From sequence record OR896821.1: 46,458 nucleotides of DNA. One strand, 5' to 3'. The translations under genes were made by a program, and so were the position numbers. The notes under the pieces were generated by a model. The model searched no databases. It was not told the DNA's origin and saw only the letters and a program-made list of their open reading frames with translations. This document shows, piece after piece, positions 1 through 46,458 of this stretch. Positions within the stretch are counted from its first letter, which is position 1. Each line of letters starts with the position of its first letter. This stretch comes from Escherichia phage Phagiculus.

Positions 1-69
1 GTTGTTTGCGTTAGTGAATGAGCCGCCATTCTGAATGTTAACGCAGTAATCAAATGTATCTAATGCCAT
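1..69 (-). CDS. minor tail protein M-like, N-terminal 23 codons (gene split by window boundary; continues from 46180..46458)
   Basis: ATG at 69..67 on minus strand; reading runs off window start and continues in frame with window end; FGNGYEQRG and FFWKTPQGE resemble lambda gpM motifs. Confidence 0.7.
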   Translation of the reverse strand, partial: MALDTFDYCVNIQNGGSFTNANN

Positions 70-100
70 CTAAAATCCTTAGGGGCCGAAGCCCCATCAA

Positions 101-3073
101 TTAATTGTAACCCTTAAGAAAATTATAAAGCCTACCGCCTTGCTGCGCTGACTTCTCAAGCTCCTCAGCGACAATCAGTCTCACACCGCTCTCAATCGCC
201 TTAGCTTCTCCATCTGAGTTGCTTGAGCCGCCAACATTGACCGTAACTCCGCCAACGTTAACAGATGTTAAGCCGCCGCCAACAAGACCGCCATTCGCAT
301 AACCAGCGCTTAGATTGCCAACTGAGCCGCCATTAGCATATCCACGCATTAGCTTGTAAAGGTTTCCAACGCCAATCCTTGAAGTTGCCTCTTTTGTAAA
401 TACAAACTCTCCTTTGTGAACCGTGCCAGCTGGTTCGTACTTGCCACCGTTACCAGTGTAGCCGCCATCAGCGAAACCTAAAGCAGATATTAGCCCACTG
501 CCAGAGCTAGCTGCCGAGCCGCCACCAAAACTGCTGATAGTTGACTCAATAGCTTTAACTATAAGTAATTGAGTAGCAATCTTAGCGATCTGCTGAAGTA
601 TTGACGCTGCAAACTCCTTAAAGTTCGCCTTACCAGTAGTGAGGAGGCTTGTGATATTGTCTGTAATTCCAGTTAATACACTCTTTGTTAGATCGTAGCT
701 TATTTGGGCGAGGTTAGTTGCTTCAGCTGTGTAATCTTTAAATGCATCACTGGCGCCAGCAAGGAAGTCAGACCTTGCTAAATCCTCCTGCTTATAGAAA
801 GCCTCCTGAGCATCCCTAATTGCTTTATAGTCAGGGGAGTCAAGACTTCCACCCCTATTTAGCTGGTAAGATTCAGCTTTCGCCCTTTCTTGATTTCTGG
901 CATTCTCTATAGACCCGCTACCCCTATTGGATAGAGCAGCAGTCTGAGCAGCTAATTCTCTAGCCTTTTTAAGGTTATCGTCCTGAAGTTTATTCGCCCT
1001 TTCCTGCAAAACAATCTGATCGCCAAGTTCAGCTTTCTGTCTTGCCAATTCGAGAACCTTATCTTTCTCAATGAGAAGTCTGGCCTGCTCTCTTTTTATT
1101 GTACCAGCGTCCCGGCGCTCCTCGAGGATTGCAAACTTAGCTTCTTCGGCGAACAGCTGCTTGCGTTCATTACTGATTACGTCGCTAATCTGGCGGTGAT
1201 CTTTAAGAACCCTAAGCTGAGCCTCTAATGCAAGGACTCCAGACTCGTAGCTCAGCGTCAAATCTCTTTGGCTACCTACACCCTCCTTGCGCTTCTTGTT
1301 GGATTCCTCAATATCCTTAAGCTCCTGCTCTCTTGCCTTCCTACGCTTTTCAAATTCAGCGTCTGACTCACCCGTCCTTTGCTTCTCATCCTGAGAAGGC
1401 GTTACATAACCTAACTCACCTTTACGAATCCTAGCATCTCGCTCAGCGATTGACTTGATTAGCTCCTGATTGGCCTTCTCTATACCCTGGTTCTGCTCCT
1501 CAAACTGCTTAATTAGATCACTACCCACTCCTTTGGCCCCTGGTATCTTCTGGAAGGCCTTTAGAGAGGAAATCAAAAAGTCGTTGATGAGAATGTCACC
1601 CTGACCAATAAACAAACTGATTTGCTCAATTGTTTTAGCAACAACATCAGTGATAAGGTTGAGAGCGCCAAGCGTCCTGTTTCCAATGTCAGTCCAAATT
1701 CTTGATATGAAGTTCCTGAAGCCCTGCCATGCTCGCTCAAGTGGTGTAAGTGATTCGGCAACTTTAGTAAGGCGATTCTCCATAACATCAGCGAATAACT
1801 TAGTGGCAGCCGTTACAGCTTGCGTTTCACCTTGCGTAACCCTGATTTGCTCAATGTATTTAAGCTGACCTGCGGTTAAGAAGTTAAACTGCTTATCTAG
1901 CTCAGCAAGACCTTTGACCGGGTCATTTGCAATCTTGTCGAAGCTCTTAACGATATCTTCAGCTGAGTCACCAGTTACTGTGGCCCATCTAGCGGTTGCC
2001 TCTGTGATAATAGAAATCTGCGCTACAGTGCGATTGCCGCTAGCAACCAAACCTTTGGCAATCTCTTGACCAAGCCCCTGAGTTGCACCAGCAGCTTCTG
2101 ACGCGTTCCTGGCAAGATTCTGTATCGCAGCAGCAGATAAATTCGCATTCTGCCCAGTCAGTGTAAGAGTCTTTTCAAGCTGCGCCGTATTCTGGTATGC
2201 CTGGTAAGCCGACAATCCTAAAGCACCAAGAGCTACACCAAGCGCGCCAGCTGCAACTATAAAAGGATTCAATGCTGCAAGTGCAAATCTGAAGGTGTTA
2301 GCCACACCGCCAAAGCTATCTTTAATCTGTCCACCCTGCTGGATTGCAATCAACCAGATTGGAATACCGCCAGCGAGTGAGGTCCCGATATCTGTAATTT
2401 GCGCTGGCAACTGCCTGATTGCGTTTCTATACTCACCAGCGCTAAGTCCTGACTTTCTGAATGCACCGGACTGAGCCGACAATGCCGCAGAAGCTCTATT
2501 TGATGCATCAGCTATCTGATTAATAATAGGCGCCGCCTGGCTTGAAACACCCAACTCAGCAGCGCGAAGCTTAAGTAATTCCTCTCGAGTTAGTGTCGCC
2601 GCCTGCGCCTCCGCCTGCAAAGACTTAAGGAATCTTTCTGCCTGAGTCGCCGCTGTAGCTTTTGCCTTTGATGCCTCTATCGCCGCTCTGCCTTCCTCTG
2701 TCAAGGCGCGCTGATTCGTTCTCAGGCGATTTGTTTGCGTCTCCAGTGCCTCGCTTAAGCGGTAGAACTCAGCCTCTGGAACAACTCCAGCCGTAAAAGC
2801 CTTGTCCAGTGAGTTCGCGGCTTCCTGCAACTTACGCAGCTTTGATGCGGTCGGGTCGATTGCTGATTGTAAAGACTGAAAGGCGCTACGCTGCTCAGAA
2901 AGATAACGAGCTGTATCTCTTGCTTGATTTTTTGCTACCTGTTCGGCGTTAACGAAGCTACTAATTCCAGCTGCAGCTTGCTCGTTTGCGCGCTTAAATT
3001 CCTGCAACGACCTAGTGCCCTGGTCTACCTGCCTTACGTCTACGCCTAATGTAATTCCGGCAAATTCAGCCAT
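101..3073 (-). CDS. tail tape measure protein
   Basis: about 990 aa, coiled-coil rich, Gly-rich C-terminus, directly downstream of chaperone G/GT and upstream of M-L-K-I-J; GGAGG RBS before ATG at 3073 (ORF-track start at 3121 lies upstream of the terminator-like hairpin). Confidence 0.85.
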
Positions 3074-3083
3074 ATTACCTCCA

Positions 3084-3110
3084 TAAAAAAACCTCCACGA
3101 GGGAGGTTTA
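3084..3110 (-). terminator. intrinsic terminator-like hairpin between chaperone GT stop and tape measure start
   Basis: minus strand ACCTCC-CTCGT-GGAGGT followed by TTTTTTT, then GGAGG RBS. Confidence 0.45.
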
Positions 3111-3434
3111 TTTCTTAACATGCTGCATCATATCCAGAGCCTTATACTCAAGTATGCGCAGGTCGTTTAAAACCATCTCTTTATCTTTGACATTATACAC
3201 ATCAAAGAGAAATGGTAGTACTGAATAATCTAATCCTGTCGCGCCGTTCATCCCGACTCGCCATTGAGTAGCGGAAGCCTGATAGATATTCCATGCGCAC
3301 ATCATGTCATCATCGAAGAATAATTCCTCTGGCCCTTCATCTTCGTAATCTGAGCGGCGCATACCAATAGCTTCAAGTTCCGCATCTGTAGGCTCCTTCT
3401 GATACTGGAGGAATACGGCGCGTTTTAGTTTTTT
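3108..3434 (-). CDS. tail assembly chaperone T-frame extension (expressed as G-T fusion by -1 frameshift)
   Basis: -1 frame open from slippery site to stop at 3108; covers the ORF-track 84-aa ORF. Confidence 0.6.
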
Positions 3435-3742
3435 GCTCGCTGACCTGCGAGTGCCTGCATATATGCGTTAGTTAACGCCAGTACCGAAGCAGGGAAAAGA
3501 GAAACTAATTCCTCGATATTTTCATCATTAAAATCTTCCTCAAGGTTCCAGTCAGAGCAGATTTCCTTAACGAAGTCGTAATCCTTCAACCCTTCAGTCT
3601 GGAAGATTTCCTGAATCTCTTTAGCTTTACGGTGCTTTGCTGTAAAGATTACCTCAGCTTCCTCGCCGTTAATCATCTGGAATTTAACAGGCAGCTTAAA
3701 ATCAGGTAAAGCGCCAAGTGTTAATTTGAATTTTGCAGCCAT
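3425..3742 (-). CDS. tail assembly chaperone (lambda gpG-like)
   Basis: 105-aa acidic protein directly upstream of tape measure; AGGAG RBS; ends in frameshift site. Confidence 0.65.
   Translation of the reverse strand: MAAKFKLTLGALPDFKLPVKFQMINGEEAEVIFTAKHRKAKEIQEIFQTEGLKDYDFVKEICSDWNLEEDFNDENIEELVSLFPASVLALTNAYMQALAGQRAKN
3428..3434 (-). other. programmed -1 ribosomal frameshift slippery heptamer A_AAA_AAC
   Basis: minus-strand AAAAAAC immediately before the G stop codon; -1 frame continues open for about 107 codons. Confidence 0.6.
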
Positions 3743-3788
3743 CTCTCGATACTCCTATTGTTTGTTTGAGGTTTCTATTGTATTCATT

Positions 3789-4490
3789 TTATTTACTGTT
3801 AGCAAGGTATAGCGCTTTAGCAAAGCCTCTTGGGGTAAGGCTTCTAATCATCTTAGTTCTTGCGCTCTTCCCGCCAAGTTTAGCCCAGCCTGGATTATCG
3901 GATGAGTTAGCATTAACCATCTTATCCTCAGGCATAACAAAGCCGTTTCCAGTCCAGAGGCAAGTTTTCTTATTGTAAGTATCCCTTCCAGGAATTATCT
4001 CAGGGAAGAACGGGTGCTTGTCATCCTCATCAAGATAGCCACCAAAATCACAAGGATGGAAAGTGTGATTTGGCCTTCTCCACATCGATGACAATACGCT
4101 AACTGGGTTCTCTATCATATATGGAGCGTTAAAGTGATTGGCTATATACTCAGCAATTCTGCAAGTTGACACCGCCTTGCGCTGAAAATCAGGGTCTTTT
4201 TCACCCTTAGATTTAAAGTGTCTTGAACCCGATACAGCAAGGTCAGTACACGGAGGGAATGCAATTATTAAATCTGGCTCACCAAAATAGCCTTTAACAG
4301 CCAGGTCCGCGAAAGATGAATCAATCCATGCATTAATGTATGTTATGTTCTCATGCTGAATCTTTGAGTTGTATTTGGCGTAGTCACCGTGGTCAGCGTC
4401 GTCATAGTTAAAACAAATCACCTTGTGACCGTTTTCTGCCCACGGCTGAGCTGCGATACCTGAACCATCAAATAAGCTGAATACTAACAT
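3789..4490 (-). CDS. DNA (cytosine-5) methyltransferase-like protein
   Basis: motif I-like LFDGSGI, motif IV-like FPPCTD with Pro-Cys, motif VI-like IENPVS; GAGGG RBS before ATG at 4490; preceded by terminator. Confidence 0.5.
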   Translation of the reverse strand: MLVFSLFDGSGIAAQPWAENGHKVICFNYDDADHGDYAKYNSKIQHENITYINAWIDSSFADLAVKGYFGEPDLIIAFPPCTDLAVSGSRHFKSKGEKDPDFQRKAVSTCRIAEYIANHFNAPYMIENPVSVLSSMWRRPNHTFHPCDFGGYLDEDDKHPFFPEIIPGRDTYNKKTCLWTGNGFVMPEDKMVNANSSDNPGWAKLGGKSARTKMIRSLTPRGFAKALYLANSK

Positions 4491-4525
4491 TATTAAACCC
4501 TCTTGTTTTCGATGGGTCCAATATA

Positions 4526-4552
4526 ACAAAAAAGACCCCTAAGGGTCTTTGC
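4526..4552 (-). terminator. intrinsic terminator after major tail protein gene
   Basis: minus strand AGACCC-TTAG-GGGTCT followed by TTTTTT. Confidence 0.6.
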
Positions 4553-4564
4553 AAAAAGTGCTAT

Positions 4565-5215
4565 TTATGCTGCCAGGAAGCTGTAGCGTCCTCGTACCGT
4601 AATTGCTACGGATACAGTTTCGATTTCGTTAACAGAAACGTTTGGCGTTTCGTTGAATGCGATAGTGCCAGTCCACAAGCGAACTTCACCAGCCTTAGGT
4701 ACGTATGCGCGAATCGCCAGAAGTGCACCAGTCTCATCGTAGTTGCGAAGGATTGGGTAAATCGGGTTGGTGAAGTCGTGCGCAAAGGTGTAAGTGGTGT
4801 TAACAGCTGACTTATAAGTCGGAATCTGCTGCTCACGGTCATCTGCCAGACACTGATAGGTAACAAACTGCTGTTCACCGCCGTCAGTAGAAACATCCTG
4901 AATACAAGGCATTTCATACCAGCTAAGAATCTTGTAGATTACCGCGGTGCCGCCAGCAGGGAACTGCATAACGTCGCTAGTGTCGATACCTTCGACGGTA
5001 ATAGTTGTTGCAGTGGTGCTAACTACTCGCAGTTGCTTCTCGGAAAGCTTAGACCAGCTTGAGGATTCAACAACGATAAAGTCACCACTTGCAAAATCAG
5101 AAGCGTCAGCAACCGTCATTACTGGTTGGGCTGCGTTGCTTACTGCGGTTACCTGAACTGATTCTCCAGCTGAACCCTGGATAAAGATTTGAGTACCGTT
5201 ACTCAAGTGTGCCAT
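4565..5215 (-). CDS. major tail (tube) protein
   Basis: position between neck/tail-completion genes and chaperones; AAGGAG RBS before ATG at 5215; flanked downstream by strong terminator. Confidence 0.55.
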   Translation of the reverse strand: MAHLSNGTQIFIQGSAGESVQVTAVSNAAQPVMTVADASDFASGDFIVVESSSWSKLSEKQLRVVSTTATTITVEGIDTSDVMQFPAGGTAVIYKILSWYEMPCIQDVSTDGGEQQFVTYQCLADDREQQIPTYKSAVNTTYTFAHDFTNPIYPILRNYDETGALLAIRAYVPKAGEVRLWTGTIAFNETPNVSVNEIETVSVAITVRGRYSFLAA

Positions 5216-5229
5216 GTAAATCTCCTTAA

Positions 5230-5628
5230 TTAATCCATACGTACGTAGAATCGGATTGGGAAGAACCAACCAGACTGTGATTTAACCGCTGGGTGTACCA
5301 CCCCCCCTTCATATATATATCCGGTGCTTAGCATTGTACCATCGGCGAAAGCTTCTGACAATGACCCCGCTAATTGGCGAGCCCTATCAATTCCAAAACC
5401 TGGAGGGAAGAACAAAGAGACCTGAACCATACCAATATAGTATCTGCAAGTTCTCTGAAGACCCCATGTAACGGTATCAGCTTCAGTGTAATCAAACTTT
5501 AGCCACATCGAGCCATTCTTTGGCGGTGTAAAGTTGCAGTTTTCGTAAGAAACTGGCAGCGAGCCAGTAATATCAACAGCAACCCTGCTTACCAATTCGC
5601 GCGCAGCGATAGACATTTCATAGTGCAT
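5230..5628 (-). CDS. tail terminator / tail completion-like protein
   Basis: GGAAGG RBS; position in neck-tail block; start overlaps stop of upstream gene. Confidence 0.35.
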   Translation of the reverse strand: MHYEMSIAARELVSRVAVDITGSLPVSYENCNFTPPKNGSMWLKFDYTEADTVTWGLQRTCRYYIGMVQVSLFFPPGFGIDRARQLAGSLSEAFADGTMLSTGYIYEGGVVHPAVKSQSGWFFPIRFYVRMD

Positions 5629-6046
5629 TGCCGACCTTCCTTATTGCGTCGTTGAAATAGAATCCAAGCCTTTTACTTACAATTCCAAGTATCCCGTTAG
5701 GAGCCTGACCGGAGTAACCAAACTCTAGCGGAACAGAGTAGGTTAATGCATTGGTTATGTAAATTGTACTTGTAGCCCTGTCTCTTGCTAGCGCGTGAAT
5801 CTGTCGCCTGAGAGAATTTATGGTGTCAGCCCCATCCTTATCATAGTTGTTCAGGCTGATAAGTGATGGATTATTTCCGGTGGCTTGCCAGTTACCCTTG
5901 AATCTACCTGTATCAACAGGTGAGAGATTAACAATATCTCTTGCTGCGTTATTTAGGGCTTCATCGATAATCTCAGGTAGTGCCTCGGAAACCGAGTCAA
6001 TCCAGTCATCTATCTTTAACTTAAATAGAAGGTTTTCATTAGCCAT
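5618..6046 (-). CDS. HK97 gp10-like neck/tail-completion protein
   Basis: SPVDTGRFKGNW motif typical of the HK97 gp10 family; position. Confidence 0.45.
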   Translation of the reverse strand: MANENLLFKLKIDDWIDSVSEALPEIIDEALNNAARDIVNLSPVDTGRFKGNWQATGNNPSLISLNNYDKDGADTINSLRRQIHALARDRATSTIYITNALTYSVPLEFGYSGQAPNGILGIVSKRLGFYFNDAIRKVGNAL

Positions 6047-6446
6047 AAGTCGCAGCCCTCCGCAATACTGGTCGATATGCGATTACGGTTCCTGTTGGCT
6101 TAACTGGTCGAGGGTCAACTACCGTGTATGCTTCCTGGTCGACGTAGATGCGGTCACCTTCCGATATAACCGAATCAGCAGTAAAAATTCCACGACGGTC
6201 ACCGAAGATAATGATGTCACCATCAATGTCTCTTGCTTTGAACTCACGAATAACCCCCTTAACAGTATAAGAGCGGCCTGGAGACAAAACCTCACGTCCC
6301 GCCACAATCTGAACTGATGGAGCAGTTGTCGCCTCGAAAACACCATCACCATCTGACAGGAGGTTAATTCCTGTCTTTATCTGCTGTTGCAGAAGTCGAT
6401 GATCCATTAGCAGCACCCTCGCGATTTGCCCATAATAAGACCCCAA
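6039..6446 (-). CDS. head-tail joining (head closure-like) protein
   Basis: position between connector and gp10-like genes; overlapping gene boundaries. Confidence 0.35.
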   Translation of the reverse strand: MGSYYGQIARVLLMDHRLLQQQIKTGINLLSDGDGVFEATTAPSVQIVAGREVLSPGRSYTVKGVIREFKARDIDGDIIIFGDRRGIFTADSVISEGDRIYVDQEAYTVVDPRPVKPTGTVIAYRPVLRRAATYG

Positions 6447-6805
6447 CCGCCAAGTTTCTTGCGATAAAGCGCAAGATATAACTTGCCCCAGCTAGAACTA
6501 GATAAATCAGAAGAACTTTTAGTAGCAGTCGATGTGTCATATGTGATTGTGTACTCTCCAGAAAGTGAGTAGGACTTAACCCGATCAGATGATGTCTGGC
6601 TTGAGTCGTTCTGAGTCTTAAGTGCAATATCCTGACTAACCAGGTGTAACGTGTAGAATGCCAGAGCCTGAACCTTTTTGTCACCGAATCGCTCAAAGCA
6701 AACAAATAGCTTAGAAACTTCAACCCACGCGTTAAGAACTTCATCAGGCTGGCTTACTAAAGGTGGGTATAGCGTTCTCATGTATACAATTACTTCTTCG
6801 TTCAT
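6407..6805 (-). CDS. head-tail connector/adaptor-like protein
   Basis: position downstream of major capsid gene; GGAGG RBS. Confidence 0.35.
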   Translation of the reverse strand: MNEEVIVYMRTLYPPLVSQPDEVLNAWVEVSKLFVCFERFGDKKVQALAFYTLHLVSQDIALKTQNDSSQTSSDRVKSYSLSGEYTITYDTSTATKSSSDLSSSSWGKLYLALYRKKLGGWGLIMGKSRGCC

Positions 6806-6906
6806 CTTGTTCTACCTCCAGATAAATATCCAATTAACAATATTGCGCCAATTAAAGTTAATGGAGCAAAAAGAATCAATGTCATGACAAGAAAGAAAAT
6901 CAACAT
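6802..6906 (-). CDS. small hydrophobic peptide (34 aa, MLIFFLVMTLILFAPLTLIGAILLIGYLSGGRTR), not in ORF track
   Basis: GGAGG RBS 4 nt before ATG at 6906; stop TGA overlaps ATG of the next gene (ATGA coupling); single predicted TM helix. Confidence 0.4.
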   Translation of the reverse strand: MLIFFLVMTLILFAPLTLIGAILLIGYLSGGRTR

Positions 6907-6916
6907 GAAACCTCCA

Positions 6917-6945
6917 ATAAAAAAGGACGCCGAAGCGCCCATGTT
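6917..6945 (-). terminator. terminator-like hairpin with UUCG loop
   Basis: minus strand GGGCGC-TTCG-GCGTCC followed by TTTTTTATT. Confidence 0.45.
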
Positions 6946-6947
6946 TA

Positions 6948-7193
6948 TTATTTGTACTCGTTGCCAGTCTCGGCTTCAGAGATGGTCTTAGGCTCTTTTC
7001 GTTTGCGCTTGCTGGAAATCTCTTCTGCAATCTTTTTAGATTCTTTAGGGTCATCAGCAATTGTTATGCGACCCTCTGCGATAAGCTGCTTAATGCCAGC
7101 GCTAAGAACCTCAGTCTCAATAAAATCACCTGGAACGTAACCCTTACCATCAATCATGATAAAGCAAGCACCAGTATGTTCTAAACGAATCAT
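6948..7193 (-). CDS. hypothetical protein (81 aa, K/E-rich C-terminus)
   Basis: AAGGAG RBS before ATG at 7193. Confidence 0.4.
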   Translation of the reverse strand: MIRLEHTGACFIMIDGKGYVPGDFIETEVLSAGIKQLIAEGRITIADDPKESKKIAEEISSKRKRKEPKTISEAETGNEYK

Positions 7194-7255
7194 TTCAATC
7201 TCCTTTGTTATCTGTTAGTGGTGATTATAACTCATCGTTTTGGTTTCGTACAGAC

Positions 7256-7278
7256 GTAAAAAAGCCCTCCTAAGAGGG
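7256..7278 (-). terminator. intrinsic terminator after major capsid gene
   Basis: minus strand GCCCTC-TTAG-GAGGGC followed by TTTTTT; shares 22-nt element with 15635..15656. Confidence 0.6.
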
Positions 7279-7285
7279 CGATTTA

Positions 7286-8233
7286 TTAAGGGTAGGTAAT
7301 ACCCTTCAGTACAGATACGGTCAGCGGACGGTAGATAACCAGACCAGTAGACTTAGAAGTAACCGGATATTTAAAATGAAGGTCCTTAGGCTGACCCGGC
7401 AGCACATTGGTCGCTTCCGGAATCTCAATGCTGAGGTTCAGCGGATCTTTTTCAAACGCCAGTGCTGCTTTACCGCCCGCGCCATCGTAGTTATCCAGGA
7501 ACTGAAGGTAACGGATGGTAAGGCCAGGGTTGTTACGAGTAAACAGTTCACCATAACTAATGGTAGTACCAGCAACCAGGCCCTGCATTACTCGACGAGC
7601 GGATGCCGGAAGAATGATGTCAGTTACATGGTGAATGCCCTGGGTTGCAATTTCAACAGAATCAATCATTGAAGTAATATCATCAACCGCGTTCTTGGCA
7701 TCAGTCCAGCCACTTGCATTAGCAGTAATCTGGTTGACGTTAGGCGCGTTGAATACGCTGGTAATGCCATGAGGCGTAGAGCCTTGCCAAACCAGTTTAT
7801 CAAGCAGGTTGTCGTGAGCTTCAAATGCCAGCGCCTGTTTGCGAGATTGCAGAGGCTGACCAGTTGCAGCGCCAGCTTTGATTTCATCAACGGACACCAG
7901 GAAGGCGTTACCGAATCGGAAAACTTTGCCCTGCTTCTCAGTCATGAAAGCATCAACCAGCGGCAGGTCATCAGAGTAATCAGCGATAATCTGAGCGATA
8001 CCTACGCCATCGAATTCCGGGTATTCAAAGTATTTTGCGTGGCTTGGGATTTCGTTACTTACAGGGAAGATATTAACAACGGAGTTATCCGGGTATTCTT
8101 TCTCGTAGTTACGCTTGAGGGTTTCGGTAAGCTGCTTGACGGTCCAGATACCAGCCGCATCAGCCTTTTCGACGCCCATTTGCTCGAGGTGAGCCGTGAT
8201 TTTAGCCTGTTCGGCGTCTAACTTAATAGCCAT
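7286..8233 (-). CDS. major capsid protein
   Basis: 315 aa, position after scaffold/decoration genes, own sigma70-like promoter and strong terminator. Confidence 0.65.
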   Translation of the reverse strand: MAIKLDAEQAKITAHLEQMGVEKADAAGIWTVKQLTETLKRNYEKEYPDNSVVNIFPVSNEIPSHAKYFEYPEFDGVGIAQIIADYSDDLPLVDAFMTEKQGKVFRFGNAFLVSVDEIKAGAATGQPLQSRKQALAFEAHDNLLDKLVWQGSTPHGITSVFNAPNVNQITANASGWTDAKNAVDDITSMIDSVEIATQGIHHVTDIILPASARRVMQGLVAGTTISYGELFTRNNPGLTIRYLQFLDNYDGAGGKAALAFEKDPLNLSIEIPEATNVLPGQPKDLHFKYPVTSKSTGLVIYRPLTVSVLKGITYP

Positions 8234-8268
8234 TTTATCATCCTTTTAGTTAACAAGTTTACGAGTTC

Positions 8269-8296
8269 ATTATACACGAGTTTTAAGCCCGCGCAA
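8269..8296 (-). promoter_or_regulatory. sigma70-like promoter upstream of major capsid gene
   Basis: minus strand TTGCGC - 16 nt - TATAAT, 29 nt leader with AAGGA RBS. Confidence 0.4.
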
Positions 8297-8311
8297 TGGC
8301 GGGCATTAATC

Positions 8312-9853
8312 TTATGGCAGCTTGAATGTCTCAATCCTAATTGCGATGTTAAAACTAGTATCAGCTGGGCGCTGAAGGTGAAAAACATCAATCATTATAA
8401 TGTTTTTATCTCCCCAATCTCTAGCTGAGAATTGAATTCTTTTATATCCCCCACCAGTATAACCCGCAGGATCACCTACAACATACCTGCTAGTTCCTGC
8501 AATTGTGTGGTTTGACTGATATCTCTTAACTACGTCAGCGGATGGAAAGTTTACAACCTCAACATCAAAATACCTTCCTGCAATTGAGTTGCCTACAAAA
8601 GAGTACTCAATGTTATTCCCAACCCTTCTTACTGAAAAAGAGATGCCAGGGTTGTTTGGTATAGCTATAGCTGAGTAGCTTGTCGATACGGTAAGTTGAG
8701 TTGTATAAACTGGATTGTTTGTATTATTTTGACCTGCTGGACCCTGTGGGCCGGTTGCGCCAGTTTCGCCTTTTTCTCCTTTGTCGCCCTTTTCGCCCCT
8801 CTCTCCCTGTGGTCCTTGTGGCCCCACCGCTCCAGCAACGCCTCTAATGCCTTGCGGCCCTTGAATACCCTGAGGTCCAGTATCACCTTTTGGCCCTTGA
8901 GGACCGGCTGGTCCAGTAATACCCTGCAATCCTTGATCACCTTTTGGCCCCTGTTCACCTGGTAAACCTTGAATACCTTGCTGGCCCTGAACCCCTCTTG
9001 GACCCTGCTGTCCTGTTTCTCCTTTTTCACCTTGAGGGCCGATATCACCAGGGTCGCCTTTTTCACCCTTATCACCCTTCGTCCCCTGAGCGGCAAGAAC
9101 AACCCACAGAGGTGATACTCCAGGTTCCTCATCTTCTGCAATGTTGCTAACTGCGAAGTAGGTTGAGCCACCGTAAACTACGGTATCATCTTTTGCATAA
9201 CCAGTATCAGGAACCCATTGCCCACGGAATGTTAAACCAGCAGGCCCGACTTCGCCAGGATCACCTTTCTCACCAGTATCACCTTTTAATCCTTGCGGAC
9301 CTTGTGGGCCGATATCACCCCTATCTCCCTTGTCGCCTTTCAAGCCTGCTGGGCCTTGAATTCCCTGTGGACCTTGAATACCTTGAGGGCCAATTGGTCC
9401 TTGTGGACCTACCGCACCACGCTCACCTTTTTCCCCATCAGCGCCATCGTCACCCTTTGGACCCTGCGGACCCTCTGGTCCAACTTCCCCTCGTGGACCT
9501 TGAGGACCTTGCGGACCAGCCATTCCATCCCTGCCAGATGTTCCCTGAAACCCTTTAGTTAACGCAACTGCAAACTGATTTGACTCGGATGAAGGTTCGC
9601 CAAAAACCTCCCAACCTTCGTGAGTGATTTCGTTTACTCTATCAATTAGCTTTTGGCGACTGGTTGCACTCAGAACCATGAAGTCGGTAATATCTGCGTT
9701 AGTTCCCTTAGCTACAACCATGCCAATAGTGTTAGAGCCAGTGCCTGTTAATACTCTATCAAATGGCTGCCAACCTTCTGCAATTGCCTCTAGCACCTTG
9801 CGGCTAAGTGATGCCGTGTTACCAGCAAGGATTTGCCTAAATTCTAAAGCCAT
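8312..9853 (-). CDS. collagen-like repeat protein with embedded CBM5/12 (ChtBD3)-like segment
   Basis: two long Gly-X-Y runs (GPQGPQGPRGEVGPEGPQGPKGDDG... and GDKGEKGDPGDIGPQGEKG...) separated by WVPDTGYAKDDTVVYGGSTYFAV...PLW; non-collagen N- and C-terminal domains. Confidence 0.8.
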   Translation of the reverse strand: MALEFRQILAGNTASLSRKVLEAIAEGWQPFDRVLTGTGSNTIGMVVAKGTNADITDFMVLSATSRQKLIDRVNEITHEGWEVFGEPSSESNQFAVALTKGFQGTSGRDGMAGPQGPQGPRGEVGPEGPQGPKGDDGADGEKGERGAVGPQGPIGPQGIQGPQGIQGPAGLKGDKGDRGDIGPQGPQGLKGDTGEKGDPGEVGPAGLTFRGQWVPDTGYAKDDTVVYGGSTYFAVSNIAEDEEPGVSPLWVVLAAQGTKGDKGEKGDPGDIGPQGEKGETGQQGPRGVQGQQGIQGLPGEQGPKGDQGLQGITGPAGPQGPKGDTGPQGIQGPQGIRGVAGAVGPQGPQGERGEKGDKGEKGETGATGPQGPAGQNNTNNPVYTTQLTVSTSYSAIAIPNNPGISFSVRRVGNNIEYSFVGNSIAGRYFDVEVVNFPSADVVKRYQSNHTIAGTSRYVVGDPAGYTGGGYKRIQFSARDWGDKNIIMIDVFHLQRPADTSFNIAIRIETFKLP

Positions 9854-9908
9854 TTCATTTACTCCGTATTGGTTAATAGTACTAATGATTGTATCAGATT
9901 ATAGGCAA

Positions 9909-9929
9909 TAAAAAACCTCCCGAAGGAGG
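9909..9929 (-). terminator. intrinsic terminator between 177-aa gene and collagen-like gene
   Basis: minus strand CCTCC-TTCG-GGAGG followed by TTTTTT. Confidence 0.6.
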
Positions 9930-9936
9930 CTTTAAT

Positions 9937-10470
9937 TTAAAGAACCTTTACGCACAGTGTCTTGCCTGAAATGGTTTCACTCCTCAGTTTGCCAACTACA
10001 ACTGACGCCCTCATCTTTGTCCAGTCATCTGGAATCTTGTAGTAATCATAATATTTCTGGAGAGTGTAATCGTAACCCGTCCCAGAGAAAACAAGGTCAT
10101 CTGATGTGAAGTCATCCGATACAGATAAGTTTGAGATTATAACCTCGCCATCTTCAAGATGTTGATCAAGGATGTTCATGTATGACTCGGCGTACTGGTT
10201 TTCAAGCTGGGATCTGTCAATATTAACCGATAGGAGCCTAAATCTATCATAATTTAAAACTGATTTGCGGTTTGATAGAGTTACACTAGCCACCGACACC
10301 GACTCGGTAATAGCCTTAGTTCTTGCGTTAAATGATAATCCGTGATTAATTGAAAAGTTAGAATTTGATGAAGCGTCAGCTGTCGATGTATATCCTGATG
10401 CTGATAATTCATGAAAGAAAGAATTCATCTCACCAACACTAGAGAATGATACCGATATTTTCTTATACAA
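9937..10470 (-). CDS. hypothetical protein (177 aa), TTG start
   Basis: AAGGAG RBS 7 nt before TTG at 10470; bracketed by terminators. Confidence 0.5.
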   Translation of the reverse strand: MYKKISVSFSSVGEMNSFFHELSASGYTSTADASSNSNFSINHGLSFNARTKAITESVSVASVTLSNRKSVLNYDRFRLLSVNIDRSQLENQYAESYMNILDQHLEDGEVIISNLSVSDDFTSDDLVFSGTGYDYTLQKYYDYYKIPDDWTKMRASVVVGKLRSETISGKTLCVKVL

Positions 10471-10482
10471 TTTTATCTCCTT

Positions 10483-10506
10483 AAAACAAAAAGGCCCCGA
10501 AGGGCC
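10483..10506 (-). terminator. intrinsic terminator after decoration-like gene
   Basis: minus strand GGCCC-TTCG-GGGCC followed by TTTTTGTTTT. Confidence 0.55.
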
Positions 10507-10512
10507 AGTTAA

Positions 10513-11040
10513 TTAAGCAGTAGCTAATGCTGAATCTGCGGATTGAATCAGCTGAACTTCAACGATTGCACCATCGTAGCTTTCGCCTTGTTTAATTGGG
10601 TCGCTACCGTTGTTAGCATAAGCCGAAGCATAGCCACCAGCAAATGTAAAACCAGTTTCCCAAGTAGTGTCTGCCGCTTTAGCAACAACAACACCACTTG
10701 CGTTAACGAAAACCTTGCTACCAAAATCTGGTGCACTTGCTAGAGTAGTACGAACCCAGATACGACCATGAGTCATTACGTTAACCGCTTCATTTACGCG
10801 AGCAGTTCCGTCTGGAGTCTCGTAGTGGGATTTAACAACAACACCATAAGGTTTAACTGGTGTGCCAGTAACGACTGGAAGACCAACAACCTTGTGACCA
10901 TCTACAGGCTGAGCTGAGGTAACGCCAACAAAAGTGCCAACTGGAATTGCAGCAGTACCACCAACCACACAAGCACCATCAATATTATACAGGGAAGTAT
11001 CAGCTACCATGCCTGCCAGAGCTACGGAACGAATTGCCAT
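10513..11040 (-). CDS. head decoration/cement-like protein
   Basis: 175 aa Gly/Val/Ala-rich protein after scaffold gene; AAGGAG RBS. Confidence 0.4.
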   Translation of the reverse strand: MAIRSVALAGMVADTSLYNIDGACVVGGTAAIPVGTFVGVTSAQPVDGHKVVGLPVVTGTPVKPYGVVVKSHYETPDGTARVNEAVNVMTHGRIWVRTTLASAPDFGSKVFVNASGVVVAKAADTTWETGFTFAGGYASAYANNGSDPIKQGESYDGAIVEVQLIQSADSALATA

Positions 11041-11050
11041 TTAGGACTCC

Positions 11051-12154
11051 TTATTTTTTCAATTTAGCGAGGCGAGCTCGCGGGTCTAATTTCTTAGGCG
11101 CGTCGGCTGCATCGGATTTGTCAACGCCATCTACTTTAGCGCGTACTTCAGCCATTTTATCAGACTCTTTGGCGATATCAAAGGCTGCATCGATGTATGC
11201 ATCAGATTTCTCAGACACATTCAGGCCGGAAACCTCTTTAACGTAAGCAACTTTAATTTGCTTAGCGTCGAGTCCGTCACACTTAATGCCAACTTCGGTA
11301 GCTTTAGCAACCAGGTCAGCCATTACGGCGGAATCAGCTTTAAACTTCTCAATGGCTGCTTCGATTTCTTTATCCATGCCATCAACTTTAGCTTTCAGCA
11401 TATCCCGCTCTGCGGTGATGCCTTCAATCTTTTCTTTTGTATCTTTGGCATCTGCTTTGATAGCTTCGATGTGTGCCGCAACTTCTGGGGCGATTTCAAA
11501 CTCCTGTGCGCCATCCAGTTTAATTTTAACCATTTCTGAATCCTCTTTAGTTAATTGAACGTCATCATTATATGGGTTTTCTTGCTCACCGTCCAGATTA
11601 AGTTTGGCGACACCTGCGCGACCTTTATGGACTAGCGCGATATGATTCACTAAGATGTTAGTCTGAAGCGCGTCAAAGCGGACCCAATCAGAAGGGATTT
11701 CTTCCTGACTGGCATAATCACCATCCAGTTTATACTCTCCAGTCTCATTACTACCCCAGCCGCCAGTATTAACATCAACCGTGCTGTAACCTACTGACAA
11801 TTCGCCAGCATCTCCAGATTTAGCCTTTTCGATAGCCTCCTTGTCGTAAATTGTCAAAGGAACTACCACGTTAGAATCCTGACGCTGACCAACACCATTT
11901 ACAGAACCAACCACAGTCTCCTTTGCGTTGTCAGGGCTCACAAACACGTGACCTAAGGTTAGCGGCTTGCCCATATACGATTCCAGTGAATCGCTTTTAA
12001 AGACCTCTGAAGCAGGGCGAAATTCACGACGAACTCCACCATCTGCTGTTGCGTACTCCTGCACTCCGACACGCGCAACTACGGGCGTGTCGACCAGGAA
12101 TCCGTTTTCATCGAAGCGGGCCTTAACCCGCGCTGTATCGAAACGAATTGCCAT
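11051..12154 (-). CDS. capsid scaffolding protein (DUF2213-like N-terminus plus K/E/A/D-rich coiled-coil C-terminus)
   Basis: composition and position between portal and capsid genes. Confidence 0.5.
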   Translation of the reverse strand: MAIRFDTARVKARFDENGFLVDTPVVARVGVQEYATADGGVRREFRPASEVFKSDSLESYMGKPLTLGHVFVSPDNAKETVVGSVNGVGQRQDSNVVVPLTIYDKEAIEKAKSGDAGELSVGYSTVDVNTGGWGSNETGEYKLDGDYASQEEIPSDWVRFDALQTNILVNHIALVHKGRAGVAKLNLDGEQENPYNDDVQLTKEDSEMVKIKLDGAQEFEIAPEVAAHIEAIKADAKDTKEKIEGITAERDMLKAKVDGMDKEIEAAIEKFKADSAVMADLVAKATEVGIKCDGLDAKQIKVAYVKEVSGLNVSEKSDAYIDAAFDIAKESDKMAEVRAKVDGVDKSDAADAPKKLDPRARLAKLKK

Positions 12155-12192
12155 TAATTAACCCTCACCATAACCAGTGTAATTGATAAGCA

Positions 12193-13464
12193 TTAGATGA
12201 TTACCTCCTCTTCCGTAACCTGCGGCACAGCTTCTTGCTGCTCTACGTCACCATCAGTCAACTTAACTTCTGGCGCGATAACACGAATTGTATCACGAGC
12301 CTCGTTAACATTCATAACGCCAGCTGCAATTAATGCAGAAAGAGATTCAACGTTAGACCTCATCACTTCTGCCTTCTGTTCGTTGCTAGGCTGGTTTAGT
12401 GGGTTAAAGTCGATTGACCATTCTTGCTCTGTTACGATGAACGGTATTAAGAACTCAAGAATAGGCAGCAAATCAGCCTTTCGTTTACGGTCTACCAGTT
12501 TGTGGAATGTCTCAAGTGCCGTGTTCTGGCTAGATGAAACGCCGCCAACGTTCTTGGCCTTCAGTACAATTTCATGAATACCACTCAGGGCAACGATTCG
12601 GTCGAACTTAGCTGAAAGTAAATCCGTAACGCCAGAAGTTGAAGCTGTTAGTACGCTGTAATCCTCTGATTCCGCATCAATGCCAATCGTATTCGCCACG
12701 CCGCCATTGCTATCAACCTGAGCTAGTCGCAACCTTGCAGCTGCCACACCTTCAGAATCATCACAGATTTCAGCCAAACCCTTGACCTTCCATACTCCCT
12801 GCTGGCTACGCTTCATTAACTGAGTTGCATAGCTTTCGCACTGCTGGTAGTCCTGAATTGCATCAAGCAGGTCATTACTTAGTACTGTAGCACCCCAGCC
12901 ATCATTTTGTCGACGGAGTGTGTTAGGTACGCGCTCGCCATCGATGATATGAATGCGAGTATAGTGCACATCATAGAAAGTATCAGAGTCACCAGTAGTA
13001 ATTCGGTAGGTAACTGGCTTGCCAAAGCGTGAATTGCGCGGATTTTCCTCGCGTGTTTGAATCCTGACTTGCTGGCGATCATAAACCCTTACAGATTCCA
13101 GTTCTGCACCTTCACGAACCGGCTTAGTCAGGTCTCGATTGTCTCGGACGATTGCTACGATAGCCGAGCCGCCGAATAACCTGGCCCATGACCATGCATC
13201 AGTTATTGAATCTGATAGGTCAAGCTCATCCCAGCGCGACCAGAATGCGTCTTCATTCTCAATGCCGTCAATGTGAAACCCAGCACCAAGCCCTTCCTCT
13301 GGAATTACGTCGACAATGCGGCGAACTAGTGCGTTGTTTACGTATGCAGACTGTAATATAGCAGGAATACCAATACCAACAGAGCCAAACCGTCCAAAAA
13401 TCTCACTACCTGTACCTAAAGTGCCATCACCAAAGGTGTTTGCATAAGAATCAGCCTTTACCAT
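12193..13464 (-). CDS. portal protein
   Basis: about 420 aa, immediately downstream of terminase large subunit; GGAG RBS before ATG at 13464. Confidence 0.55.
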   Translation of the reverse strand: MVKADSYANTFGDGTLGTGSEIFGRFGSVGIGIPAILQSAYVNNALVRRIVDVIPEEGLGAGFHIDGIENEDAFWSRWDELDLSDSITDAWSWARLFGGSAIVAIVRDNRDLTKPVREGAELESVRVYDRQQVRIQTREENPRNSRFGKPVTYRITTGDSDTFYDVHYTRIHIIDGERVPNTLRRQNDGWGATVLSNDLLDAIQDYQQCESYATQLMKRSQQGVWKVKGLAEICDDSEGVAAARLRLAQVDSNGGVANTIGIDAESEDYSVLTASTSGVTDLLSAKFDRIVALSGIHEIVLKAKNVGGVSSSQNTALETFHKLVDRKRKADLLPILEFLIPFIVTEQEWSIDFNPLNQPSNEQKAEVMRSNVESLSALIAAGVMNVNEARDTIRVIAPEVKLTDGDVEQQEAVPQVTEEEVII

Positions 13465-13514
13465 GTGTTTCTCCAATAAAAAAGCCCCCATATAGAAGGC
13501 TAGTTTAGCACGGT

Positions 13515-15083
13515 TTATCTAATTCCAGCTAGTCGCTTCAGAGCTGCTTTAGGGTCATCTGCGAGGTTAAGTTCACAGTTGATAGCCATTGTTGTGGTAT
13601 CCACGATGTCATCATGAAGGTGACTGTCGTCAGCAGTGAATGCAGCAAACTCAGCAAGGAATGCAGGCAACCAGGGCGCAGACTCTGGCAAAATAACGTT
13701 ACCAGCCTTAATCTGAGGTAATGCACTCATTACTCGCGTAAGTTTGTCGCTGTCCGGAACAAACGGCTCTATAGGTGTTCTCATCGTTCTGCTTGCTGAC
13801 TGAATCAGTCCGATGCCAGACGCCTTCTTCTCGATGATAACTTTGCGAAGGATTCCGTCAATCTTATTCATTGAGCGGGCCTTAGCTTCAAACTCGACGA
13901 GAGTAGCCTCAAGTTCAGGCGCTTCCCATTTGCCGCGAACCATGTCAAGTAAGTAAGCCTTACGGTCCTTAACTCCCCACAGCTGGAATACGGAGAAGTC
14001 GCTATAGCTCTTAGTAGTCATCGCAGTGTCAGCCGTGATAAATCGGTAATCGTACTTAGCTGGAGGTCTGTTGTTCTCATCAATTCGAGCAAACCAGTCT
14101 ACGTTAACCAGGTTTCCACCTAGAGCCACTGGCTCCTGCTGGTACTGACTCATGAATGTGTAGTGGTCAGAGTCCATCATAGACACCAGGTCGTGAACAG
14201 ATTCCTTTTTAGGGAAGTAGCTATAATACTTCACGCCATCGCGTTCAACATATTCGCTTGATAGCACGTCATCAATGAATTGCTGCTTAATCCAATCAGG
14301 CAATGTATCGACGTAATCTTCAGTAACTAGCGCAGGAATCTTAACCACATCGAAGTCTATACCCATACCACCAGAAGTCATGAACCAAGTTGAGTCGTTC
14401 ACGTGCAAGCGCTGCTGGATGGAAAGAATTGGCGTGGCCTTACCTTTTACCGAACTTGCACGACGAGAGCGAACGGTGTTTTTAAGAAGCGTATGAACAG
14501 CCTCTCTGCGAACCTTGCTAAACATGTCGTCTGCTTTATCAATATCATCCAGCATTAAACAGCCGCTATAATTATCAGTGATATATCCCCCGCGAGCGCC
14601 AATTATCTGACCGCCAATCGCCTTAGAGATGGACTCAAACCTGACCTTTCCAGACTCATCAAGAACCTGAATCTCATCATCCTTGCATGTTCCAAACTTA
14701 GACGGGAATAACTCCTGGAACTCAGTTGACTTAATCAGGTCACGCACCCGCTTTGAGTTACGCTTCACCAGACTATCCGAGAACGATAAGTTAAGGTTCC
14801 TAACCTTTTGTAGCTTGAGCATTGAGTAGACTGGAAAGTGGATTGAAGTAATCTCAGTCTTACCAGCACCAGGCGCTACGTTAATGATTGTATCTTTGCG
14901 CTCGCCACTGATTACCTCGTCGATGATTCTGCAAAGGTACTTGTGATGCCAGTTGGGGATATAGCGTTCGCCCTGTGTTAGCTGAAACCACACCCGAAGG
15001 AATGCCTCGAAGTTGTGAGTGGATAAAGCTTTAACTGCCAGCTTTTCGGCTGGCGTCATATCTTCCCAAACTAGTGTATTCAT
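13515..15083 (-). CDS. terminase large subunit
   Basis: Walker A VAPGAGKTE; 522 aa; ATGA overlap with upstream small gene. Confidence 0.85.
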   Translation of the reverse strand: MNTLVWEDMTPAEKLAVKALSTHNFEAFLRVWFQLTQGERYIPNWHHKYLCRIIDEVISGERKDTIINVAPGAGKTEITSIHFPVYSMLKLQKVRNLNLSFSDSLVKRNSKRVRDLIKSTEFQELFPSKFGTCKDDEIQVLDESGKVRFESISKAIGGQIIGARGGYITDNYSGCLMLDDIDKADDMFSKVRREAVHTLLKNTVRSRRASSVKGKATPILSIQQRLHVNDSTWFMTSGGMGIDFDVVKIPALVTEDYVDTLPDWIKQQFIDDVLSSEYVERDGVKYYSYFPKKESVHDLVSMMDSDHYTFMSQYQQEPVALGGNLVNVDWFARIDENNRPPAKYDYRFITADTAMTTKSYSDFSVFQLWGVKDRKAYLLDMVRGKWEAPELEATLVEFEAKARSMNKIDGILRKVIIEKKASGIGLIQSASRTMRTPIEPFVPDSDKLTRVMSALPQIKAGNVILPESAPWLPAFLAEFAAFTADDSHLHDDIVDTTTMAINCELNLADDPKAALKRLAGIR

Positions 15084-15595
15084 AGCTTATCCATAATTGA
15101 TTCAAGTGCGGCCTTCATAACTTCTTCATCGTTAACAACAGCACTAGATGCGTTGTTGATGTTAACTTCTTGAGGCTTGTCGATACCTAAGTCTTTACCA
15201 ATCAGACTAGAGTTAACGATGTTATTCACACCCAGCTGATACTTCTGCTCAAAGATGACTGAATCTACAAACTCCATAACTTCAGAGAAGCCAGGGGATG
15301 AGCGCCAGTGGCTAATGGCATTTCCCGTAACCCCGCAAAATAATTGGAATCCGTTAATGGTGAAAACTCGCGGCTTATGAATAAGGTTCTCAGTAACAAT
15401 CCCCTGATGAGATGCAGTTTCAATAGCCTTAATTGCCTGGCTCTCTGCCCAAGTGAAATACCTTACCGCCATATCAAACAATTGCTCTGGCGTGAACTTG
15501 TGGTTAATCTTCAGGTTAGCAATATCTCCGTACTTCTTGTTGTAAAGCTCCTTGAAGTTACCAATCTTCTGGTGAATCTTCTTCTCTTCTTGCAT
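15080..15595 (-). CDS. terminase small subunit (putative)
   Basis: 171-aa ORF translationally coupled to terL; AAGGAGG RBS before ATG at 15595. Confidence 0.45.
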   Translation of the reverse strand: MQEEKKIHQKIGNFKELYNKKYGDIANLKINHKFTPEQLFDMAVRYFTWAESQAIKAIETASHQGIVTENLIHKPRVFTINGFQLFCGVTGNAISHWRSSPGFSEVMEFVDSVIFEQKYQLGVNNIVNSSLIGKDLGIDKPQEVNINNASSAVVNDEEVMKAALESIMDKL

Positions 15596-15643
15596 GCGAT
15601 ATTCCTCCTTTGTTGAAGGCCATTGTACCACAGCTACAGACGT

Positions 15644-15665
15644 AAAAAAGCCCTCCGAAGAGGGC
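15644..15665 (-). terminator. intrinsic terminator upstream of terS
   Basis: minus strand GCCCTC-TTCG-GAGGGC followed by TTTTTT. Confidence 0.6.
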
Positions 15666-15688
15666 GAAAGGTACAACAACGAGAGAGA

Positions 15689-15871
15689 TTAAATCAATTT
15701 GAGGGTGTCAATCTGAAACTTGTGCGTCTCCGGGTCCGCGCCAGAGAGCGCTTTACATTTAGCTACCGCTTCCTCTGAGGACTCCGCGGTAACGGACGCT
15801 TCAAAACGCTGCTTGCATGATGAGCATCTGCGGCCCATCTTGTAGATAGTCATTGCGACTTTATAGTTCAT
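15689..15871 (-). CDS. hypothetical protein (60 aa, Cys-containing)
   Basis: AAGGA RBS before ATG at 15871; the ORF-track start at 15919 would overlap the tRNA. Confidence 0.4.
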   Translation of the reverse strand: MNYKVAMTIYKMGRRCSSCKQRFEASVTAESSEEAVAKCKALSGADPETHKFQIDTLKLI

Positions 15872-15889
15872 GATGAGTATCCTTGAGTT

Positions 15890-15965
15890 TGGCGTTCCGC
15901 GCTGGACTCGAACCAGCAACTGAGACTTAGGAGGTCTCTGCGTTATCCCGTTACGCCAGCAGAAC
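15890..15965 (-). tRNA. tRNA-Arg (anticodon CCU)
   Basis: hand-folded cloverleaf: 7-bp acceptor GTTCTGC/GCGGAAC, D-stem GCGT/ACGC, anticodon stem GAGAC/GTCTC with loop CTCCTAA, T-arm GCTGG-TTCGAGT-CCAGC, discriminator G, encoded CCA. Confidence 0.8.
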
Positions 15966-16150
15966 TTAAATTATAGCCGGTTACGGAATCCGGCGGGCTT
16001 TCACAATGCCCCGACAAGTCCGACTTACATCATTTGCGCTGACTGCGGTAATGTGACTAGGTCTCCTCGACCAGTTGGGCGTTGCGCCCCTCTTATGTCC
16101 ACAAGGCAAATAATAAAGGCTCACACATTTAAGTGCAAGCCCTTTTGTTA

Positions 16151-16270
16151 TCAATCTGATTGTTTGCCTGCTTTTTGATCATCAGTAGCGGATGCAATCA
16201 TGTAGACGATAATGAACCCTAGTGACCAGATAATCCAGGGAAATGCTTCTGCGTATAATTGATTAGTCAT
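16151..16270 (-). CDS. small membrane peptide (39 aa, MTNQLYAEAFPWIIWSLGFIIVYMIASATDDQKAGKQSD), not in ORF track
   Basis: ATG overlaps stop of upstream gene; one predicted TM helix. Confidence 0.35.
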   Translation of the reverse strand: MTNQLYAEAFPWIIWSLGFIIVYMIASATDDQKAGKQSD

Positions 16271-16502
16271 AAATATTCGCCCCATCCTCTCGCTTTCCAC
16301 ATCTTCCGGCGATATATCCGCAGACCCAGACGAACTTCATCTTCTCGACGATTGTGCTGATTGGACTATGGTACTCACAGATTACAGCCTTCATTATATC
16401 GTTATCTTGCTTCTGCTTAGCGGTTAACTTTTCCACTGCGTCGTTTAGTTTCTTAGCCTGAGCACGCACTGCGTTGAATTGTGGTTGAGTAAGTCCGAAC
16501 AT
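16263..16502 (-). CDS. hypothetical protein (79 aa)
   Basis: ORF in early minus-strand block. Confidence 0.5.
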   Translation of the reverse strand: MFGLTQPQFNAVRAQAKKLNDAVEKLTAKQKQDNDIMKAVICEYHSPISTIVEKMKFVWVCGYIAGRCGKREDGANIYD

Positions 16503-16503
16503 G

Positions 16504-16638
16504 ATTAAGCCTTCTTATAAGATTGAATGTCGCCGCCGAGTACTTCGTGTTGCGCTTTGGCTGACTCATAGCTATCGTGTACTCGCTTATGCATCACGCT
16601 GTTAAACTTACCAGTGTAGTAGGTATGTACCCAAATCA
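16504..16638 (-). CDS. hypothetical small protein (44 aa)
   Basis: tightly packed with neighbours; weak GAGG RBS. Confidence 0.3.
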
Positions 16639-16756
16639 TTTTGCCGCCTCGTAATATTCAATTATACCGCCATAAAGGTTTTGTGCTGCAAGAGCTTGGC
16701 ACTCGAATGTATATGCTTCCATGCGAAGCCAGTTGCCGAACGTGTCATGACCAAAT

Positions 16757-16882
16757 CTATGGATGTACATTTTCTTTCTTCTCCCGCTCATGCCAAATGT
16801 TCATCAGTTCAAAGTATACCATTGCTTCATCACCATCTTTGGCTTCATCCATCATCTTCTTGCACCACTCGCTAGGATTCAT
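16757..16882 (-). CDS. hypothetical small protein (41 aa)
   Basis: ATG overlaps stop of upstream gene (TAATG). Confidence 0.3.
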   Translation of the reverse strand: MNPSEWCKKMMDEAKDGDEAMVYFELMNIWHEREKKENVHP

Positions 16883-17061
16883 TACTCAACCACCTTAATA
16901 TCTTTAACTAAAACCAGTAAACCATCAGATTCAATCTCGATCATAACCTCATTCCAAGCCTCAATTGCGTTTGATGCCTCAATGATGCGTGAGAATGGTC
17001 CGATACAGTTATAATCTTTATAGTTGTCGTACAAATCACCAGCAATAAAGTAAGTCTTCAT
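16882..17061 (-). CDS. hypothetical protein (59 aa)
   Basis: AGGAG RBS before ATG at 17061; downstream of conserved promoter module. Confidence 0.5.
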   Translation of the reverse strand: MKTYFIAGDLYDNYKDYNCIGPFSRIIEASNAIEAWNEVMIEIESDGLLVLVKDIKVVE

Positions 17062-17089
17062 ATTAATCTCCTGTCGTTTCAATAAAGTA

Positions 17090-17132
17090 ATAGTACCGCA
17101 TCCTTGCGATTGATGTTTAGCAATTCGTGCTA
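17090..17132 (-). promoter_or_regulatory. conserved promoter module (IR TAGCAC-N3-TTGCTA plus -10-like)
   Basis: plus-strand tagcaattcgtgcta at 17118..17132; minus-strand TACTAT 22 nt downstream; leader ATTGAAACGA. Confidence 0.55.
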
Positions 17133-17450
17133 TTTGCTCCAGTTATCCAGGTAATAACTATTGCTTACTACATGCTGAATCTTAGAGTAATCTCGATACT
17201 TATCAATAATCTCCTGAACGTGAGCGCCTCGCTGCTCATGGAACTCTACAGCCTTCTGAAGCGATACAATGGCCTCATTAATGTCAGTAGTATAATCCTT
17301 GTGTCGAGTGCGAATGCCGCTGCACAGAACCTTCTTTATGGCGTGCTGCAGTGCCGGGTCTGTTACTCCAAATGCTGCGATTACTCGATATACATCCACG
17401 GTAGTCTTGGTGCCATCAAGACCAATAATTTCTTTGTTGTACTTACTCAT
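17130..17450 (-). CDS. hypothetical protein (106 aa)
   Basis: ORF in early block. Confidence 0.55.
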   Translation of the reverse strand: MSKYNKEIIGLDGTKTTVDVYRVIAAFGVTDPALQHAIKKVLCSGIRTRHKDYTTDINEAIVSLQKAVEFHEQRGAHVQEIIDKYRDYSKIQHVVSNSYYLDNWSK

Positions 17451-17568
17451 ATCTCAATCCTCGTTATTGTGCCGCCATGCGTCTTCTGCATCAAAATGGC
17501 GTACTGCTCGCTTACATAGTGCAGCAACATTGGTATGCCGCTGCTGCTGAATGAGTGCTCATAGATTT

Positions 17569-17748
17569 TCACTTTAGAAGTGCTCTCTTCACTATCATAT
17601 AATCAAGCGTCGGGCCAATATCATCTTTCATTTGCCTTACAAACTCATTGGCTGACTTCTCATTGTCAAAGCATGAGCTAACGCCAGCAATCAAGCCATT
17701 ATTGTATAAGCAAACCAGGTAAATCCAGCTTTTGTAACCGTTAATCAT
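17569..17748 (-). CDS. hypothetical protein (59 aa)
   Basis: internal ATG at 17748 chosen to avoid 100-nt overlap with upstream gene. Confidence 0.4.
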   Translation of the reverse strand: MINGYKSWIYLVCLYNNGLIAGVSSCFDNEKSANEFVRQMKDDIGPTLDYMIVKRALLK

Positions 17749-17758
17749 TTTACATTCC

Positions 17759-17992
17759 TCACTTGTATTGACTAGCCAGCTGGCAACCTGATAGTGCCGT
17801 GCAAATCTTCTCGTACTCAAGCCAAGCCAAATCTTCCTCACACGATAGAACATCTTCAAACTCTTGATTGCAAATCTGCTCTACGACCTCTGTAAGCGAT
17901 TCTGACGCGGTAAACAACTTACGGTTGAGGCAATGCATTAGTACGGTTTTAATCTCGCTAGCTTGCTCTTCTGACAGGTTAATGGTAATCAT
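17759..17992 (-). CDS. hypothetical protein (77 aa)
   Basis: downstream of conserved promoter module. Confidence 0.5.
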   Translation of the reverse strand: MITINLSEEQASEIKTVLMHCLNRKLFTASESLTEVVEQICNQEFEDVLSCEEDLAWLEYEKICTALSGCQLASQYK

Positions 17993-18021
17993 CTTTACTT
18001 CCTCTCGTTTGGTATGTGCTT

Positions 18022-18064
18022 ATTATATGTAATGCCATCCGTGGCGTCTTAGCAATTCGTGCTA
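18022..18064 (-). promoter_or_regulatory. conserved promoter module
   Basis: tagcaattcgtgcta at 18050..18064; minus-strand TATAAT at 18027..18022. Confidence 0.55.
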
Positions 18065-18078
18065 TTTCCCAATCAGGA

Positions 18079-18576
18079 TTAATTCATCTCCTTAATCATA
18101 TCCTGGTACATCCGGATAGCTTTGATAGCGCCAGATAACTCATCACCTTCCATATCAACGATATTAGGGCTTAACTTCAGGATTCGCTCCTTAAAACTCT
18201 CAATTGCCTTTATCTCAATGTGCTCGTTAGTCTTGTTACGAACCCCTTCTTTAATTGCTCCTTTAATGAGGGTGATCTTCGCACAGTACTCAACCTCATC
18301 TTTGAACTCCATGTCACCAAAAGAAAGTCTAGCTCTGTAATCGGCGTCCTTCATTGACTCCATTCTGCTGGCAGTGTTTGCAACATAGGATGCTTTTAGC
18401 TTGGTAATCTCATAACGACCGCCTCGCTTGAAGTCAACATCAGAAGAGTCGAAGTCAACCTCTCCACCAAGCAGCTGATAAATCTTCTTGACCGGTACAT
18501 GGAACTCTTTGGCCTCAGACTTGAGTGCCTCATCAACCATACCTCGCACTACATCACCCAAAGTTGTATTGCTCAT
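18079..18576 (-). CDS. hypothetical protein (165 aa)
   Basis: first gene of the early minus-strand block. Confidence 0.55.
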   Translation of the reverse strand: MSNTTLGDVVRGMVDEALKSEAKEFHVPVKKIYQLLGGEVDFDSSDVDFKRGGRYEITKLKASYVANTASRMESMKDADYRARLSFGDMEFKDEVEYCAKITLIKGAIKEGVRNKTNEHIEIKAIESFKERILKLSPNIVDMEGDELSGAIKAIRMYQDMIKEMN

Positions 18577-19014
18577 GTCTTTCCCCTCTCGTTAAGTTAC
18601 ATCCATAATATAGCGGACTTATATACGTGTCAATAGCTGTGAAAAAAAATAGACATTGCATGTTTTTACGCTTTAGCCCATGAGAGCCCCGCCACTGCTG
18701 ACTGTGAATCGCTGTGCACAATGTAGATAGAATCCCGCCGGACCCCCTATATATATCTATATCCTTTCGGAGATATGAATATACATCATTGAGAGGAAAC
18801 ATATGGGTATCACCATTATGGCTATCTACACTATTTACATAACAATATTATAATAATAATAATAACTCTAAGTTGTTTATATATATAGATATTTTATTGT
18901 AACTAGCTGTAAATTTACGCGGATTGCGTAGATAAATTCCCGCGCGCGCATTTTTGTCTATAGCTTTAACTTCGTTTACGCGTATCGCATATAGATGAAG
19001 AAATTTAGCCGCAA

Positions 19015-19170
19015 ATGTGAGATGTGCAATCACCATCATCATTTCATTCAATCAATCCATCAATCATTGCAGAAATGGCAACAATCAACAAACCTGTTGC
19101 AATCGATGAAATATTGCTGTATTTGCAATAGTTATGTGAATCATTGCAATTACTGCAACAATCCATAAAT
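19015..19170. repeat. cluster of about 7 palindromic TTGCAA(T) sites (iteron-like)
   Basis: gtgcaatc, cattgcag, gttgcaatcg, tttgcaatag, cattgcaatt, ctgcaacaatc within about 150 bp. Confidence 0.5.
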
Positions 19171-19178
19171 CTAACGAA

Positions 19179-19222
19179 TAGCACTTTTTGCTAAAGACGA
19201 AACCACCATGATTGGGTATAGT
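19179..19222 (+). promoter_or_regulatory. conserved promoter module
   Basis: tagcactttttgcta then aagacg then TATAGT at 19217..19222; leader CCATCGAAACGAA. Confidence 0.6.
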
Positions 19223-19260
19223 TACTCCATCGAAACGAACCAAACACAGGAATCTGAATC

Positions 19261-19443
19261 ATGGCTAAGAAAATCAATAAAAACTCACCAGTAACTAAAG
19301 AAAACATGGTTGCTCTTCTGGTCCAGGAAGGCTACAACCTGGCCAATACTGAAGTCCTGGTAGATACATGGTTTAAAAAGATGGTTAGCGCGCACCCTGA
19401 AGACAACATTAAAGAACTGGCTTACTACTTTAAACACCTGTAA
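19261..19443 (+). CDS. hypothetical protein (60 aa)
   Basis: first gene after promoter module. Confidence 0.55.
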   Translation: MAKKINKNSPVTKENMVALLVQEGYNLANTEVLVDTWFKKMVSAHPEDNIKELAYYFKHL

Positions 19444-19456
19444 CAAATTGGGGCTT

Positions 19457-19675
19457 ATGTCCATTAAATTAACGATAGATGAGACTAAAATGAAAACATT
19501 ATTTAAGAATAAAGATGAAATTGTTGTAGGTGACACGATTATCATGAATGGGGAAATGCATACTATGGGAAAAGAGAGTTTCGGCAGAGATGAGTTTCTT
19601 GGTCGTACGATTCGCGGTGATAGCTTTGCGCTTGGTTATCGCATGGTTGAGGTGGTGGTTGATGTTAAGTTCTAA
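19457..19675 (+). CDS. hypothetical protein (73 aa)
   Basis: ATG at 19457; ORF-track start at 19448 is TTG. Confidence 0.45.
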   Translation: MSIKLTIDETKMKTLFKNKDEIVVGDTIIMNGEMHTMGKESFGRDEFLGRTIRGDSFALGYRMVEVVVDVKF

Positions 19676-19676
19676 A

Positions 19677-19719
19677 TAGCACTTTTTGTTAAAACAGGCA
19701 TTAAGAAAACGAGTATAGT
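19677..19719 (+). promoter_or_regulatory. conserved promoter module
   Basis: tagcactttttgtta, aaacag, TATAGT at 19714..19719. Confidence 0.55.
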
Positions 19720-19747
19720 TATCACATCAACAACGAGGAGATAGAAA

Positions 19748-19981
19748 ATGAAAGCAATAATTATCAACAACGAAATTAAGTTTGACGAAGATGCACTAAG
19801 CCTGGCTGATATGGGTTATGAGATTGGTGAAGAGGTTGAGGTTGCACATTGCAATTGTGATTGCGATTGTGGTTATTATTTCATATATGCAAAGCAAGAC
19901 GTCATTATCGATGGGATTGTCGCTGTAATTAAAGGTGAAGAAGTTCAGGTTAACTCAGAAGAAATTGAGGTGATTGCATGA
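19748..19981 (+). CDS. small Cys-rich protein (HCNCDCDCGYYF)
   Basis: GAGGAG RBS; ORF. Confidence 0.5.
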   Translation: MKAIIINNEIKFDEDALSLADMGYEIGEEVEVAHCNCDCDCGYYFIYAKQDVIIDGIVAVIKGEEVQVNSEEIEVIA

Positions 19982-20184
19982 AACTCTTATGCAAGAACGT
20001 GATTAAGGACTTCAGTCATGTGTTCGTTAGAGGTTCCGTATATGAATCTGAGGGCATGAAAGATAACTCATGCTTAGTTACTGGCGACCATCCACATAAG
20101 CGTCACGGTACATGGCAAGCGGTTAAAACCACACTTGGCGTTACAGTTCTCGGCATAGCAACTTTTACCATCATTGAGGAATAA
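19978..20184 (+). CDS. hypothetical protein (68 aa)
   Basis: ATGA overlap with upstream gene. Confidence 0.45.
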   Translation: MKLLCKNVIKDFSHVFVRGSVYESEGMKDNSCLVTGDHPHKRHGTWQAVKTTLGVTVLGIATFTIIEE

Positions 20185-20188
20185 AAAC

Positions 20189-20542
20189 ATGGCTACTACT
20201 ATCACAAAAAATTGGGTGTCTTCTGATAACAAACTATTTAAAGCTCGAGTTAAAGATGGTGTTGAGCAAATTAAAGCTAATGGCAAATGGGTAAATCTCA
20301 CTGATCGGGGGCGCTATGTTAAGACCAAGACTCTGCTCTGCACCTTTGTTGACCACAAGTCACCGCTCAAGAAGAGCTTCAAGGAAGGTAAGCGTTACCA
20401 GGTATACATGAATGCCTCAATAGGATTTTATGCCGGCTATATTTACGATGAGGATGGAGATGGGTGGCAACTCACCAGAGATGATGCGGTTGGCTTTGGT
20501 GTTAGCTATGGTCTTTACAGATTTGAGGAGCAATACAAATGA
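20189..20542 (+). CDS. hypothetical protein (118 aa)
   Basis: GAGGA RBS before ATG at 20189. Confidence 0.5.
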   Translation: MATTITKNWVSSDNKLFKARVKDGVEQIKANGKWVNLTDRGRYVKTKTLLCTFVDHKSPLKKSFKEGKRYQVYMNASIGFYAGYIYDEDGDGWQLTRDDAVGFGVSYGLYRFEEQYK

Positions 20543-20766
20543 TTCATGAACTAAAGATATTACCAGTACATTTTGATCCGGTAGATACTGGCCTTAAGCT
20601 GGCAGAGCTAAGAAAAAATGACAGAAATTTTTCTGTTGGTGATAAGTTGATACTCAAAGAGTTCCACGATGGTGCTTATACCGGAAGGATTACAATAAAA
20701 GAGGTATTACATATAGCTGATGTTTCCGAATATCTTCCAGGGTATGTTTTACTCTCAATGTATTAA
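20539..20766 (+). CDS. ASCH/DUF3850-like small protein
   Basis: MIHELKILPVHFDPV...LRKNDRNFSVGD pattern typical of the DUF3850 family. Confidence 0.45.
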   Translation: MIHELKILPVHFDPVDTGLKLAELRKNDRNFSVGDKLILKEFHDGAYTGRITIKEVLHIADVSEYLPGYVLLSMY

Positions 20767-20810
20767 TAGCACTTTTTGCTAATGACATTACCCGCCTCGG
20801 CGGGTATATT
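20767..20810 (+). promoter_or_regulatory. conserved promoter module
   Basis: tagcactttttgcta, -35-like ATGACA, TATATT; hairpin CCGCCTCGGCGG in spacer. Confidence 0.55.
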
Positions 20811-20842
20811 TATATCCATCGACAACGAAATAGAGAAATAAG

Positions 20843-22426
20843 ATGTTTGATTTTAACGATGACAAATTGACTGTTGAGCAAGTAATGGCTGTTGCCGCTC
20901 AGGATGGATTGCCTCCCTTACGCGTTGCTATTAATGCTAATGGATATCGCCAGTCTCAATCATTCTGGAAATCACCTGTAGAGATTGACTCTGCAAATGA
21001 TAAGTACCCTACCATCTCTCTTGGTAACGATTTTGATGTGGTTGGTAAGTTAGCTAATAACATTGCTCGCTCTGTTCAGTTCCCCGAGGCTTCAGCTTAC
21101 ATGCACTTCCTGGGTTGCATCTCTGCGGCAATGCTAGGCCGCTTTACGGTTGAGTATCATGGAACTCAGCAACCTACGGCTTTGTACGTGGTAACTAGCC
21201 AGCCCCCATCCACTGGTAAGTCAGCAATCAACTCATTAGCGATTGCGCCAATGGTTGCAGAGGTTGAGCGAATCAACGACCAACGTAAACGTGAACGCAA
21301 GAAGATTATGGCTAAGCTGTCTGCGTTGGCTAAAGAGATGAAACAGGAGAAGTCACCATCTGAAATGGCATCTCTCTTTGAAGAGAAAGAAGACCTGGAG
21401 GAGAAGCTTGAGAAGATGTGCGATGTTGTATTCCCTGTTTCCGACACAACACCCGAAGGTCTTGCTCGCATCAACAATCGCCAGGGTAACTTTGCGGTAA
21501 TCTCGGATGAGGCGACATCAGTAAACTCATTGCTTGGCATGACTTATGGCGATAGTAGCAAGAAGACAAACAGCGAACTAGTTCTTAAGGCGTGGGACTC
21601 TGGTAACGTATCAATCGCTCGTGCCAACGCAGAAAACAATATGAGTTTTGTTGCTTTAGGTTGCATCTCTGTAATCGCGCAGGATGAGACAATTAACGCA
21701 ATAATGGATGCTGGTGCTCGTGGTATCGGTGTATCAGAGCGTTTCTTATTAGTTCGTGAAAAATCATTCCTGGGCGAACGTGTATTTGTTAACGATAACG
21801 GTGAATCAACTTACGAGCCCATCGATAATGGACTGAAAGCTGATTACTTCCGCCTGGTTCATGAAATTATGTCAGAGGTTGATGTTAAGCTGACAATCAG
21901 TAACGGTGCAGCGCTTTACCTTAACCGCGCTCGTCAGGAAATGGAACCTCACCTCGGTGATGGAGGCAAATACTCTCACTCCATGCTACGTGGCGCTCTG
22001 GGCAAGTTTGATAAGCAGGTAATTCGTATTGCGGCAGTTCTTCATACAATTCGCAATTGGGTTAATCTTAATGGTGGTAGTCCGCAGAAAGAAAGAACAA
22101 TTGACCTTGATACTATGCAGGAAGCCATTGCGATTTTCCATGAACTTAGTAAGACTTATCTTTCATCTGCAAATGCGGCTGGTCATGCTGGTGATAATGC
22201 CGAGATGAATAAGCTGATTGATATTTTGATTAAGCAAGGCAAGGCATCCAAAGGAGTGGTGGGCATTCGTGCGCTTTACGAAGCTGCTCGCAAGGTAAAA
22301 CCATTTAACTCCCAGAATGGTACCATGTTAAAGATTAAAGAACACTTAATGCCAATGCTTGATGAAAAAAACTACACTTGCACAATAGGAGAGAAAATTT
22401 ATGTCAACCCTCGCTTGCTTAGCTGA
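20843..22426 (+). CDS. P-loop NTPase, DUF3987-like replication-associated protein
   Basis: Walker A-like QPPSTGKS and Walker B-like VISDEA. Confidence 0.55.
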   Translation: MFDFNDDKLTVEQVMAVAAQDGLPPLRVAINANGYRQSQSFWKSPVEIDSANDKYPTISLGNDFDVVGKLANNIARSVQFPEASAYMHFLGCISAAMLGRFTVEYHGTQQPTALYVVTSQPPSTGKSAINSLAIAPMVAEVERINDQRKRERKKIMAKLSALAKEMKQEKSPSEMASLFEEKEDLEEKLEKMCDVVFPVSDTTPEGLARINNRQGNFAVISDEATSVNSLLGMTYGDSSKKTNSELVLKAWDSGNVSIARANAENNMSFVALGCISVIAQDETINAIMDAGARGIGVSERFLLVREKSFLGERVFVNDNGESTYEPIDNGLKADYFRLVHEIMSEVDVKLTISNGAALYLNRARQEMEPHLGDGGKYSHSMLRGALGKFDKQVIRIAAVLHTIRNWVNLNGGSPQKERTIDLDTMQEAIAIFHELSKTYLSSANAAGHAGDNAEMNKLIDILIKQGKASKGVVGIRALYEAARKVKPFNSQNGTMLKIKEHLMPMLDEKNYTCTIGEKIYVNPRLLS

Positions 22427-22883
22427 TGTTTATTATGATGGTATAGATTTAGTCTGGGCTAGAGATATGGGACCAGCAATAATAAAGGGCAGTTATTGCG
22501 GAAACATTTCAAGGGGTGGGTACAAAAGGTTTTATCATGCAGGTAAACGGCTTAGTAATCACATTGTTATATGGAATATAGTAAATGGAGAAATACCTAA
22601 AGGAATGGAAATTGACCACATAAATCATGACAGATCTGAAAATAGAATAGAAAATTTAAGGCTGGTATCAAGACAGGAAAATGCAAAAAACAAAGGAATC
22701 TATAAAAGCAATACTAGCGGTTTTTCTGGGGTTACTATAGAAAAGAACGGCAAGTTTAAAGCAAGAATATCTGTGAGTGGTAAAAGGGTAGCGCTTGGAA
22801 CTTACATTGATTTTAATGATGCTTGCAACGCGATAATGAAAGCCAGATTGAAGTACAAATTCCACGAAAATCACGGAGGTTAA
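22401..22883 (+). CDS. HNH homing endonuclease with AP2-like domain
   Basis: EIDHINHDRSENRIENLRLVSRQEN; paralogous to 35967..36440. Confidence 0.8.
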   Translation: MSTLACLADVYYDGIDLVWARDMGPAIIKGSYCGNISRGGYKRFYHAGKRLSNHIVIWNIVNGEIPKGMEIDHINHDRSENRIENLRLVSRQENAKNKGIYKSNTSGFSGVTIEKNGKFKARISVSGKRVALGTYIDFNDACNAIMKARLKYKFHENHGG

Positions 22884-22886
22884 CTT

Positions 22887-23221
22887 TGTTTGTATTAGAT
22901 GTATTTAAATTCTGCGAAAGCTATGAGAGATTTAACCGCCAGCATTTGGCAAGGTTCATTTATCAACATAGAGAGTGCGAGAGACTTGCTAAGCTTGCTG
23001 GTGTTACAACTCGATACTTTGCATCAAGCTCTTCAAGGGAGTTCCTTGCAAGGTGTATGTCTGCTGGCTACATTGATGGAGTTAACAACTGGTATTGGGT
23101 GATAAGTAAAAGTCGCAGGCCGTTCGGTTTTGAGTTCAGGAGTTTTAGAGGAAATGATGAGGATTACATCAAGGAGATTATGAGCATTAACGAAATGTCA
23201 GATGATGAGTTGTTTAAATAG
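22887..23221 (+). CDS. hypothetical protein (about 112 aa), probable TTG start
   Basis: GGAGG RBS 6 nt before TTG. Confidence 0.35.
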
Positions 23222-23222
23222 A

Positions 23223-23247
23223 TAAAGGGGCTTACGCCCCTTTTTTA
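23223..23247. terminator. bidirectional terminator between convergent genes
   Basis: AGGGGC-TTAC-GCCCCT flanked by A-run and T-run. Confidence 0.55.
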
Positions 23248-23636
23248 TTGCCTACATATTTTAGTGAGAAGTAAGTCATTAGCCCCGCAATAAGCCCAGC
23301 CAGAATCCCCCAAGCAATAGAATCAACCCCAGAACTTTCGGAGCTATTAATCTCTATTTTTTCCGCATTAATTGAGTGCGCTGAGAGACCCGTAGCGGCT
23401 GTCTTTTTTCCGGCAGATGAATCTACATCCCTGTTAGTTGAGTTGCGCATATCGCTATCTGTGGCGCTAGATTTATCCGTTTGGTTAGATACTCCAACGC
23501 CAGTCTTTTGGTTAGACTCTCCAACCTGAGCAGTTGCTTCAATTCCATCTTTAGCAGGAAGTAAATCAGATACCGCAGAGAGGGCAGAGCAACCAGTCAG
23601 GAAGATAATTGCAGTTAGCGCAAGTGACTTAAGCAT
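23232..23636 (-). CDS. unimolecular spanin (T1 gp11-like)
   Basis: N-terminal lipobox LTGC, C-terminal TM helix, directly downstream of endolysin. Confidence 0.65.
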   Translation of the reverse strand: MLKSLALTAIIFLTGCSALSAVSDLLPAKDGIEATAQVGESNQKTGVGVSNQTDKSSATDSDMRNSTNRDVDSSAGKKTAATGLSAHSINAEKIEINSSESSGVDSIAWGILAGLIAGLMTYFSLKYVGNKKGA

Positions 23637-24100
23637 AGTTCCACCTCTGCATTTCTGCGGTTAACTAACCCTTTAGAAACAACCTTTTTGCCATTTACTG
23701 TAATCTTGTTGAACATCTTCAGCGCATTACATCCGCCATAAATGTCGCCCTGATTAATCTTTCTGATAGCCGTAGATTTACGCATAGCGCTTGTTCCGAC
23801 GTTAAAAGAGAAACTGTATAGTGCAGCCCTGGTATTAACCGGAACGTTCACATTCAATGCTTTATCAACAGCTAGTTGATGAATAGCTAGATGCTTAGCA
23901 AGGAGAGCATCACATTCTTTCTGTGTGTATGTCTTGCCTTTAATTACATCAGGGCCAGTAACCCCCTGGCATACCGTCCAAACACCAGCAACATCAAGGT
24001 ACGGCTTGTACTCAACGCCTTCATGCTTATTCAGGAATGGAACGGCAATGGCTATAGCGGAACCTACGGCGCCGCCAATAACTTTATTCTTTAGGTTCAT
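23615..24100 (-). CDS. SAR endolysin (GH24 lysozyme)
   Basis: E-x8-D-x5-T catalytic pattern (HEGVEYKPYLDVAGVWT) and N-terminal Gly/Ala-rich signal-anchor-release segment. Confidence 0.8.
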   Translation of the reverse strand: MNLKNKVIGGAVGSAIAIAVPFLNKHEGVEYKPYLDVAGVWTVCQGVTGPDVIKGKTYTQKECDALLAKHLAIHQLAVDKALNVNVPVNTRAALYSFSFNVGTSAMRKSTAIRKINQGDIYGGCNALKMFNKITVNGKKVVSKGLVNRRNAEVELCLSHLR

Positions 24101-24315
24101 TATTTACTCCTGATTCGCATAGCCTCACGAATATCTCCATCTTCAAGCGCCTTATGAAGTGCCTTACTGTCACGCCAGCGCAACCATGCGCCGAAAACAC
24201 CGAAGCACACAGCTATGATTAAGCCGATAATGCCGATTATTGTGTTGTCAGATAAGCCGCCACCCATAGCTACTCCGCTACCGGACAAAGCGGCTGCGTC
24301 GTAGAAATGTTTCAA
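24100..24315 (-). CDS. holin
   Basis: 71 aa, single TM, charged C-terminus, overlaps endolysin start. Confidence 0.6.
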   Translation of the reverse strand: MKHFYDAAALSGSGVAMGGGLSDNTIIGIIGLIIAVCFGVFGAWLRWRDSKALHKALEDGDIREAMRIRSK

Positions 24316-24377
24316 CTTGCGGCCTCCATTAGTTTATTTGAACAAATTTTACCAGACAATCCATCAAAACATGAACG

Positions 24378-24404
24378 AAAAAAGGGAGCCGATTAAGGCT
24401 CCCC
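24378..24404 (-). terminator. intrinsic terminator upstream of lysis cassette
   Basis: minus strand GGGAGCC-TTAATC-GGCTCCC followed by TTTTTT. Confidence 0.5.
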
Positions 24405-24429
24405 ATAGGTAAGTTTGTGAATTTATTTG

Positions 24430-24603
24430 TTAATCTGCAACAACAAAAGTCAGATAGTGCCCTTCAAGTGGTGAGTAAATCCATCTACCATCCTCACCAA
24501 GAATCTTGTACATATCACCATCTAAATGCTCAGCATTGTAAGGAGTGTCAATTTCAAATTGCATTGTTTTGGAATCGTTACGTACGCAGAATAATTTAGT
24601 CAT
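24430..24603 (-). CDS. hypothetical small protein (57 aa), not in ORF track
   Basis: GAGAG-type leader as in neighbours; plus-strand ORF 24417..24599 is its shadow. Confidence 0.35.
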   Translation of the reverse strand: MTKLFCVRNDSKTMQFEIDTPYNAEHLDGDMYKILGEDGRWIYSPLEGHYLTFVVAD

Positions 24604-24617
24604 TTTCAATCTCTCTA

Positions 24618-24806
24618 TTAACGGTTAATGCAAACAAGTGTTTCGGATTTAATTGGGAAGCTATTACCACCCTGCGTTTTAATCATTACGAATGTAACTG
24701 TTGGGTAGTGATTTAATTCTATGCTTTTGACTTTCTGTGGCGGGCAGTTAGTGAAAATAACCTCATCACCCACCTTAACATTATCAACTCTAATTGTCTG
24801 AATCAT
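24618..24806 (-). CDS. hypothetical protein (62 aa)
   Basis: ATGA overlap with upstream gene. Confidence 0.45.
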   Translation of the reverse strand: MIQTIRVDNVKVGDEVIFTNCPPQKVKSIELNHYPTVTFVMIKTQGGNSFPIKSETLVCINR

Positions 24807-24988
24807 TTCTCACCTAATGCAGTCAGGATTGCGTAAGCGATTTCACGCGCATTCTTTCCGGTAAGGTTAATAACGTCAACCTTAATATCTTCTTCGCTTG
24901 ATCCGTATGCCTGAGCAATTTTGAAAGTTTTACCAAAACCAACTTCTTTAACTTCGATCTGCGCATCTGATTGGGTGAACTTAGCCAT
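24803..24988 (-). CDS. hypothetical protein (61 aa)
   Basis: downstream of conserved promoter module. Confidence 0.5.
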   Translation of the reverse strand: MAKFTQSDAQIEVKEVGFGKTFKIAQAYGSSEEDIKVDVINLTGKNAREIAYAILTALGEK

Positions 24989-25020
24989 TTTCTATTTCCT
25001 CTCTCGTTTTCGATTTAGTG

Positions 25021-25063
25021 ATAATATCAGGTTTTTACTTTGTGTCTTTAGCAATTCGTGCTT
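25021..25063 (-). promoter_or_regulatory. conserved promoter module
   Basis: tagcaattcgtgctt (one mismatch); minus-strand TATTAT at 25026..25021; leader ATCGAAAACGAGAGAGG. Confidence 0.5.
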
Positions 25064-25205
25064 TTTCTAATGCTTCTTGAACTTCTTCAAAACTAGCAAT
25101 CAGCAAGCAAGCCATTACATTCTCATCAAATACTCGCCAACCTTTCCCGCTATATGCCGCTATGGTGTCGTGGTCGAAATAATTAATCTCGCTAGGTTTT
25201 AACAT
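25035..25205 (-). CDS. hypothetical protein (56 aa)
   Basis: internal ATG at 25205 adjacent to upstream stop. Confidence 0.4.
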   Translation of the reverse strand: MLKPSEINYFDHDTIAAYSGKGWRVFDENVMACLLIASFEEVQEALEKARIAKDTK

Positions 25206-25206
25206 A

Positions 25207-25431
25207 TCACACCTTCTTGGATTCGTTAGTGTAGCATTCAAGAATGATTTTCTTATCTTCAATTGAAAGTGATGAGTGATTTAACCAATCAACAATCGTA
25301 TTCACATCAAATCCTTCCAGGTAGATTGATTTACCTTGTTCACACAAATCAACTGAATTTGGTTTATCTGCTGCATCTGCGTTAACACTCGCCGCTGCCA
25401 TGAGGATTGTTGCAATAATCAGCTTCTTCAT
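25207..25431 (-). CDS. small secreted/periplasmic protein (signal peptide MKKLIIATILMAAASVNA)
   Basis: N-terminal signal peptide pattern; downstream of promoter module. Confidence 0.5.
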   Translation of the reverse strand: MKKLIIATILMAAASVNADAADKPNSVDLCEQGKSIYLEGFDVNTIVDWLNHSSLSIEDKKIILECYTNESKKV

Positions 25432-25463
25432 TTCTCTAACTCCATCTCGTTGTCGATGAAATA

Positions 25464-25507
25464 AATATAGCGCCTTTCGGCGCTATAGTCTTTAGCAAAA
25501 AGTGCTA
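25464..25507 (-). promoter_or_regulatory. conserved promoter module with hairpin in spacer
   Basis: tagcaaaaagtgcta at 25493..25507; ATAGCGCC-TTTC-GGCGCTAT hairpin; TATATT. Confidence 0.5.
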
Positions 25508-26644
25508 CTTAGTGAACATTTTAGGACGGCAGATGAATCGACCAACCTCGCCAAACTCTTTATGATAAATAATTACCGCAGCCTGACGCTGTGAACGCCA
25601 GCCTCCATTTGCACTGTATGCGTCAGGAGAGCCAAGCTGACCGTGAACCTCGTCAATACCCAAGTTAGTCTCTGTAATCTTCTGTGAGTGCCAGTGCCCT
25701 GAGTGGGTGTAAACATAATCACTAACACCAAAATCACGTCGCCAATCAGTAGCCATAACAGTCAATCGCGTTTCGGCTTTCCGCATCTGGTGGCCGTGAG
25801 TGTATCCAATCAAAGTAGAGCCAAACTTAGTAACCATCATAGCCGCGGGGCTTACGTCAACCGTGACTCGAGGCTCATCCTCATAGAATGCAGCAAGAGC
25901 GGCGCGAAGCCAAACCATACCAGATTCGTCGTGGTTGCCAGAAATTGTTTTAATATCAATAGTTTGGTGCTTCTCAAGCATCTTACGAATAGCTCGACGA
26001 ACAGACCTAATACAAACATAAACAATCTTAGCATAACGGCTGTCGCTGTCTAAAATATGACCGCTTGCAGGTGTCTTAGCCTCAAGTGAATCATAGTGAA
26101 TCAAGTCACCACCAAGTACAAGTACGGCATTCTTTGAGTTCGGCGCTTCATTTACAGCATAATCAAAGAAGTCATTCATTACCTTTTCTGCGGTTGCCGT
26201 GTCGTAGTTTTCACCACACTCATGCTTGTGAGCCATAGCGCCAATATGAAGGTCAAATACAGGGTACATAGCCAAAGTGTTTTCATCAAAAACTTTACCC
26301 TTAACTTCAACTGGTTCTTCTTTAGGTAACTCGGAGCAGAAAGCCTCTCGAGCTTGCTCCATCAACTGCTCAAGTCGCTCATTGTCAACGCTAGTCTTGA
26401 CCCACCGAATCTTCTCATTTCCTTCTGCGTCAATCATGGTTGATGTTCCCTTCACCATGTAACCATCTGGAACAAGCTTCTTAATGCCAGGATTTCCATG
26501 CAACTCACCAGCCTTAGCCAGCTTACTACGACGCAATTCAACATTGCGAATATTCATACCGTACTTCTCTGCGATTGCCTTGTTAGTCATTCCGTTCGCC
26601 AGTTCTTCACGAAGCTGTTCGTTGCTGATTTTTGCAGTTGCCAT
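25505..26644 (-). CDS. metallophosphoesterase (Mre11/SbcD-like) with N-terminal HTH
   Basis: FDLHIG, GGDLIH, GNHDE, GHWH motifs; N-terminal GMTNKAIAEKYGMNIRNVELRRSKL. Confidence 0.7.
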   Translation of the reverse strand: MATAKISNEQLREELANGMTNKAIAEKYGMNIRNVELRRSKLAKAGELHGNPGIKKLVPDGYMVKGTSTMIDAEGNEKIRWVKTSVDNERLEQLMEQAREAFCSELPKEEPVEVKGKVFDENTLAMYPVFDLHIGAMAHKHECGENYDTATAEKVMNDFFDYAVNEAPNSKNAVLVLGGDLIHYDSLEAKTPASGHILDSDSRYAKIVYVCIRSVRRAIRKMLEKHQTIDIKTISGNHDESGMVWLRAALAAFYEDEPRVTVDVSPAAMMVTKFGSTLIGYTHGHQMRKAETRLTVMATDWRRDFGVSDYVYTHSGHWHSQKITETNLGIDEVHGQLGSPDAYSANGGWRSQRQAAVIIYHKEFGEVGRFICRPKMFTK

Positions 26645-26726
26645 TTTTAAGTTCCTTAATTCATTACGATAAAGTATAAGATAGTAAAGCTAAACAGTGG
26701 TGCTAATGCTACTAGTGTTAGTGTTC

Positions 26727-27008
26727 TCATTCAACCTCTTTTAACCAGTAATCAATCAGCTCCGCACTAATTGCTAACTTCTGATCCAGGTCGGTCATGC
26801 AAAGGTTACCACAAGCTGGTGAGTAGTAAATCTGCACCCACTTACCTTCTTTAGTTTTTGCGTTAACATCCACATAGTCAGGAGGAAACCAGTCAGAGAT
26901 AGGTATCGCCATAAACTTTGCACCACTTTGTCCATGCACTAAATCGTAATGCTCAGGCTGAAAATCTAAACCCAACATATTTAACCCTTCGTTATCTTGA
27001 ACTTGCAT
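26727..27008 (-). CDS. hypothetical protein (93 aa)
   Basis: ORF. Confidence 0.45.
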   Translation of the reverse strand: MQVQDNEGLNMLGLDFQPEHYDLVHGQSGAKFMAIPISDWFPPDYVDVNAKTKEGKWVQIYYSPACGNLCMTDLDQKLAISAELIDYWLKEVE

Positions 27009-27223
27009 CCCTGAGATTTCAGGAACTCGTTAACATCAATACTCACACCAGGCTTAACTCTTACATGCTTTCTTGGCCTTTCTTCCATGTAAGAAAATTT
27101 ACCATTGAATACAACGCTAATATCTTTTATGTCAAAGAAGCGGGATATCTGTTTAATATCATCCTGCAATCCTGCCTCTCCACAGTGCGCCCATACAGCG
27201 GCGCGTCCGGTTTTAACTATCAT
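26981..27223 (-). CDS. hypothetical protein (80 aa)
   Basis: ORF. Confidence 0.45.
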   Translation of the reverse strand: MIVKTGRAAVWAHCGEAGLQDDIKQISRFFDIKDISVVFNGKFSYMEERPRKHVRVKPGVSIDVNEFLKSQGCKFKITKG

Positions 27224-27345
27224 AGGCCGTAAGCCATTTTTAAATATTCTCTAGCGCACATCCATGACCGTTCTGACTTACTCTTAACGGCATCTCTTGC
27301 GTAAACCTGTGCAATCTCGAACATCTCTCTGTCTACAATTTTCAT
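27220..27345 (-). CDS. hypothetical small protein (41 aa), not in ORF track
   Basis: TAATG and ATGA overlaps with both neighbours. Confidence 0.3.
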   Translation of the reverse strand: MKIVDREMFEIAQVYARDAVKSKSERSWMCAREYLKMAYGL

Positions 27346-27584
27346 TAATGCAACTCCTCGCACTCAAAGCTAAAAATAATCATGTCGTTATAATCAGTAA
27401 GGTAATACGAAGTGCCATCAAGTGACTTTTCAGCCTCGAAGACTTTTGCATCTCCCTTACTTTCAGTGAGGTAATACGAAGTGCCATCAAATGATTTTTC
27501 AGCCTCGAATACTCTTGTACCTCCCTTACTTTCAATCCACCTTGATAGTGCCATTGTTGGGTTTGTGATTACTATTTTCATCAT
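27345..27584 (-). CDS. hypothetical protein with internal 23-aa tandem repeat
   Basis: VFEAEKSFDGTSYYLTE / VFEAEKSLDGTSYYLTD. Confidence 0.5.
   Translation of the reverse strand: MMKIVITNPTMALSRWIESKGGTRVFEAEKSFDGTSYYLTESKGDAKVFEAEKSLDGTSYYLTDYNDMIIFSFECEELH
27397..27536. repeat. 69-bp tandem duplication (2 copies, near-identical) inside CDS
   Basis: ggtaatacgaagtgccatcaa...cctcgaa...cccttactttca repeated with period 69. Confidence 0.8.
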
Positions 27585-27802
27585 TTAAAATCCTCTGGGC
27601 AATCTTTTTTCATTTCTTCGATGTCTGCAACCATACGTTCACGCCATGTTTCGATATCTGTATTTAGATAATCTTCTTCAAAGCTCATGTCAATACAAAG
27701 TGATAAGTCCCATGGGTTTTTGTTATAACCAGATTTCTTTAGCTCCTCAACTGCCATTAACTTAAATACTTCCCATTGATTTTCAAAAGTAAAAATAGCC
27801 AT
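27581..27802 (-). CDS. hypothetical protein (73 aa)
   Basis: ORF. Confidence 0.45.
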   Translation of the reverse strand: MAIFTFENQWEVFKLMAVEELKKSGYNKNPWDLSLCIDMSFEEDYLNTDIETWRERMVADIEEMKKDCPEDFK

Positions 27803-27996
27803 TATTCTGATACCTCATCAAATTTTTCGCCGAATACGTTTTTAACAGTTTCTAAATCATCTTTGTAGGTTGGGCTAACTTCGAATGCGTAACCATCACC
27901 ATCATCAAGGACATAACCTTCTTCATTGATTACTAATTCATATTCGTAACCAGTCTTGCGTGATTCGTAGATTTTGCCAGTGTATATAGTAGTCAT
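27802..27996 (-). CDS. hypothetical protein (64 aa)
   Basis: ATG at 27996 after GAGAGAG leader; ORF-track start at 28044 overlaps the -10 element. Confidence 0.45.
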   Translation of the reverse strand: MTTIYTGKIYESRKTGYEYELVINEEGYVLDDGDGYAFEVSPTYKDDLETVKNVFGEKFDEVSE

Positions 27997-28032
27997 TTTG
28001 TTTCTCTCTCTGCGTTTCGTTTCGATGAAGTG

Positions 28033-28075
28033 ATAATACATCACTTCTCCGATTCGTCTTTAGCAATTAGTGCTA
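28033..28075 (-). promoter_or_regulatory. conserved promoter module
   Basis: tagcaattagtgcta at 28061..28075; aagacg; minus-strand TATTAT at 28038..28033; leader CATCGAAACGAAACG. Confidence 0.6.
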
Positions 28076-28450
28076 TTTTGATAAGTAATCCTCAATCGCC
28101 AGCTTAAACATTTCAAAACCGTAACAGATAGCTGCGTAACCTCCTGTTTCTGATACCTTTTCTAGGAAATCCTTTTGCTCCTTTGAAACCTTGCTATCTG
28201 ATTTTATTGCGCGCTTAAGTTCGATTGCCGCGAATCCATTTGGTCCAATCAGCAAGATATCTGAAACTCCCTTGATTACACCTTCCTGCTTATCCTTGAC
28301 GGCAGTTCCAATTGACTTCAGGCCTTCATTCTTGACGTGAAAGGCAAATATCTCAGGGTGGTTATGACGCACCCAAGCAATCGAATTAACCTGGTGAACA
28401 ACCTCTTTAGCTTTATCCGTGCTTGTCTTGTCGTGAAATACTTTAATCAT
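28073..28450 (-). CDS. VRR-NUC domain nuclease
   Basis: GVSDILLIGPNGFAAIELK D...E.K pattern; AAGGAG RBS before ATG at 28450. Confidence 0.5.
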   Translation of the reverse strand: MIKVFHDKTSTDKAKEVVHQVNSIAWVRHNHPEIFAFHVKNEGLKSIGTAVKDKQEGVIKGVSDILLIGPNGFAAIELKRAIKSDSKVSKEQKDFLEKVSETGGYAAICYGFEMFKLAIEDYLSK

Positions 28451-28451
28451 A

Positions 28452-30382
28452 TTAGAACTCCTTATTTGCCATGTTATCGCCACCTTTGGCGGTCTTACGG
28501 TGAGTTACTCGCTTTGGAGCCTGAATGTATTGTGCGAACTCCATAATCTTACGAGCATTGCGATATGCAGCCATGTATCTTTTAGCATTCATATCTACTA
28601 CATGCCCCTTAATTCCATTATTCAACCATAAAGTCTTGCATACTCGATGGTCCGACTCTACAAAGAAAACCTCCTGAGCCTTAAATGTCCCACCCATGCC
28701 GTCATCAAGGACGTAGTTGTAGATGATTCCTGATTGGTTCTTGGTGAGGCCAACTTTGAAATCAACAACATCAAACCAGTCATTTTTTCTATAATGTTTA
28801 CCGCTTAACTTCAGATTTGGGTCAAGCAAAGTGCAATCACAACCCCTGCAAATCTTGGCAGCTACGTCATTCTGAACTCCACAACCTTTAACGGTAATCT
28901 TTCCTGTGCGTGGGTCCTTCTGGTCTTCACAGGTGCGACTAACCCAGAAATATTCACAGCGATTGTTATTCTCATCAACATGCATACAGCGACGAGCATA
29001 AAAGCTATTCTCAGTTCCGCAAACTGGGCACTGCTTGGTTTCCTTGCCATTACTCTTGCGTAGCTGATATTGGGCCTGTTCAAGTATTGGGTTGAAGTAA
29101 AGCGCAGCCATTGAATCCATAGTTCCAGCGAAATCCAAAACAAGGTGGTCATTCTTGACCATTCCTTTATCTTCATGAAACTTTTTGAGTTTACGCATCC
29201 CTCGACCAAGAAGCTGAACAAGAAGTGTAAGGCTACCAATCTTGCGAAGAATAACGCTTGTATCCCATGTTGGTACGTTAACCCCAGTAGTCAGAGCCTG
29301 AACCTGGAAGCAGTATTTTATCTCTCCATTAAAGCACTTATCTAATAACTCTTTACGCTGCTTTTCACCAGTCTTGCCAGTAATAACGCAGAAAGTTTCC
29401 CCTTCTGGCAAGTAGCTAGCCGCTTCATGGCAATGTCTTTCACCAGCACAAGTAACCAGAACTCCGTTACGGTCTTTAGCAGCGAGCCAGACCTTCTTCA
29501 TTATCTCAGCTGTCATTGTTCCGGACTGCTGAATCTTCTTCTCCATTGCCTCAAGCTGAGCCTTTGTATAGTCCTGCACTCCATCATCTGCGGAAGTGTC
29601 GAACTCTGACAGGTCATAACCCATACCATCAGTGGCGCCAAAGTTTGTCGGTACTACGGAGCCGAACTCAACAAGATAATCTGTATCTATATTTGTAACA
29701 GTCTCGCGCCAGAACCCCATCTCCTTTTTGTTCTCAACGACAATTGGAGTGGTTCCACGGAAAGGTGAGCCAGTCAGGCCAAAGATACGCAGGTTCTTGC
29801 CATACTTGGCTCGGCAGCGTTCCATTAAAGTCAGGATGATAACTGTGTACTGGCTGCGACCTTTATCTGATGCCTGTTGCGCAGTTTCGTTGTTATCAAT
29901 TGCCTCTGCGATATCCTGGTCATCAACCATGTGACACTCATCAATAGCAACTACCGCAGGGCAAAAATCACCAAGTGACTTCTCAAGACCTCCAACTACC
30001 GTGCCCTCGGAGCCAACTACAATTGGGAAATAAGAAGACTTAATGCCAAGTCCTGAGCAATAGATAGAGTTAGGTACACCATAGTCAGAAATCTCAGAAG
30101 CATTCTGGCTAACTAACTCAGCCTGACGCGCGAGAACAAGCATTGGCAAGCCAAGTTCGGAGCAGCGCTTAGCGACCATGCCAAAAACAAGCGTCTTACC
30201 TGCGGAAACCGAAGCCATTGCGATGAATGGGTGCTCATAACGACCAATACGTTTTGCAATCTCATTGTACATTACACACTGATAGCTATAAGGAACCATG
30301 CCGTTTGATGAAGTGAATTTAGTTTGAATCTCTTTGATTTTATCTTCGCCAAGTTCTGCAATCTGTTTCTTAATATTAATCA
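28452..30382 (-). CDS. SF2 DEAD/DEAH-type helicase with C-terminal Cys-rich zinc-ribbon region
   Basis: Walker A SVSAGKTLV, Walker B AIDECHMV; CPVCG...C...C cluster; ORF-track start at 30431 is TTG and overlaps the promoter. Confidence 0.8.
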
Positions 30383-30394
30383 TGACCTTGCCAT

Positions 30395-30422
30395 TTGTTT
30401 CGTTTATGTATGGTGCTATAAT
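30395..30422 (+). promoter_or_regulatory. sigma70-like extended -10 promoter for HTH gene
   Basis: TTGTTT - 16 nt - TGcTATAAT on plus strand. Confidence 0.4.
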
Positions 30423-30459
30423 ACACGACAAGCGAAAACACTTTTAGCAAAAAATGCTA
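30418..30459 (-). promoter_or_regulatory. conserved promoter module (divergent with 30395..30422)
   Basis: tagcaaaaaatgcta at 30445..30459; minus-strand TATTAT at 30423..30418. Confidence 0.5.
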
Positions 30460-30469
30460 TCGAGGTTAA

Positions 30470-31016
30470 TATGTCAGAAAAAATTGCATTATCTACTGGT
30501 GAGATTGATAAGAGAACCACCAACGGAAACAACGGAATCTCTCGCAGTGAAGACAAGAAGCCACGCAAGCGCCCCAGTGGTTACTACGTATTAAAGGATG
30601 AGGTTAAGGCTGGTCTTAAGGCTAGGCTTGAGATTATCTTAGGATGCTTTGAATCAAAGGCAGATATGGCCAGGAAGTTGAAAGTGAGCCCTCAAGTGGT
30701 CGATCAGTGGTTTAAGCGTGGTTTTATATCAGTTGATGGCGCTTATAAAATGCATAAGTACATGAAGCGAACAGGGTTGGGTTATCGCGCCTCTTTTTGC
30801 AGACCAGACATCAAGTTCGATTCCAACGGCAAGCCACTACATAAGCGATGCCAGGACCGTAGAATGATGCGGGTAGTTACCGATAAAGAGTTGAAGATGA
30901 AGCCAATGGAAAAGAACTGGCGACAAAAGAAGAAGGAGAAAGCACTGAAGAAAATTCAGGAGAAGGAAGCTAGAGAGCATTGGATAAACGCCTTTTCAGA
31001 TATTGAGCACGAATAG
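30470..31016 (+). CDS. Cro/YdaS-like HTH DNA-binding protein with basic N-terminus and K/E-rich C-terminus
   Basis: KADMARKLKVSPQVVDQWFKRGFIS ... CRPDIKF pattern typical of the YdaS/Cro family. Confidence 0.5.
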
Positions 31017-31076
31017 TCAAAAAATACCACCTAAACGGTGGTATTTTTGTATGCAATGTAGATGAGGAGAGTAGAC

Positions 31077-31988
31077 ATGAACTACGATAAGAATGAAGTT
31101 ATTTCCAGAATGAAGGGGCTTTGGCCTGACGCTCTCGTTAAGCTGTGTGGGGTAAATCCAGCGGTATTCAAGAGCAGAAAGCATCAGCCATGCATCTACT
31201 GTGGAGGAACTGACAGGTTTCGATGGACAGACAAGGTTAATGAGCAGGGTGACGGAGGCGCTATCTGCAACCAGTGCGGCGCTGGTGATGGCATTAAGTG
31301 GATTGAGAAGATGAGGGGTGAGTCTTTTAGCGAGGCCGTAAATACTGTTGGTGAGTGGCTGAATCTCGTCCCTGTTGAAGTCGTTAACAAGGCAAACAAA
31401 TCCGCAAGCAGGGTTCAGCGCTATAAGAATGGCGCTCAATCATCTCCAGAATTAATAGAGAAGGTAATGTCTCGCACCAAGTCGGTAGAAATCACACAGC
31501 TAACGAGATATGAAGCCATTATTGCTGAGCGTGAATACAAAATAGGCATCAATGAGTCTGGAGAGGAAATTATAGCCGAGCAATGCTTTATGGTTTACGA
31601 GGATGGATTTGCTGACGAGCCTTGCAACGTAAAATTTATCAATGAAGAAGGTAATGAGTCATACCTTGCAAAAGATTATACACGCGGTTCGATAGTTCCG
31701 GTCAGTGAATGTAATGAAGGCTCTATCTATCTAACAGTTGGCTGGGTTAATGCAATGCATGTCGCGGAATGTACAGGAAGGACGACATATGACTGCCTAA
31801 CGCATTACAACCTAGAGATGGTTGCGTACGAACTCAGGAATAAAGACTGCCGCATAGCCTGCCTCAGAGATGATAAGGAGTCGCTTTATGTTGCTGACGA
31901 CAGGTGCATTAAAGTTGTTGTTCCAAATGGAAACTCATTCAAGAATGGATTGGAGAGAAAACTATATTCACCACAAGATTTAATCTAA
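31077..31988 (+). CDS. DNA primase (zinc-ribbon N-terminus)
   Basis: CIYCGGTDRFRWTD...CNQCGAGDG zinc-binding motif typical of phage primases. Confidence 0.6.
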   Translation: MNYDKNEVISRMKGLWPDALVKLCGVNPAVFKSRKHQPCIYCGGTDRFRWTDKVNEQGDGGAICNQCGAGDGIKWIEKMRGESFSEAVNTVGEWLNLVPVEVVNKANKSASRVQRYKNGAQSSPELIEKVMSRTKSVEITQLTRYEAIIAEREYKIGINESGEEIIAEQCFMVYEDGFADEPCNVKFINEEGNESYLAKDYTRGSIVPVSECNEGSIYLTVGWVNAMHVAECTGRTTYDCLTHYNLEMVAYELRNKDCRIACLRDDKESLYVADDRCIKVVVPNGNSFKNGLERKLYSPQDLI

Positions 31989-32010
31989 CCCTCTTCGGAG
32001 GGTTTTTTAT
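31986..32010 (+). terminator. intrinsic terminator after primase
   Basis: AACCCTC-TTCG-GAGGGTT followed by TTTTTT. Confidence 0.65.
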
Positions 32011-32060
32011 TGCAACCAATCTGATACAATAGGTTTTATCTATCAAAAAGGAGAAATAAC

Positions 32061-34745
32061 ATGGCAATTTATGACGCTGGCACAGCATCAATGACAGCTA
32101 ATGGCATTGTTACTGGCGTTGGTACTTCATGGCAACAACCTCTAACCCTCATTAGGGTTGGGGCTACAATGGTATTTAAAACAAATCCAGTTACCGCTGT
32201 AACAGTTGCTGAGATTATTAGCGACACAAGTATTCGTGCATTCAATACAAAATCAACTGTAGTTCCGGCTGGCACTCAGTACTTCATTTTGGCTCACGAT
32301 GGAATCACAGTTCAGGGACTGGCTCAAGACGTCGCTGAAACACTGCGTTACTACCAGTCACAAGAAACGAGCGTTGCCTCCTTGGTACAACTTGCGCAGT
32401 CTGGTGATTTTGACTTTGATCGCCTTGAGACTTTGGTTAATGAAGCTAAGTCAAGCGAGACAAACGCAGCATCAAGCGCATCGTCTGCGGCGGCAAGTCA
32501 GCAAGCGGCAGCAACAAGCCAGGCTCAGGCGGAATCAAGTGCCTCAAGTGCTCAGAGTGCATATAACAATACCGTTAATGCTATTGCTAATGCTGGGGAT
32601 GCATCAACCTTGGTTACTCTATCTGGATGGGGCATAGGTTCAAGTAGTGGAATGACACTTTTGGATTCTCTTGATTTTCAGAACTTTACTTTTGTAATCG
32701 GTGCTTACTATAGGGTTGCTTACTCAAATGTAACAAATGCGCCTCCTTCACTTGTCGTACCAACAACTGCAACCCTCGTTATAAATGTAACTAGCGGCGG
32801 AAGCGTAAACAATAGGGTTATGGATGTGGCAACATATACCGCATCTGACAATAACTTTAGGAAGTACAGCCTGTCATACAACGGCGCGCCAGGCTCTAGG
32901 GTTTTTTATGTTAGGGAGTCTATTTATTTGCCTGGTGGATCTGAAGTTGGTGGGGCTAACGCTCAAAGGGTTAGGGGTTTGCTTGATGTTTACTCAAAAG
33001 CTGAGTCTGATGCAGTGAGAACTATCGCGCTTGGTGGAACTGGTGCTACAACCGCTGCCGCTGCAAGGGAAAACCTTGATGTCTTCTCGCGCGATGAATC
33101 AAGACCCCAGCTTAAATCTTCATCATACCCAAATCTTCTTGATGCGATTACTGATGCAGTATCAAAGGGATATGATTTGTTGATTGACAGGGCAGAGAAT
33201 ATTACCCAGCCAATAAGACTGTCACTATCTGGAAGGGATTTCTCAATAAAAAGCACATCCGACGGTTGGATTAATTTTACACCATCTAATCCTAACACCT
33301 ATTATCAGGTTCTTACTTTTGACGGAACAGGTGTCGAGAGATTGATTACAGAAGTAAAAATTGATGGAGGAAAAGTTCGCGGTGTAGGTCGTGCAATATT
33401 GGGTATAGCGTCAAACTATGTGGCTTACCATAAAGAATCATCTGAAATGAGGAATATATCTGCTGGCGTTAACTGCACTGGCGCTAAGTTGCATGAGTGT
33501 GTTGGTGCTTATTATTATAATGTATTCCAGCAGCTTGCAAGTCAGGACTGGAGTGCTGGTGTTTATGGTTATGGCTGTGTTCCTATCGACTGCAAAACGG
33601 TAGTTATCTCTGGGTGCACGTTTGGTATTGAATCCATGCCTCTTGATCGACACGCAGTTTATTCTAGTTCAAGAGATGACGGAACGGGATACAATGATTT
33701 TGTTTTCGTTTCAAAAAACAACTGTTACATGCGTGATTATTCGTCAGAGACTGCGGAGACAACGTTTGAAAGGTGCTTTAAGTTCATTGGAACTAAAAAT
33801 GTTGTTGTTGATTCTAATGTTGTTATTGGTGGTTATGGCGGTGTCTTAATAACCTGCCGCAAGGACGATAGGGTTAACTATGTTGGTGTATCAAATAATA
33901 GCTTTAGAGTCTTCTCTTCTGGAGTTGAAGTTTCATACCAGGACGCAGCAGCTCAGAACCAATCAACAGCAACATGGTCAGTTGGAACTTTAAAAGTTAA
34001 CGACAACAGGTTTGATTTGACGACAAATGCGTCTGGTATATCGAATGGGATTGCGTGGAGGAATGTTGATAAAGTTTATGATTTCAATAATTACTACACT
34101 CAGCTTTCTTACCCATCCAGCACTGGTTTGACTGTCTTTTACCCGCGGTCTGATAGGATTAGGTCTTCACTCTTCATTTCCAAGGGTAGTCACTATTCAG
34201 GATTCAATAACATAACAAGGGAAATGGCGCCAACAGTAACTAGTATTGAATTAACCTGCCAGAACGCTGTTAGTTCACAGACTCCACTTAACGCGACAGG
34301 AGCAAATAACCAGTATGCTTTCGTAAGGTCTATAGATGGAAGTGCATCGTGGAGGACCTACACTGGGTCTTCAATACCTGGCTTTAGGTATTTTGACTCA
34401 ACATTAAATAAGGTTATATATAATACCGGAACTGGAACTTGGAATGATGAGAGTGGCTTTTTAAGTGTTGGCACGCTAGCATCAAGACCGGATGGTGTAC
34501 CTGTTAACTTTAGGTATTGGGAGGTGGATCAATCAAGGTATGTTGTCTGGACTGGCTCTACCTGGGTTTTATCAACAAAGTCATTCTCTCCAACACCTTT
34601 AGCTGCAACAACTGCTCAGATAAAAGCCATAGATAAAACAATACTTGGCTACGGGCATGTTGTTTATGATACTACAGCTAAAAAGCCAGCGTTCTTTGAC
34701 CAGCTTGCTCAGGCATGGAGGTATGCAGACGGAACGGCGATATAA
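32061..34745 (+). CDS. tail fibre protein
   Basis: 894 aa, Ser/Ala/Gln-rich fibrous segment, Gly/Ser/Thr/Asn-rich C-terminal region. Confidence 0.6.
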   Translation: MAIYDAGTASMTANGIVTGVGTSWQQPLTLIRVGATMVFKTNPVTAVTVAEIISDTSIRAFNTKSTVVPAGTQYFILAHDGITVQGLAQDVAETLRYYQSQETSVASLVQLAQSGDFDFDRLETLVNEAKSSETNAASSASSAAASQQAAATSQAQAESSASSAQSAYNNTVNAIANAGDASTLVTLSGWGIGSSSGMTLLDSLDFQNFTFVIGAYYRVAYSNVTNAPPSLVVPTTATLVINVTSGGSVNNRVMDVATYTASDNNFRKYSLSYNGAPGSRVFYVRESIYLPGGSEVGGANAQRVRGLLDVYSKAESDAVRTIALGGTGATTAAAARENLDVFSRDESRPQLKSSSYPNLLDAITDAVSKGYDLLIDRAENITQPIRLSLSGRDFSIKSTSDGWINFTPSNPNTYYQVLTFDGTGVERLITEVKIDGGKVRGVGRAILGIASNYVAYHKESSEMRNISAGVNCTGAKLHECVGAYYYNVFQQLASQDWSAGVYGYGCVPIDCKTVVISGCTFGIESMPLDRHAVYSSSRDDGTGYNDFVFVSKNNCYMRDYSSETAETTFERCFKFIGTKNVVVDSNVVIGGYGGVLITCRKDDRVNYVGVSNNSFRVFSSGVEVSYQDAAAQNQSTATWSVGTLKVNDNRFDLTTNASGISNGIAWRNVDKVYDFNNYYTQLSYPSSTGLTVFYPRSDRIRSSLFISKGSHYSGFNNITREMAPTVTSIELTCQNAVSSQTPLNATGANNQYAFVRSIDGSASWRTYTGSSIPGFRYFDSTLNKVIYNTGTGTWNDESGFLSVGTLASRPDGVPVNFRYWEVDQSRYVVWTGSTWVLSTKSFSPTPLAATTAQIKAIDKTILGYGHVVYDTTAKKPAFFDQLAQAWRYADGTAI

Positions 34746-34775
34746 AAAAAGCCCCTTAAGGGGCTTTATCTTTTA
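34744..34775. terminator. bidirectional terminator between tail fibre and SSB genes
   Basis: AAGCCCC-TTAA-GGGGCTT flanked by A-run and T-run. Confidence 0.65.
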
Positions 34776-34777
34776 CA

Positions 34778-35194
34778 TCAGAACGGGATGTCCTCATCGT
34801 CACTAAAGCGGCTTTGTTGCTGAGGTTGTTGTCGCTGCTGCTGAGGTTGTTTTTGCTGCTGTGGTGCTGATTCCCCACCACGCTGGCTAAACATCAATCG
34901 CGGGTTCTGCAACTCAAGTGTAATATATGTCTTACCATTATGTTTCCGCTCGTTAACTGCTAATGAATCACCGCTCACAGAGATAACCTTTCCTTCCTGG
35001 AAGGCTTCATCATACCAACTAATCTGCGCCTCGCTTGCAAAAAGCGTAATTCTGTAATTGGTATATTTACGCTCTCCATCTTTAGTCTTGTAAGATTCGC
35101 TCATCTCGATAGCGTACATCTTCCAGTTCCCTTTTGCATTCTGACCATCTTTAGTGTAAGGAGCCTTACGAATCTGACCTGTAATTACGTGCAT
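34778..35194 (-). CDS. ssb: single-stranded DNA-binding protein
   Basis: OB-fold-like N-terminus, Gln/Pro-rich linker, acidic tail SDDEDIPF. Confidence 0.8.
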   Translation of the reverse strand: MHVITGQIRKAPYTKDGQNAKGNWKMYAIEMSESYKTKDGERKYTNYRITLFASEAQISWYDEAFQEGKVISVSGDSLAVNERKHNGKTYITLELQNPRLMFSQRGGESAPQQQKQPQQQRQQPQQQSRFSDDEDIPF

Positions 35195-35241
35195 ATTATT
35201 CTCTCTTCTCGTTTGATTCTGGGGCCGAAGCCCCGTTTAAT

Positions 35242-35892
35242 TTAGAACTGCTCGATTGATTGTGATTCTACCGCTTCACTCGTTGCGTTTGCAACCTTTT
35301 TAGCGACTTCCTTTGGTTTCGATGGGTTGAATCCGCTTGCGGATGCCATTTTAATCTCAGCTTGCTTATCAATAATCGCCTTCTCTACGATACCCCACGT
35401 TGCCGCGTCAGCTTGTGACTTACATGATTTGTAGATTTCAATTAGCTCTTCTCGTGTCTCGGCCTTCTCAACTTCTCGCTTCCAGTCTTTTACGCTCTTA
35501 ACTGCCAGGTTGCCGTCATCATCAGCTTGACTTAAACCAAGCGCCGCCGTGATCGCATATCTCCGAGCATAAGTTAATGAAGAACCCGTACCTTGACAAT
35601 CATTCTTGGCTAACGGAACAATAGTTAAGAAAGCCACCCACTCCGCAGTCTCTGCATGATAAATTTTAGTCTCAACCTTTATTTGATTTGTTGCTTCGGT
35701 TTCCAACATGCTCTGGAACATCACCAGTCCACTATCCTCAAGACCTGGCTCTACAGCCGCCAAAACGTCATCCAGAGTTGCGTATTTGTTCTTAAGGTGT
35801 GAGTTTTGCTTTGACTTTTCAGCCTTTGCAAACTTGCTTTTAGCTTCGAATAGTGCCTTTAAAACGTTTGTGTTTTTATCGCTAGTATTCAT
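35242..35892 (-). CDS. Erf-family single-strand annealing protein
   Basis: GSSLTYARRYAITAALGL motif typical of the ERF family. Confidence 0.7.
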   Translation of the reverse strand: MNTSDKNTNVLKALFEAKSKFAKAEKSKQNSHLKNKYATLDDVLAAVEPGLEDSGLVMFQSMLETEATNQIKVETKIYHAETAEWVAFLTIVPLAKNDCQGTGSSLTYARRYAITAALGLSQADDDGNLAVKSVKDWKREVEKAETREELIEIYKSCKSQADAATWGIVEKAIIDKQAEIKMASASGFNPSKPKEVAKKVANATSEAVESQSIEQF

Positions 35893-35921
35893 CTCTGTCT
35901 CTCTTTTTTGTCGATTAGGTA

Positions 35922-35964
35922 ACTATACACCATCGATTTAATCCTGTTTTAGCTATTCGTGCTA
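35922..35964 (-). promoter_or_regulatory. conserved promoter module
   Basis: tagctattcgtgcta (one mismatch); minus-strand TATAGT at 35927..35922; leader CCTAATCGACAAAAAAGAGAGA. Confidence 0.5.
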
Positions 35965-35966
35965 TA

Positions 35967-36440
35967 TCATTCGTGATTTTCATGAAATCCAAGCTCTAAC
36001 AGCTTATTCCTTCTTGATTCCGCAGCATCACTCAATGAGTTAAAGTACCCACAGTGGTAATACTTACCATTACACCTAACTGACGCTTTATATTTATTCA
36101 TCCTTTTGCAAAAAGTTACACCTTGAACTCCAGTTTTTGAGTTTTTGCCTATTGATTTATTTTTATTGTTATCAGAGCAAGTGACAAGTCTAAGGTTTTC
36201 AATTCTGTTATCTCCATTATCATGATTTATATGATCAACTTGCATTCCTTTCGGTATTGGTCCGTTAAACATCTCCCATACAACCCTGTGAACAAAGTAT
36301 ATCTTCTTATCAAGACCAACTCTCTTATATCCTGTCTTTTCTACCCTCCCAGCCTCCCATCCGACACATATAACTCTTGATGGCTTAACCTTCCAAAATA
36401 TTAAACCTTCACTGTAATCAAACCAATCATGCCAATTCAT
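35967..36440 (-). CDS. HNH homing endonuclease with AP2-like domain
   Basis: QVDHINHDNGDNRIENLRLVTCSDNNKNK; C-terminal ELGFHENH. Confidence 0.8.
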   Translation of the reverse strand: MNWHDWFDYSEGLIFWKVKPSRVICVGWEAGRVEKTGYKRVGLDKKIYFVHRVVWEMFNGPIPKGMQVDHINHDNGDNRIENLRLVTCSDNNKNKSIGKNSKTGVQGVTFCKRMNKYKASVRCNGKYYHCGYFNSLSDAAESRRNKLLELGFHENHE

Positions 36441-37386
36441 ATTTTTTCATCTCATATTCTGGTATCTGCAAATCCATCTCTGTTTCGCCAAATCCGTAAC
36501 CAGGCCAAATATCAAGTTTCTTGCATTGCTTGTACACAGAAAGCGCGCTCATATACTGCAATCTACCAACCTTTAATTGCTCCTTGGTTATCGTGTAGCA
36601 CATTGGCAAGAAAGGGCTTTTCTTCTCCTGGCAAAGAAGCTGTACAACAACTTTACGTTTTTCACCAAAGGCGCGAACAAACAAATCATGTTGAAGCGAC
36701 ATTTTTAGCAAGTAACCATGCTTGAATGCCAATCTCCCAAATCCAGACGGAGAAGCATCACTAGTCGTCTTGTAATCTCGGATGTAAACAACATCATCAA
36801 CAACATCAACATGGTCCAGTCGAACCTTTACGCCGCACTCGTTAATCTCACCGAAGATTGATAACTCTCTCTGAGCGGTCTTGCTGTTTACTATAGCGTT
36901 GTAAGCCGGAATGCCACATAACACGTCTCGCATCGCCTGTACAGTGTCAAAGTCTTTAGCTGATACAATCTCGCGCCCATTTGCTTTAGCCTCGCTAGAG
37001 CGCTGAATATCCCACCATACGTTAAGTGATTCCCCACTCAGAGCCAACATCTCCATCAACTCCGGGTAATCCTTACCAGATGTCCCAGCAATTCCCATAG
37101 ACTTCAATCGAGTTGCCAATGCTGCCTTGCTGGTAATAAGGTCTTCAAATTCTTCCTGTGATGGTTGGCGATAGTAAGTCGCATCAAATACAGAGTTCTC
37201 AAGAATAACCGTATGGGCTAATGTACCGAACTTTAAAGCCTTACTGCTATCATCATGCTCTGCAAACTTATACGCCGCTGGACAAGTTGAGAATATGTGA
37301 GCCAGGCCAGAGCCTGACACATGGTCAGACTCCTGATGGTAGGCTTCGTTGGTTAACTCATCGTTAGTGTAAACCTTGAAGCTCAT
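36427..37386 (-). CDS. PD-(D/E)XK-type exonuclease (recombination partner of Erf)
   Basis: VRLDHVD...IRDYKT D-(D/E)-x-K pattern; adjacent to erf and ssb. Confidence 0.6.
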   Translation of the reverse strand: MSFKVYTNDELTNEAYHQESDHVSGSGLAHIFSTCPAAYKFAEHDDSSKALKFGTLAHTVILENSVFDATYYRQPSQEEFEDLITSKAALATRLKSMGIAGTSGKDYPELMEMLALSGESLNVWWDIQRSSEAKANGREIVSAKDFDTVQAMRDVLCGIPAYNAIVNSKTAQRELSIFGEINECGVKVRLDHVDVVDDVVYIRDYKTTSDASPSGFGRLAFKHGYLLKMSLQHDLFVRAFGEKRKVVVQLLCQEKKSPFLPMCYTITKEQLKVGRLQYMSALSVYKQCKKLDIWPGYGFGETEMDLQIPEYEMKKYELA

Positions 37387-37390
37387 AATC

Positions 37391-37585
37391 TTATTCCTTA
37401 ACCTTAATAATCTTCATCACAGAACCGAGTTCCTCGTCTGTGACGTGCGCATACTCTATTGCCTCTTGCTTCGTTTCAAATCTTGCAGCTTCTGATTTAT
37501 TACTTGTGTAACCAGAGCCATCTACGCAGTAGTAGCAAGTGCCAAAAATAGGATTGTTTCGCTCTTGAATAATGAAGTATGCCAT
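37391..37585 (-). CDS. hypothetical protein (64 aa)
   Basis: ORF. Confidence 0.45.
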   Translation of the reverse strand: MAYFIIQERNNPIFGTCYYCVDGSGYTSNKSEAARFETKQEAIEYAHVTDEELGSVMKIIKVKE

Positions 37586-37661
37586 CTCTATATCTCTCTC
37601 TGCTTGTGTGAGTTAACTATGCCATCCGTTGCTAACTTTATCCAATCGGTTTTGCCTATTG

Positions 37662-37877
37662 TTAACTAACCTTTGGAGGATTTGGTGCTAGCATGTAATG
37701 AGTCACGTCATCAATCTCTTCACAACCAAGAGTAGTGAAGCACCTGTACTTTTTAAAAGTTTTAGGATCAACTAAGTAATTCCAATAAGCAGGCATCACG
37801 CCATAACTTCTTGAATTAACAATAATAAATACTTGGTCATCACTTGGCTTTTCGTCTTTAACATCAACCCATTTCAT
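37662..37877 (-). CDS. hypothetical protein (71 aa)
   Basis: ORF. Confidence 0.45.
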   Translation of the reverse strand: MKWVDVKDEKPSDDQVFIIVNSRSYGVMPAYWNYLVDPKTFKKYRCFTTLGCEEIDDVTHYMLAPNPPKVS

Positions 37878-37951
37878 AATTAATACCCATATATATTATT
37901 TAAATTAATTATATAATAATTTAATTTTTATTATCCAATCGGTTTTGCCTA

Positions 37952-38602
37952 TTAGTTCAGTTTCAAAATCTCGCTATTTTTATCAACCAGCTTATTAATT
38001 AACTCATCCTTATCAGCCAGCTTATGGCAAAGAGTCTCACACTGAGCCTGATATGAGTAAACCAACTCTTGCGAGTCAAAGTATCTACCTGATTCAAACT
38101 TCAATTCGTACATCTTTTTGTCAACCTCCTCGCCATCTGAAGCCTTGTCGATGTACTTATAGATAATCTTCTCAAGTTTATAAACTTCATCCTCAGCGCG
38201 GTTTCTAGCAGCAATCTCTTTCGTAGTCTGCATCTTCTCCTTTAGAACCAGGTCGTAAGAAACCATCTTAGCTACATGCTCTTTCAGTAACTTGTTTTCC
38301 CGCTCAAGCTGCTTAATCTTTTTAATCATGTTCATTCGCGCTTTCGCGCTGTACTTCGCAACAAGGCATAACGCGTGGTCCTTGTCGAGTAAAGCTACCT
38401 TGTGAGTCTGTCCTTTGTTGTTATATTCACGGTCCCGAAATTCGGGAGCGTGATTCTCTCCATAAAGATCAATGTACATTTCTTTTGCTGCATTAAAGAC
38501 ATGCTCATGCCTTTGACCAACAACTCCAGCAATATCAAAGGTGGTCATTGTAATTTCTTCATCAGTATTCATTAAGTTCATTGTTTGCTCTCTTATTGTC
38601 AC
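37952..38602 (-). CDS. Rha-like phage regulatory protein with coiled-coil C-terminus
   Basis: TTFDIAGVVGQRHEHVF ... KVALLDKDHALCLVAKYSAKAR pattern typical of the Rha family. Confidence 0.45.
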   Translation of the reverse strand: MTIREQTMNLMNTDEEITMTTFDIAGVVGQRHEHVFNAAKEMYIDLYGENHAPEFRDREYNNKGQTHKVALLDKDHALCLVAKYSAKARMNMIKKIKQLERENKLLKEHVAKMVSYDLVLKEKMQTTKEIAARNRAEDEVYKLEKIIYKYIDKASDGEEVDKKMYELKFESGRYFDSQELVYSYQAQCETLCHKLADKDELINKLVDKNSEILKLN

Positions 38603-38651
38603 TGCTCAAATCTGAGCAGACTGGCAAGCACTATTGCCGCCGCTGAGTTAA

Positions 38652-38693
38652 ATATACCCGTTCAGAAGCATCCTGTTTTGACTAATCGTGCTA
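38652..38693 (-). promoter_or_regulatory. degenerate conserved promoter module
   Basis: tgactaatcgtgcta (half-site degenerate); aaacag; GTATAT; leader contains hairpin CTGCTCA-AATC-TGAGCAG. Confidence 0.35.
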
Positions 38694-38869
38694 TTTTGTA
38701 TACCAGCGTAAAACTATCCAATTTACAGATTCCCCCACCTGCAACACCGCCATCACTTGATGTAACCGATGTATATAGAGTAAACAAGAAAAAATCACCC
38801 ACATCTATATCTATAGATAAATGCAGGTATGTATATGCTCGTAAAAATGAAGATTATACGCCCATCGCC

Positions 38870-39272
38870 TCATGAGCCCGCACCAACACTGGATGTAACT
38901 CATGTAAACGCTGTAACAGTAGTTTTTGCGCCCCTATCTATATATCCATATGCATTTGGCAACACCAGAAACAGAACTTAGTCATTTCAAAAAAACATAT
39001 CAACACAACCATAGAAGGTAGTTACACTATATACAAACAAATATAGTAATAATAATAATTACTCTAAACCCTTATTATATAAGGATTCTTTAGTGTAACT
39101 AATGCGTATCTGCGCGTAAAAAGCGTATACAATTTCCCGCGGGTCAGGATTGCATACATCGATTTACATAGGTTACGCGTATATCAAATAGCACGATTTG
39201 CTAAAGACTGACTGAAGCACCTTTGGTATAGTTACTCCATCGAAACGAAAAACACTTAATAAGGATTCAAAA
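38870..39272. repeat. AT-rich control region B, paralogous to 18670..19260
   Basis: same ordered sequence blocks as region A, ending in conserved promoter module. Confidence 0.6.
39189..39232 (+). promoter_or_regulatory. conserved promoter module
   Basis: tagcacgatttgcta, aagact, TATAGT at 39227..39232; leader TACTCCATCGAAACGAA identical to the one at 19222..19250. Confidence 0.6.
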
Positions 39273-39377
39273 ATGACTAACTTCGCAACCAACGTACTGG
39301 CTTTCACCTTCGGCGTGGCGACTACCAGCTTCTTCGTTTGGGTTCTTCTTCTGGCTAGCAACTTTAAAGGATTCTAA
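39273..39377 (+). CDS. small membrane peptide (34 aa, MTNFATNVLAFTFGVATTSFFVWVLLLASNFKGF), not in ORF track
   Basis: AAGGA RBS 8 nt before ATG; one TM helix; stop 1 nt before lipoprotein ATG. Confidence 0.4.
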   Translation: MTNFATNVLAFTFGVATTSFFVWVLLLASNFKGF

Positions 39378-39378
39378 T

Positions 39379-39600
39379 ATGAAAAAGTTAATCGTTATCG
39401 CGGCAATGATGTTAGGCGGATGCTCTACGATGCCAGAGCGCACTTGTACGGCGATTTATGAGTCTGGTGGTATGAGTTACTCGGTTTATGTTTTTGGCAC
39501 GCAGAAGCGCGGCGAGGAGATTTTACTGAGGGCTGGGTATCCATTCTCGTTTCATTACGTGTCTGAGCGGAATTTTAGAGACCACGATTGTGGCGGTTGA
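39379..39600 (+). CDS. small lipoprotein (Cor/Llp-like superinfection exclusion candidate)
   Basis: signal peptide with lipobox LGGC (MKKLIVIAAMMLGGCS); 73 aa; convergent with the tail tip gene cluster. Confidence 0.5.
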   Translation: MKKLIVIAAMMLGGCSTMPERTCTAIYESGGMSYSVYVFGTQKRGEEILLRAGYPFSFHYVSERNFRDHDCGG

Positions 39601-39604
39601 TAAA

Positions 39605-39628
39605 GAAAAAGCCCCGAAAGGGGCTTAG
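39605..39628. terminator. bidirectional terminator between convergent genes
   Basis: AAGCCCC-GAAA-GGGGCTT with flanking A-run. Confidence 0.6.
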
Positions 39629-40296
39629 TCGTATGCGGCGGTATATATTGCTGTAACTCTAGCACCGTTTGTCGTTCCACCAGAAGCCTGCGTGCCATTT
39701 ATCAATGGAACTGCATTTATCCTAGTCTGTGATCCATTGTATCTACAGGATATGCCAGCAGTAGCCGACCTTATTATCTGCTGACCATTCTGAACCTGAT
39801 AAACGTTAAGAGTGCCAAGAGCGGCTGGGCAAACAGCTACGCTTCCGCTGTAAGTTCTATCTATGTCTATACCTCGCCCATCAACGGTAAACAAATCGCT
39901 AAGAACCTTACTCTCATTAGTGAGGACTAATTTGCCTGCTGAATCCCATATAGCCATACCCCATTGCGGAAGTGATTGCGGAAATATAGCAAAAACATAA
40001 GCCGTCAAGCTAAAAGCCTGCCCTGCATAGTTTGTTCCACTAATGTAAATGGTTCCGGCATTAGCGCCTTCAGTAATGTTGTACGCTATAACTGCAACGC
40101 CTTGAGAAGGGCTGCTTGTCTTAATAAATACACTTACCGGATAAGTGGAATTGAAAGGCAGGTACTGAGTAACGCTATGTGCCGCCGAATTCCCAGATGA
40201 CTGGAATGTGTACTTCCCGTAGAGGCAGAATGGAGTTGAAGCTGGAGTTATGAATGGGTTTCCATTAACATCAATTATTGCACCATAATCAGCCAT
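39625..40296 (-). CDS. tail-associated protein (223 aa)
   Basis: downstream of J; N-terminus MADYGAIIDVNGN paralogous to neighbour. Confidence 0.45.
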   Translation of the reverse strand: MADYGAIIDVNGNPFITPASTPFCLYGKYTFQSSGNSAAHSVTQYLPFNSTYPVSVFIKTSSPSQGVAVIAYNITEGANAGTIYISGTNYAGQAFSLTAYVFAIFPQSLPQWGMAIWDSAGKLVLTNESKVLSDLFTVDGRGIDIDRTYSGSVAVCPAALGTLNVYQVQNGQQIIRSATAGISCRYNGSQTRINAVPLINGTQASGGTTNGARVTAIYTAAYD

Positions 40297-40601
40297 TAGT
40301 TCTTCTCCAGGTAGACTACCATTTTACACTTAGTCGCAGGATAGTAACCATCAGCCGCCGCATTACCTGGGGCTATCGTTATTGTGTTTCCGCTAGCGAC
40401 TATATATCTTCCGTTGTTAGGTCCTGATTCATCCAACGTTATAAAGTACCCAACTTTATACCCAGTTGGTATCTGGTATGAGTAACTACCTGATGTTTGA
40501 CCCGTGGCAAGATCTACAAACGCAACCACCGTCACAGGCTTAATCCCATAGTTATTGTAATTACCATTCGCGTCATATGTAGCAATGCCATACTCAGCCA
40601 T
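40296..40601 (-). CDS. tail-associated protein (101 aa)
   Basis: downstream of J; N-terminus MAEYGIATYDANGN. Confidence 0.45.
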   Translation of the reverse strand: MAEYGIATYDANGNYNNYGIKPVTVVAFVDLATGQTSGSYSYQIPTGYKVGYFITLDESGPNNGRYIVASGNTITIAPGNAAADGYYPATKCKMVVYLEKN

Positions 40602-40648
40602 AATTTACTCCTATTAAAAAAGGCAAATCCATTTGCCAATTATATCAA

Positions 40649-43600
40649 TTAGAAAGTACCAGTCAAACGACCAATCTGTACGCGAAGCCTTCCGTTTGCA
40701 TCAGCAACTGAAATGGTCTGGTTTGTCTGCTTCATCCTGCCTTCTCCAGCCGTAAATCCGTTGTTTTCGAAAGTTCCAGCTTTATCAAGCCTCCATCCAG
40801 TATTGTTTGCGACAAAGTTGTTAGACTGAATCGCGTTGCCAATCTTAGCGTTAGTGATTGAACCGTCCTGAATCACCGCGCTTTGGATGAATACCTGGTT
40901 GTTCTCGACAACGAAAGGCAGCGACCACTGACCGGAACCCTGGCTAATGCCGTTACTGATTGCAAATCTGTTAGCATCAAAGATGAACTGACTTCTAACA
41001 TTACCACCAGATCCAACAAGCTCCATACTCATGCCCGCGCCGTACTCCATTCCCTGATACTTAAGGCCAAGCTTAACACCATACTGAACACCAACACCTT
41101 CAGCCGTCGCGTAAGTATCTAGCTTCTCATTAAGAGCGGCTTCATTTTCCCCAAGCCTTGCGCTTAATGCCGTGTCAGCTGTAGCCCTTGCTTCAGTCTC
41201 TGTTGCCAGCGCTGTTTCGATGGTTGTAATCTGTCCTACAATCTCATCATCTATCTGCGCTTTAAGCTGCGTAAGGGCCTCTACACGAGCCTGTGTTTCA
41301 TCAGCTATCAGATTTACAGCCTGTCGATATTCCGCCTTCCTTGCGCCGTTTTCGCGTGTCATAATCCGAACATCAATATCGTTTGCCAGAGCGTTCTCAA
41401 TGATTGCCTCGGCCTGGTTTTGAATATCAGTGTTTGAATTAATGGCATTCTGAAGAAGGTATTTGTAACCATCAGAATCTTCAATATCAACCTTGATTTC
41501 ACCAATGATTGCAGTTACATCATCAGAAGCCATGCCTCTAACAAACTCAGTCCATTGAGAAACGTTGCCGATTCTGTCAATGGCCCTAGCCCTGTACCAT
41601 CTTACGTTGCCTGCCGGAAGAGTAGTGTGCCAGTACTCATACTGAGGGTATGGAACAAGGCTCAGTAATGAAGCATTCTCGGGAGAATAAGTACCGTCAC
41701 CATTATCAGGAACTTGCTGCAACTCAACATATGCAGTATCCGCACTGTTCTCGCCAAAGCCCCACTTAACTCTGATGCCAAATACCTCATCATCTGAAGC
41801 GGTTATTACAGCTAACGGTTCAGGCTCGCCAATCTTTCCAGTCAGAGAAACGGTTACGATTTCAGACCATGCGGAAACTGATTTCTGGTCAGTAACAGCT
41901 CGCACCCTAACGTCATAGATGCCAGCGTAGATGCCCTCAATATCAACCTCGGTGTTGGCAGTCTCCGGTACGTTAATCCAGTTACCGTTATTCTTACGCC
42001 ACTGCACGTTGTATGTTTTTGCATACTGCACTTTGTCGTAACCAATAACCATCGTTTCAACGCTTAATCCCTGAACAACCTTACTGTAGCTTGATACTCT
42101 TAGGTTCTCTGGTGGCAAGATTCTGTCAGGGTCAACGATACTTGTTGGTCTGTCATCGATGTTCACACCGTAGTCAATCTCATCGTACTTGTTCGGGTCA
42201 TACTGCACGGCGGTAATGTTGTATTGGAATGAATCATCTCCGTCAGTATTTGCTTTTTGAATCCCTGTCACCACATATTGCTGCAAAGCCAGATTCTGCT
42301 TATCAATTGCGAATACTGTGTCAGGCTGCGGATTGAAGCTAAACGCGGTGTTAAGTTCAATCGTTAACTTATCCTGAGATACAGAGGCAATAGTGCGGTA
42401 CTCTGGGCTTCCGTCCGGCTTGTTAATCAGAATCCTGTCGCCAGGTTCAGCATCAATCGCGAATGGAACGAAAACTTGCAAACCAGAAGCCTCAACGATA
42501 CGACCGGAAAGGTTTAGCGTGTAGTTGCTTGACCAAGCCTGGTCATTAACAGCAATAACATCACCAACCATTGGAATCATGCCTTCAAGACCAGTGGTGA
42601 AGCTGATTGTTTCGCTTCTCAGGTTCGTCTTCAGCAACCAGCGACCCCTACGGTTCGCTTCACTCCTTCGCGTACAGCCAATGGCAGAAAGGTCAACTGG
42701 ATTAAATCCAAATCTGCGCGTAGCCTCGAGCTCGAATACTGGCTCAATATCTTGCTGGTAGTTGTTCTGCTCATCATCAAACTGGACGTTAGCGGTAGTG
42801 TACAGGCTCTTGTCGCTTGAGAATGTGCGGCTAAACAATCCATCCACAACGTTATCGTTTGTGAATACGTAGCTCGGCTGACGCGGTTTATCAACAACAA
42901 TACCAATCTTCTCGCCATCATAAAAAGTAAGACCACGGAAGATTGAGCAAATATCACGAATAAGCTGATATGCCTCTACCTTCTGTTGGATAACTACGTC
43001 GCACAAGTAGCGAGGCTCCAAACCACCCTTACCGTCAGGAACCATCTGGTCACAGAATTGTGCGGCTTCATACAGCCCCCACTTATCAATCTCAACACCA
43101 AGCTCGCGCTGGTCAAGGCCGTATCGCTGACTAACCACCAGGTCATAAAGAACCCATGCCGGGTTATTTGACCACGCCATCTTGAAAGTTCCATCCCAAG
43201 TGCCGCTATACTGCCGCGTCTCTGGGTTGTAGTTTGTTGGAACTCTAATCAACTTCCATTTCTTCTTAATGGCGATAGTCGGGATGCCATTTGGGAATAG
43301 GTCAGAGCTAAACTCAACATAAACTAAAGCGGTTAGTGGATACCGGAATTTTGCATCAATTACTTCCTGGTAGGTTGTAATCTGCATACCGTTAACTAGT
43401 GTGCTACTCGTTGAGTCGGGAGTTATCTTACGAATGCGGACAAGAGCACTACTAAACTCGGCTGGTAAATTGACACGGATAGAGCGGTCATAACCCGTTG
43501 TAGTCTTACCGTTAGCCACGCCTCTAGTATATTGGGTGTACGCTCCGCCATTAACAGATAAATCAATTGCATACTCACACGTTGTGCCATTTAAATCTCC

Positions 43601-44005
43601 ATTACTTTCCTGCTTAACAAGACGAGGCCAGAATAACTTCACTCGAATCGCTGAAAGCTGATTGTTAGTTACTGAAATGATGTACGGGGTATCATTATTG
43701 ATTTCTCTGGATACCTGGAACTCAGATGATGCCCCATCAAGACCCGCAATGTAATTTTGCGATTGCGTGCCAGGGCGAAACTGAGCGCTTACACCTTCAT
43801 AGTTGAAAGAGTTATCCGCGTTCTGAACGGGAACATCTGCAAGGTACAAATCCTTAAGTGAGAAGCTAGAGTCAACCTCGCCATCGGCAACAGCAAGCAG
43901 AACCTTAATCTTGTTCAGTGAAATCAGGTTATCTTCTTGCTCAACTGGTGTGTGTGTCTTTTGACTACCACCCTTGCTTCCGTAAATCTTTGGCAAATCG
44001 GCCAT
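40649..44005 (-). CDS. tail tip / host specificity protein J-like (central tail fibre)
   Basis: about 1120 aa; N-terminal SKGGSQKTHTPVEQEDN resembles lambda J; fibronectin-like middle region; start among three close ATGs (44044/44035/44005). Confidence 0.85.
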   Translation of the reverse strand: MADLPKIYGSKGGSQKTHTPVEQEDNLISLNKIKVLLAVADGEVDSSFSLKDLYLADVPVQNADNSFNYEGVSAQFRPGTQSQNYIAGLDGASSEFQVSREINNDTPYIISVTNNQLSAIRVKLFWPRLVKQESNGDLNGTTCEYAIDLSVNGGAYTQYTRGVANGKTTTGYDRSIRVNLPAEFSSALVRIRKITPDSTSSTLVNGMQITTYQEVIDAKFRYPLTALVYVEFSSDLFPNGIPTIAIKKKWKLIRVPTNYNPETRQYSGTWDGTFKMAWSNNPAWVLYDLVVSQRYGLDQRELGVEIDKWGLYEAAQFCDQMVPDGKGGLEPRYLCDVVIQQKVEAYQLIRDICSIFRGLTFYDGEKIGIVVDKPRQPSYVFTNDNVVDGLFSRTFSSDKSLYTTANVQFDDEQNNYQQDIEPVFELEATRRFGFNPVDLSAIGCTRRSEANRRGRWLLKTNLRSETISFTTGLEGMIPMVGDVIAVNDQAWSSNYTLNLSGRIVEASGLQVFVPFAIDAEPGDRILINKPDGSPEYRTIASVSQDKLTIELNTAFSFNPQPDTVFAIDKQNLALQQYVVTGIQKANTDGDDSFQYNITAVQYDPNKYDEIDYGVNIDDRPTSIVDPDRILPPENLRVSSYSKVVQGLSVETMVIGYDKVQYAKTYNVQWRKNNGNWINVPETANTEVDIEGIYAGIYDVRVRAVTDQKSVSAWSEIVTVSLTGKIGEPEPLAVITASDDEVFGIRVKWGFGENSADTAYVELQQVPDNGDGTYSPENASLLSLVPYPQYEYWHTTLPAGNVRWYRARAIDRIGNVSQWTEFVRGMASDDVTAIIGEIKVDIEDSDGYKYLLQNAINSNTDIQNQAEAIIENALANDIDVRIMTRENGARKAEYRQAVNLIADETQARVEALTQLKAQIDDEIVGQITTIETALATETEARATADTALSARLGENEAALNEKLDTYATAEGVGVQYGVKLGLKYQGMEYGAGMSMELVGSGGNVRSQFIFDANRFAISNGISQGSGQWSLPFVVENNQVFIQSAVIQDGSITNAKIGNAIQSNNFVANNTGWRLDKAGTFENNGFTAGEGRMKQTNQTISVADANGRLRVQIGRLTGTF

Positions 44006-44053
44006 ATCATATAACCTCGTTATTTGTTTAACCATTTGTGACATTCTACACTA

Positions 44054-44077
44054 AATAAAAAACCCGCACTAGGCGGG
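44054..44077 (-). terminator. terminator-like hairpin between I and J genes
   Basis: minus strand ACCCGC-CTAGT-GCGGGT followed by TTTTTTATTT. Confidence 0.5.
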
Positions 44078-44084
44078 TTGTGAT

Positions 44085-44651
44085 TTAACTAATATCTTCA
44101 CTATAACTTCCTGCGCTAAACACTGAGCCGCCAACAGTCCTGTATCCATATGGCAGGCAAACCGGATAACCAGCTGCGACCGTGTTTACTGCGGATCCGA
44201 ATGCGTATGAAGCCCTGTTGCTTGTCTGCGATGCCTGTTGGTTAAGACCTGTGGCCTGCGGAGCTAAAAGCTGAGCCACCCCACCAGCCAGTAAACCCAC
44301 AGCAACCGGCAGAAGTACAGGGAAAAAGTAAGAGGCAACAAGAAGCACACCTCCGAGGATGGTCTGGAATAAACCGCCAGACTTACGACCTTGCGGCACA
44401 GGTATGATGCGAAGTTCATTAACCGCCTTGAAGTCCTTAACCTGGTGCTCGCTCAGGTTCTTTCCGTCTGCAAATACTGCAAATCTGGTATTCTGTCCAA
44501 CGTGGCTGCCCATAAACTCCTTAAATCCAGGAACCACAACGCACATTGCACGAATAGCTTCGTCAACAGAGTTAACAGCCAGCTCATGCATCTTTCCAAA
44601 TTTACGCCCAAGAGATAGGCCTAACTTAATCTTAATCTTTTTCTGGATCAT
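44085..44651 (-). CDS. tail assembly protein I-like
   Basis: position after K; hydrophobic Gly/Ala/Leu-rich C-terminal half. Confidence 0.6.
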   Translation of the reverse strand: MIQKKIKIKLGLSLGRKFGKMHELAVNSVDEAIRAMCVVVPGFKEFMGSHVGQNTRFAVFADGKNLSEHQVKDFKAVNELRIIPVPQGRKSGGLFQTILGGVLLVASYFFPVLLPVAVGLLAGGVAQLLAPQATGLNQQASQTSNRASYAFGSAVNTVAAGYPVCLPYGYRTVGGSVFSAGSYSEDIS

Positions 44652-45369
44652 AACTAACCTCCAATGGTAAATCTTTATGGCGAACCACTCTGACAGTCCG
44701 CTCACGATAGTAATCTCCGTACAAATCAACCTTGCTCATTCTTCCGTAAAGGTGATGAAGGAACTTGTTATCACCTAGGTAAATCCCTGCGTGATTAGTT
44801 TTCTCGCTCTGAATCTGCATCATAATCATTGCGCCAGGCACTAACTCTGATTCTACGAAGCCCTCTTTAACCCAGTTTTCATCGTAAATGTTATCTGGGT
44901 ATTGGTTCTCCCACCACGGATAATCGACCCGGTAGTCGCTCAGCCTAACTCCATAATTGCCGTGGTAAGCCATAATGAGAGACCAGCAATCGAAACTACC
45001 AAGACCCCACGGTCTACCAGCAAGTGGCATTCTTTCCGGCTGAATAACTCGTAAGTCACCTTCAGGGACACTAACAATAATGTAAGGCAACTCGCACTCA
45101 TTACAGCTACATATGTCGGCAGCGCTGGGTCTAGTCGTAGCGCCATCACCAGTGTGAGAATGGACGACATAAACAATATTGCTTTCATCTGAAATCTCCA
45201 TGTATTCTTTAGCGTCTAAGATGAATGATTGCTCTGGTGTTTTTGAGCGATTGGTAATTCGGTGATACTTCTGAGACTTTCCCGTCTGAGTCACGACACC
45301 GCAGCACTCTTGAGGATAAACTTCATTGGCGTGTCGGAATATGTCGATTTTTACGTTTGGATTAATCAT
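44632..45369 (-). CDS. tail assembly protein K-like (JAB/MPN plus NlpC/P60)
   Basis: JAMM-like VHSHTGDGATTRPSAAD and Cys/His NlpC/P60-like C-terminus. Confidence 0.8.
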   Translation of the reverse strand: MINPNVKIDIFRHANEVYPQECCGVVTQTGKSQKYHRITNRSKTPEQSFILDAKEYMEISDESNIVYVVHSHTGDGATTRPSAADICSCNECELPYIIVSVPEGDLRVIQPERMPLAGRPWGLGSFDCWSLIMAYHGNYGVRLSDYRVDYPWWENQYPDNIYDENWVKEGFVESELVPGAMIMMQIQSEKTNHAGIYLGDNKFLHHLYGRMSKVDLYGDYYRERTVRVVRHKDLPLEVSYDPEKD

Positions 45370-45378
45370 TTGCTCACC

Positions 45379-46134
45379 TTAGTTCTGATTGTTTTTAGCC
45401 TGCAGGCTTGCCGCCGCACACCCGCCGAAATCCAACTGATTGTTTGCTCCAAATCTAAGCTTACAGGCCGTAACTGTTCCGGCACAGAAGTCTTGAGATG
45501 GGTCAGCTACAGGGTTGTTATCTTTGTCGAAGTATCTGTTACCCATGTATCCGCATCCGTTACCGCTTCGATACCAGCCGCGTTGAGACCAGTAGCATAC
45601 TGACTGGGTTAGTCGCGCCGGAATGTAAATACCATCCATATCCATTGGGCTAGTTAACTCAAAGGATGCCGTCTTGTAGTCTACATGCTTAGGTCGCTCA
45701 ATGAAGTAAACCAGCTTTCGGTAATCCCCATCAGCGATGGTCCCATCTTCATTAATGTTCTCTCTCATCGTAATCCAGATTGTTACTTTAGCCTGAACCA
45801 GCCCGTTATAGGTTCGGATTAATGCCGAGATGTTCTGATCAACGTTTGATACCACCAATGTCACCTTGTTTGCTTTACCATCAGATGTCATGTTGATACC
45901 CTGGATACCGAAAGGTCGCGGGCCGTACTCTTCACCACGGAAGATAATATTCTTAACCGGAAGCGGTGTGCCATTCATCTGTGCTTCCATGATTTCTTCC
46001 GGCGTGTAGCTAATGTTCTCACCGTGGAACCTGTAAGTCCTGGCGCCAAACTTACTACCATCAACTTCAATAAGTGTCACAACCTCACCAGGGAATAGTG
46101 ACTGCAACTGATTTTCAAACTTTACACTAGCCAT
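45379..46134 (-). CDS. minor tail protein L-like
   Basis: 251 aa with C-terminal conserved Cys cluster; position between M and K. Confidence 0.75.
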   Translation of the reverse strand: MASVKFENQLQSLFPGEVVTLIEVDGSKFGARTYRFHGENISYTPEEIMEAQMNGTPLPVKNIIFRGEEYGPRPFGIQGINMTSDGKANKVTLVVSNVDQNISALIRTYNGLVQAKVTIWITMRENINEDGTIADGDYRKLVYFIERPKHVDYKTASFELTSPMDMDGIYIPARLTQSVCYWSQRGWYRSGNGCGYMGNRYFDKDNNPVADPSQDFCAGTVTACKLRFGANNQLDFGGCAAASLQAKNNQN

Positions 46135-46150
46135 ATAAACCTCAATAAAA

Positions 46151-46175
46151 AAGCCCCTCGTAGGGGCTTAGTATA
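46151..46175 (-). terminator. terminator-like hairpin between M and L genes
   Basis: minus strand AAGCCCC-TACG-AGGGGCTT followed by TTTTTTATT, then GAGG RBS. Confidence 0.5.
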
Positions 46176-46179
46176 TCAC

Positions 46180-46458
46180 TTAACTGGCTGACGTGAACAC
46201 TTCAGTAAATGAGCATGTTACAGTCTGCACTCCGCTAGAAACAGGTGATGCTCCGATACTATCCTGGGATACTACGAAGATTCTCGTTTCTCCCTGCGGA
46301 GTCTTCCAGAAGAATGGAGTTAAGATATGATTCTCCATGAACTCAATTACTTCGTTGAATCTATTCCCAGTGTATGCGATTGCGTAGGTCCTTTTGTTCG
46401 TTCGATACCCTCCAGTTCCACGCTGCTCATAGCCATTACCAAATGAAACGACTCTTAC
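46180..46458 (-). CDS. minor tail protein M-like, C-terminal 92 codons (gene split by window boundary)
   Basis: stop TAA at 46180..46182; open to window end; in frame with 1..69. Confidence 0.7.
   Translation of the reverse strand, partial: VRVVSFGNGYEQRGTGGYRTNKRTYAIAYTGNRFNEVIEFMENHILTPFFWKTPQGETRIFVVSQDSIGASPVSSGVQTVTCSFTEVFTSAS

Follow-up and report, generated by a model that had tools for sequence, protein, structure and literature searches.

Phages related to T1, including T1 itself and SU57, package linear DNA by a headful mechanism, and this DNA is terminally redundant and circularly permuted (PMC7718038). In restriction and PFGE tests, the DNA of SU57 behaved as circularly permuted, without a cos site and with no sub-molar pac fragment, and PhageTerm gave a preferred end (PMC7718038). 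The sequence record of T1 annotates a 2,800-bp terminal repeat_region (1-2800) at its left end. The packaging of T1 is only partially permuted, so that fixed or preferred ends could also exist in the phage described here, invisible in its sequence alone. As for how such genomes are opened in the databases, the record of AHS24 begins by convention at the gene for the small terminase subunit (TerS), those of SU57 and T1 begin at a suggested physical end, and that of Jk06 is labelled circular.

Here we consider the 46,458-nt record of Escherichia phage Phagiculus (OR896821.1). We will call this whole stretch of DNA the window. In contrast to the records of its relatives, it opens inside a coding sequence and not at a conventional point. 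We are highly confident that the window holds one full genome of unit length with a circular map, that it was opened inside the gene for a gpM-like tail protein, and that the circle likely results from headful packaging.

A gpM-like gene is split across the ends of the record

The 5' part of the gene (1..69, minus strand) begins with an ATG at position 69 (cat at 67-69 on the plus strand), continues for exactly 23 codons, and leaves the record at position 1. It encodes MALDTFDYCVNIQNGGSFTNANN, and residues 1-24 of gpM from SU57 match 69..1 (by tblastn). The 3' part (46180..46458, minus strand) has the last 92 codons, which run from 46458 to 46183 in the same frame as 69..1, followed by a TAA stop codon at 46182..46180 (tta at 46180-46182 on the plus strand); residues 25-114 of gpM from AHS24 match 46458..46189. 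When we joined the last 600 nt of the window to its first 600 nt and translated the minus strand, we obtained a single open frame of 115 amino acids: MALDTFDYCVNIQNGGSFTNANN, then the record junction, then VRVVSFGNGYEQRGTGGYRTNKRTYAIAYTGNRFNEVIEFMENHILTPFFWKTPQGETRIFVVSQDSIGASPVSSGVQTVTCSFTEVFTSAS and the stop codon. There is no frame break or stop codon at the junction, and the motifs FGNGYEQRG, FFWKTP, and TVTC are all present. The original prediction, that the reading frames starting at 69 and ending at 46180 form one in-frame protein of about 115 amino acids with these three motifs, was correct.

Upstream of the ATG on the minus strand, the tape measure gene ends with a stop codon at 103..101. 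The spacer between the two genes (70..100, minus strand), as read from the sequence, contains a GC hairpin (GGGGC-UUCG-GCCCC at 82..95) together with a ribosome-binding site, AAGGA, some 8 nt ahead of the ATG. The element at 82..95 was not called by a simple scan for terminators, and we describe it as a hairpin only. The record is thus opened between codons 23 and 24 of a gpM-type gene, at an arbitrary base. The split has no biological meaning; it is an accident of bookkeeping.

The joined protein belongs to the family of the lambda tail tip protein M, as had been proposed from its motifs. It matches Phage_min_tail (Pfam PF05939) with 67 bits, where the gathering threshold is 39, and residues 4-111 align to all of the profile (positions 1-108 of 108). 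Because of this full-profile match, the in-frame join is far beyond chance. The protein also matches the minor tail proteins of PHROG_14 (E = 2e-25). Its closest solved relative is a 117-amino-acid minor tail protein (PDB 9l9p_H, E = 1e-27), and another match in PDB is named "Distal tail protein gp20". The size is similar to that of lambda gpM (115 versus 109 amino acids) and the whole family profile is matched, but similarity to the lambda protein itself is distant (PDB 8iyk_M; E = 1.3e-5 across residues 12-84 of the query, by phmmer against PDB). Homologues from relatives in the Rogunavirinae are 61-66% identical. In an alignment with the homologues from Sd1 and e4/1c, the residues that flank the junction do not vary, and no insertion or deletion interrupts the alignment at this point. 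Chain M of lambda is present in 30 copies across five PDB entries. By analogy with lambda, both in its assembly state and in its role in the tail tip, the gpM-like protein would form a ring within the tail-tip complex, where the tail tube has its distal end.

The neighbors of the gene are as expected for gpM. The genes for the tape measure protein, M, L, K, I, and J follow each other in this order, all on the minus strand, and as in lambda, gpM lies between the gpH-like tape measure gene and a gpL-like gene, with homologues of gpK, gpI, and gpJ afterwards. The tape measure protein (101..3073) has the Pfam domains TMP_2 and Tape_meas_lam_C; its counterpart from AHS24 aligns to 3073..104, and on the metagenome contig L007 it has 990 amino acids. 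Directly after the stop codon of gpM, a sequence scan identified a hairpin with a T-run that resembles an intrinsic terminator (46151..46169, minus strand). AHS24 has an annotated terminator between gpM (gp21) and gpL, in the interval that matches this hairpin. Next is the gpL-like minor tail protein (45379..46134; Pfam Phage_tail_L, E = 1e-45), the gene directly downstream of gpM, and then a gpK-like protein with JAB and NlpC/P60 domains (44632..45369), a gpI-like tail assembly protein (44085..44651; Pfam Lambda_tail_I; 188 amino acids on contig L007), and a gpJ-like tip attachment or central fibre protein (40649..44044; Pfam FNIII-A_GpJ, Phage-tail_3, and Phage_Tail_Tip). This gene order is also found on contig L007 and in Sd1, e4/1c, and AHS24. 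More broadly, in 91 phage records, a 3-kb probe that spans the junction aligned colinearly along 80% or more of its length.

The window is a complete genome

The exact 115-amino-acid sequence is encoded contiguously, with the tape measure and gpL genes flanking it, on four public metagenome contigs from four ENA assemblies. (The assemblies, ERZ14237447, ERZ14237449, ERZ14237450, and ERZ14237451, have consecutive accessions and are probably from one study; although they were assembled independently, they may share a biological source.) Across the junction, all four contigs match the doubled window at 100.000% identity, with no mismatches and no gaps. Contig L007 covers the window from 10069 down to 1 and then from 46458 down to 41953, also with no mismatches or gaps. 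Among the viral contigs of IMG/VR, an exact 40-mer that spans the junction had no match, and a degenerate pattern based on the peptide found only two more distant relatives (L005 and L006, with 66-77% nucleotide identity). The two ends of the record share no residual direct repeat of 5-400 nt.

The proteome of AHS24 can be followed in order around the circle, from 15595 to 104 and then from 46458 to 16266. We found matches for 52 of the 55 AHS24 proteins tested, in circular order and at 30-100% identity. From TerS to the last early open reading frames, the matched genes each occur once, and no module is duplicated. The size of the genome (46,458 bp, 43.8% G+C) is close to that of AHS24 (46,440 bp). 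Because the sequence closes seamlessly in four contigs, the circular complement of AHS24 genes is full, and the sizes agree, we conclude that the record is complete. The same evidence bears out the prediction of a complete genome that was linearised inside the gpM gene.

Origin of the circular map

The original prediction spoke of a closed circular genome. The sequence proves this for the map or assembly, but it does not prove a covalently closed chromosome in the virion.

Small terminase subunits of the P22 gp3 type are associated with pac/headful packaging. The window encodes a TerS of this type (15083..15595, minus strand; Pfam GP3_package; 88% identical to AHS24 and 55% to T1) next to the large subunit TerL (13515..15083, minus strand; Pfam Terminase_6C and PHROG_38; 86% identical to AHS24, 75% to SU57, and 58% to T1). 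Judging from its sequence, the phage would resemble T1, SU57, P22, and Sf6, with a circular map despite linear virion DNA and with a TerS of the P22 gp3 type. We propose that TerS and TerL cut concatemeric DNA by the headful, that the resulting virion DNAs would be linear molecules with terminal redundancy and circular permutation, and that reads from such permuted molecules would assemble into a circle. By analogy with its relatives, headful packaging is a more likely cause of the circular map than covalently closed virion DNA, and headful packaging with permutation is the mechanism that we infer for this phage.

A likely region for the packaging end lies at about 18.6-19.3 kb. An AT-rich and repeat-rich non-coding region at 18577..19260 separates two blocks of small early genes that diverge from each other. 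It is the putative counterpart of the region in which records of T1-like phages place the physical or packaging end. The sequences that flank the ends of the SU57 record map to 19198..19033 and 18901..18847. We had also considered the physical left end of T1 as an anchor for this mapping. However, the first genes of T1 (ST77, ST76, ST71, and ST70) had no tblastn match in the window, and we used the ends of the SU57 record instead. All that the first 540 nt of T1 have in common with the window is a short promoter-like motif that is repeated.

Alternatively, the virion DNA might be linear with fixed ends, a defined direct terminal repeat, and little or no permutation; the assembler would have collapsed the repeat, and the record would have been opened elsewhere. 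The preferred end that PhageTerm gave for SU57 (PMC7718038) and the fixed 2,800-bp repeat in the T1 record are in favor of this explanation. However, SU57 gives the restriction and PFGE patterns of a permuted genome and lacks a cos site (PMC7718038), and the TerS that we found here is of the headful type. We consider fixed ends to be unlikely. Fixed ends would give the circular map another cause but leave the conclusion about the split gene unaffected.

It is even less plausible that the phage, unlike its relatives, is a truly covalently closed replicon, for example a plasmid-prophage or, if sampled from infected cells, a replicative or episomal form. The sequence does close perfectly, and the record of the related phage Jk06 is labelled circular. 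But the gene content is that of a virulent member of the Drexlerviridae: the large open reading frames either have AHS24 counterparts with lytic functions or were scanned singly. Each of the long open reading frames without an AHS24 counterpart was scanned, and none of them is an integrase, a ParA/B partition protein, or a plasmid replication initiator. We rejected a plasmid-prophage or temperate origin for this reason. Furthermore, the isolated relatives are lytic phages whose packaged DNA is linear (PMC7718038). A closed episome is very improbable, and we give it less credence than the new genus-level lineage discussed below.

Finally, we found nothing in favor of a false closure, whether from two unrelated partial reading frames that happen to join in frame or from an incomplete contig that was circularised by mistake. 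It can be dismissed as next to impossible: the joined protein fits its family over its full length, the gene order over the junction is conserved in the 91 phage records, four other assemblies read through the junction at 100% identity, and the gene complement and size agree with those of complete relatives. Headful packaging of permuted linear DNA is the explanation that we prefer.

Implications for annotation and classification

Linear gene callers, including the program that listed the open reading frames used here, drop reading frames that run off the ends of a record. Because gpM is split across the ends, such a program would miss or shorten it; the annotated genome would then seem to lack gpM (a distal tail protein) and to have a disrupted tail-tip module. 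Annotators may wish to re-open the record at a conventional point, either at TerS or in the gap in the early region near 19 kb. A circular map is expected for a T1-like phage; it is not a biological novelty, and it raises no new biological question.

The complete circle does permit taxonomy at the level of the genome. The phage is a virulent, T1-like siphophage of Enterobacteria in the family Drexlerviridae, and it is closest to the Rogunavirinae. Members of the Drexlerviridae have genomes of about 43-51 kb with a conserved gene order and conserved core proteins; the window has 46,458 bp and matches 52 of 55 AHS24 proteins. The best DNA matches are all from Drexlerviridae. With the Rogunavirinae (AHS24, Jk06, e4/1c, and Sd1), the phage shares a nearly equal genome size, the same tail-tip module, the same circular gene order from the terminase to the small early open reading frames, and a tRNA-Arg directly upstream of TerS. 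There are also differences. The head-morphogenesis gene of AHS24 (Rogunavirus) has no match in the window. The window has an extra methyltransferase-like gene inside the block of tail genes and, beside the capsid gene, a gene for a putative 513-amino-acid virion protein with collagen repeats. The C-terminus of the tail fibre differs as well.

Under the ICTV criterion, the genomes of phages in one genus have a nucleotide similarity of about 70% or more along their entire length. Using a VIRIDIC-like measure (coverage times identity), the whole-genome similarity of the window was 55% to AHS24, 53% to Jk06, and 41% to SU57. Megablast matches had identities of about 77-81% and extended over 51-75% of each segment. 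The phage therefore falls outside the genera of these three phages, which are the full genomes that we compared; a closer relative might exist elsewhere. It is probably a new species or a genus-level member of a well-known family. And because none of the three full genomes is more than about 55% similar to it, we tentatively suggest that the phage could belong to a new lineage of the Drexlerviridae at the level of a genus.

A minor tail gene spans the ends of the record

The two ends of the window encode parts of a single protein. On the minus strand, an ATG at 69 (cat at 67–69 of the plus strand) begins a frame that runs off position 1. As 69 to 1 is exactly 23 codons, the record breaks between codons. 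The frame is open again from 46458 down to a TAA (tta at 46180–46182 of the plus strand). When we concatenated the last 600 nt and the first 600 nt of the window and translated the minus strand, the joined frame encoded 115 amino acids without interruption (MALDTFDYCVNIQNGGSFTNANN|VRVVSFGNGYEQRG...FFWKTP...TVTCSFTEVFTSAS*), with no stop or frame break at the junction. The original prediction, that an ORF starting at 69 and another ending at 46180 form one in-frame protein of about 115 amino acids with lambda gpM-like motifs, was correct. Upstream of the ATG, the minus strand reads ...GGGGCTTCGGCCCCTAAGGATTTTAG, which is a GC hairpin and then an AAGGA ribosome-binding site; this stretch follows the stop codon (103..101) of the 1,006-aa ORF upstream. 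No exact direct repeat of 5–400 nt was common to both ends of the window, so no untrimmed assembler overlap is left.

In 91 phage records, at least 80% of a 3-kb probe spanning the junction aligned colinearly, and the gene order was always tape measure followed by three minor tail genes. Contigs that read through the junction are stronger evidence for closure. The exact 115-aa sequence is in a public protein collection (P0013) and is encoded on four contigs (L007–L010) from four ENA metagenome assemblies (ERZ14237447, ERZ14237449, ERZ14237450, and ERZ14237451; these are separate assemblies with consecutive accessions, probably from one study). Public metagenome data also contain a variant at 94% identity. 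By blastn against the doubled window, all four contigs were 100.000% identical through the junction, with 0 mismatches and 0 gaps. In the three that are long enough to cover both sides (L007, L008, and L010), gpM is flanked by the tape-measure and gpL genes; L009 stops just past gpM. For instance, 14,575 nt of L007 (NODE_4 of ERZ14237450; 25,265 nt) correspond to window 10069 to 1 and then 46458 to 41953. No sequence was lost or duplicated at the record cut. L007 itself ends at 41953, within the gpJ gene, and is 100% identical up to there; such an end could reflect strain variation in the C-terminal (receptor-binding) part of gpJ in that sample, or a branch of the assembly graph there.

The joined gene is typical of the gpM family, in line with the gpM-like motifs originally noted. 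The protein matches all 108 positions of PF05939 (Phage_min_tail, the lambda gpM family; 67 bits, versus a gathering score of 39) and PHROG_14 ("minor tail protein", E = 1.7e-25). Among solved structures, the best match listed was 9l9p_H, a 117-aa "putative minor tail protein" (E = 1e-27), and there were also matches to "distal tail protein gp20" (E = 5e-7) and to lambda "Tail tip protein M" (8iyk_M, E = 1.3e-5). Its counterparts annotated as gpM-like in Shigella phage Sd1 and Escherichia phage e4/1c are 61–63% identical to it. In this alignment, the residues flanking the junction (N20 A21. N23 | V24 R25) are invariant, and the sole indel is one residue at column 15, far from the junction.

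Together with its neighbours, all on the minus strand, gpM makes up a lambda-type tail module: the tail assembly chaperone (3425..3742, Phage_TAC_4), a chaperone-associated protein (3108..3362, DUF1799), the tape measure protein (101..3121, TMP_2 and Tape_meas_lam_C), gpM itself (69..1 and 46458..46180), gpL (45379..46134, Phage_tail_L), gpK (44632..45369, Prok-JAB and NLPC_P60), gpI (44085..44729, Lambda_tail_I), and gpJ (40649..44044, FNIII-A_GpJ, Phage-tail_3, and Phage_Tail_Tip). A hairpin like an intrinsic terminator lies 3' of the gpM stop (46169..46151). In the related phage AHS24, a terminator is annotated in the matching stretch, between gpL and the gpM/gp21 genes.

The window is a complete genome

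We translated 55 annotated genes of AHS24, whose complete genome is 46,440 bp, and used the products as queries against the window. 52 of the 55 matched, in order, in reverse orientation, and once around the circle. The order begins with TerS (15595..15083) and continues with TerL, portal, protease, capsid, tail, and TMP, down to 104; gpM (46458..46189) is then reached across the junction. Next come gpL, gpK, gpI, gpJ, anti-repressor, exonuclease VIII, Erf, and SSB, then the tail fibre, primase, helicases, and lysis genes, and last the small early ORFs, to 16266. A tRNA-Arg (15890..15965) lies just upstream of TerS, as it does in AHS24 and SU57. Because of this gene order and the placement of the tRNA, the window is one complete unit genome. 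Together with the seamless closure in the contigs, this upholds the claim of a complete genome linearised inside a gene.

A few long ORFs have no AHS24 counterpart; we scanned these one by one and found no integrase, partition, or plasmid replication protein. A methyltransferase-like ORF (3789–4529, minus strand, 246 aa; PHROG_757 "DNA methyltransferase", E = 2e-88; no Pfam family matched) lies between the genes for the major tail protein and the tail assembly chaperone, and AHS24 has nothing similar at that position. A 513-aa protein (8312–9853, minus strand) combines a DUF1737 N-terminal region with collagen triple-helix repeats (Pfam Collagen, E = 1e-36); its gene lies between those for a cement-like protein (10513..11040) and the major capsid protein, and its homologues in relatives are variously labelled "tail fiber", "head decoration", or "DNA polymerase". 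The ORF at 9937..10470 matched no family. Just downstream of gpJ (39625–40601, minus strand), where AHS24 encodes a membrane protein and a lipoprotein, the window instead has genes for a "membrane associated protein" (PHROG_425) and an "outer membrane protein" (PHROG_557); these two could be superinfection-exclusion proteins.

In the 894-aa tail fibre protein (32061–34745, plus strand), conservation is confined to the N-terminal part: the best PHROG tail-fibre family covers about 340 residues, and the match to AHS24 extends over 118 residues at 72% identity. Roughly the last 550 amino acids had no Pfam match and no PHROG coverage, an indication that a receptor-binding region has been swapped. 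Two genes encode HNH_3 homing endonucleases: one (22401–22883, plus strand) overlaps the 3' end of a helicase gene, and the other (35967–36440, minus strand), between exonuclease VIII and Erf, is 97% identical to HNH2 of AHS24. The prohead protease gene directly follows the portal gene (11051–13491, minus strand), as in SU57, while AHS24 and T1 have an intervening "head morphogenesis" gene that has no match in the window.

Headful packaging may explain the circular map

Headful packaging of concatemers would give linear, terminally redundant, permuted virion DNA, and reads from such DNA would give a circular assembly. We infer that this is the most likely cause of the closure. The small terminase is a member of the P22 gp3 family (GP3_package). 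The large subunit matches Terminase_6C and is 86%, 75%, and 58% identical to TerL of AHS24, SU57, and T1, respectively. In restriction digests and PFGE, SU57 DNA behaved as a circularly permuted genome with no cos ends, and its authors describe T1-like genomes as circularly permuted (PMC7718038). The T1 record has an annotated 2,800-bp terminal repeat. We also considered that the virion or episomal chromosome might be covalently closed. This is not required to account for the closure and is improbable in the virulent family to which the phage belongs. The original description of a closed circular genome holds for the map, but not as a demonstrated property of the molecule.

The opening point of such records is pure convention, as relatives show: the AHS24 record starts at TerS, those of SU57 and T1 start at a suggested physical end, and that of Jk06 is labelled circular. 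If the phage has a preferred packaging end, we would expect it in the non-coding gap at 18577–19260, about 19 kb from the record ends, and the cut in gpM is unrelated to this candidate. The gap is 684 nt, AT-rich, lies between two divergent blocks of small early genes, and contains many closely packed short repeats, both direct and inverted (among them 34-nt repeats with TTGCAA at 19062 and 19139). Sequences flanking the ends of the SU57 record map within it (19198..19033 and 18901..18847). The gap may serve as a packaging-end, early-promoter, or origin region.

A 19-nt motif, AATAGCACTTTTTGCTAAA, has 9 copies in the window (with up to 3 mismatches), versus 0.03 expected by chance. Five are on the minus strand (4547–4565, 17116–17134, 25491–25509, 28059–28077, and 30443–30461) and four are on the plus strand (19177–19195, 19675–19693, 20765–20783, and 39187–39205). 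Judging from the ORF list, the copies appear to be intergenic and directed at downstream genes. The motif includes a -35-like TTGCTA, TATAGT follows about 17 nt later at 19217 and 19714, and the T1 genome has the motif near position 100–125. Probably, the motif is a promoter or UP element shared across the family.

Placement and implications

Every DNA match was to a T1-like siphophage of Enterobacteria in the Drexlerviridae, mostly in the Rogunavirinae (Sd1, e4/1c, Jk06, C119, AHS24, and phiEB49), at ~77–83% identity over only 50–75% of each segment. On a VIRIDIC-like measure, the phage was 53–55% similar to two Rogunavirus genomes and 41% similar to SU57. These values point to a new species of this well-known family, and possibly to a new genus; the placement is provisional, as only three full genomes were compared.

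The split gene is an ordinary finding, a matter of bookkeeping in the record of a complete, circularly permuted phage genome. In practice, it affects annotation, because the ORF listing of the window omits the split gpM gene.

Follow-up and report, generated by a model that had tools for sequence, protein, structure and literature searches.

Conserved intrinsic terminators and promoter-like elements among the late genes of a T1-like Escherichia phage

Late operons that contain terminators are handled in several known ways. In lambda, one late promoter serves the late operon, and Q protein carries RNA polymerase through it by Q-dependent processive antitermination. Internal partial terminators, such as the Escherichia coli rplL-rpoB attenuator and the f1/M13 terminator after gene VIII with its upstream nested promoters, instead give graded mRNA amounts along a single block of co-oriented genes.

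In the siphoviruses Xp10 and P23-45, host RNA polymerase transcribes the late genes through intrinsic terminators, and phage proteins that bind it, p7 and gp39, respectively, are reported to act as antiterminators (PMC4513864, PMC3351154). Among T1-like phages, T1 (NC_005833; Roberts, Martin and Kropinski 2004) has been described as divided into "transcriptons," and related genomes carry 18 to 21 terminators each (PMC4070988).

We analyzed the 46,458-nt sequence record of Escherichia phage Phagiculus (OR896821.1; here, the window), which is the genome of a T1-like phage (Drexlerviridae, Rogunavirinae type) in circularly permuted form. Late genes lie on the minus strand, running from about 15.7 kb to position 1 and then from 46458 to about 39.6 kb, and early and middle genes occupy 16.2 to 39.6 kb. 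A sequence-only reading had placed the late operon at 3084 to 46175, a misleading span in a circularly permuted window.

Like lambda, the phage has a long co-oriented head and tail block (G/GT, H, M, L, K, I, J order) in which host RNA polymerase crosses terminators; unlike lambda, it has no recognizable Q or N family protein among the 38 proteins scanned, and conserved promoter-like elements lie beside its terminators. The likeness to rplL-rpoB and f1/M13, drawn by analogy, would lie in a leaky or unit-ending terminator directly behind a highly expressed gene and in several feeding promoters, but such sites number one or two there and about a dozen within 22 kb here, several of them physically overlapping promoter-like elements. 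The window differs from Xp10 and P23-45, with their RNA-polymerase-binding antiterminators, in that no homologue or family match was found in it.

Terminators at conserved late junctions

The sequence-only reading had named nine intrinsic-terminator hairpins between late genes. All nine were found on the minus (late-gene) strand with a T-run after the stem, and their stems range from -8.5 to -12 kcal/mol, all below that reading's refutation threshold of -8 kcal/mol. Its description of the loops holds in part: UUCG occurs in four of the nine, and GNRA in none on the transcribed strand. The late hairpins are as follows.

15665-15644 (stem 15665-15650), minus strand: terminator before terS, GCCCTCTTCGGAGGGC with a UUCG loop, then T6; dG -9.9 kcal/mol
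13501-13477 (stem 13501-13483), minus strand: terL/portal terminator, AGCCTTCTATATGGGGGCT then T5ATT; dG -8.8 kcal/mol; the T-run adjoins the SD and start codon (ATG at 13464) of the portal gene
10506-10483 (stem 10506-10493), minus strand: terminator after g175, GGCCCTTCGGGGCC then T5GT4; dG -8.7 kcal/mol
9932-9913, minus strand: terminator after orphan g177, AAGCCTCCTTCGGGAGGTTT then a T-run; dG -10.0 kcal/mol
8304-8287 (unit 8269..8304), minus strand: GC hairpin without a T-run, holding the -35-like TTGCGC
7279-7258 (stem 7279-7264), minus strand: terminator after the major capsid gene, GCCCTCTTAGGAGGGC then T6; dG -9.9 kcal/mol
6940-6919 (stem 6940-6925), minus strand: terminator after the 81-aa gene (g81), GGGCGCTTCGGCGTCC then T6; dG -8.5 kcal/mol
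4550-4531 (unit 4520..4564), minus strand: terminator after the major tail gene, AAAGACCCTTAGGGGTCTTT then a T-run; dG -10.0 kcal/mol
3109-3082 (stem 3109-3089), minus strand: terminator between GT (g84) and tape measure, AAACCTCCCTCGTGGAGGTTT then a T-run; dG -9.7 kcal/mol
95-82, minus strand: hairpin between tape measure and M, without a T-run, GGGGCTTCGGCCCC
46169-46151 (unit 46145..46197), minus strand: M/L terminator, AAGCCCCTACGAGGGGCTT then T6; dG -12.0 kcal/mol
44079-44061 (unit 44043..44079), minus strand: I/J terminator, AACCCGCCTAGTGCGGGTT then a T-run; dG -10.1 kcal/mol
40616..40666, minus strand: end of J, near-consensus promoter-like TTGACT-16-TGaTATAAT and weak hairpin GGCAAATGGATTTGCC then T6
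39626-39601 (stem 39626-39609), minus strand: late-operon-end terminator, AAGCCCCTTTCGGGGCTT then a T-run
16144-16115 (unit 16105..16144), minus strand: hairpin of 12 bp ahead of tRNA-Arg, its T-run interrupted; dG -16.4 kcal/mol

Beyond the nine, these include four terminator-like sites (13501-13483, 40637-40622, 39626-39609, and 16144-16115) and two GC hairpins that lack a T-run (8304-8287 and 95-82), such that 13 of the 15 late hairpins have a sense-strand T-run. The site after J, the weak one of the four, is unstable in its sequence context and is followed by the Shine-Dalgarno (SD) sequence of g101; a lipoprotein gene on the plus strand converges on the operon-end terminator.

Strict terminator motifs (at least 5 bp, at least four GC pairs, and a T-rich tail) number 28 on both strands of the window, compared with 3.9 ± 2.1 (maximum, 10) in 60 dinucleotide shuffles. 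On the late strand of the late region, 12 of 13 strict sites are intergenic, although intergenic DNA makes up only about 4% of that region (obtained by summing the gaps). Hairpins also occur throughout the early and middle region. Between related sequences in small samples, internal late hairpins have weaker stems than the terminators that close other units of the window (mean dG, -9.8 versus -12.7 kcal/mol; P = 0.002), and promoterless junctions of relatives have slightly weaker hairpins than promoter-followed ones (P = 0.016).

A survey of 84 related loci showed that hairpin sequences turn over while junction positions persist, with compensatory pair changes. Sense-strand terminators follow the major tail gene in 78 of 78 junctions (30 distinct hairpins), g84 in 78 of 78 (17 distinct hairpins; compensatory changes in 4/7 pairs), the capsid gene in 81 of 84 (30 distinct hairpins), M in 71 of 75 loci (23 distinct hairpins), I in 64 of 66 (24 distinct hairpins), g81 in 34 of 35, g175 in 42 of 46 (23 distinct hairpins), and terL in 32 of 79 orthologous junctions. 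Many other late genes lack one, and none follows the protease (0/83), G (0/79), tape measure (0/70), or L (0/71) gene. The GGGGCTTCGGCCCC hairpin is identical in Rogunavirinae relatives and absent from T1-type loci.

Terminator punctuation of late genes is a family trait of a known kind across the Drexlerviridae, already annotated in T1 and relatives. The T1 RefSeq record lists terminators before terS, at terL/portal, after gp49, the major head gene, gp46, and the major tail gene, at gp39/tape measure, M/L, and I/J, and after J and gp31; the operon-end terminator of the window has an annotated T1 equivalent. In MM01 (MK373793), ARNold terminators with energies of -11 to -15 kcal/mol mark these junctions too, those before terS, at terL/portal, and after the capsid gene being annotated in both phages, and its record also labels the equivalent of 8304-8287 a terminator. 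Family, gene order, and terminator junctions are shared with T1 and MM01, including the junctions behind the cement-like gene and behind the small gene next to the capsid gene, but the hairpins here differ in sequence and are weaker than in T1 (-8.5 to -12 versus -10 to -17 kcal/mol), and extra units surround three genes. These inserted genes are g177 (an orphan of 177 aa), the collagen-like g513, and a DNA methyltransferase gene.

Promoter-like elements beside the terminators

Most late units carry promoter-like elements just past the hairpin, abutting it, or inside the preceding gene. Besides the element at the end of J, they include the following.

15622..15630, minus strand: extended -10-like TGgTACAAT, 22 nt past the terS-side hairpin
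13502..13510, minus strand: extended -10-like TGcTAAACT, ending 0 nt ahead of the terL/portal hairpin
11154..11181, minus strand: intragenic promoter-like TTGATA-16-TG-TAAAAT, roughly 141 nt ahead of the cement gene
9903-9898, minus strand: TATAAT after the g177 terminator
7224..7229, minus strand: TATAAT, 34 nt past the capsid terminator; gTTATAATcac is kept in Rogunavirinae relatives
5333..5361, minus strand: intragenic promoter-like TTGTCA-17-TG-TACAAT, roughly 143 nt ahead of the major tail gene
44048-44043, minus strand: -10-like TAGAAT, 12 nt past the I/J hairpin

Positional conservation, part of it within coding sequence, is what suggests that these elements are promoters; sigma-70-like sites from a generic scan of the window were not in excess of shuffles, and we found no transcript data for T1-like phages in the searchable literature. 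Fixed-offset -10-like matches have a background of 23 to 32% in shuffles. Past the hairpin, they occur at +10 to +12 in all 37 distinct I/J junctions (23% in shuffles), 20 to 22 nt beyond the terS-side hairpin in 12 of 14 distinct relatives (25% in shuffles), and 8 to 12 nt beyond the major-tail hairpin in 38 of 51 junctions. The terS-side element is a candidate promoter for terS-terL, and TATAAT at 7224..7229 is a candidate promoter for the 81-aa gene.

A -10 abuts 3 of the 15 late hairpins in the window (terL/portal, M/L, and after J; P = 4e-5). At M/L, TTCACG-16-TGaTATACT ends 0 nt before the hairpin. At terL/portal, a -10 matching at least five of six positions ends 0 to 4 nt before the GC core in 20 of 27 distinct junctions of relatives (8% by chance), and the remaining seven have TGnTAAACT. 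Where an extended -10 abuts a hairpin, the predicted start falls inside the 5' arm, and transcripts begun there could not fold the terminator. At M/L and behind the capsid gene, T1-like lineages differ in where the promoter lies relative to the hairpin.

Intragenic sites precede the cement and major-tail genes, whereas four control genes have none. The first keeps an equal offset in 15 Rogunavirinae-type loci while its -35 varies (TTGATA or TCGACA); the offset of the second is conserved in Rogunavirinae-type loci, and in 50 of 79 loci the major tail gene has a site matching at least 10 of 12 positions upstream, compared with none for the control genes. The pre-capsid TTGCGC-16-(TG)TATAAT has its -35 inside the 8304-8287 hairpin and recurs upstream of the capsid gene in an Rtp-type locus (L007). 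The major-tail terminator sits within a "DR"-type element (ATAGCACTTTTTGCAAAGA ... TATATT), predicted to drive the inserted methyltransferase gene and the G/GT chaperone genes; the Rogue1 record has a promoter annotated at this position.

Three junctions of the window have no promoter-like element: before tape measure, behind the 81-aa gene, and behind the cement gene g175, which matches Phage_cement (PF22758). At the first, the T-run adjoins the tape measure SD and the ATG at 3073, and no promoter-like element was found in the window or relatives. The 81-aa-gene hairpin contains an internal G-U pair, its T-run adjoins the next SD, and neither side has a promoter-like element, -10-like matches in relatives being at or below background. 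The gap behind the hairpin is at most 24 nt in 79 of 79 and 35 of 35 loci, respectively. The g175 terminator adjoins the SD of g177.

Probable nested transcripts and competing explanations

We consider it probable that leaky terminators and weak internal host-type promoters together produce nested transcripts favoring abundant virion proteins. The hairpins would be intrinsic (Rho-independent) terminators for host RNA polymerase, dividing the stretch of structural genes into a series of short transcription units that overlap and acting as leaky 3'-end formers jointly with the promoters. The genes whose products would be abundant, judging from siphovirus virions in general (g175, the major capsid gene, the 81-aa gene, the major tail gene, and the G chaperone unit), each have a promoter-like element immediately ahead and a terminator immediately behind; they would therefore yield plentiful short mRNAs with a protective 3' hairpin.

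Promoterless genes behind terminators (the head-tail connector genes, tape measure plus M, and g177) would be expressed via read-through only. From siphovirus virions in general, their products are expected to be low copy or accessory. The analysis shows that the hairpins are present and how strong, how oriented, and how conserved in position they are, and that the promoter-like motifs keep their positions; how efficiently the hairpins terminate, whether the motifs act as promoters, and how both bear on protein stoichiometry are inferred. The sequence-only reading had offered partial attenuators setting stoichiometry, or RNA stability elements, as one of two options, and this half fits, because conserved -10-like elements accompany the hairpins at three kinds of position. 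Internal promoters were absent from its reasoning.

Its other option, processive antitermination, supposes that an unrecognized phage-encoded factor or RNA element alters the host enzyme in the late phase, letting it pass the hairpins, whose main role would then be to keep late genes silent early. The argument that essential downstream genes force read-through holds only at junctions that lack a flanking promoter-like element and have a T-run reaching directly to the next SD, namely, before tape measure (79/79 loci), after the 81-aa gene (35/35), and at the window's cement gene. The first two, universal in the family and lying directly before essential genes, favor antitermination. So does the terminator ahead of the essential portal gene, which is strong in T1-type relatives (-13 to -17 kcal/mol). 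For many of the small early proteins the only matches are to families of unknown function, and a small RNA polymerase binder of the p7 or gp39 type could hide among them, but that this phage has one is pure conjecture.

We found no positive support for it: no Q, N, or other antiterminator family turned up in the 38 proteins scanned, an Rfam search of the window returned only a tRNA, and the hairpins showed no competing folds. Conserved internal promoter-like elements at most junctions would be needless on one antiterminated transcript, the hairpins of the early and middle region count against it, and antitermination goes unmentioned in the accessible genome papers on T1, TLS, and Rogue1-like phages. 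We regard this explanation as unlikely.

The hairpins might instead act after transcription, as 3' exonuclease barriers or processing or stability elements that terminate little and set the half-lives of segments within one long transcript. The two conserved intergenic GC hairpins without a T-run (95-82 and 8304-8287) are of the kind expected, UUCG tetraloops are highly stable, and hairpins stand directly 3' of the most abundant genes. A pure stability element, however, would not need the T-run found on 13 of 15 late hairpins, and at several junctions the T-run strongly favors the sense strand (sense versus antisense, 78 versus 21 after the major tail gene, 64 versus 20 at I/J, and 34 versus 11 after g81). 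As a sole explanation this seems doubtful to us, and it is compatible with nested transcripts, since a terminated 3' hairpin also stabilizes the upstream mRNA.

Regulated attenuation, in which an alternative RNA fold or a ribosome finishing translation beside the hairpin switches termination, is very improbable: stop codons do lie 0 to 14 nt from the hairpins, but no competing folds were found in 120-nt contexts of 13 sites, stems keeping a pairing probability of 0.86 to 1.0 at 11 of them, and although the hairpin at the tape measure site overlaps the g84 stop codon, the g84 frame is entered only via a -1 frameshift at A_AAA_AAC and is therefore rarely translated, so that routine masking by a ribosome is not possible there.

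The sequence-only reading had also pointed to an identical 22-nt element, GGAGGGCTTTTTTACGTCTGTA, shared by two of the hairpins. Both copies are present, with none expected by chance.

7249..7270, minus strand: copy 1 of the 22-nt element; hairpin 3' arm, T6, and ACGTCTGTA
15635..15656, minus strand: copy 2 of the 22-nt element

In relatives, a T-run followed by (a)CGyCyGTA(TAAT) lies behind several terminators.

Late gene order and intergenic hairpins

The structural genes of Phagiculus lie on the minus strand and follow the order terS, terL, portal, protease, cement, a 177-aa orphan (g177), a collagen-like 513-aa gene, major capsid, an 81-aa gene, the connector genes, major tail, an inserted DNA methyltransferase, the G/GT chaperones, tape measure and then M. 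M straddles the ends of the window. From 46458 the block goes on through L, K, I, J, and two further genes and stops near 39.6 kb, so that the window represents a whole genome in circularly permuted form. The late operon that the sequence-only reading had drawn as one span from 3084 to 46175 is a single minus-strand block, as proposed, but one that the permutation divides into two stretches. Phagiculus belongs to the Drexlerviridae, with orthologues of terS to J in T1 order, and its annotated relatives fall in the subfamily Rogunavirinae. A megablast search with positions 3000-16500 matched solely T1-like siphoviruses (e4/1c, Sd1, Rogue1, phiKP26, JK06, and MM01); the best match covered 53% of the query at about 81% identity, and no record reached at least 80% coverage of this region. 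The 513-aa protein (8312-9853, minus strand) has collagen triple-helix repeats (PF01391), and its gene belongs to the head module, where it lies after cement and ahead of capsid. The protein shares 98% identity with its MM01 counterpart, is missing from most relatives, and is annotated as a tail fiber in relatives. Just upstream of the terS unit lies a tRNA-Arg gene (anticodon CCU; 15890-15965, minus strand), overlapped by a 76-aa open reading frame (ORF) (15689-15919) whose PHROG family match is limited to its last ~52 codons.

All nine terminator hairpins previously named between the late genes were recovered, each followed by a T-run; their stem energies range from -8.5 to -12.0 kcal/mol. 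Under a strict definition (at least 5 bp, at least four GC pairs, and a T-rich tail), the late strand carries 13 sites with stems of 5 to 12 bp and ΔG values of approximately -8.5 to -16.4 kcal/mol, 12 of which lie in intergenic gaps, co-oriented with and downstream of a stop codon. Stop codons lie 0 to 14 nt from the hairpins, and the median distances across relatives range from -2 to 28 nt. Of the 15 late hairpins, 13 have at least five T residues within the 8 nt 3' of the stem; the exceptions are 8304-8287 and 95-82. The whole window holds 28 strict sites, compared with 3.9±2.1 (maximum, 10) in dinucleotide shuffles, and this excess, together with position-specific conservation, rules out chance occurrence. 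Several sites had been missed or lack a T-run.

Further late-strand hairpins
13501-13483, minus strand: terminator-like site between terL and portal, missed earlier
40637-40622, minus strand: weak terminator-like site after J, missed earlier
39626-39609, minus strand: terminator-like site at the operon end, missed earlier
16144-16115, minus strand: terminator-like site, missed earlier
8304-8287, minus strand: intergenic GC hairpin without a T-run
82-95, minus strand: intergenic GC hairpin without a T-run, GGGGCTTCGGCCCC, between the tape measure gene and M

The last of these is identical in sequence in Rogunavirinae relatives and absent from T1-type phages, and it may serve in mRNA stability or processing.

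The loops had been described as GNRA or UUCG type; UUCG is present in four of the nine, and GNRA occurs in none on the transcribed strand. The reported 22-nt element shared by two hairpins does exist as exact copies at 15656-15635 and 7270-7249. It is not a -35 element at fixed spacing, as the next -10 is found 22 nt after the hairpin in one copy versus 34 nt in the other, a 12-nt difference. Judged by its sequence, it looks like a common family cassette consisting of the hairpin 3' arm, the T-run, and (a)CGyCTGTA. A few sites are bidirectional (3109/3089, 34767/34748, 23243/23224, and 31045/31023); at most junctions the T-run shows a sense-strand bias, which argues against a DNA-level function or bidirectional termination as the sole explanation. 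The hairpin after the 81-aa gene (6925-6940, minus strand) has an internal G-U wobble pair (GGGCGC/GCGTCC), kept in many relatives, that may tune terminator leakiness. Directly after this terminator begins a short hydrophobic ORF of ~31 codons (6812-6905, minus strand), also found in an Rtp-type locus (L007) and below the 60-aa minimum of our ORF list.

Conservation of terminators in the T1 family

We located late-protein orthologues in 80 capsid-anchored IMG/VR loci plus T1, Rogue1, MM01, and Sd1 and scored each junction for a canonical sense-strand terminator within 90 nt of the stop codon.

Terminators downstream of late genes across relatives (loci with a terminator/loci scored; distinct hairpins)
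Capsid gene: 81/84; 30
Major tail gene: 78/78; 30
g84, the GT reading frame (before tape measure): 78/78; 17
M: 71/75; 23
I: 64/66; 24
Cement gene: 42/46; 23
81-aa gene: 34/35; 15
terL: 32/79; 19
Protease gene: 0/83
G: 0/79
Tape measure gene: 0/70
L: 0/71
g132b: 1/81

Compensatory changes affected four of seven stem pairs in one alignment and five of seven in another, and the hairpins are therefore under selection for structure at specific junctions; stems of unequal length misalign, making this covariation partly informative only.

The same junctions carry rho-independent terminators in the T1 RefSeq annotation: before terS, between terL and portal, after gp49, after the major head gene, after gp46, after the major tail gene, between gp39 and tape measure, between M and L, between I and J, after J, and after gp31. 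The window thus has terminators at the junctions annotated for the T1-type late region, and the MM01 record places ARNold terminators at these junctions as well. Totals of 21 intergenic terminators in TLS (PMC11447400) and 18 to 21 in each of four Rogue1-like phages (PMC4070988) have been published. The feature is therefore the T1-family "transcripton" architecture in a new family member, a known family trait of low novelty. Our literature search returned no transcriptome for any T1-like phage; one paper combining Drexlerviridae and RNA-seq had sequenced a T5-like phage. To our knowledge, late-gene regulation in T1 has never been worked out.

Junction geometry, promoter-like elements, and read-through

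The junctions fall into three classes: a terminator followed by a promoter-like element, a promoter-like element abutting the terminator, and a terminator only. In the first class, a -10-like hexamer starts 10 to 12 nt after the I/J hairpin in all 37 distinct sequences (23% in shuffles), 8 to 12 nt after the major tail hairpin in 38 of 51 (32% in shuffles), and 20 to 22 nt after the hairpin before terS in 12 of 14 (25% in shuffles). This spacing puts the -35 position at the hairpin loop and 3' arm, where many relatives have TTGCGC or TTGCAC. The major tail terminator of the window lies inside the spacer of a promoter of the "DR" type. In the abutting class, an extended -10 ends 0 to 1 nt before the hairpin, and the predicted transcription start therefore falls in the 5' arm.

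Junctions of the abutting and terminator-only classes
terL/portal: abutting extended -10, TGcTAAACT
M/L: abutting extended -10, TGaTATACT
After J: abutting promoter-like site, TTGACT-16-TGaTATAAT
Before the tape measure gene: terminator only, 79/79 loci, gap of ≤24 nt, stop codon overlapping the hairpin
After the 81-aa gene: terminator only, 35/35 loci
After the cement gene: terminator only, in this window

Three of the 15 late hairpins have an abutting -10 element, compared with a per-position frequency of 0.0015 (P = 4e-5). At terL/portal, 20 of 27 distinct relatives have an abutting -10 matching at least five of six positions, compared with 8% by chance, and the other seven have TGnTAAACT. 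A start inside the 5' arm of a terminator may be a general, so far undescribed form of insulation between adjacent transcription units. At terminator-only junctions the T-run reaches the Shine-Dalgarno sequence that follows, and neither flank has promoter-like motifs above background. Overall, candidate RpoD-type promoters within the terminator-bounded modules take the form of conserved -10 or extended -10 motifs at fixed offsets; three units have no motif, and genome-wide there is no promoter-like excess. This comparative map turns a vague remark about many terminators into specific, testable predictions by junction class.

Promoter-like sites (at least 10 of 12 matches, with TG) also lie ~141 to 143 nt upstream of the cement gene (11181-11154) and the major tail gene (5361-5333). 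Rogunavirinae-type loci have both at matching offsets, with a variable -35; the same scan returned zero such upstream sites for four control genes. In other lineages the site upstream of the major tail gene is a different one, at a distance of ~60 nt. The capsid gene is preceded by TTGCGC-16-(TG)TATAAT at 8296-8269; an Rtp-type locus has this sequence ahead of its capsid gene as well. Thus a promoter-like element and a terminator flank each of the cement, capsid, 81-aa, and major tail genes, as well as the unit ending in G/GT. Promoter-like elements are lacking for the connector genes, for tape measure together with M, and for g177. Judging from siphovirus virions in general, the products of these units are low-copy or accessory. 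Partial attenuation setting protein stoichiometry, one half of the interpretation offered by the sequence-only reading, fits this anatomy; that reading had overlooked the putative internal promoters.

The internal late hairpins are weaker than the other unit-end terminators in the genome (means of -9.8 and -12.7 kcal/mol; P = 0.002). Across relatives, promoter-less junctions are slightly weaker than promoter-followed ones (medians of -11.7 and -12.8; P = 0.016), a difference that is weak evidence because the sequences are related.

Other routes to read-through fare less well than leaky termination. Ribosomes terminating at the nearby stop codons could mask the hairpins, but g84 is reached only through a -1 frameshift at A_AAA_AAC (3434-3428). 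At the terminator preceding the tape measure gene, masking is therefore no routine means of suppression, which weakens it as a general mechanism. It is improbable, in our estimation, that an unrecognised factor among the many uncharacterised small early proteins of T1-like phages makes E. coli RNA polymerase resist intrinsic terminators late in infection; such a factor would be needed at the family-wide promoter-less junctions ahead of the tape measure, connector, and tail genes. Processive antitermination, the other half of the earlier interpretation, gained no positive support: the 38 proteins scanned against Pfam and PHROGs include no match to Q, N, or other antiterminator families, and an Rfam scan at gathering thresholds for cis-acting antitermination RNAs returned only the tRNA-Arg. 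Attenuation by alternative folds of the leader or riboswitch type is unlikely because 11 of 13 sites, folded in a 120-nt context, have ensembles dominated by the terminator stem, with high pairing probability, and no mutually exclusive folds were found.

The slippery sequence (3425-3434) immediately precedes the stop codon of the G-like chaperone gene (Phage_TAC_4; 3425-3742, minus strand). From there, the -1 frame enters the 84-aa DUF1799 ORF (3108-3362, minus strand), a classic G/GT programmed frameshift.

DR promoters and accessory genes at terminator junctions

The DR element described for TLS and T1, ATAGCACnnnTTGCTAAAG, occurs 13 times in the window, against 2.2 copies expected.

Copies of the DR element
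Minus strand: 4546-4564, 17115-17133, 18047-18065, 25046-25064, 25490-25508, 28058-28076, 30442-30460, 35947-35965, 38676-38694
Plus strand: 19178-19196, 19676-19694, 20766-20784, 39188-39206

Downstream of each copy, at a fixed distance, comes a -10-like TATAgT or TATATT, then the conserved leader CATCGAAACGA, a Shine-Dalgarno sequence, and ATG. From this arrangement, the DR elements are predicted to be a family of phage promoters, mostly in the early/middle region. At three copies a GC hairpin lies inside the promoter spacer (4550-4531, 20789-20806, and 25487-25466).

A putative DR-type promoter overlapping the major tail terminator drives the DNA methyltransferase gene (3789-4490, minus strand; phrog_757, E = 4e-88; no Pfam match), which sits between the major tail and G genes and has no orthologue in 84 related loci. 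The orphan g177 (9937-10470, minus strand) is a moron-like insertion in the head module with terminators on both sides; Pfam and PHROG searches gave no match, and neither did tblastn against the 84 related loci. Among relatives, extra genes are inserted at the terminator junctions after terL, capsid, and M (loci L001, L002, L004, L005, L007, L015, and L023), and the inserts include HNH endonucleases as well as small genes under the control of DR promoters. Terminator boundaries therefore appear to be insertion hot spots, receiving accessory genes such as the methyltransferase, g177, the collagen-like protein, and HNH endonucleases. For annotation, the hairpins are true conserved regulatory sites rather than noise and mark transcription unit boundaries; for the engineering of T1-like therapeutic phages, these junctions are natural, insulated places for payload genes.

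A homologue of the T1 gp23 "transcriptional regulator" (30477-31016, plus strand; phrog_2856; no Pfam match) has an apparent helix-turn-helix and is divergent from the helicase gene; it is a candidate binder of the DR promoter element.

What the first reader, a model, noticed from the sequence alone, without database searches (positions are those of the whole stretch)
3425..3434. Programmed -1 frameshift site A_AAA_AAC at the end of the chaperone G-like gene
The last sense codons of the G-like ORF form the slippery heptamer AAAAAAC directly before the stop, and the -1 frame stays open for about 107 codons to position 3108, recreating the conserved G/GT tail-chaperone frameshift of siphophages.
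Basis: partly seen in the sequence, partly recalled or inferred. Interest (0 to 1): 0.45.

Follow-up and report, generated by a model that had tools for sequence, protein, structure and literature searches.

The report
Tail chaperone G/GT frameshift site
This is the expected -1 ribosomal frameshift site of a T1-like phage tail-assembly chaperone gene, which lets one gene make a short and a long protein; it is real and strongly conserved, but it is an ordinary member of a well-known class.

Summary
On the minus strand a 105-aa ORF (3742..3425, Pfam Phage_TAC_4, E=3e-35) ends GCA AAA AAC TAA. The in-frame heptamer A_AAA_AAC is 3434..3428 and the stop is 3427..3425. The -1 frame stays open to the stop at 3110..3108 and matches Pfam DUF1799. 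The predicted fusion is 211 aa (24.4 kDa).

The genes lie between the tail tube and tape-measure genes. Of 82 related Drexlerviridae-type loci, 80 keep a slip motif directly against the stop:
- 64 have A_AAA_AAC.
- 8 have G_GGA_AAC.
- 7 have A_AAG_GTC.
- 1 has A_AAA_GCC.

Synonymous sites inside the heptamer are frozen, while neighbouring ones vary. The 21 codons between the G stop and the first ATG of the T frame evolve as coding sequence (10 synonymous versus 2 non-synonymous changes against phage Sd1). They contain no start codon.

The window has no significant downstream RNA structure and no conserved upstream Shine-Dalgarno-like element. Many T1/TLS-like relatives do carry a strong predicted hairpin.

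Verdict: a programmed -1 frameshift of the lambda G/GT kind, inferred by comparison and not shown experimentally. It is a new member of a known kind and of low interest.

The parts
3425..3742 (-). G gene: tail assembly chaperone, 105 aa (12.0 kDa), stop codon included
   Evidence: Translation. Pfam Phage_TAC_4 E=2.9e-35. phrog_569 and phrog_17368. 92-94% aa identity to phages Sd1 and C119.
3428..3434 (-). Slippery heptamer A_AAA_AAC in X_XXY_YYZ register; last two sense codons of G are AAA and AAC
   Evidence: Sequence. The same heptamer is at the same place in 64 of 82 relatives and G_GGA_AAC in 8. Synonymous sites inside it are frozen.
3425..3427 (-). G stop codon TAA directly 3' of the heptamer; possible 'shifty stop' stimulator (inferred)
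   Evidence: A stop directly abuts the motif in 80 of 80 usable relatives: TAA 70, TAG 8, TGA 2.
3108..3428 (-). T segment in the -1 frame: 106 codons from CTA 3428..3426 to the stop TAA 3110..3108. Base 3428 is read twice. The GT fusion is 211 aa (24.4 kDa).
   Evidence: Translation. Pfam DUF1799 E=5e-14. phrog_17368 positions 107-211 and phrog_680. Sizes.
3363..3425 (-). Linker of the T frame upstream of its first ATG (3362..3360): coding, but with no start codon of its own
   Evidence: Against Sd1 there are 10 synonymous and 2 non-synonymous codon differences in the T frame, versus 0-1 synonymous of 11-12 in the other frames. There is no ATG/GTG/TTG. The ATG at 3362 is present in only 22 of 86 counted sequences (window and relatives); Leu codons occupy that position elsewhere.
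4565..5269 (-). Tail tube (major tail) protein gene upstream; ORF limits are mechanical and the true start is probably about 18 codons in
   Evidence: Pfam Phage_tail_3 E=4e-70. phrog_584 E=2e-88, matching from residue 19.
101..3073 (-). Tape measure protein gene downstream. The probable start is ATG 3073, preceded by GGAGG; the mechanical ORF starts at 3121.
   Evidence: Pfam TMP_2 and Tape_meas_lam_C. phrog_24 E=4e-241. Sequence. The 35-nt spacing from the T stop is the same as in relatives.
3089..3109 (-). Terminator-like hairpin plus T-run between the T stop and the tape-measure start
   Evidence: T1 has an annotated terminator at the same place.

Best explanation

Most ribosomes translate G (3742..3428) and terminate at TAA 3427..3425, giving the 12-kDa chaperone. 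A minority slip back one base on A_AAA_AAC: tRNA-Lys moves from AAA to AAA and tRNA-Asn from AAC to AAA. Those ribosomes read CTA instead of TAA and continue for 106 codons to 3110..3108. The product is a 24.4-kDa G-T fusion with the junction ...GQRAKN-LKRAVF...

By analogy with lambda gpG/gpGT, many G copies would coat the tape-measure protein. The rare GT would use its T domain to recruit the tail tube protein, and the frameshift rate would fix the G:GT ratio.

In this window the signal is the heptamer plus the adjacent stop codon only. I found no significant 3' RNA structure and no conserved 5' Shine-Dalgarno-like element, so a low rate is expected.

Shown here: the sequence anatomy, the family membership, the conservation, and coding selection in the -1 frame without a start codon. 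Inferred: ribosomal rather than transcriptional slippage, the efficiency, the role of the stop codon, and the protein functions.
For: - Register and frames.
- Family hits to PF08748 and PF08809, and one PHROG profile (17368) spanning both halves.
- Synteny of tail terminator, tube, G, T and tape measure.
- Uniqueness: it is the only heptamer among 282 in the window with this ORF geometry.
- Conservation in 82 relatives down to 33% aa identity: A_AAA_AAC in 64, G_GGA_AAC in 8, A_AAG_GTC in 7 and A_AAA_GCC in 1. All abut the stop. The -1 frame is open for 103-110 codons; the +1 frame is open 4-38 codons in 72 of the 80 usable relatives and 62-67 codons in seven of the eight G_GGA_AAC loci.
- Frozen synonymous sites: the four-fold site of codon -3 always equals the next two bases (A in 62, G in 5 of 67 distinct sequences), whereas four-fold sites at codons -9, -7, -6 and -4 use all four bases. 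Asn is always AAC (61 of 61), although AAT would keep Leu in the T frame.
- Linker codons between the G stop and ATG 3362: 10 synonymous versus 2 non-synonymous against Sd1, third-position divergence 0.56 versus 0.26 and 0.18, and no start codon. The ATG is not conserved.
- T1's own record can only place a 55-aa ORF for the T part.
[quoted passage not shown] The lambda G/GT model is reviewed in PMC5009743. T1-like phages Stevie and U136B were annotated with this frameshift (PMC4319613 and PMC8104045).
Against: - There is no experimental evidence for the fusion protein in this phage, nor, as far as the searched papers show, in any T1-like phage.
- A_AAA_AAC is a poor shifter in E. coli (PMC4066793).
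- The window lacks a significant downstream structure. The 100-nt fold gives z=+0.21. The 55-nt fold gives -10.1 kcal/mol, and 25% of synonymous resamples are as stable.
- Seven close relatives (the Rogunavirus group) lack the full heptamer and keep only A_AAG. The heptamer as such is therefore not indispensable in the family.
- None of the seven related GenBank/RefSeq records I opened, including T1, annotates a joined CDS.
Confidence: 0.9

Rival explanations
1. There is no recoding. The -1 ORF is a separate gene translated from its own ATG at 3362 into an 84-aa protein, as most GenBank records of relatives annotate it.
For: An ATG exists at 3362, and Sd1, C119, Sf12, phiEB49 and Opt-79 are annotated with a separate 84-aa CDS. 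The Pfam DUF1799 match starts only two residues before that Met.
Against: The 21 codons upstream of that ATG are under purifying selection in the T frame and have no start codon. The ATG is a Leu codon in most relatives. phrog_17368 and phrog_680 align to residues upstream of the Met. No GGAG/GAGG/AGGA motif precedes the ATG (sequence). This reading does not explain the frozen synonymous sites in the heptamer.
Confidence: 0.04
2. The fusion arises from transcriptional slippage. RNA polymerase adds one A in the A6 run, and the mRNA then encodes ...AKK-LKR... in one frame.
For: The site is a run of six A. Homopolymer runs here are clearly length-unstable in databases: two relatives carry A5 and a Providencia prophage remnant carries A8, which fuses the frames.
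Against: From my own knowledge, not tested here: E. coli RNA polymerase slips appreciably only on runs of about 8-9 or more A/T. Eight relatives use G_GGA_AAC and seven use A_AAG_GTC at the same place. These have no long run but are ribosomal slip motifs. The conserved register (X_XXY_YYZ in the zero frame) and the conserved C after the run are features of tRNA re-pairing, not of polymerase stuttering.
Confidence: 0.04
3. The arrangement is a chance overlap or a decaying gene with no functional second product.
For: The heptamer is not over-represented in the window.
Against: The configuration is unique in the window. It is conserved across 80 of 82 relatives at 33-95% aa identity, with an open and conserved T frame.
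Confidence: 0.01

Closest known systems
Phage lambda gpG/gpGT tail assembly chaperone frameshift (Levin, Hendrix and Casjens 1993; Xu, Hendrix and Duda 2004, 2013, 2014; reviewed in PMC5009743)
   Same: Two small ORFs sit between the tail tube gene and the tape-measure gene. The second ORF is in the -1 frame and is reached by a slip on an X_XXY_YYZ heptamer near the end of the first. No RNA stimulator is evident. The products are of similar size: lambda G is 140 aa and T is 144 aa.
   Different: There is no detectable sequence similarity (BLASTP E=0.065 and 0.03 in single comparisons), and the Pfam families differ (PF08748/PF08809). The heptamer is A_AAA_AAC, not G_GGA_AAG. Here it touches the stop codon, whereas lambda's lies 16 nt before the G stop. 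A methyltransferase-like gene separates the tube gene from G.
T1-like (Drexlerviridae) tape-measure chaperone pair: T1 gp40/gp39, TLS TfmB, Rtp35/36, Sd1 gp36/gp35, Stevie, U136B
   Same: Same protein families, same gene order, same heptamer and same stop position. G is 92-94% identical to Sd1 and C119, and the G-T region is about 80% identical at nucleotide level. The frameshift has been noted for Stevie and U136B.
   Different: The window lacks the strong predicted hairpin found 6-7 nt 3' of the site in T1, TLS and many others. It keeps the full heptamer, unlike the Rogunavirus group, which has A_AAG_GTC. It carries an 822-nt insert with a methyltransferase-like ORF upstream of G.
IS1-family transposase -1 frameshift on A_AAA_AAC
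   Same: Same low-efficiency heptamer used in enterobacteria. One A_AAA_AAC IS gene cluster is a proven frameshift case with no established stimulator. The purpose is to make a small amount of a fusion protein (PMC4066793).
   Different: The proteins and the biology are unrelated. I did not check where the IS1 insA stop lies relative to the motif.
E. coli dnaX -1 frameshift (A_AAA_AAG with an upstream SD-like element and a downstream hairpin)
   Same: A lysine-codon-based heptamer in the same host group.
   Different: dnaX is high-efficiency and has two stimulators. Here the last base is C, the third positions of codons -7 and -6 vary freely so no SD-like element is conserved, and the window has no significant hairpin.

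Membership tests
Siphophage tail assembly chaperone G/GT programmed -1 frameshift (lambda paradigm) | Two small ORFs located between the tail tube (major tail) gene and the tape-measure gene | tested here: met
   Order on the minus strand: tube 5269..4565, a methyltransferase-like ORF, G 3742..3425, T to 3108, tape measure from 3073. The extra ORF between the tube gene and G is an insertion absent from 76 of 86 related loci counted.
Siphophage tail assembly chaperone G/GT programmed -1 frameshift (lambda paradigm) | The second ORF is in the -1 frame, overlaps the end of the first, and lacks an independent conserved start | tested here: met
   The -1 frame is open from 13 codons before the stop to 106 codons after it. 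There is no start codon before ATG 3362, that ATG is not conserved, and the linker is under coding selection.
Siphophage tail assembly chaperone G/GT programmed -1 frameshift (lambda paradigm) | In-register slippery sequence inside the overlap, conserved among relatives | tested here: met
   A_AAA_AAC at 3434..3428. 80 of 82 relatives have a slip motif at the same position. Synonymous sites are frozen.
Siphophage tail assembly chaperone G/GT programmed -1 frameshift (lambda paradigm) | A fusion protein is made at a low, fixed ratio to G (about 1:30 in lambda) | not testable with these tools
   This needs a western blot, mass spectrometry or a reporter assay. The lambda value comes from PMC5009743.
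Siphophage tail assembly chaperone G/GT programmed -1 frameshift (lambda paradigm) | G binds the tape-measure protein, T binds the tail tube protein, and neither is in the virion | not testable with these tools
   These are biochemical properties, inferred here only by analogy.
Pfam PF08748 (Phage_TAC_4) with PF08809 (DUF1799), the T1 gp40/gp39 type | Score above the curated gathering thresholds | tested here: met
   121.6 bits against 21.1 and 52.7 bits against 26.
Lambda gpG / gpT sequence families | Detectable sequence homology to lambda G and T | tested here: not met
   BLASTP E=0.065 and 0.03 in single-pair comparisons. No lambda-type Pfam family was listed. The window pair works like lambda G/GT but is not a sequence-level member.
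Tail assembly chaperone fold (spiral TAC fold of solved chaperones) | Structural similarity of the G domain to solved TAC structures | tested here: inconclusive
   The single-sequence AlphaFold2 model has mean pLDDT 48.9, too poor for a fold search. There is no PDB relative by sequence.
Stimulated -1 frameshift sites (dnaX/IS3 type) | Downstream hairpin or pseudoknot and/or an upstream SD-like element | tested here: not met
   Window fold z=+0.21. Against synonymous resamples z=-0.72. RNAalifold on 67 sequences returned an empty structure, and upstream third positions are unconstrained. Many relatives do have a hairpin.
Transcriptional slippage sites | Long homopolymer run (about 8-9 or more A/T) as the conserved element | tested here: not met
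   The run is A6. 15 relatives have G_GGA_AAC or A_AAG_GTC instead. The length requirement comes from my own knowledge.

The most novel reading that the evidence does not exclude
The family shows a distinct 'heptamer-against-the-stop' form of the G/GT frameshift. The distance from slip motif to stop is 0 nt in all 72 relatives that have a full heptamer. The stop codon also stays at the same position in the 8 relatives that keep only the first half of the motif. This holds across several motif types, and with or without a 3' hairpin. In SEA-PHAGES chaperone genes the average distance is 26 nt (PMC10885494). In this reading, slow decoding of the stop codon (a 'shifty stop' with competition from release factors) is itself the stimulator. 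That would explain how a heptamer that shifts poorly in E. coli, with no RNA structure in this window, still gives enough GT.
Probability: 0.3. Interest if true: 0.4.

Novelty: new member of a known kind. Interest (0 to 1): 0.2.

Why it matters
The practical value is in annotation. The G and T ORFs of this phage should be annotated as one recoded gene (G plus a joined G-T product), not as two genes. The seven related public records I opened, including T1, still annotate them separately or truncate T.

The comparison also gives a clean natural series for studying -1 frameshift signals in enterobacteria: the same site with the full heptamer, with a tetramer only, or with G_GGA_AAC, and with or without a hairpin. 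It does not open a new question.

Tried and rejected
- **Structure of G.** Single-sequence AlphaFold2 gave mean pLDDT 48.9, unusable, so I ran no fold search.
- **PDB sequence search.** The 211-aa fusion found nothing at E up to 1.
- **Large protein search.** The search for homologous proteins with the fusion returned a single hit, a Providencia prophage remnant. No alignment could be built for a better model, and I did not spend further large searches.
- **Downstream RNA structure in the window.** The fold is no better than shuffles or synonymous resamples. RNAalifold on 67 sequences was empty.
- **Covariation test of the T1-type hairpin.** On 54 distinct sequences it was inconclusive: 70.2% of cells paired against 68.5% shuffled, and 77 of 500 shuffles reached the covariation score. 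All variable stem positions pair with amino-acid-constrained bases.
- **Pseudoknot claimed for Rogue1.** My folds of the Rogunavirus group do not support the 'downstream pseudoknot' of PMC3496638: z is +0.9 to +2.2. Pseudoknots as such were not modelled.
- **Upstream SD-like stimulator.** Rejected, because the third positions of the Ala and Gly codons that would form it vary freely.
- **Xu et al. 2004.** The paper is not held in the library, so I could not check whether T1 was in their table.

Full report
**1. Observation**

The feature lies on the minus strand. An ORF starts at ATG 3742, preceded by AGGAG, and ends ...GGT CAG CGA GCA AAA AAC TAA.
- The heptamer A_AAA_AAC is 3434..3428, in the canonical X_XXY_YYZ register.
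- The stop TAA is 3427..3425.
- The -1 frame read from 3434 gives [12 protein letters not shown]...HVKK and stops at 3110..3108.
- After a tandem slip the fusion would be G (105 aa) plus 106 residues, which is 211 aa. The sizes are 12.0 kDa for G and 24.4 kDa for GT.

The motif alone is not rare: 10 copies in the window against 13.2 expected. Its geometry is unique. Of 282 X_XXY_YYZ heptamers on both strands, only this one combines a long open zero frame upstream with a -1 frame that runs far beyond the zero-frame stop.

**2. What the genes are**

- G matches Pfam Phage_TAC_4 (PF08748, E=2.9e-35).
- The -1 product matches DUF1799 (PF08809, E=5e-14).
- One PHROG profile of 213 positions (phrog_17368) is matched by G at positions 2-107 and by the -1 product at 107-211. 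Fused proteins of exactly this design therefore define that family.
- Upstream lie the tail completion, tail terminator and tail tube genes. Downstream lies the tape-measure gene.

The window is a Drexlerviridae-type phage related to the Rogunavirinae. The best match, Shigella phage Sd1, is about 77% identical over 41% of the first 25 kb and about 80% identical in the G-T region.

**3. Conservation**

I collected 82 related loci: 80 from IMG/VR using a G alignment, plus C119 and Opt-79. They include T1, TLS and Rtp, and G identity runs from 95% down to 33%.

| Sequence at the end of G | Loci |
|---|---|
| A_AAA_AAC + stop | 64 |
| G_GGA_AAC + TAG | 8 |
| GCA AAG GTC TAA (only the A_AAG tetramer) | 7 |
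| GCA AAA GCC TAA | 1 |
| Run of five A, changing the frame relation | 2 |

The two A5 cases are probably homopolymer sequencing errors. One of them has a second frameshift inside G.

In the 80 usable loci the stop directly follows the last codon of the motif position. The -1 frame is open for 103-110 codons. The +1 frame is open for only 4-38 codons in most, though it reaches 62-67 codons in seven of the eight G_GGA_AAC loci.

Among 67 distinct sequences:
- The four-fold degenerate third base of codon -3 always equals the following two bases (A in 62, G in 5).
- Four-fold sites at codons -9, -7, -6 and -4 use all four bases.
- Asn is always AAC (61 of 61), although AAT would preserve Leu (TTA) in the T frame.

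This is selection on nucleotides, not on amino acids, which is what a recoding signal predicts.

**4. The T frame is coding from the junction on and has no start**

The T-frame peptide LKRAV(Y/F)L.YQK.PTD.EL..(V/I)G is conserved from the first codon after the slip.

In the 21 codons between the G stop and the window's first T-frame ATG (3362), the window differs from Sd1 by 10 synonymous and 2 non-synonymous codon changes in the T frame. In the other two frames only 0-1 of 11-12 changes are synonymous. Across 58 distinct linkers, divergence per site is 0.26, 0.18 and 0.56 at codon positions 1, 2 and 3.

There is no ATG, GTG or TTG in the T frame from its upstream stop to 3362. That ATG is present in only 22 of 86 counted sequences; the others carry Leu codons there. 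In T1 the annotators could place only a 55-aa ORF.

This argues strongly against independent initiation. Even so, none of the seven related records I opened (Sd1, C119, Sf12, phiEB49, Rtp, T1, Opt-79) carries a joined CDS.

**5. Stimulators**

In the window:
- The 100 nt from the heptamer on fold no better than shuffles (z=+0.21).
- The 55 nt after the heptamer give -10.1 kcal/mol, and 25% of synonymous-codon resamples are as stable.
- No SD-like element is conserved upstream, because the third positions of the relevant codons vary freely.

The window's signal is therefore the heptamer plus the adjacent stop.

About 30 of the distinct relatives, including T1 and TLS, carry a strong two-part hairpin (GGGCGGUUUAUCUG...CAGAAACCGCCC) starting 6-7 nt after the heptamer. 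Its stability is -14 to -19.6 kcal/mol, against -5.5 to -7.5 for resamples (z -2.4 to -4.9). The distant G_GGA_AAC group has a hairpin of different sequence at the same place.

Covariation cannot confirm it, because every variable stem base pairs with an amino-acid-constrained base. The hairpin remains a candidate stimulator that some lineages have and this one lacks.

**6. Mechanism and comparison**

Sharma et al. [quoted passage not shown] One A_AAA_AAC IS cluster is a proven case with no established stimulator. A_AAG is the best tetramer. These are exactly the three motif types found in this phage family.

The lambda model comes from the review PMC5009743. G and GT are made at about 30:1, G binds the tape-measure protein, and T binds the tube protein.

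Lambda's own site, G_GGA_AAG, lies 16 nt before the G stop. Lambda G and T have no detectable sequence similarity to the window's proteins. The window therefore works like lambda G/GT but belongs to the T1 gp40/gp39 sequence families.

The frameshift has been mentioned for T1-like phages in genome announcements: Stevie (PMC4319613) and U136B (PMC8104045). It was proposed for Rogue1 (PMC3496638). I found no experimental demonstration.

**7. Rivals**

- Independent initiation of T is contradicted by section 4.
- Transcriptional slippage would give the same frame with an AKK-L junction. It is unlikely because the run is only A6, and because 15 relatives use non-homopolymeric ribosomal slip motifs at the same position.
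- Chance is excluded by the conservation.

**8. Verdict**

This is a real, conserved programmed -1 frameshift site of the tail-assembly-chaperone class. It is a new member of a known kind.

The one mildly unusual trait is shared with the whole T1-like family: the motif always abuts the stop codon. In SEA-PHAGES chaperone genes the average distance is 26 nt (PMC10885494). A stimulatory role for the stop is possible but untested.

Noticed in passing
window 3789-4529 (- strand): A 246-aa DNA-methyltransferase-like ORF (phrog_757 E=2e-88; weak Pfam DNA_methylase hit) sits between the tail tube gene and G. The tube-to-G gap is 822 nt here. It is 50-150 nt in 76 of 86 related loci counted and 400-530 nt in Rtp-like phages. 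The homologous gene in phage tonijn lies in the early region next to a helicase. It looks like a moron-type insertion downstream of the tube-gene terminator.
   Followed up: partly
window 4531-4550, 3089-3109 and 3777-3805 (- strand): Terminator-like hairpins with T-runs lie right after the tube gene and right after the T stop, and a promoter-like site lies upstream of G. T1 has annotated terminators at the two equivalent places. G-T is thus bracketed by leaky terminators, which may help set tube: chaperone: tape-measure ratios.
   Followed up: no
L055:1806-1865 (T1), L043, L024, L027-L049, L074, L076; also L078-L082: A strong predicted hairpin 6-7 nt 3' of the slip site occurs in T1/TLS-like relatives (-14 to -19.6 kcal/mol, z -2.4 to -4.9 against synonymous resamples). 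A hairpin of different sequence occupies the same place in the G_GGA_AAC group. It is absent from the window, Sd1, the Rogunavirus group and Rtp-like phages. Covariation was not demonstrable.
   Followed up: partly
L002:1803-1812 (C119), also L003, L004, L009-L011, L087; L068:1431-1440: The Rogunavirus group has GCA AAG GTC TAA and L068 has GCA AAA GCC TAA. The second half of the heptamer is lost, but A_AAR and the stop position are kept, so these phages would rely on a single-tRNA-Lys slip. The 'downstream pseudoknot' proposed for Rogue1 (PMC3496638) is not supported by my folds (z +0.9 to +2.2).
   Followed up: partly
L045:1771-1920 and L075:1501-1920: Two IMG/VR genomes have only five A (GTAAAAACTAA). 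That puts T in the +1 frame relative to G. L075 also has another frameshift inside G. Homopolymer sequencing errors are the likely cause.
   Followed up: partly
L089:2915-3519 (Providencia alcalifaciens LS483467.1): In a prophage remnant the run is A8 (CGC GAA AAA AAA CTA), so G and T are fused in frame (172-aa protein P0001). The N-terminus of G is itself frameshifted. No tape-measure gene follows; umuD/umuC-like genes do. This is a decaying tail module.
   Followed up: partly
L086 (T1 NC_005833) and RefSeq copies of Sd1, Rogue1 and others: RefSeq names both G and T 'tail length tape measure protein' and annotates no join. T1 gp39 is called as 55 aa only. These are annotation errors that propagate.
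   Followed up: no
window 3071-3121 (- strand): The mechanical tape-measure ORF starts at ATG 3121, inside the T gene. The likely true start is ATG 3073, 5 nt after GGAGG and 35 nt after the T stop, the same spacing as in relatives.
   Followed up: partly
window 15890-15965 (- strand): A single tRNA-Arg(CCT) gene. Rogue1 and JK06 also carry a single arginyl-tRNA (PMC3496638). It is not related to the Lys/Asn codons of the slip site.
   Followed up: no

What the first reader, a model, noticed from the sequence alone, without database searches (positions are those of the whole stretch)
3789..4552. C5-methyltransferase-like gene embedded in the tail morphogenesis operon
A 233-aa ORF with motif I-like FDGSG, Pro-Cys motif IV (FPPCTD) and ENP motif VI sits between the major tail protein and chaperone G genes. 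That is a conserved structural position where no enzyme gene is expected, and it is preceded by a strong intrinsic terminator. An orphan methyltransferase co-expressed with late genes would be a plausible anti-restriction (self-methylation) function. The PCT rather than PCQ catalytic motif is atypical.
Basis: partly seen in the sequence, partly recalled or inferred. Interest (0 to 1): 0.7.

Follow-up and report, generated by a model that had tools for sequence, protein, structure and literature searches.

The report
Phage Dcm-like methyltransferase in tail operon
The ORF is an intact member of a very common, already characterised family of small phage "Dcm-like" DNA cytosine-C5 methyltransferases; the only unusual thing is that in this phage (Escherichia phage Phagiculus) the gene, with its own promoter, sits between the major tail and tail-chaperone genes instead of next to a helicase.

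Summary
A 233-aa ORF on the minus strand (3789..4490) lies between the major tail protein gene and the tail chaperone gene. It carries FDGSG, FPPCTD and IENP motifs and follows a hairpin plus T-tract.

The methyltransferase reading is supported, but the enzyme is not new. The protein matches PHROG 757 (E=4e-88), and 1,538 phage records encode a homolog. It is 62% identical over its full length to the KarlJaspers (Bas06) Dcm. The Dcm of K42, a phage 95.4% identical to Bas06 genome-wide, deposits 5mC and triggers retron Ec86. The reported catalytic residues are conserved here as C81, E127, K174 and K175. The predicted fold matches DNMT3 catalytic domains. PCT is the family norm.

Only the location is unusual. 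The closest homologs sit upstream of a 527-aa helicase. That slot lacks dcm in this window. Relatives Sd1 and Rogue1 have nothing between the two tail genes. No record among 50,697 phage genomes shows the tail-protein-to-dcm junction.

The gene also has its own promoter-like element of the class that precedes this phage's non-structural genes, and the "terminator" hairpin lies in that element's spacer. This is an ordinary accessory gene in a recurrent accessory slot, and interest is low.

The parts
3789..4490 (-). dcm: 233-aa Dcm-like orphan DNA cytosine-C5 methyltransferase
   Evidence: ORF. PHROG 757 at E=4e-88. 62% identity over the full length to KarlJaspers bas06_0055. AlphaFold2 pLDDT 89.4 with DNMT3A/B as top PDB fold hits. 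The identical protein is named 'DNA methyltransferase [Escherichia phage Phagiculus]' by NCBI.
4498..4504 (-). Ribosome-binding site AAGAGGG, 7 nt upstream of the ATG
   Evidence: Read directly.
4551..4564 (-). Conserved upstream promoter/operator-like motif ATAGCACTTTTTGC, starting one base after the major tail gene stop codon
   Evidence: 8 copies in the window at up to 2 mismatches, against 0.79 expected, with 0 of 100 shuffles reaching 8. The aligned contexts share a downstream -10 and a leader. The same motif directly precedes dcm in T1-like loci L053, L060 and L067, with a one-base-shorter variant visible in L062.
4531..4550 (-). Hairpin AAAGACCC-TTAG-GGGTCTTT followed by a T-tract. It likely terminates or attenuates major-tail-gene transcripts and lies in the spacer of the dcm promoter-like element.
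   Evidence: Terminator scan and fold at about -13 kcal/mol. Sd1 and AHS24 have an analogous hairpin after the major tail gene.
4520..4525 (-). -10-like hexamer TATATT, 18 nt after the -35-like AAGACC at 4544-4549
   Evidence: Alignment of the 8 motif copies. Consensus match only; not tested for function.
4505..4515 (-). Conserved leader CCATCGAAAAC, shared by transcripts of this promoter class
   Evidence: CCATCGAAACGA-like leaders follow the -10 at the other copies in this window and in Sd1, KarlJaspers, Rtp and JulesPiccard.
3777..3805 (-). Sigma-70-like promoter TTGCTA-17-TACAAT overlapping the 3' end of dcm, followed by the native chaperone-gene leader CTCAAACAAACA
   Evidence: Promoter scan, 9 of 12 matches. 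The leader is also present in AHS24 and JulesPiccard upstream of the chaperone gene. Relatives have an annotated promoter at the equivalent place.
4565..5215 (-). Major tail protein gene (upstream neighbour)
   Evidence: phrog_584 at E=1.9e-88; 90% identity to Rogue1.
3425..3742 (-). Tail assembly / tape-measure chaperone gene (downstream neighbour)
   Evidence: phrog_569 at E=1e-41. PF08748 on the same gene in ENA contigs. 94% identity to Rogue1.
19978..20188 (+). The usual dcm slot (upstream of the gp69-like gene and the 527-aa helicase at 20843..22426). Here it lacks dcm and holds only a 68-aa ORF.
   Evidence: tblastn of Sd1 proteins and Dcm proteins against the window; sequence. Order dcm, gp69-like gene, helicase in all 15 closest loci L003-L017, and in 44 of 80 loci overall.

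Best explanation
The ORF encodes a functional, orphan, AdoMet-dependent DNA cytosine-C5 methyltransferase of the compact 'Dcm-like' family that is widespread in Drexlerviridae and many other enterobacterial phages.

Mechanism, inferred from conserved residues and the characterised relative: Cys81 in the FPPC loop after strand 4 attacks C6 of a flipped-out cytosine. Glu127 (IENP) protonates N3. Lys174 and Lys175 contact the substrate. The FDGSG loop binds AdoMet. The likely target is CCWGG, the target reported for the K42 enzyme.

In Phagiculus the gene is a self-contained unit of promoter, leader, ribosome-binding site and coding sequence. It lies in the gap between the major tail and chaperone genes, which is a recurrent slot for accessory genes in Drexlerviridae. 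The usual slot upstream of the 527-aa helicase lacks dcm. Its promoter-like element belongs to the class that precedes the phage's non-structural genes. So it is probably transcribed independently of the late tail operon, and the embedded hairpin probably damps read-through from the highly expressed major tail gene.

The expected consequences are methylation of phage and host DNA during infection, possible protection from 5mC-sensitive restriction, and predicted triggering of retron Ec86/Eco1.

Shown here: gene structure, family membership, conserved residues, fold, unusual position, promoter-like motif. Inferred: catalytic activity, target sequence, timing of expression, biological role.
For: Family:
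- PHROG 757 'DNA methyltransferase' at E=4e-88 over residues 1-232.
- 1,538 phage records with a homolog.
- 4,066 protein clusters at E<=1e-3 in the 90% clustered database and 1,255 clusters in the 50% clustered library.

Characterised relative:
- 62% identity at E=1e-111 over the full length to KarlJaspers/Bas06 bas06_0055, annotated 'Dcm-like C5 cytosine methyltransferase'.
- The Dcm of phage K42 (95.4% genome identity to Bas06; 711-bp gene) triggers retron Ec86.
- It puts 5mC on msDNA as measured by LC-MS.
- A C82A/E128A/K175A/K176A mutant was used as the negative control in those toxicity and LC-MS assays (the passages I read describe the design; figures are not held).
- The CCTGG site in msDNA was mutated to test the target (published as Wang et al., Cell Rep 2024, cited).
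- Those four residues correspond to C81, E127, K174 and K175 here. C81, E127 and K174 are invariant in 32 homologs. K175 is mostly conserved, with Q, R, T or E in a few.

Fold:
- AlphaFold2 gave pLDDT 89.4 and pTM 0.87.
- All top Foldseek PDB hits are DNMT3A/3B C5-methyltransferase domains, with E down to 1.3e-7.
- The viral library (BFVD) hits are phage cytosine methylases, with TM up to 0.87.
- PF00145 matches motifs I-IV at 16.5 bits, and 8 of 32 relatives match at E<=0.01.

Position:
- There is a single dcm copy in the window, and the usual slot lacks it.
- Sd1, Rogue1, AHS24 and KarlJaspers have the major tail gene directly followed by the chaperone gene.
- 0 of 80 IMG/VR loci have tail genes within 5 kb of dcm, and 44 of 80 have the helicase.
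- 0 of 1,740 matching phage records contain the junction from the major tail gene into dcm.

Own promoter:
- Motif statistics and alignment.
- The genes it precedes are two helicases and small ORFs.
- The same motif directly precedes dcm in T1-like loci.
- It also precedes the small accessory ORF in the same gap in Rtp and JulesPiccard.
Against: - No activity, methylome or transcript data exist for this phage.
- The protein itself falls below Pfam's PF00145 gathering score (16.5 against 22 bits). It has no NCBIfam hit and no significant PDB sequence hit (best E=0.063 with a profile).
- Foldseek TM-scores to solved C5-methyltransferases are only 0.4-0.5.
- Canonical motifs VIII (QxRxR) and X (GNxxP) are not recognisable.
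- The CCWGG specificity of the K42 enzyme rests on one study, and 62% identity does not guarantee the same target.
- The promoter assignment is a consensus match. Its -35-like hexamer is weak, the tool's sigma-70 scan did not call it, and the distal half of the upstream palindrome is degenerate in the dcm copy (TGCAA instead of TGCTA).
- Read-through from the major tail gene could still make it a late gene as well.
- The junction test that came back negative needs a recognisable C-terminal half of the major tail protein within about 800 bases of dcm, so very divergent arrangements could be missed.
- The complementary query (C-terminal half of Dcm plus the chaperone) found 3 records covering at least 80% of it. 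Only one was identified (Erwinia phage Snitter), and it is an alignment artefact.
Confidence: 0.85

Rival explanations
1. The gene is a true late gene. It has no functional promoter of its own and is transcribed only by read-through from the major tail gene, so the methyltransferase is made together with tail proteins.
For: It lies in the same orientation inside the tail operon, 74 nt after the major tail gene stop. The hairpin has only 8 pairs, so read-through is plausible. The -35-like hexamer of the proposed promoter is weak, and the sigma-70 scan did not report it.
Against: The 14-nt motif, -10 and leader match 7 other sites in this genome that all precede non-structural genes. They also match promoters directly upstream of dcm in T1-like phages. 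Methylating replicating DNA needs the enzyme before packaging. In KarlJaspers, dcm lies among small genes next to a putative helicase, in a region that carries the same motif.
Confidence: 0.2
2. The protein is a catalytically different or inactive C5-methyltransferase-like protein, for example an RNA methyltransferase, a DNA-binding decoy or a hypermodification enzyme, rather than a DNA 5mC methyltransferase.
For: It is very short (233 aa) with no recognisable classical target-recognition domain or motif X. It is below the Pfam threshold. TM-scores to solved DNA methyltransferases are low.
Against: A 62%-identical relative produces 5mC in DNA, and the study built a mutant of the equivalent Cys, Glu, Lys and Lys as its inactive control. 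Three of those four residues, together with the AdoMet loop, are invariant across the family, and the second Lys is mostly conserved. All significant fold hits near the top are DNA C5-methyltransferases.
Confidence: 0.05
3. The gene is a recently arrived passenger of a mobile element, such as a homing-endonuclease cassette or transposon, rather than a product of promoter-bounded module shuffling.
For: Drexlerviridae structural modules often carry HNH homing endonuclease insertions. Examples are Sd1 gp29 and gp43 and Rogue1 gp23.
Against: No endonuclease or transposase ORF is adjacent. There are no flanking direct or inverted repeats beyond chance-level 9-16 nt matches. GC content is the same as the genome's. 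Homology to relatives stops at the major tail gene stop codon and resumes at the chaperone gene's promoter and leader.
Confidence: 0.05

Closest known systems
Dcm-like C5 cytosine methyltransferase of Drexlerviridae phages KarlJaspers (Bas06, bas06_0055) and K42, the trigger of retron Ec86/Eco1
   Same: 62% identity over the full length and about the same size (233 against 236 aa). The same Cys, Glu, Lys and Lys residues are present, and so is the 'DNPGWAK...GGKS.RTK.IRSLTPRGFA' C-terminal region. Both are orphan enzymes in Drexlerviridae.
   Different: The genomic position differs. KarlJaspers dcm lies among small genes next to a putative helicase, while the Phagiculus gene lies between the major tail and chaperone genes. 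Activity, target and retron triggering have not been tested for the Phagiculus protein.
PHROG 757 'DNA methyltransferase' family (T1-like, Kagunavirus/Jersey-like, rV5-like, Webervirus and other phages)
   Same: Full-length profile match at E=4e-88. All family-invariant residues are present.
   Different: Nothing at the protein level. It is 71% identical to its nearest relatives, which come from Klebsiella, Citrobacter and Salmonella phage contigs, but only 48% identical to the Dcm of its nearest sequenced genome relative, Sd1.
Canonical C5 DNA methyltransferases (Pfam PF00145; the DNMT3A/3B catalytic domain is the nearest solved fold)
   Same: Rossmann-like fold with motif I (FxGxG) after strand 1, a Pro-Cys loop after strand 4 and a Glu-Asn-x motif after strand 5.
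   Different: It is about 50-100 residues shorter. It has PCT rather than PCQ, and ENP rather than ENV (consensus forms from my own knowledge of the family). No recognisable QxRxR or GNxxP motifs and no large target-recognition domain are present. It is below Pfam's gathering score.
Accessory genes ('morons') in late operons of siphoviruses, specifically the small ORFs rtp34 of phage Rtp and bas03_0018 of JulesPiccard in the same gap
   Same: The layout is the same: major tail gene, hairpin terminator, ATAGCAC-type promoter-like motif, CATCGAAACGA leader, accessory ORF, chaperone gene.
   Different: The cargo here is a 233-aa enzyme rather than an 82-128-aa protein of unknown function. The hairpin lies inside the promoter spacer rather than upstream of the motif. 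No terminator of its own follows the gene.

Membership tests
C5 cytosine DNA methyltransferase superfamily (PF00145-like) | AdoMet-binding motif I (FxGxG) after the first beta-strand | tested here: met
   FDGSG at residues 7-11. G9, S10 and G11 are invariant, and F7 and D8 are at least 90% conserved in 32 homologs. Strand 2-6 precedes it in the model.
C5 cytosine DNA methyltransferase superfamily (PF00145-like) | Catalytic Pro-Cys (motif IV) after strand 4 | tested here: met
   FPPCTD at 78-83. P80 and C81 are invariant. Strand 74-77 precedes it. It corresponds to C82 of the K42 Dcm, named the putative catalytic residue and included in the quadruple mutant.
C5 cytosine DNA methyltransferase superfamily (PF00145-like) | Motif VI Glu (ENV-type) after strand 5 | tested here: met
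   IENP at 126-129. E127, N128 and P129 are invariant. Strand 124-127 in the model. It corresponds to E128 of the K42 Dcm.
C5 cytosine DNA methyltransferase superfamily (PF00145-like) | Motif VIII (QxRxR), motif IX, motif X (GNxxP) and a target-recognition domain | tested here: inconclusive
   No QxRxR or GNxxP is seen in the sequence. Conserved KKTC(L)W (174-179) and IRSLTPRGFA (215-224) may be the equivalents. No residue-level structural superposition was available.
C5 cytosine DNA methyltransferase superfamily (PF00145-like) | Score above Pfam's curated gathering threshold | tested here: not met
   16.5 bits against a cut-off of 22, E=0.0059, matching only profile positions 3-82. 8 of 32 relatives match at E<=0.01, best 1.3e-6.
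C5 cytosine DNA methyltransferase superfamily (PF00145-like) | C5-methyltransferase fold | tested here: met
C5 cytosine DNA methyltransferase superfamily (PF00145-like) | Produces 5-methylcytosine in DNA | not testable with these tools
   Reported for the K42 Dcm, whose Bas06 counterpart is 62% identical to this protein. The method was LC-MS of msDNA, with the quadruple mutant and empty vector as controls.
Drexlerviridae Dcm-like methyltransferase / PHROG 757 | Full-length profile and pairwise similarity to family members | tested here: met
   phrog_757 at E=4e-88 over residues 1-232. 62% identity to bas06_0055. 55-71% identity to 80 IMG/VR loci.
Drexlerviridae Dcm-like methyltransferase / PHROG 757 | Usual synteny: dcm, gp69-like gene, 527-aa helicase | tested here: not met
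   The window has the gp69-like gene (20189..20542) and the helicase (20843..22426) but no dcm upstream of them. All 15 closest loci (L003-L017) have this synteny.
Restriction-modification system | Cognate restriction endonuclease gene adjacent | tested here: not met
   The neighbours are the major tail and chaperone genes, so this is an orphan methyltransferase.
Moron-type accessory cassette in a late operon | Inserted between two genes that are adjacent in related phages | tested here: met
   The major tail and chaperone genes are adjacent in Sd1, Rogue1, AHS24 and KarlJaspers.
Moron-type accessory cassette in a late operon | Own promoter | tested here: inconclusive
   There is a sequence match to a repeated promoter-like element. 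No transcript data are available.
Moron-type accessory cassette in a late operon | Own downstream terminator | tested here: not met
   No terminator-like hairpin lies between the dcm stop (3789) and the chaperone start (3742).

The most novel reading that the evidence does not exclude
Moving dcm out of the early region into the tail operon, behind a hairpin that is embedded in its promoter, changes when or how strongly the methyltransferase is made. This might let the phage still methylate progeny DNA while reducing early triggering of methylation-sensing abortive-infection systems such as retron Ec86/Eco1. Gene relocation would then be an immune-evasion route.
Probability: 0.07. Interest if true: 0.5.

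Novelty: new member of a known kind. Interest (0 to 1): 0.15.

Why it matters
It matters little beyond annotation. The gene belongs to a family found in more than 1,500 sequenced phages, has an experimentally studied relative, and is already labelled 'DNA methyltransferase' in the public record of this phage.

Three points are mildly useful:
- The analysis gives a testable prediction that Phagiculus is sensed by retron Ec86/Eco1 and carries 5mC, probably at CCWGG.
- It documents that the gap between the major tail and chaperone genes in Drexlerviridae is a recurrent slot for promoter-bearing accessory genes.
- It shows that dcm is gained, lost and moved within Rogunavirinae: absent in Rogue1, in the usual slot in Sd1, and in the tail operon in Phagiculus. 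That patchiness fits the BASEL finding that methyltransferase content does not simply predict restriction resistance.

Tried and rejected
Sequence and structure searches:
- NCBIfam gave no hit.
- PDB sequence searches were weak. The single sequence gave only chance-level hits. The 32-sequence profile gave DNMT3B at E=0.063, motifs I-IV only.
- The TTG start at 4529 was rejected, as explained in the observation check.

Signs of a mobile element:
- A search for flanking repeats found only 9-16 nt chance-level matches.
- The composition profile shows no anomaly: GC is 0.41-0.45 across the gene against 0.438 for the genome.

Searches for the same arrangement elsewhere:
- A concatenated query of major tail protein, Dcm and chaperone against phage genomes found 4 of 1,804 records with at least 80% coverage. 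They did not appear among the 60 rows shown.
- A junction query (C-terminal half of the major tail protein plus N-terminal half of Dcm) found 0 of 1,740.
- A junction query (C-terminal half of Dcm plus the chaperone) found 3 of 1,662. The one I could see, Erwinia phage Snitter, is a tblastn over-extension across adjacent major tail and chaperone genes, with no dcm there. The other records were not identified.
- The exact protein occurs only on the 46,458-bp contig (this window's length) and on five ENA contigs with consecutive analysis accessions (ERZ14237447-ERZ14237451), all with the same arrangement. I read these as the same phage, although the tool does not say so.

Target inference:
- CCWGG counts are uninformative: 93 sites, observed/expected 0.84.
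Full report
**What is there**

The window is the genome of Escherichia phage Phagiculus. A protein 100% identical to the ORF product is named 'DNA methyltransferase [Escherichia phage Phagiculus]' by NCBI, on a contig of 46,458 bp, which is the window's length. The Citizen Phage Library paper lists the phage as Drexlerviridae, Rogunavirinae (PMC10893117). The nearest genome in the phage collection is Shigella phage Sd1, at about 77% DNA identity over aligned parts.

The ORF is on the minus strand. Its ATG is at 4490 and its stop at 3789-3791, giving 233 aa, with an AAGAGGG ribosome-binding site at 4498-4504. Upstream lies the major tail protein gene, 4565..5215(-), which matches phrog_584 at E=1.9e-88. 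Downstream lie the tail chaperone gene (3425..3742), a DUF1799-type gene (3108..3362) and the tape-measure gene. The motifs FDGSG, FPPCTD and IENP are present. So is the hairpin plus T-tract at 4550..4531.

**What the protein is**

- **Family.** It matches PHROG 757 'DNA methyltransferase' over its whole length (E=4e-88). tblastn finds a homolog in 1,538 of 50,697 phage records, spanning Escherichia, Klebsiella, Salmonella, Shigella, Vibrio and other phages, and siphoviruses as well as large myoviruses. Protein searches find 4,066 clusters in the 90% clustered database and 1,255 clusters in the 50% clustered library.
- **Pfam.** PF00145 (C5 DNA methylase) matches only motifs I-IV and falls below threshold, at 16.5 against 22 bits. 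8 of 32 relatives match at E<=0.01.
- **Fold.** An AlphaFold2 model from a 32-sequence alignment is confident, with pLDDT 89.4 and pTM 0.87. Its top 46 Foldseek hits in the PDB are the catalytic domains of DNMT3A/3B (E down to 1.3e-7, TM 0.4-0.5). In the viral structure library the hits are phage cytosine methylases.
- **Motif placement.** The model places FDGSG after strand 1, the Pro-Cys loop after strand 4 and Glu-Asn-Pro after strand 5, as in C5 methyltransferases.

**Link to an experimentally studied enzyme**

The protein is 62% identical (E=1e-111, full length) to bas06_0055 of phage KarlJaspers (Bas06), annotated 'Dcm-like C5 cytosine methyltransferase'. A study of phage K42, whose genome is 95.4% identical to Bas06, reported four things about its 711-bp dcm gene (bioRxiv 10.1101/2023.08.16.553469; published as Wang et al., Cell Rep 2024):
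- Escape mutants from retron Ec86 map to dcm.
- Dcm expression is toxic only when the retron is present.
- LC-MS was used to detect C5 methylation of the retron's msDNA.
- A C82A/E128A/K175A/K176A mutant served as the control, and the CCTGG site in msDNA was mutated to test the target.

Those four residues are C81, E127, K174 and K175 in the Phagiculus protein. C81, E127 and K174 are invariant in the 32-sequence alignment, and K175 is mostly conserved. Phagiculus and KarlJaspers also share the 'DNPGWAK' variant of the C-terminal region, which makes a shared target plausible. That last step is inference.

The threonine in PCT is conserved in at least 90% of the family. It is therefore normal for this family, not atypical.

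**What is unusual: the position**

- The window has one dcm copy and no Dam homolog.
- In the 15 closest homolog loci (68-71% identity) the order is dcm, a gp69-like gene, then a 527-aa helicase. This order holds in 44 of 80 IMG/VR loci, and none of the 80 has a major tail or chaperone gene within 5 kb.
- Phagiculus has the gp69-like gene (20189..20542) and the helicase (20843..22426). Upstream of them is only a 68-aa ORF, not dcm.
- Within Rogunavirinae, Sd1 has a divergent dcm (48% identity) in the usual slot, and Rogue1 has none at all.
- In Sd1, Rogue1, AHS24 and KarlJaspers the major tail gene is followed directly by the chaperone gene.
- A junction query (C-terminal half of the major tail protein plus N-terminal half of Dcm) found no record covering both among 1,740 matching phage genomes.
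- The complementary query (C-terminal half of Dcm plus the chaperone) gave 3 records. The one I could inspect, Erwinia phage Snitter, is an alignment artefact. The other two, and 4 records from an earlier three-part query, were not identified.
- The exact protein is otherwise found only on five ENA contigs with consecutive analysis accessions, all with the same arrangement. These are probably the same phage.

**The gene brings its own control signals**

Immediately after the major tail gene stop codon comes ATAGCACTTTTTGC (4564..4551). This 14-mer occurs 8 times in the window at up to 2 mismatches, against 0.79 expected. When aligned, the copies share this layout: ATAGCACTTTTTGC(T)AAAGAC, then about 17-18 nt, then TATAGT or TATATT, then 4 nt, then CCATCGAAACGA, then a ribosome-binding site and a start codon.

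Six of the other seven copies precede two helicase genes and four small ORFs. For the seventh copy (39188, + strand) my script found no downstream ORF of 35 aa or more. None of the eight precedes a structural gene other than through dcm. The motif occurs about 20 times in KarlJaspers and 7 times in Sd1. It directly precedes dcm in T1-like loci.

In Braunvirinae (Rtp, JulesPiccard) the same gap between the major tail and chaperone genes contains a terminator hairpin, this motif and a small ORF of 82-128 aa. The gap is therefore a recurrent accessory-gene slot.

The helicase promoter-like element (20766) and the one at 25495 have hairpins in the same place. A hairpin after the major tail gene is also present in Sd1 and AHS24, so it is a native feature of the site.

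Downstream, a TTGCTA-17-TACAAT promoter-like site overlaps the end of dcm. It is followed by the conserved chaperone-gene leader CTCAAACAAACA, so chaperone and tape-measure expression need not depend on transcription through dcm.

**Most likely mechanism**

The enzyme is an orphan AdoMet-dependent DNA C5-cytosine methyltransferase, probably specific for CCWGG. It is probably expressed from its own promoter of the non-structural-gene class. It methylates phage and host DNA during infection. I infer the catalytic steps from conserved residues and the K42 data; they are not shown for this protein.

Its benefit is presumably protection against 5mC-sensitive restriction. However, the BASEL study found no simple relationship between methyltransferase genes and restriction resistance in Drexlerviridae (PMC8594841). 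A predictable cost is sensing by retron Ec86/Eco1.

How the gene reached this slot is unknown. There are no flanking repeats, no mobile-element genes and no compositional anomaly. Recombination at the repeated promoter-like motif is a reasonable guess, but it is untested.

**Rivals**

- A protein that is not a DNA methyltransferase is unlikely, given the characterised relative and the conserved catalytic residues.
- A homing-endonuclease or transposon passenger has no support.

**Verdict**

This is a correctly spotted methyltransferase gene, but it is a routine member of a large, known and partly characterised phage family that is already annotated in the public record. The tail-operon position is rare for this gene but fits a known pattern of accessory genes in that gap. 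Novelty: new member of a known kind. Interest: low (0.15).

Noticed in passing
window 4551-4564(-), 19178-19191(+), 19676-19689(+), 20766-20779(+), 25495-25508(-), 28063-28076(-), 30447-30460(-), 39188-39201(+): A repeated promoter/operator-like element: ATAGCACTTTTTGC(T)AAAGAC, about 17-18 nt, TATAGT or TATATT, 4 nt, CCATCGAAACGA. It contains the palindrome TAGCA-N5-TGCTA, which suggests a binding site for a dimeric regulator. There are 8 copies against 0.79 expected. Where a downstream gene was identified it is non-structural. It is also abundant in KarlJaspers (about 20 copies), Sd1 (7) and Rtp.
   Followed up: partly
window 4531-4550(-), about 20789-20804(+), about 25463-25484(-): At three of these elements a G+C-rich hairpin followed by a T-rich stretch sits inside the promoter spacer. 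The same short stretch could therefore both terminate upstream transcripts and start new ones (fold energies -13 to -19 kcal/mol, z from -2.8 to -4.5).
   Followed up: partly
whole window: GATC is strongly depleted: 38 sites against about 206 expected, ratio 0.18. Sd1 gives 0.26. In KarlJaspers, which encodes its own Dam-like methyltransferase, the ratio is 0.99. The window has no Dam homolog. This looks like site avoidance and self-methylation acting as alternative strategies.
   Followed up: partly
window 19978-20184(+): A 68-aa ORF (MKLLCKNVIKDFSH...) occupies the place where related phages carry dcm, between the gp65-like and gp69-like genes upstream of the 527-aa helicase.
   Followed up: no
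L094 (Rtp) 968-1354; L093 (JulesPiccard) 968-1216: Braunvirinae phages carry a small gene of unknown function (rtp34, bas03_0018), with the same promoter-like motif, in the gap between the major tail and chaperone genes. The gap is therefore a recurrent accessory-gene slot.
   Followed up: partly
L085 (KarlJaspers) about 8608-8621, minus strand: KarlJaspers has a copy of the ATAGCACTTTTTGT motif in the same gap, but on the strand opposite to the tail genes, pointing back toward the major tail gene.
   Followed up: no
window 8312-9853(-): A 513-aa protein with long collagen-like Gly-X-Y repeats (GPQGPQGPRGEVGPEGPQGPKGD...) lies next to the major capsid gene. Relatives annotate the equivalent gene as a tail fiber or collagen-like protein.
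   Followed up: no
window 3089-3109, both strands: A perfect 8-bp hairpin (AAACCTCC...GGAGGTTT) with T-runs on both strands lies at the junction between the DUF1799-type gene and the tape-measure gene. The scan flagged it as terminator-like in both orientations.
   Followed up: no
L096 (Rogue1), L086 (Sd1): dcm is patchy within Rogunavirinae. Rogue1 has no homolog at all. Sd1 has a divergent one (48% identity to the Phagiculus protein) in the usual slot.
   Followed up: yes

Follow-up and report, generated by a model that had tools for sequence, protein, structure and literature searches.

Escherichia phage Phagiculus, whose 46,458-bp genome makes up the whole stretch of DNA that was analysed (the window), is a T1-like member of the Drexlerviridae and has approximately 80% nucleotide identity to Rogue1, Sd1, e4/1c, and MM01-type Drexlerviridae. 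Phages of the T1 type are well known for contaminating laboratories and also serve as therapy candidates. Three small open reading frames in this genome, designated P1, P2, and P3, are the subject here, together with the genes and regulatory features that surround them (Table 1). An earlier note had described them as one class of unannotated small hydrophobic peptides. The open reading frames themselves are as described, with correct coordinates and translations of 34–39 aa. However, only P3 is unannotated, as P1 and P2 are GenBank hypothetical proteins, and the three do not form a class. Their transcription contexts all differ, comprising two early-type operons (P2 and P3) and one late structural operon (P1). 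Cross-comparison of the three peptides gives similarity at the level of shuffled controls (z about 0), and the possibility that they are paralogues was rejected on this basis. The MTN start that two of them share, to which the note drew attention, is a coincidence: the peptides are mutually unrelated, and P2 homologues begin MHT.. or MNE... Based on the sequence comparisons described below, P1, P2, and P3 are very likely to be real genes that are unrelated to each other and that encode very small inner-membrane peptides with a single membrane pass, each placed by homology in its own small phage-restricted family.

Table 1. Small genes P1–P3, their neighbours, and the lysis cassette in the Phagiculus genome.
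Feature	Coordinates	Strand	Details
gp45-like virion structural protein (T1)	6407..6805	-	phrog_302, E = 1.6e-33
P1	6802..6906	-	MLIFFLVMTLILFAPLTLIGAILLIGYLSGGRTR, 34 aa; GenBank WWD11005.1, hypothetical protein CPL00134L_CDS0010
Terminator-like hairpin	6925..6940	-	GGGCGCTTCGGCGTCC then T-run; between gp46-like gene and P1
gp46-like 81-aa protein (T1)	6948..7193	-	phrog_2716, E = 2.9e-29; upstream of hairpin and P1
Terminator-like hairpin	16115..16144	-	6 nt past P2 stop codon
P2	16151..16270	-	MTNQLYAEAFPWIIWSLGFIIVYMIASATDDQKAGKQSD, 39 aa; GenBank WWD11017.1, hypothetical protein CDS0022
79-aa protein gene	16263..16502	-	phrog_303; upstream of P2
Conserved promoter-like repeat copy	17116..17132	-	heads operon that ends in P2
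Spanin	23232..23636	-	lysis cassette
Endolysin	23615..24100	-	lysis cassette
Holin, 71 aa	24100..24315	-	lysis cassette
Promoter-like element and leader	39189..39250	+	TAGCACGATTTGCTAAAgac, ~20-nt spacer, TATAGT, tacTCCATCGAAACGAAA; upstream of P3; 10-phage alignment
P3	39273..39377	+	MTNFATNVLAFTFGVATTSFFVWVLLLASNFKGF, 34 aa; no entry in public protein collections for Phagiculus
cor	39379..39600	+	Cor superinfection-exclusion lipoprotein, lipobox LGGC; phrog_1119, E = 5.7e-27; aligned with T1 Cor
GC-rich hairpin	39609..39626	.	between convergent cor and 223-aa membrane-associated protein gene; looks like a bidirectional terminator

For all three, the conserved reading frame, the surplus of synonymous differences, and the ribosome binding site (RBS) argue for coding status. 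In every homologue the proposed frame is free of stops, while the other two same-strand frames contain between one and seven. Synonymous differences are in excess for P1, P2, and P3 (binomial P between 4e-5 and 0.015), each selection statistic for these peptides of 34–39 codons being based on 15–49 substitutions. Within-family alignment scores lie 12–23 standard deviations over composition-preserving shuffles. Loss of the reading frame in relatives, which the earlier note had put forward as a means of refutation, is not what is observed: all three frames are kept, and all are under purifying selection.

The RBSs of P1, P2, and P3 match or surpass those of accepted genes. The energy predicted for pairing to the 16S rRNA tail is −9.9 kcal/mol for P1 (GGAGG), −8.7 kcal/mol for P2, and −6.0 kcal/mol for P3, compared with −5.4 kcal/mol for both the major capsid gene and cor. 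The background at random positions has a mean of −1.8 kcal/mol and a 5th percentile of −6.3 kcal/mol. The claim that each small gene has an RBS therefore stands, but the accompanying claim of a start/stop overlap with a neighbour is correct for P1 and P2 only. P3 overlaps nothing, and its stop lies 1 nt ahead of the cor ATG. An arrangement suited to translational coupling, as had been suggested, is borne out in all three cases by tight spacing to the neighbouring genes.

Kyte–Doolittle (KD) analysis recovers the one transmembrane-like helix that had been noticed in each peptide, in the form of a single membrane-length hydrophobic segment (best 19-aa windows of 2.71 for P1, 1.84 for P2, and 2.04 for P3). 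Such hydrophobicity is within chance, as 38 of the 425 six-frame open reading frames of 25–74 aa in the window contain a 17-aa segment with a mean KD value of at least 2.0. The case for these genes is carried by position, RBS, and conservation. Hydropathy and charge suggest that each peptide inserts as one helix. The C-terminus of P1 and P3 probably faces the cytoplasm, because their only basic residues are C-terminal. No family in PHROGs, Pfam, or NCBIfam matches P1, P2, or P3. Each peptide would bind a host or phage membrane protein and would have no enzymatic activity.

P1 is an insertion of approximately 105 nt that falls precisely on the gp45-like start codon, and its stop overlaps the gp45-like ATG (ATGA, 6802..6805). 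It occurs at an identical site in three of 16 compared genomes (Phagiculus, Rtp, and ETEP102) and is absent from 13 relatives, namely T1 and 12 others. In T1 and the relatives that lack P1, the gp46 stop, hairpin, RBS, and gp45 ATG are contiguous. The same hairpin is kept where P1 is absent, and it carries a terminator annotation in T1 and ETEP102. The earlier note had considered a peptide in the connector block unexpected. The peptide does exist there, but as a rare, lineage-restricted insertion rather than a conserved component of the structural module. As most relatives lack P1, it would be dispensable for virion assembly. P1 would be expressed late, having captured the original gp45-like RBS, and would in turn supply a new gp45-like RBS (GGAGG) within its own 3′ end. 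A frameshift fusion of P1 with gp45 was also considered and rejected, since the frame offset between the two differs between the window and Rtp.

In all three genomes, an open reading frame of 34–35 aa is inserted after the terminator hairpin that follows gp46 and before the gp45 start. The three members align with z = 12–14 relative to shuffles, and their invariant residues include ILLIG(F/Y) and GG. Between the window and Rtp, P1 has a pS of 0.85 and a pN of 0.35, the latter being similar to that of the adjacent gp45-like gene (0.39), while the comparison of Rtp with ETEP102 gives Sd 10 and Nd 5 (dN/dS 0.13). Of the same-strand frames, that of P1 alone stays open in each of the three genomes; an antisense frame across P1 is also open in all three. 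Beyond these genomes, when 1.84 billion representative proteins were scanned in full with P1 in HMMER, the only matches were P1 itself and a chance match in a 998-aa membrane protein. The degenerate DNA pattern of P1 matches Rtp alone in IMG/VR and nothing in JGI metagenomes, and distant blastn of P1 DNA yields only spurious short matches. The large protein search with N-terminally extended P1 and P2 queries returned only Phagiculus's own entries. In the phage collection, tblastn has little sensitivity for P1 when low-complexity filtering is applied, as the Rtp peptide recovered just Rtp.

P2 closes an early-type operon of small genes. Its start overlaps the stop of the preceding 79-aa gene by 8 nt (ATGACTAA), and an alternative start (ATG at 16285) would give a product of 44 aa. 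Given this position at the end of an early small-gene operon, P2 is probably a host-takeover or anti-defence accessory gene. The P2 family comprises 16 records. Its members are 39–44 aa in length and, in P2 and seven other phages, have the core PW(L/I)(I/L)WSLGFxI(V/I)YMI(A/S)xxDDxK. The eight-sequence alignment retains PWxxWSLGFxIxYMIxxxxDDxK together with one hydrophobic helix and a charged C-terminal tail. The pairing of P2 with the PAS7 homologue scores z = 23 over shuffles, and pS values of 0.67–1.0 compare with pN values of 0.27–0.38.

The P2 homologues are annotated as hypothetical proteins of 42–44 aa and are located in the early small-gene arrays of the seven other phages. Examples include ACG-M12_0004, MM01_00004, and ECH1_04, from Guelphvirus, Christensenvirus, and related Drexlerviridae, which have in common with P2 the core, the helix with its charged tail, and the early small-gene array. 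P2 differs from this family in its shorter annotated N-terminus (39 aa), with identities of 43–71%. It also differs in position, coming last, behind the gene for the phrog_303 protein, and preceding a terminator and tRNA-Arg. The degenerate DNA pattern of P2 detects one IMG/VR contig, which corresponds to IME542, and one 46.7-kb contig from a Nitratidesulfovibrio assembly, which is probably a phage contaminant. The 22-aa open reading frame found at the P2 position in Sd1-type phages was considered as a possible truncated P2. It shows no detectable similarity to P2 (z = −0.1), although the DNA alignment contains patchy matches.

P3 belongs to a widely conserved family. Homologues of 31–34 aa were detected by tblastn in 164 phage records, with 154 of the matches covering at least 80% of the query. 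Klebsiella phages are the largest group (127 records). An alignment of ten sequences defines the motif M(T/K)N..FGxAxTGFFVWVLxLASNF(K/N)GF, which reaches the C-terminus, and even the most distant pair scores z = 12.5 over shuffles. The dN/dS values range from 0.13 to 0.52, while in shifted control frames pS is below pN. A large protein search with an N-terminally extended P3 query found one Logan peptide (79% identical). The degenerate DNA pattern of P3 matches one contig in JGI metagenomes, and none of 185,579 bacterial and archaeal genomes. The closest described counterparts are the ‘putative integral membrane protein’ Sushi gp32 / CPT_Sanco_056 and the uncharacterised 34-aa Drexlerviridae proteins of UniRef A0A6B9LSB5, which resemble P3 in length (31–34 aa). 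They share with it FGxxATGFxxWVxxLAxxF(K/N)GF followed by the stop, as well as the upstream promoter and leader. However, P3 and the Webervirus peptides are only 47% identical, and the Webervirus gene sits between VRR-Nuc and dam, whereas P3 heads the cor unit in E. coli Drexlerviridae.

At all ten aligned loci, including that of Webervirus Sanco, P3 is the first open reading frame past a TAGCAC..TTGCTAAA promoter-like element and a CATCGAAACGAA leader. The element has 11 copies in the window, where 0.07 would be expected by chance. These copies have a common architecture and precede replication, recombination, and other early-type operons. A simple sigma-70 scan missed the promoter upstream of P3. 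The spacing from TTGCTA to the −10-like hexamer is non-canonical, and the conserved element was recognised only through comparison across phages and among its copies in the window.

P3 is usually followed by the gene for a superinfection-exclusion lipoprotein, either Cor or an analogue. The following gene is cor in MM01, Sadiya, RobRod40, JulesPiccard, BUCT-XGG-1, Sd1, and Sf12, as well as in one metagenome contig and one Logan contig. In Rao1 it is a gene for a different lipoprotein, and in Webervirus Sanco, the sole Klebsiella-group locus examined, P3 is followed by dam with no lipoprotein. P3 is near-invariant when the downstream lipoprotein is swapped (Rao1 versus Sd1). Conversely, T1 and T1-like phages carry cor without P3. 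The co-occurrence of P3 and cor is thus not obligate, as T1 has only cor, and P3 stands without cor next to it in Sanco and Rao1.

The P3/cor unit adjoins genes for a J-like tail-tip protein, an ‘outer membrane protein’, and a ‘membrane-associated protein’. In this it resembles the Cor / Llp cassette of FhuA-dependent phages (T1, phi80, N15, and T5), and P3 would share a transcript with the gene for a bona fide Cor lipoprotein. The published exclusion cassette consists of Cor and two larger proteins, with no small peptide described (PMC13164509, PMC8594841). [quoted passage not shown]

Judging from this arrangement, P3 would be made early, from one of the standard early/replication-type promoters of the phage, ahead of a receptor-blocking lipoprotein (Cor in this case). 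An early envelope or host-takeover function is its most likely role. A more specific proposal is that P3 might exclude superinfecting DNA at the inner membrane, complementing Cor at the outer membrane. This is possible but doubtful, and the link between P3 and superinfection exclusion is one of guilt by association only. The small phage inner-membrane proteins T4 Imm and HK97 gp15, which block incoming DNA, offer an analogy. Nevertheless, both differ from P3 in being larger, with two or more helices, and are not known to share sequence similarity with it. In a broader form, P3 might be an unrecognised early component of superinfection exclusion or envelope remodelling in the Drexlerviridae outside Tunavirus, although this is unlikely. 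P3 would then act on a constant inner-membrane target, such as the DNA entry route, while the variable lipoprotein would handle the outer-membrane receptor. A division of labour of this kind would explain (i) the constancy of P3 despite changes of lipoprotein; (ii) its persistence beside dam in Klebsiella phages without cor; and (iii) its invariable location directly behind an early-type promoter.

Three other explanations were weighed. It is rather improbable that, in P3 (and P1), translation of a short upstream open reading frame is what matters, feeding or tuning cor or the gp45-like gene, with the peptide as a by-product. P3 is always the first open reading frame past the promoter and lies 0–13 nt before the next gene (cor, another lipoprotein gene, or dam), and in Phagiculus the cor RBS (AAAGGA) is within the final P3 codons. 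Likewise, the gp45-like RBS is inside the 3′ end of P1, whose stop overlaps the gp45-like start. However, purifying selection acts on amino acids over the full length of the peptide, and so also on the transmembrane core far from the junction. The sequence of a leader peptide would be dispensable, which does not agree with dN/dS values of 0.13–0.52 and shifted frames that are not under purifying selection. Moreover, cor has its own RBS in most relatives, located in a 10-nt spacer past the P3 stop, and in relatives that lack P1 the same upstream RBS serves the gp45-like gene directly. A leader that senses membrane insertion, of the MifM/SecM type, was rejected for P3 on length. A 34-aa peptide is still within the ribosome tunnel at termination, and arrest in response to membrane insertion is therefore not feasible.

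The prospect that one or more of the peptides are holin-like, antiholin-like, or type I toxin-like, and depolarise the inner membrane for lysis timing or host shut-off, is slimmer still. Each of the three has one hydrophobic helix and a short charged tail, an architecture also seen in pinholins and type I toxins. The T1-type pinholin (phrog_2877) and other holins also resemble P1–P3 in small size, hydrophobic helix, and charged C-terminal tail. In addition, P1 is within a late operon, and the P2 homologue in phage ES is annotated ‘u-spanin’. Set against this, a complete T1-type lysis cassette lies elsewhere in the window (23232..24315), and P1, P2, and P3 (at approximately 6.8, 16.2, and 39.3 kb) are all outside it, with none adjacent. 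None of them resembles a holin, spanin, or toxin family in PHROGs, Pfam, or NCBIfam, and Pfam and NCBIfam give no match to small toxins of the Hok/TisB/Ibs type. The location of P2 and P3 behind early-type promoters is also a poor fit with lethal membrane damage. A spanin identity for P2 was rejected. Unimolecular spanins are proteins of approximately 130 aa with an N-terminal lipobox Cys and a C-terminal transmembrane domain, encoded in the lysis cassette. With 39–44 aa, no Cys, and no lipobox, P2 and its ES homologue do not fit this description, and the ES label is accordingly a misannotation. Least probable of all, to the point of being remote, is that some of the open reading frames, above all P1, are non-coding insertions whose T-rich sequence reads as hydrophobic by chance. 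Chance hydrophobic frames are indeed common in the window, as noted above, P1 has been found in three genomes with no further relative in any of the searches described, and the annotators of ETEP102 picked a different frame at the P1 site. Yet that alternative frame is closed in Rtp, while the P1 frame is intact and keeps 34–35 codons despite saturated synonymous sites between the window and Rtp. P1 also shows a synonymous excess (P = 0.0006–0.0025), a strong RBS, and an alignment score well above composition-matched shuffles (z 12–14), and support for P2 and P3, with 16 and 164 records, is far stronger.

P1, P2, and P3 are ordinary small accessory phage genes and not a new kind of system. Genes of this type are abundant in virulent phage genomes, and small genes in phage genomes have reportedly been catalogued by Fremin et al. 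(2022, Cell Reports). A further small-protein catalogue is available (PMC11364881). The entries of small-gene catalogues are like P1–P3 in being open reading frames of fewer than 50 codons with a frequent predicted transmembrane helix, missed or inconsistent annotation, and conservation within lineages, but the catalogues are lists and not functional families. What is gained here is three clean small genes, with the P3 family widely conserved, and no new mechanism. The full early gene set, especially genes co-expressed with Cor, bears on host takeover and on competition between phages.

Very small phage membrane proteins are inconsistently annotated, and in this instance P3 is missing from the Phagiculus record and a P2 homologue is mislabelled in ES. 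For the P1 homologues, the ETEP102 annotation uses the wrong frame and that of Rtp omits the gene. In sister phages, P3 homologues are annotated with variable N-terminal extensions, or the gene is left uncalled. One of the phages with a P2 homologue is classified as Autographiviridae.

Reading and translating the window confirmed the three small open reading frames proposed in the earlier note, at the positions it gave and here called P1, P2 and P3 (34, 39 and 34 aa). Each product contains one hydrophobic stretch of membrane length, with best 19-residue Kyte-Doolittle means of 2.71 (P1), 1.84 (P2) and 2.04 (P3), and the basic residues of P1 and P3 are C-terminal only. An equally hydrophobic stretch occurs in 38 of the 425 six-frame ORFs of 25–74 aa in the window, so hydrophobicity alone is unremarkable and the case must rest on position and conservation. 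All three have a ribosome-binding site (RBS), as had been claimed, with predicted Shine-Dalgarno pairing of -9.9 (P1), -8.7 (P2) and -6.0 (P3) kcal/mol, compared with a mean of -1.8 kcal/mol at random positions and -5.4 for each of the major capsid and cor genes. The claimed start/stop overlap with a neighbour holds for P1, whose stop shares ATGA with the start of the next gene, and for P2, whose start overlaps the preceding stop by 8 nt (ATGACTAA); P3 is adjacent without overlap, 1 nt separating its end from the next ATG. Likewise, only P3 is truly unannotated, as P1 and P2 are hypothetical proteins in GenBank (WWD11005.1 and WWD11017.1). The exact P3 sequence has no match in a collection of ~15 billion proteins.

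Features of the P1, P2 and P3 loci and copies of the promoter-like repeat
Feature	Coordinates	Strand	Remark
P1	6802..6906	-	product MLIFFLVMTLILFAPLTLIGAILLIGYLSGGRTR
P2	16151..16270	-	product MTNQLYAEAFPWIIWSLGFIIVYMIASATDDQKAGKQSD
P3	39273..39377	+	product MTNFATNVLAFTFGVATTSFFVWVLLLASNFKGF
Terminator-like hairpin, conserved	6925..6940		P1 lies just after it
Terminator-like hairpin	16115..16144		after P2
tRNA-Arg(CCT)	15890..15965	-	between post-P2 terminator and terminase genes
Promoter-like repeat	19179, 19677, 20767, 39189	+	
Promoter-like repeat	17116-17132, 18048, 25047, 25491, 28059, 30443, 35948	-	
Promoter-like repeat, weaker copies	38677, 4547	-	

The window is a complete genome (46,458 bp) of a T1-like siphovirus of the Drexlerviridae, identified by exact protein matches as Escherichia phage Phagiculus of the Citizen Phage Library (named in PMC10893117). 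By megablast, large parts show ~76–82% nucleotide identity to Rogue1, Jk06, Sd1, e4/1c, AHS24 and related E. coli and Shigella phages, and patches reach ~90% in MM01. Homologous loci were gathered for each peptide, and their reading frames and substitution patterns compared. The proposed frame is open in every homologue, while the other two same-strand frames contain one to seven stops. For P3, dN/dS is 0.13–0.52 against eight relatives (58–86% nucleotide identity); in the two shifted control frames pS is below pN in most comparisons, and a large synonymous excess is never seen. Synonymous sites of P2 are nearly saturated (pS 0.67–1.0; pN 0.27–0.38). The P1 copies of phages Rtp and ETEP102 are separated by 10 synonymous and 5 non-synonymous substitutions (dN/dS 0.13), and between the window and Rtp pS is 0.85 and pN 0.35, close to the pN of 0.39 for the adjoining gp45-like gene. 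The synonymous excess reaches significance in each of the eight comparisons tested (binomial P 4e-5 to 0.015), and alignment scores inside each family lie 12–23 standard deviations over composition-preserving shuffles. Scores between P1, P2 and P3 are at chance level in the shuffle test; therefore, these are three unrelated genes and the MTN start to which the earlier note drew attention is a coincidence, P2 homologues opening MHT.. or MNE...

P1, P2 and P3 are thus conserved protein-coding genes, each with a one-helix hydrophobic product and a defined transcription context. Chance can be ruled out as the origin of the P2 and P3 ORFs and is an unlikely one for P1. The view that these ORFs serve only as leaders or for coupling, their translation mattering rather than the product, is contradicted both by selection on the amino-acid sequence itself and by relatives in which cor or gp45 is expressed although the small ORF is missing. 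A role in lysis is improbable, since the window already has a complete holin-endolysin-spanin cassette at 23232..24315 and none of the three peptides matches any family in PHROGs, Pfam or NCBIfam. The peptides are small, phage-restricted, membrane-targeted accessory proteins of a known kind. Each would insert into the inner membrane and might act by binding another membrane protein. P1 and P2 are already annotated in Phagiculus and P3 in sister phages; none of this would come as a surprise to phage specialists.

P1 lies between a T1 gp46-like gene (phrog_2716) and the gene of a gp45-like virion structural protein (phrog_302). In T1 and twelve relatives (phiEB49, AHS24, Sf12, Sd1, phiKP26, e4/1c and IME253 types, and five IMG/VR genomes), the hairpin is followed directly by an RBS and the gp45 ATG, with no space for an ORF. 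A homologous 35-codon ORF occupies the exact P1 site only in Rtp, where it lacks annotation, and ETEP102. The sequence upstream of P1 in Rtp, tttattgtatggagctaatATG, is the one serving gp45 in P1-less relatives, so P1 sits exactly at the old gp45 start and uses gp45's RBS; a new GGAGG for gp45 is supplied inside P1's last codons. Further homologues were found neither among 1.84 billion representative proteins, nor by distant blastn, nor by searching IMG/VR and JGI metagenomes for a degenerate pattern. P1 is rare. The window's gp45-like protein is 74–76% identical to those of P1-less phages and only 42–47% to those of Rtp and ETEP102, so that the distribution of P1 implies its repeated loss or lateral gain. 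Its absence from most relatives means that P1 cannot be required to join head and tail. The annotated ETEP102_31 (locus 1464-1586) follows a frame that differs from the conserved P1 frame and is closed in Rtp, and is probably a misannotation.

P2 closes a small operon, in which it is preceded, in order, by a promoter-like repeat (17116), a 59-aa ORF, a 44-aa phrog_3955 protein and a 79-aa phrog_303 protein. It was found by tblastn in 16 phage records. Its homologue is an annotated 42–44-aa hypothetical protein in small early-gene arrays of seven other phages, namely ECH1/ACG-M12 (Guelphvirus), IME542 (Christensenvirus), MM01, Rao1, RobRod40, ES and PAS7, the last classified as Autographiviridae. 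The family core is PW(L/I)(I/L)WSLGFxI(V/I)YMI(A/S)xxDDxK. Translation of P2 might instead begin five codons upstream, at an in-frame ATG at 16285 (-), giving the family-typical 44 aa; Shine-Dalgarno pairing there is weaker (-3.7 versus -8.7 kcal/mol). The 'u-spanin' label on the ES copy (locus 2486-2620), a probable misannotation, is wrong because that protein is just 44 aa long and lacks a lipobox, and the true spanin of the window is in the lysis cassette. The closest relatives here (Sd1, phiEB49, Sf12 and AHS24 types), and also the phiKP26 type, carry at the P2 position a different, unannotated 22-aa hydrophobic ORF, MTELSIW(L/F)LAG(M/I)LTWIYFVVMA, without detectable similarity to P2. It overlaps a stop codon, either that of the phrog_303 gene or that of a 71-aa gene inserted there (locus coordinates about 1735-1801 or 1920-1988). 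The core motif of P2 also occurs in NZ_VSMK01000220.1, a contig of Drexlerviridae genome size (46,669 bp) from an assembly of Nitratidesulfovibrio liaohensis that probably reflects contamination by a T1-like phage. When the region is aligned with Sd1, phiEB49 and Sf12, a block of ~40 nt in front of the tRNA-Arg gene, CGGAGCATTGTGAAAGC.CGCCGGATTCCGTAACCGGC, is highly conserved.

P3 is far more widespread, with 164 phage records by tblastn (154 near full length), and strongly conserved as M(T/K)N..FGxAxTGFFVWVLxLASNF(K/N)GF. The 73-aa lipoprotein encoded directly downstream clearly belongs to the Cor superinfection-exclusion proteins (phrog_1119, E = 5.7e-27; alignment with T1 Cor). The pair converges on genes for a J-like tail-tip protein (1131 aa, a name taken from synteny with annotated relatives), an 'outer membrane protein' and a 'membrane-associated protein'. 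This arrangement is the cor/receptor-binding locus known from PMC13164509 and PMC8594841, both of which leave a small peptide unmentioned. P3 is followed by Cor in Sd1, Sf12, MM01, Sadiya, RobRod40, JulesPiccard and BUCT-XGG-1, and in one metagenome and one Logan contig. In Rao1 the next gene encodes a different lipoprotein, of 61 aa; in the Klebsiella Webervirus Sanco the next gene is dam, and P3 bears the annotation 'putative integral membrane protein'. T1 and T1-like 50-kb phages have cor without P3. Since P3 is nearly unchanged despite the lipoprotein swap (Rao1 versus Sd1) and is kept beside dam in Sanco, any target would be constant rather than receptor-specific. Its shared transcript with receptor-blocking lipoproteins hints at a role early in infection, at the envelope or in exclusion; an exclusion function as such is rather unlikely. 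Being very widespread and consistently first on an early transcript, the P3 family is the most useful lead. Its annotation is erratic: some homologues are left unannotated, some appear as 34-aa proteins and some are N-terminally extended to 51–76 aa. The Sadiya copy (locus 1226-1405), extended to 59 aa and called 'putative lipoprotein', is probably misannotated.

Upstream of P3, ten of ten aligned phages share aaTAGCAC-N3-TTGCTAAAgac, a ~20-nt spacer, TATAGT or TATTAT, and then ..CCATCGAAACGAA. Copies in the window have the architecture TAGCAC-N3-TNGCTAAA(gac), ~20-nt spacer, TATAGT/TATTAT-like hexamer, RBS and ATG, often with a CATCGAAACGA leader before the RBS. The first block occurs 11 times at <=1 mismatch (0.07 expected by chance), always intergenic and with a -10-like hexamer, RBS and gene start at fixed distance downstream. 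These copies head the Erf/SSB genes, an anti-repressor-like gene, large ORFs on both strands annotated as helicase/primase-type replication genes in relatives, and small-gene operons including that ending in P2; the capsid-to-tail operon has none at <=1 mismatch. This distribution points to P2 and P3 as early or middle class and P1 as late class, and P1 would, on promoter type, be a late-expressed accessory membrane peptide. The repeat contains the inverted repeat TAGCA/TGCTA and is kept in relatives as far as Klebsiella Webervirus; it may serve the family as early promoter together with an operator. Its spacing from TTGCTA to the -10-like hexamer, ~23 nt, is non-canonical, so it goes undetected in a simple sigma-70 scan. 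Between two divergent copies lies a ~475-nt non-coding stretch (38690-39100) with direct repeats of 133-nt period and several AT-rich palindromes, which may be a replication origin or regulatory region. Directly behind another copy, a 74-aa ORF (25207-25431, -) has a start, MKKLIIATILMAAAS.., that resembles a signal peptide, and may be a further secreted or lipoprotein-like early gene.
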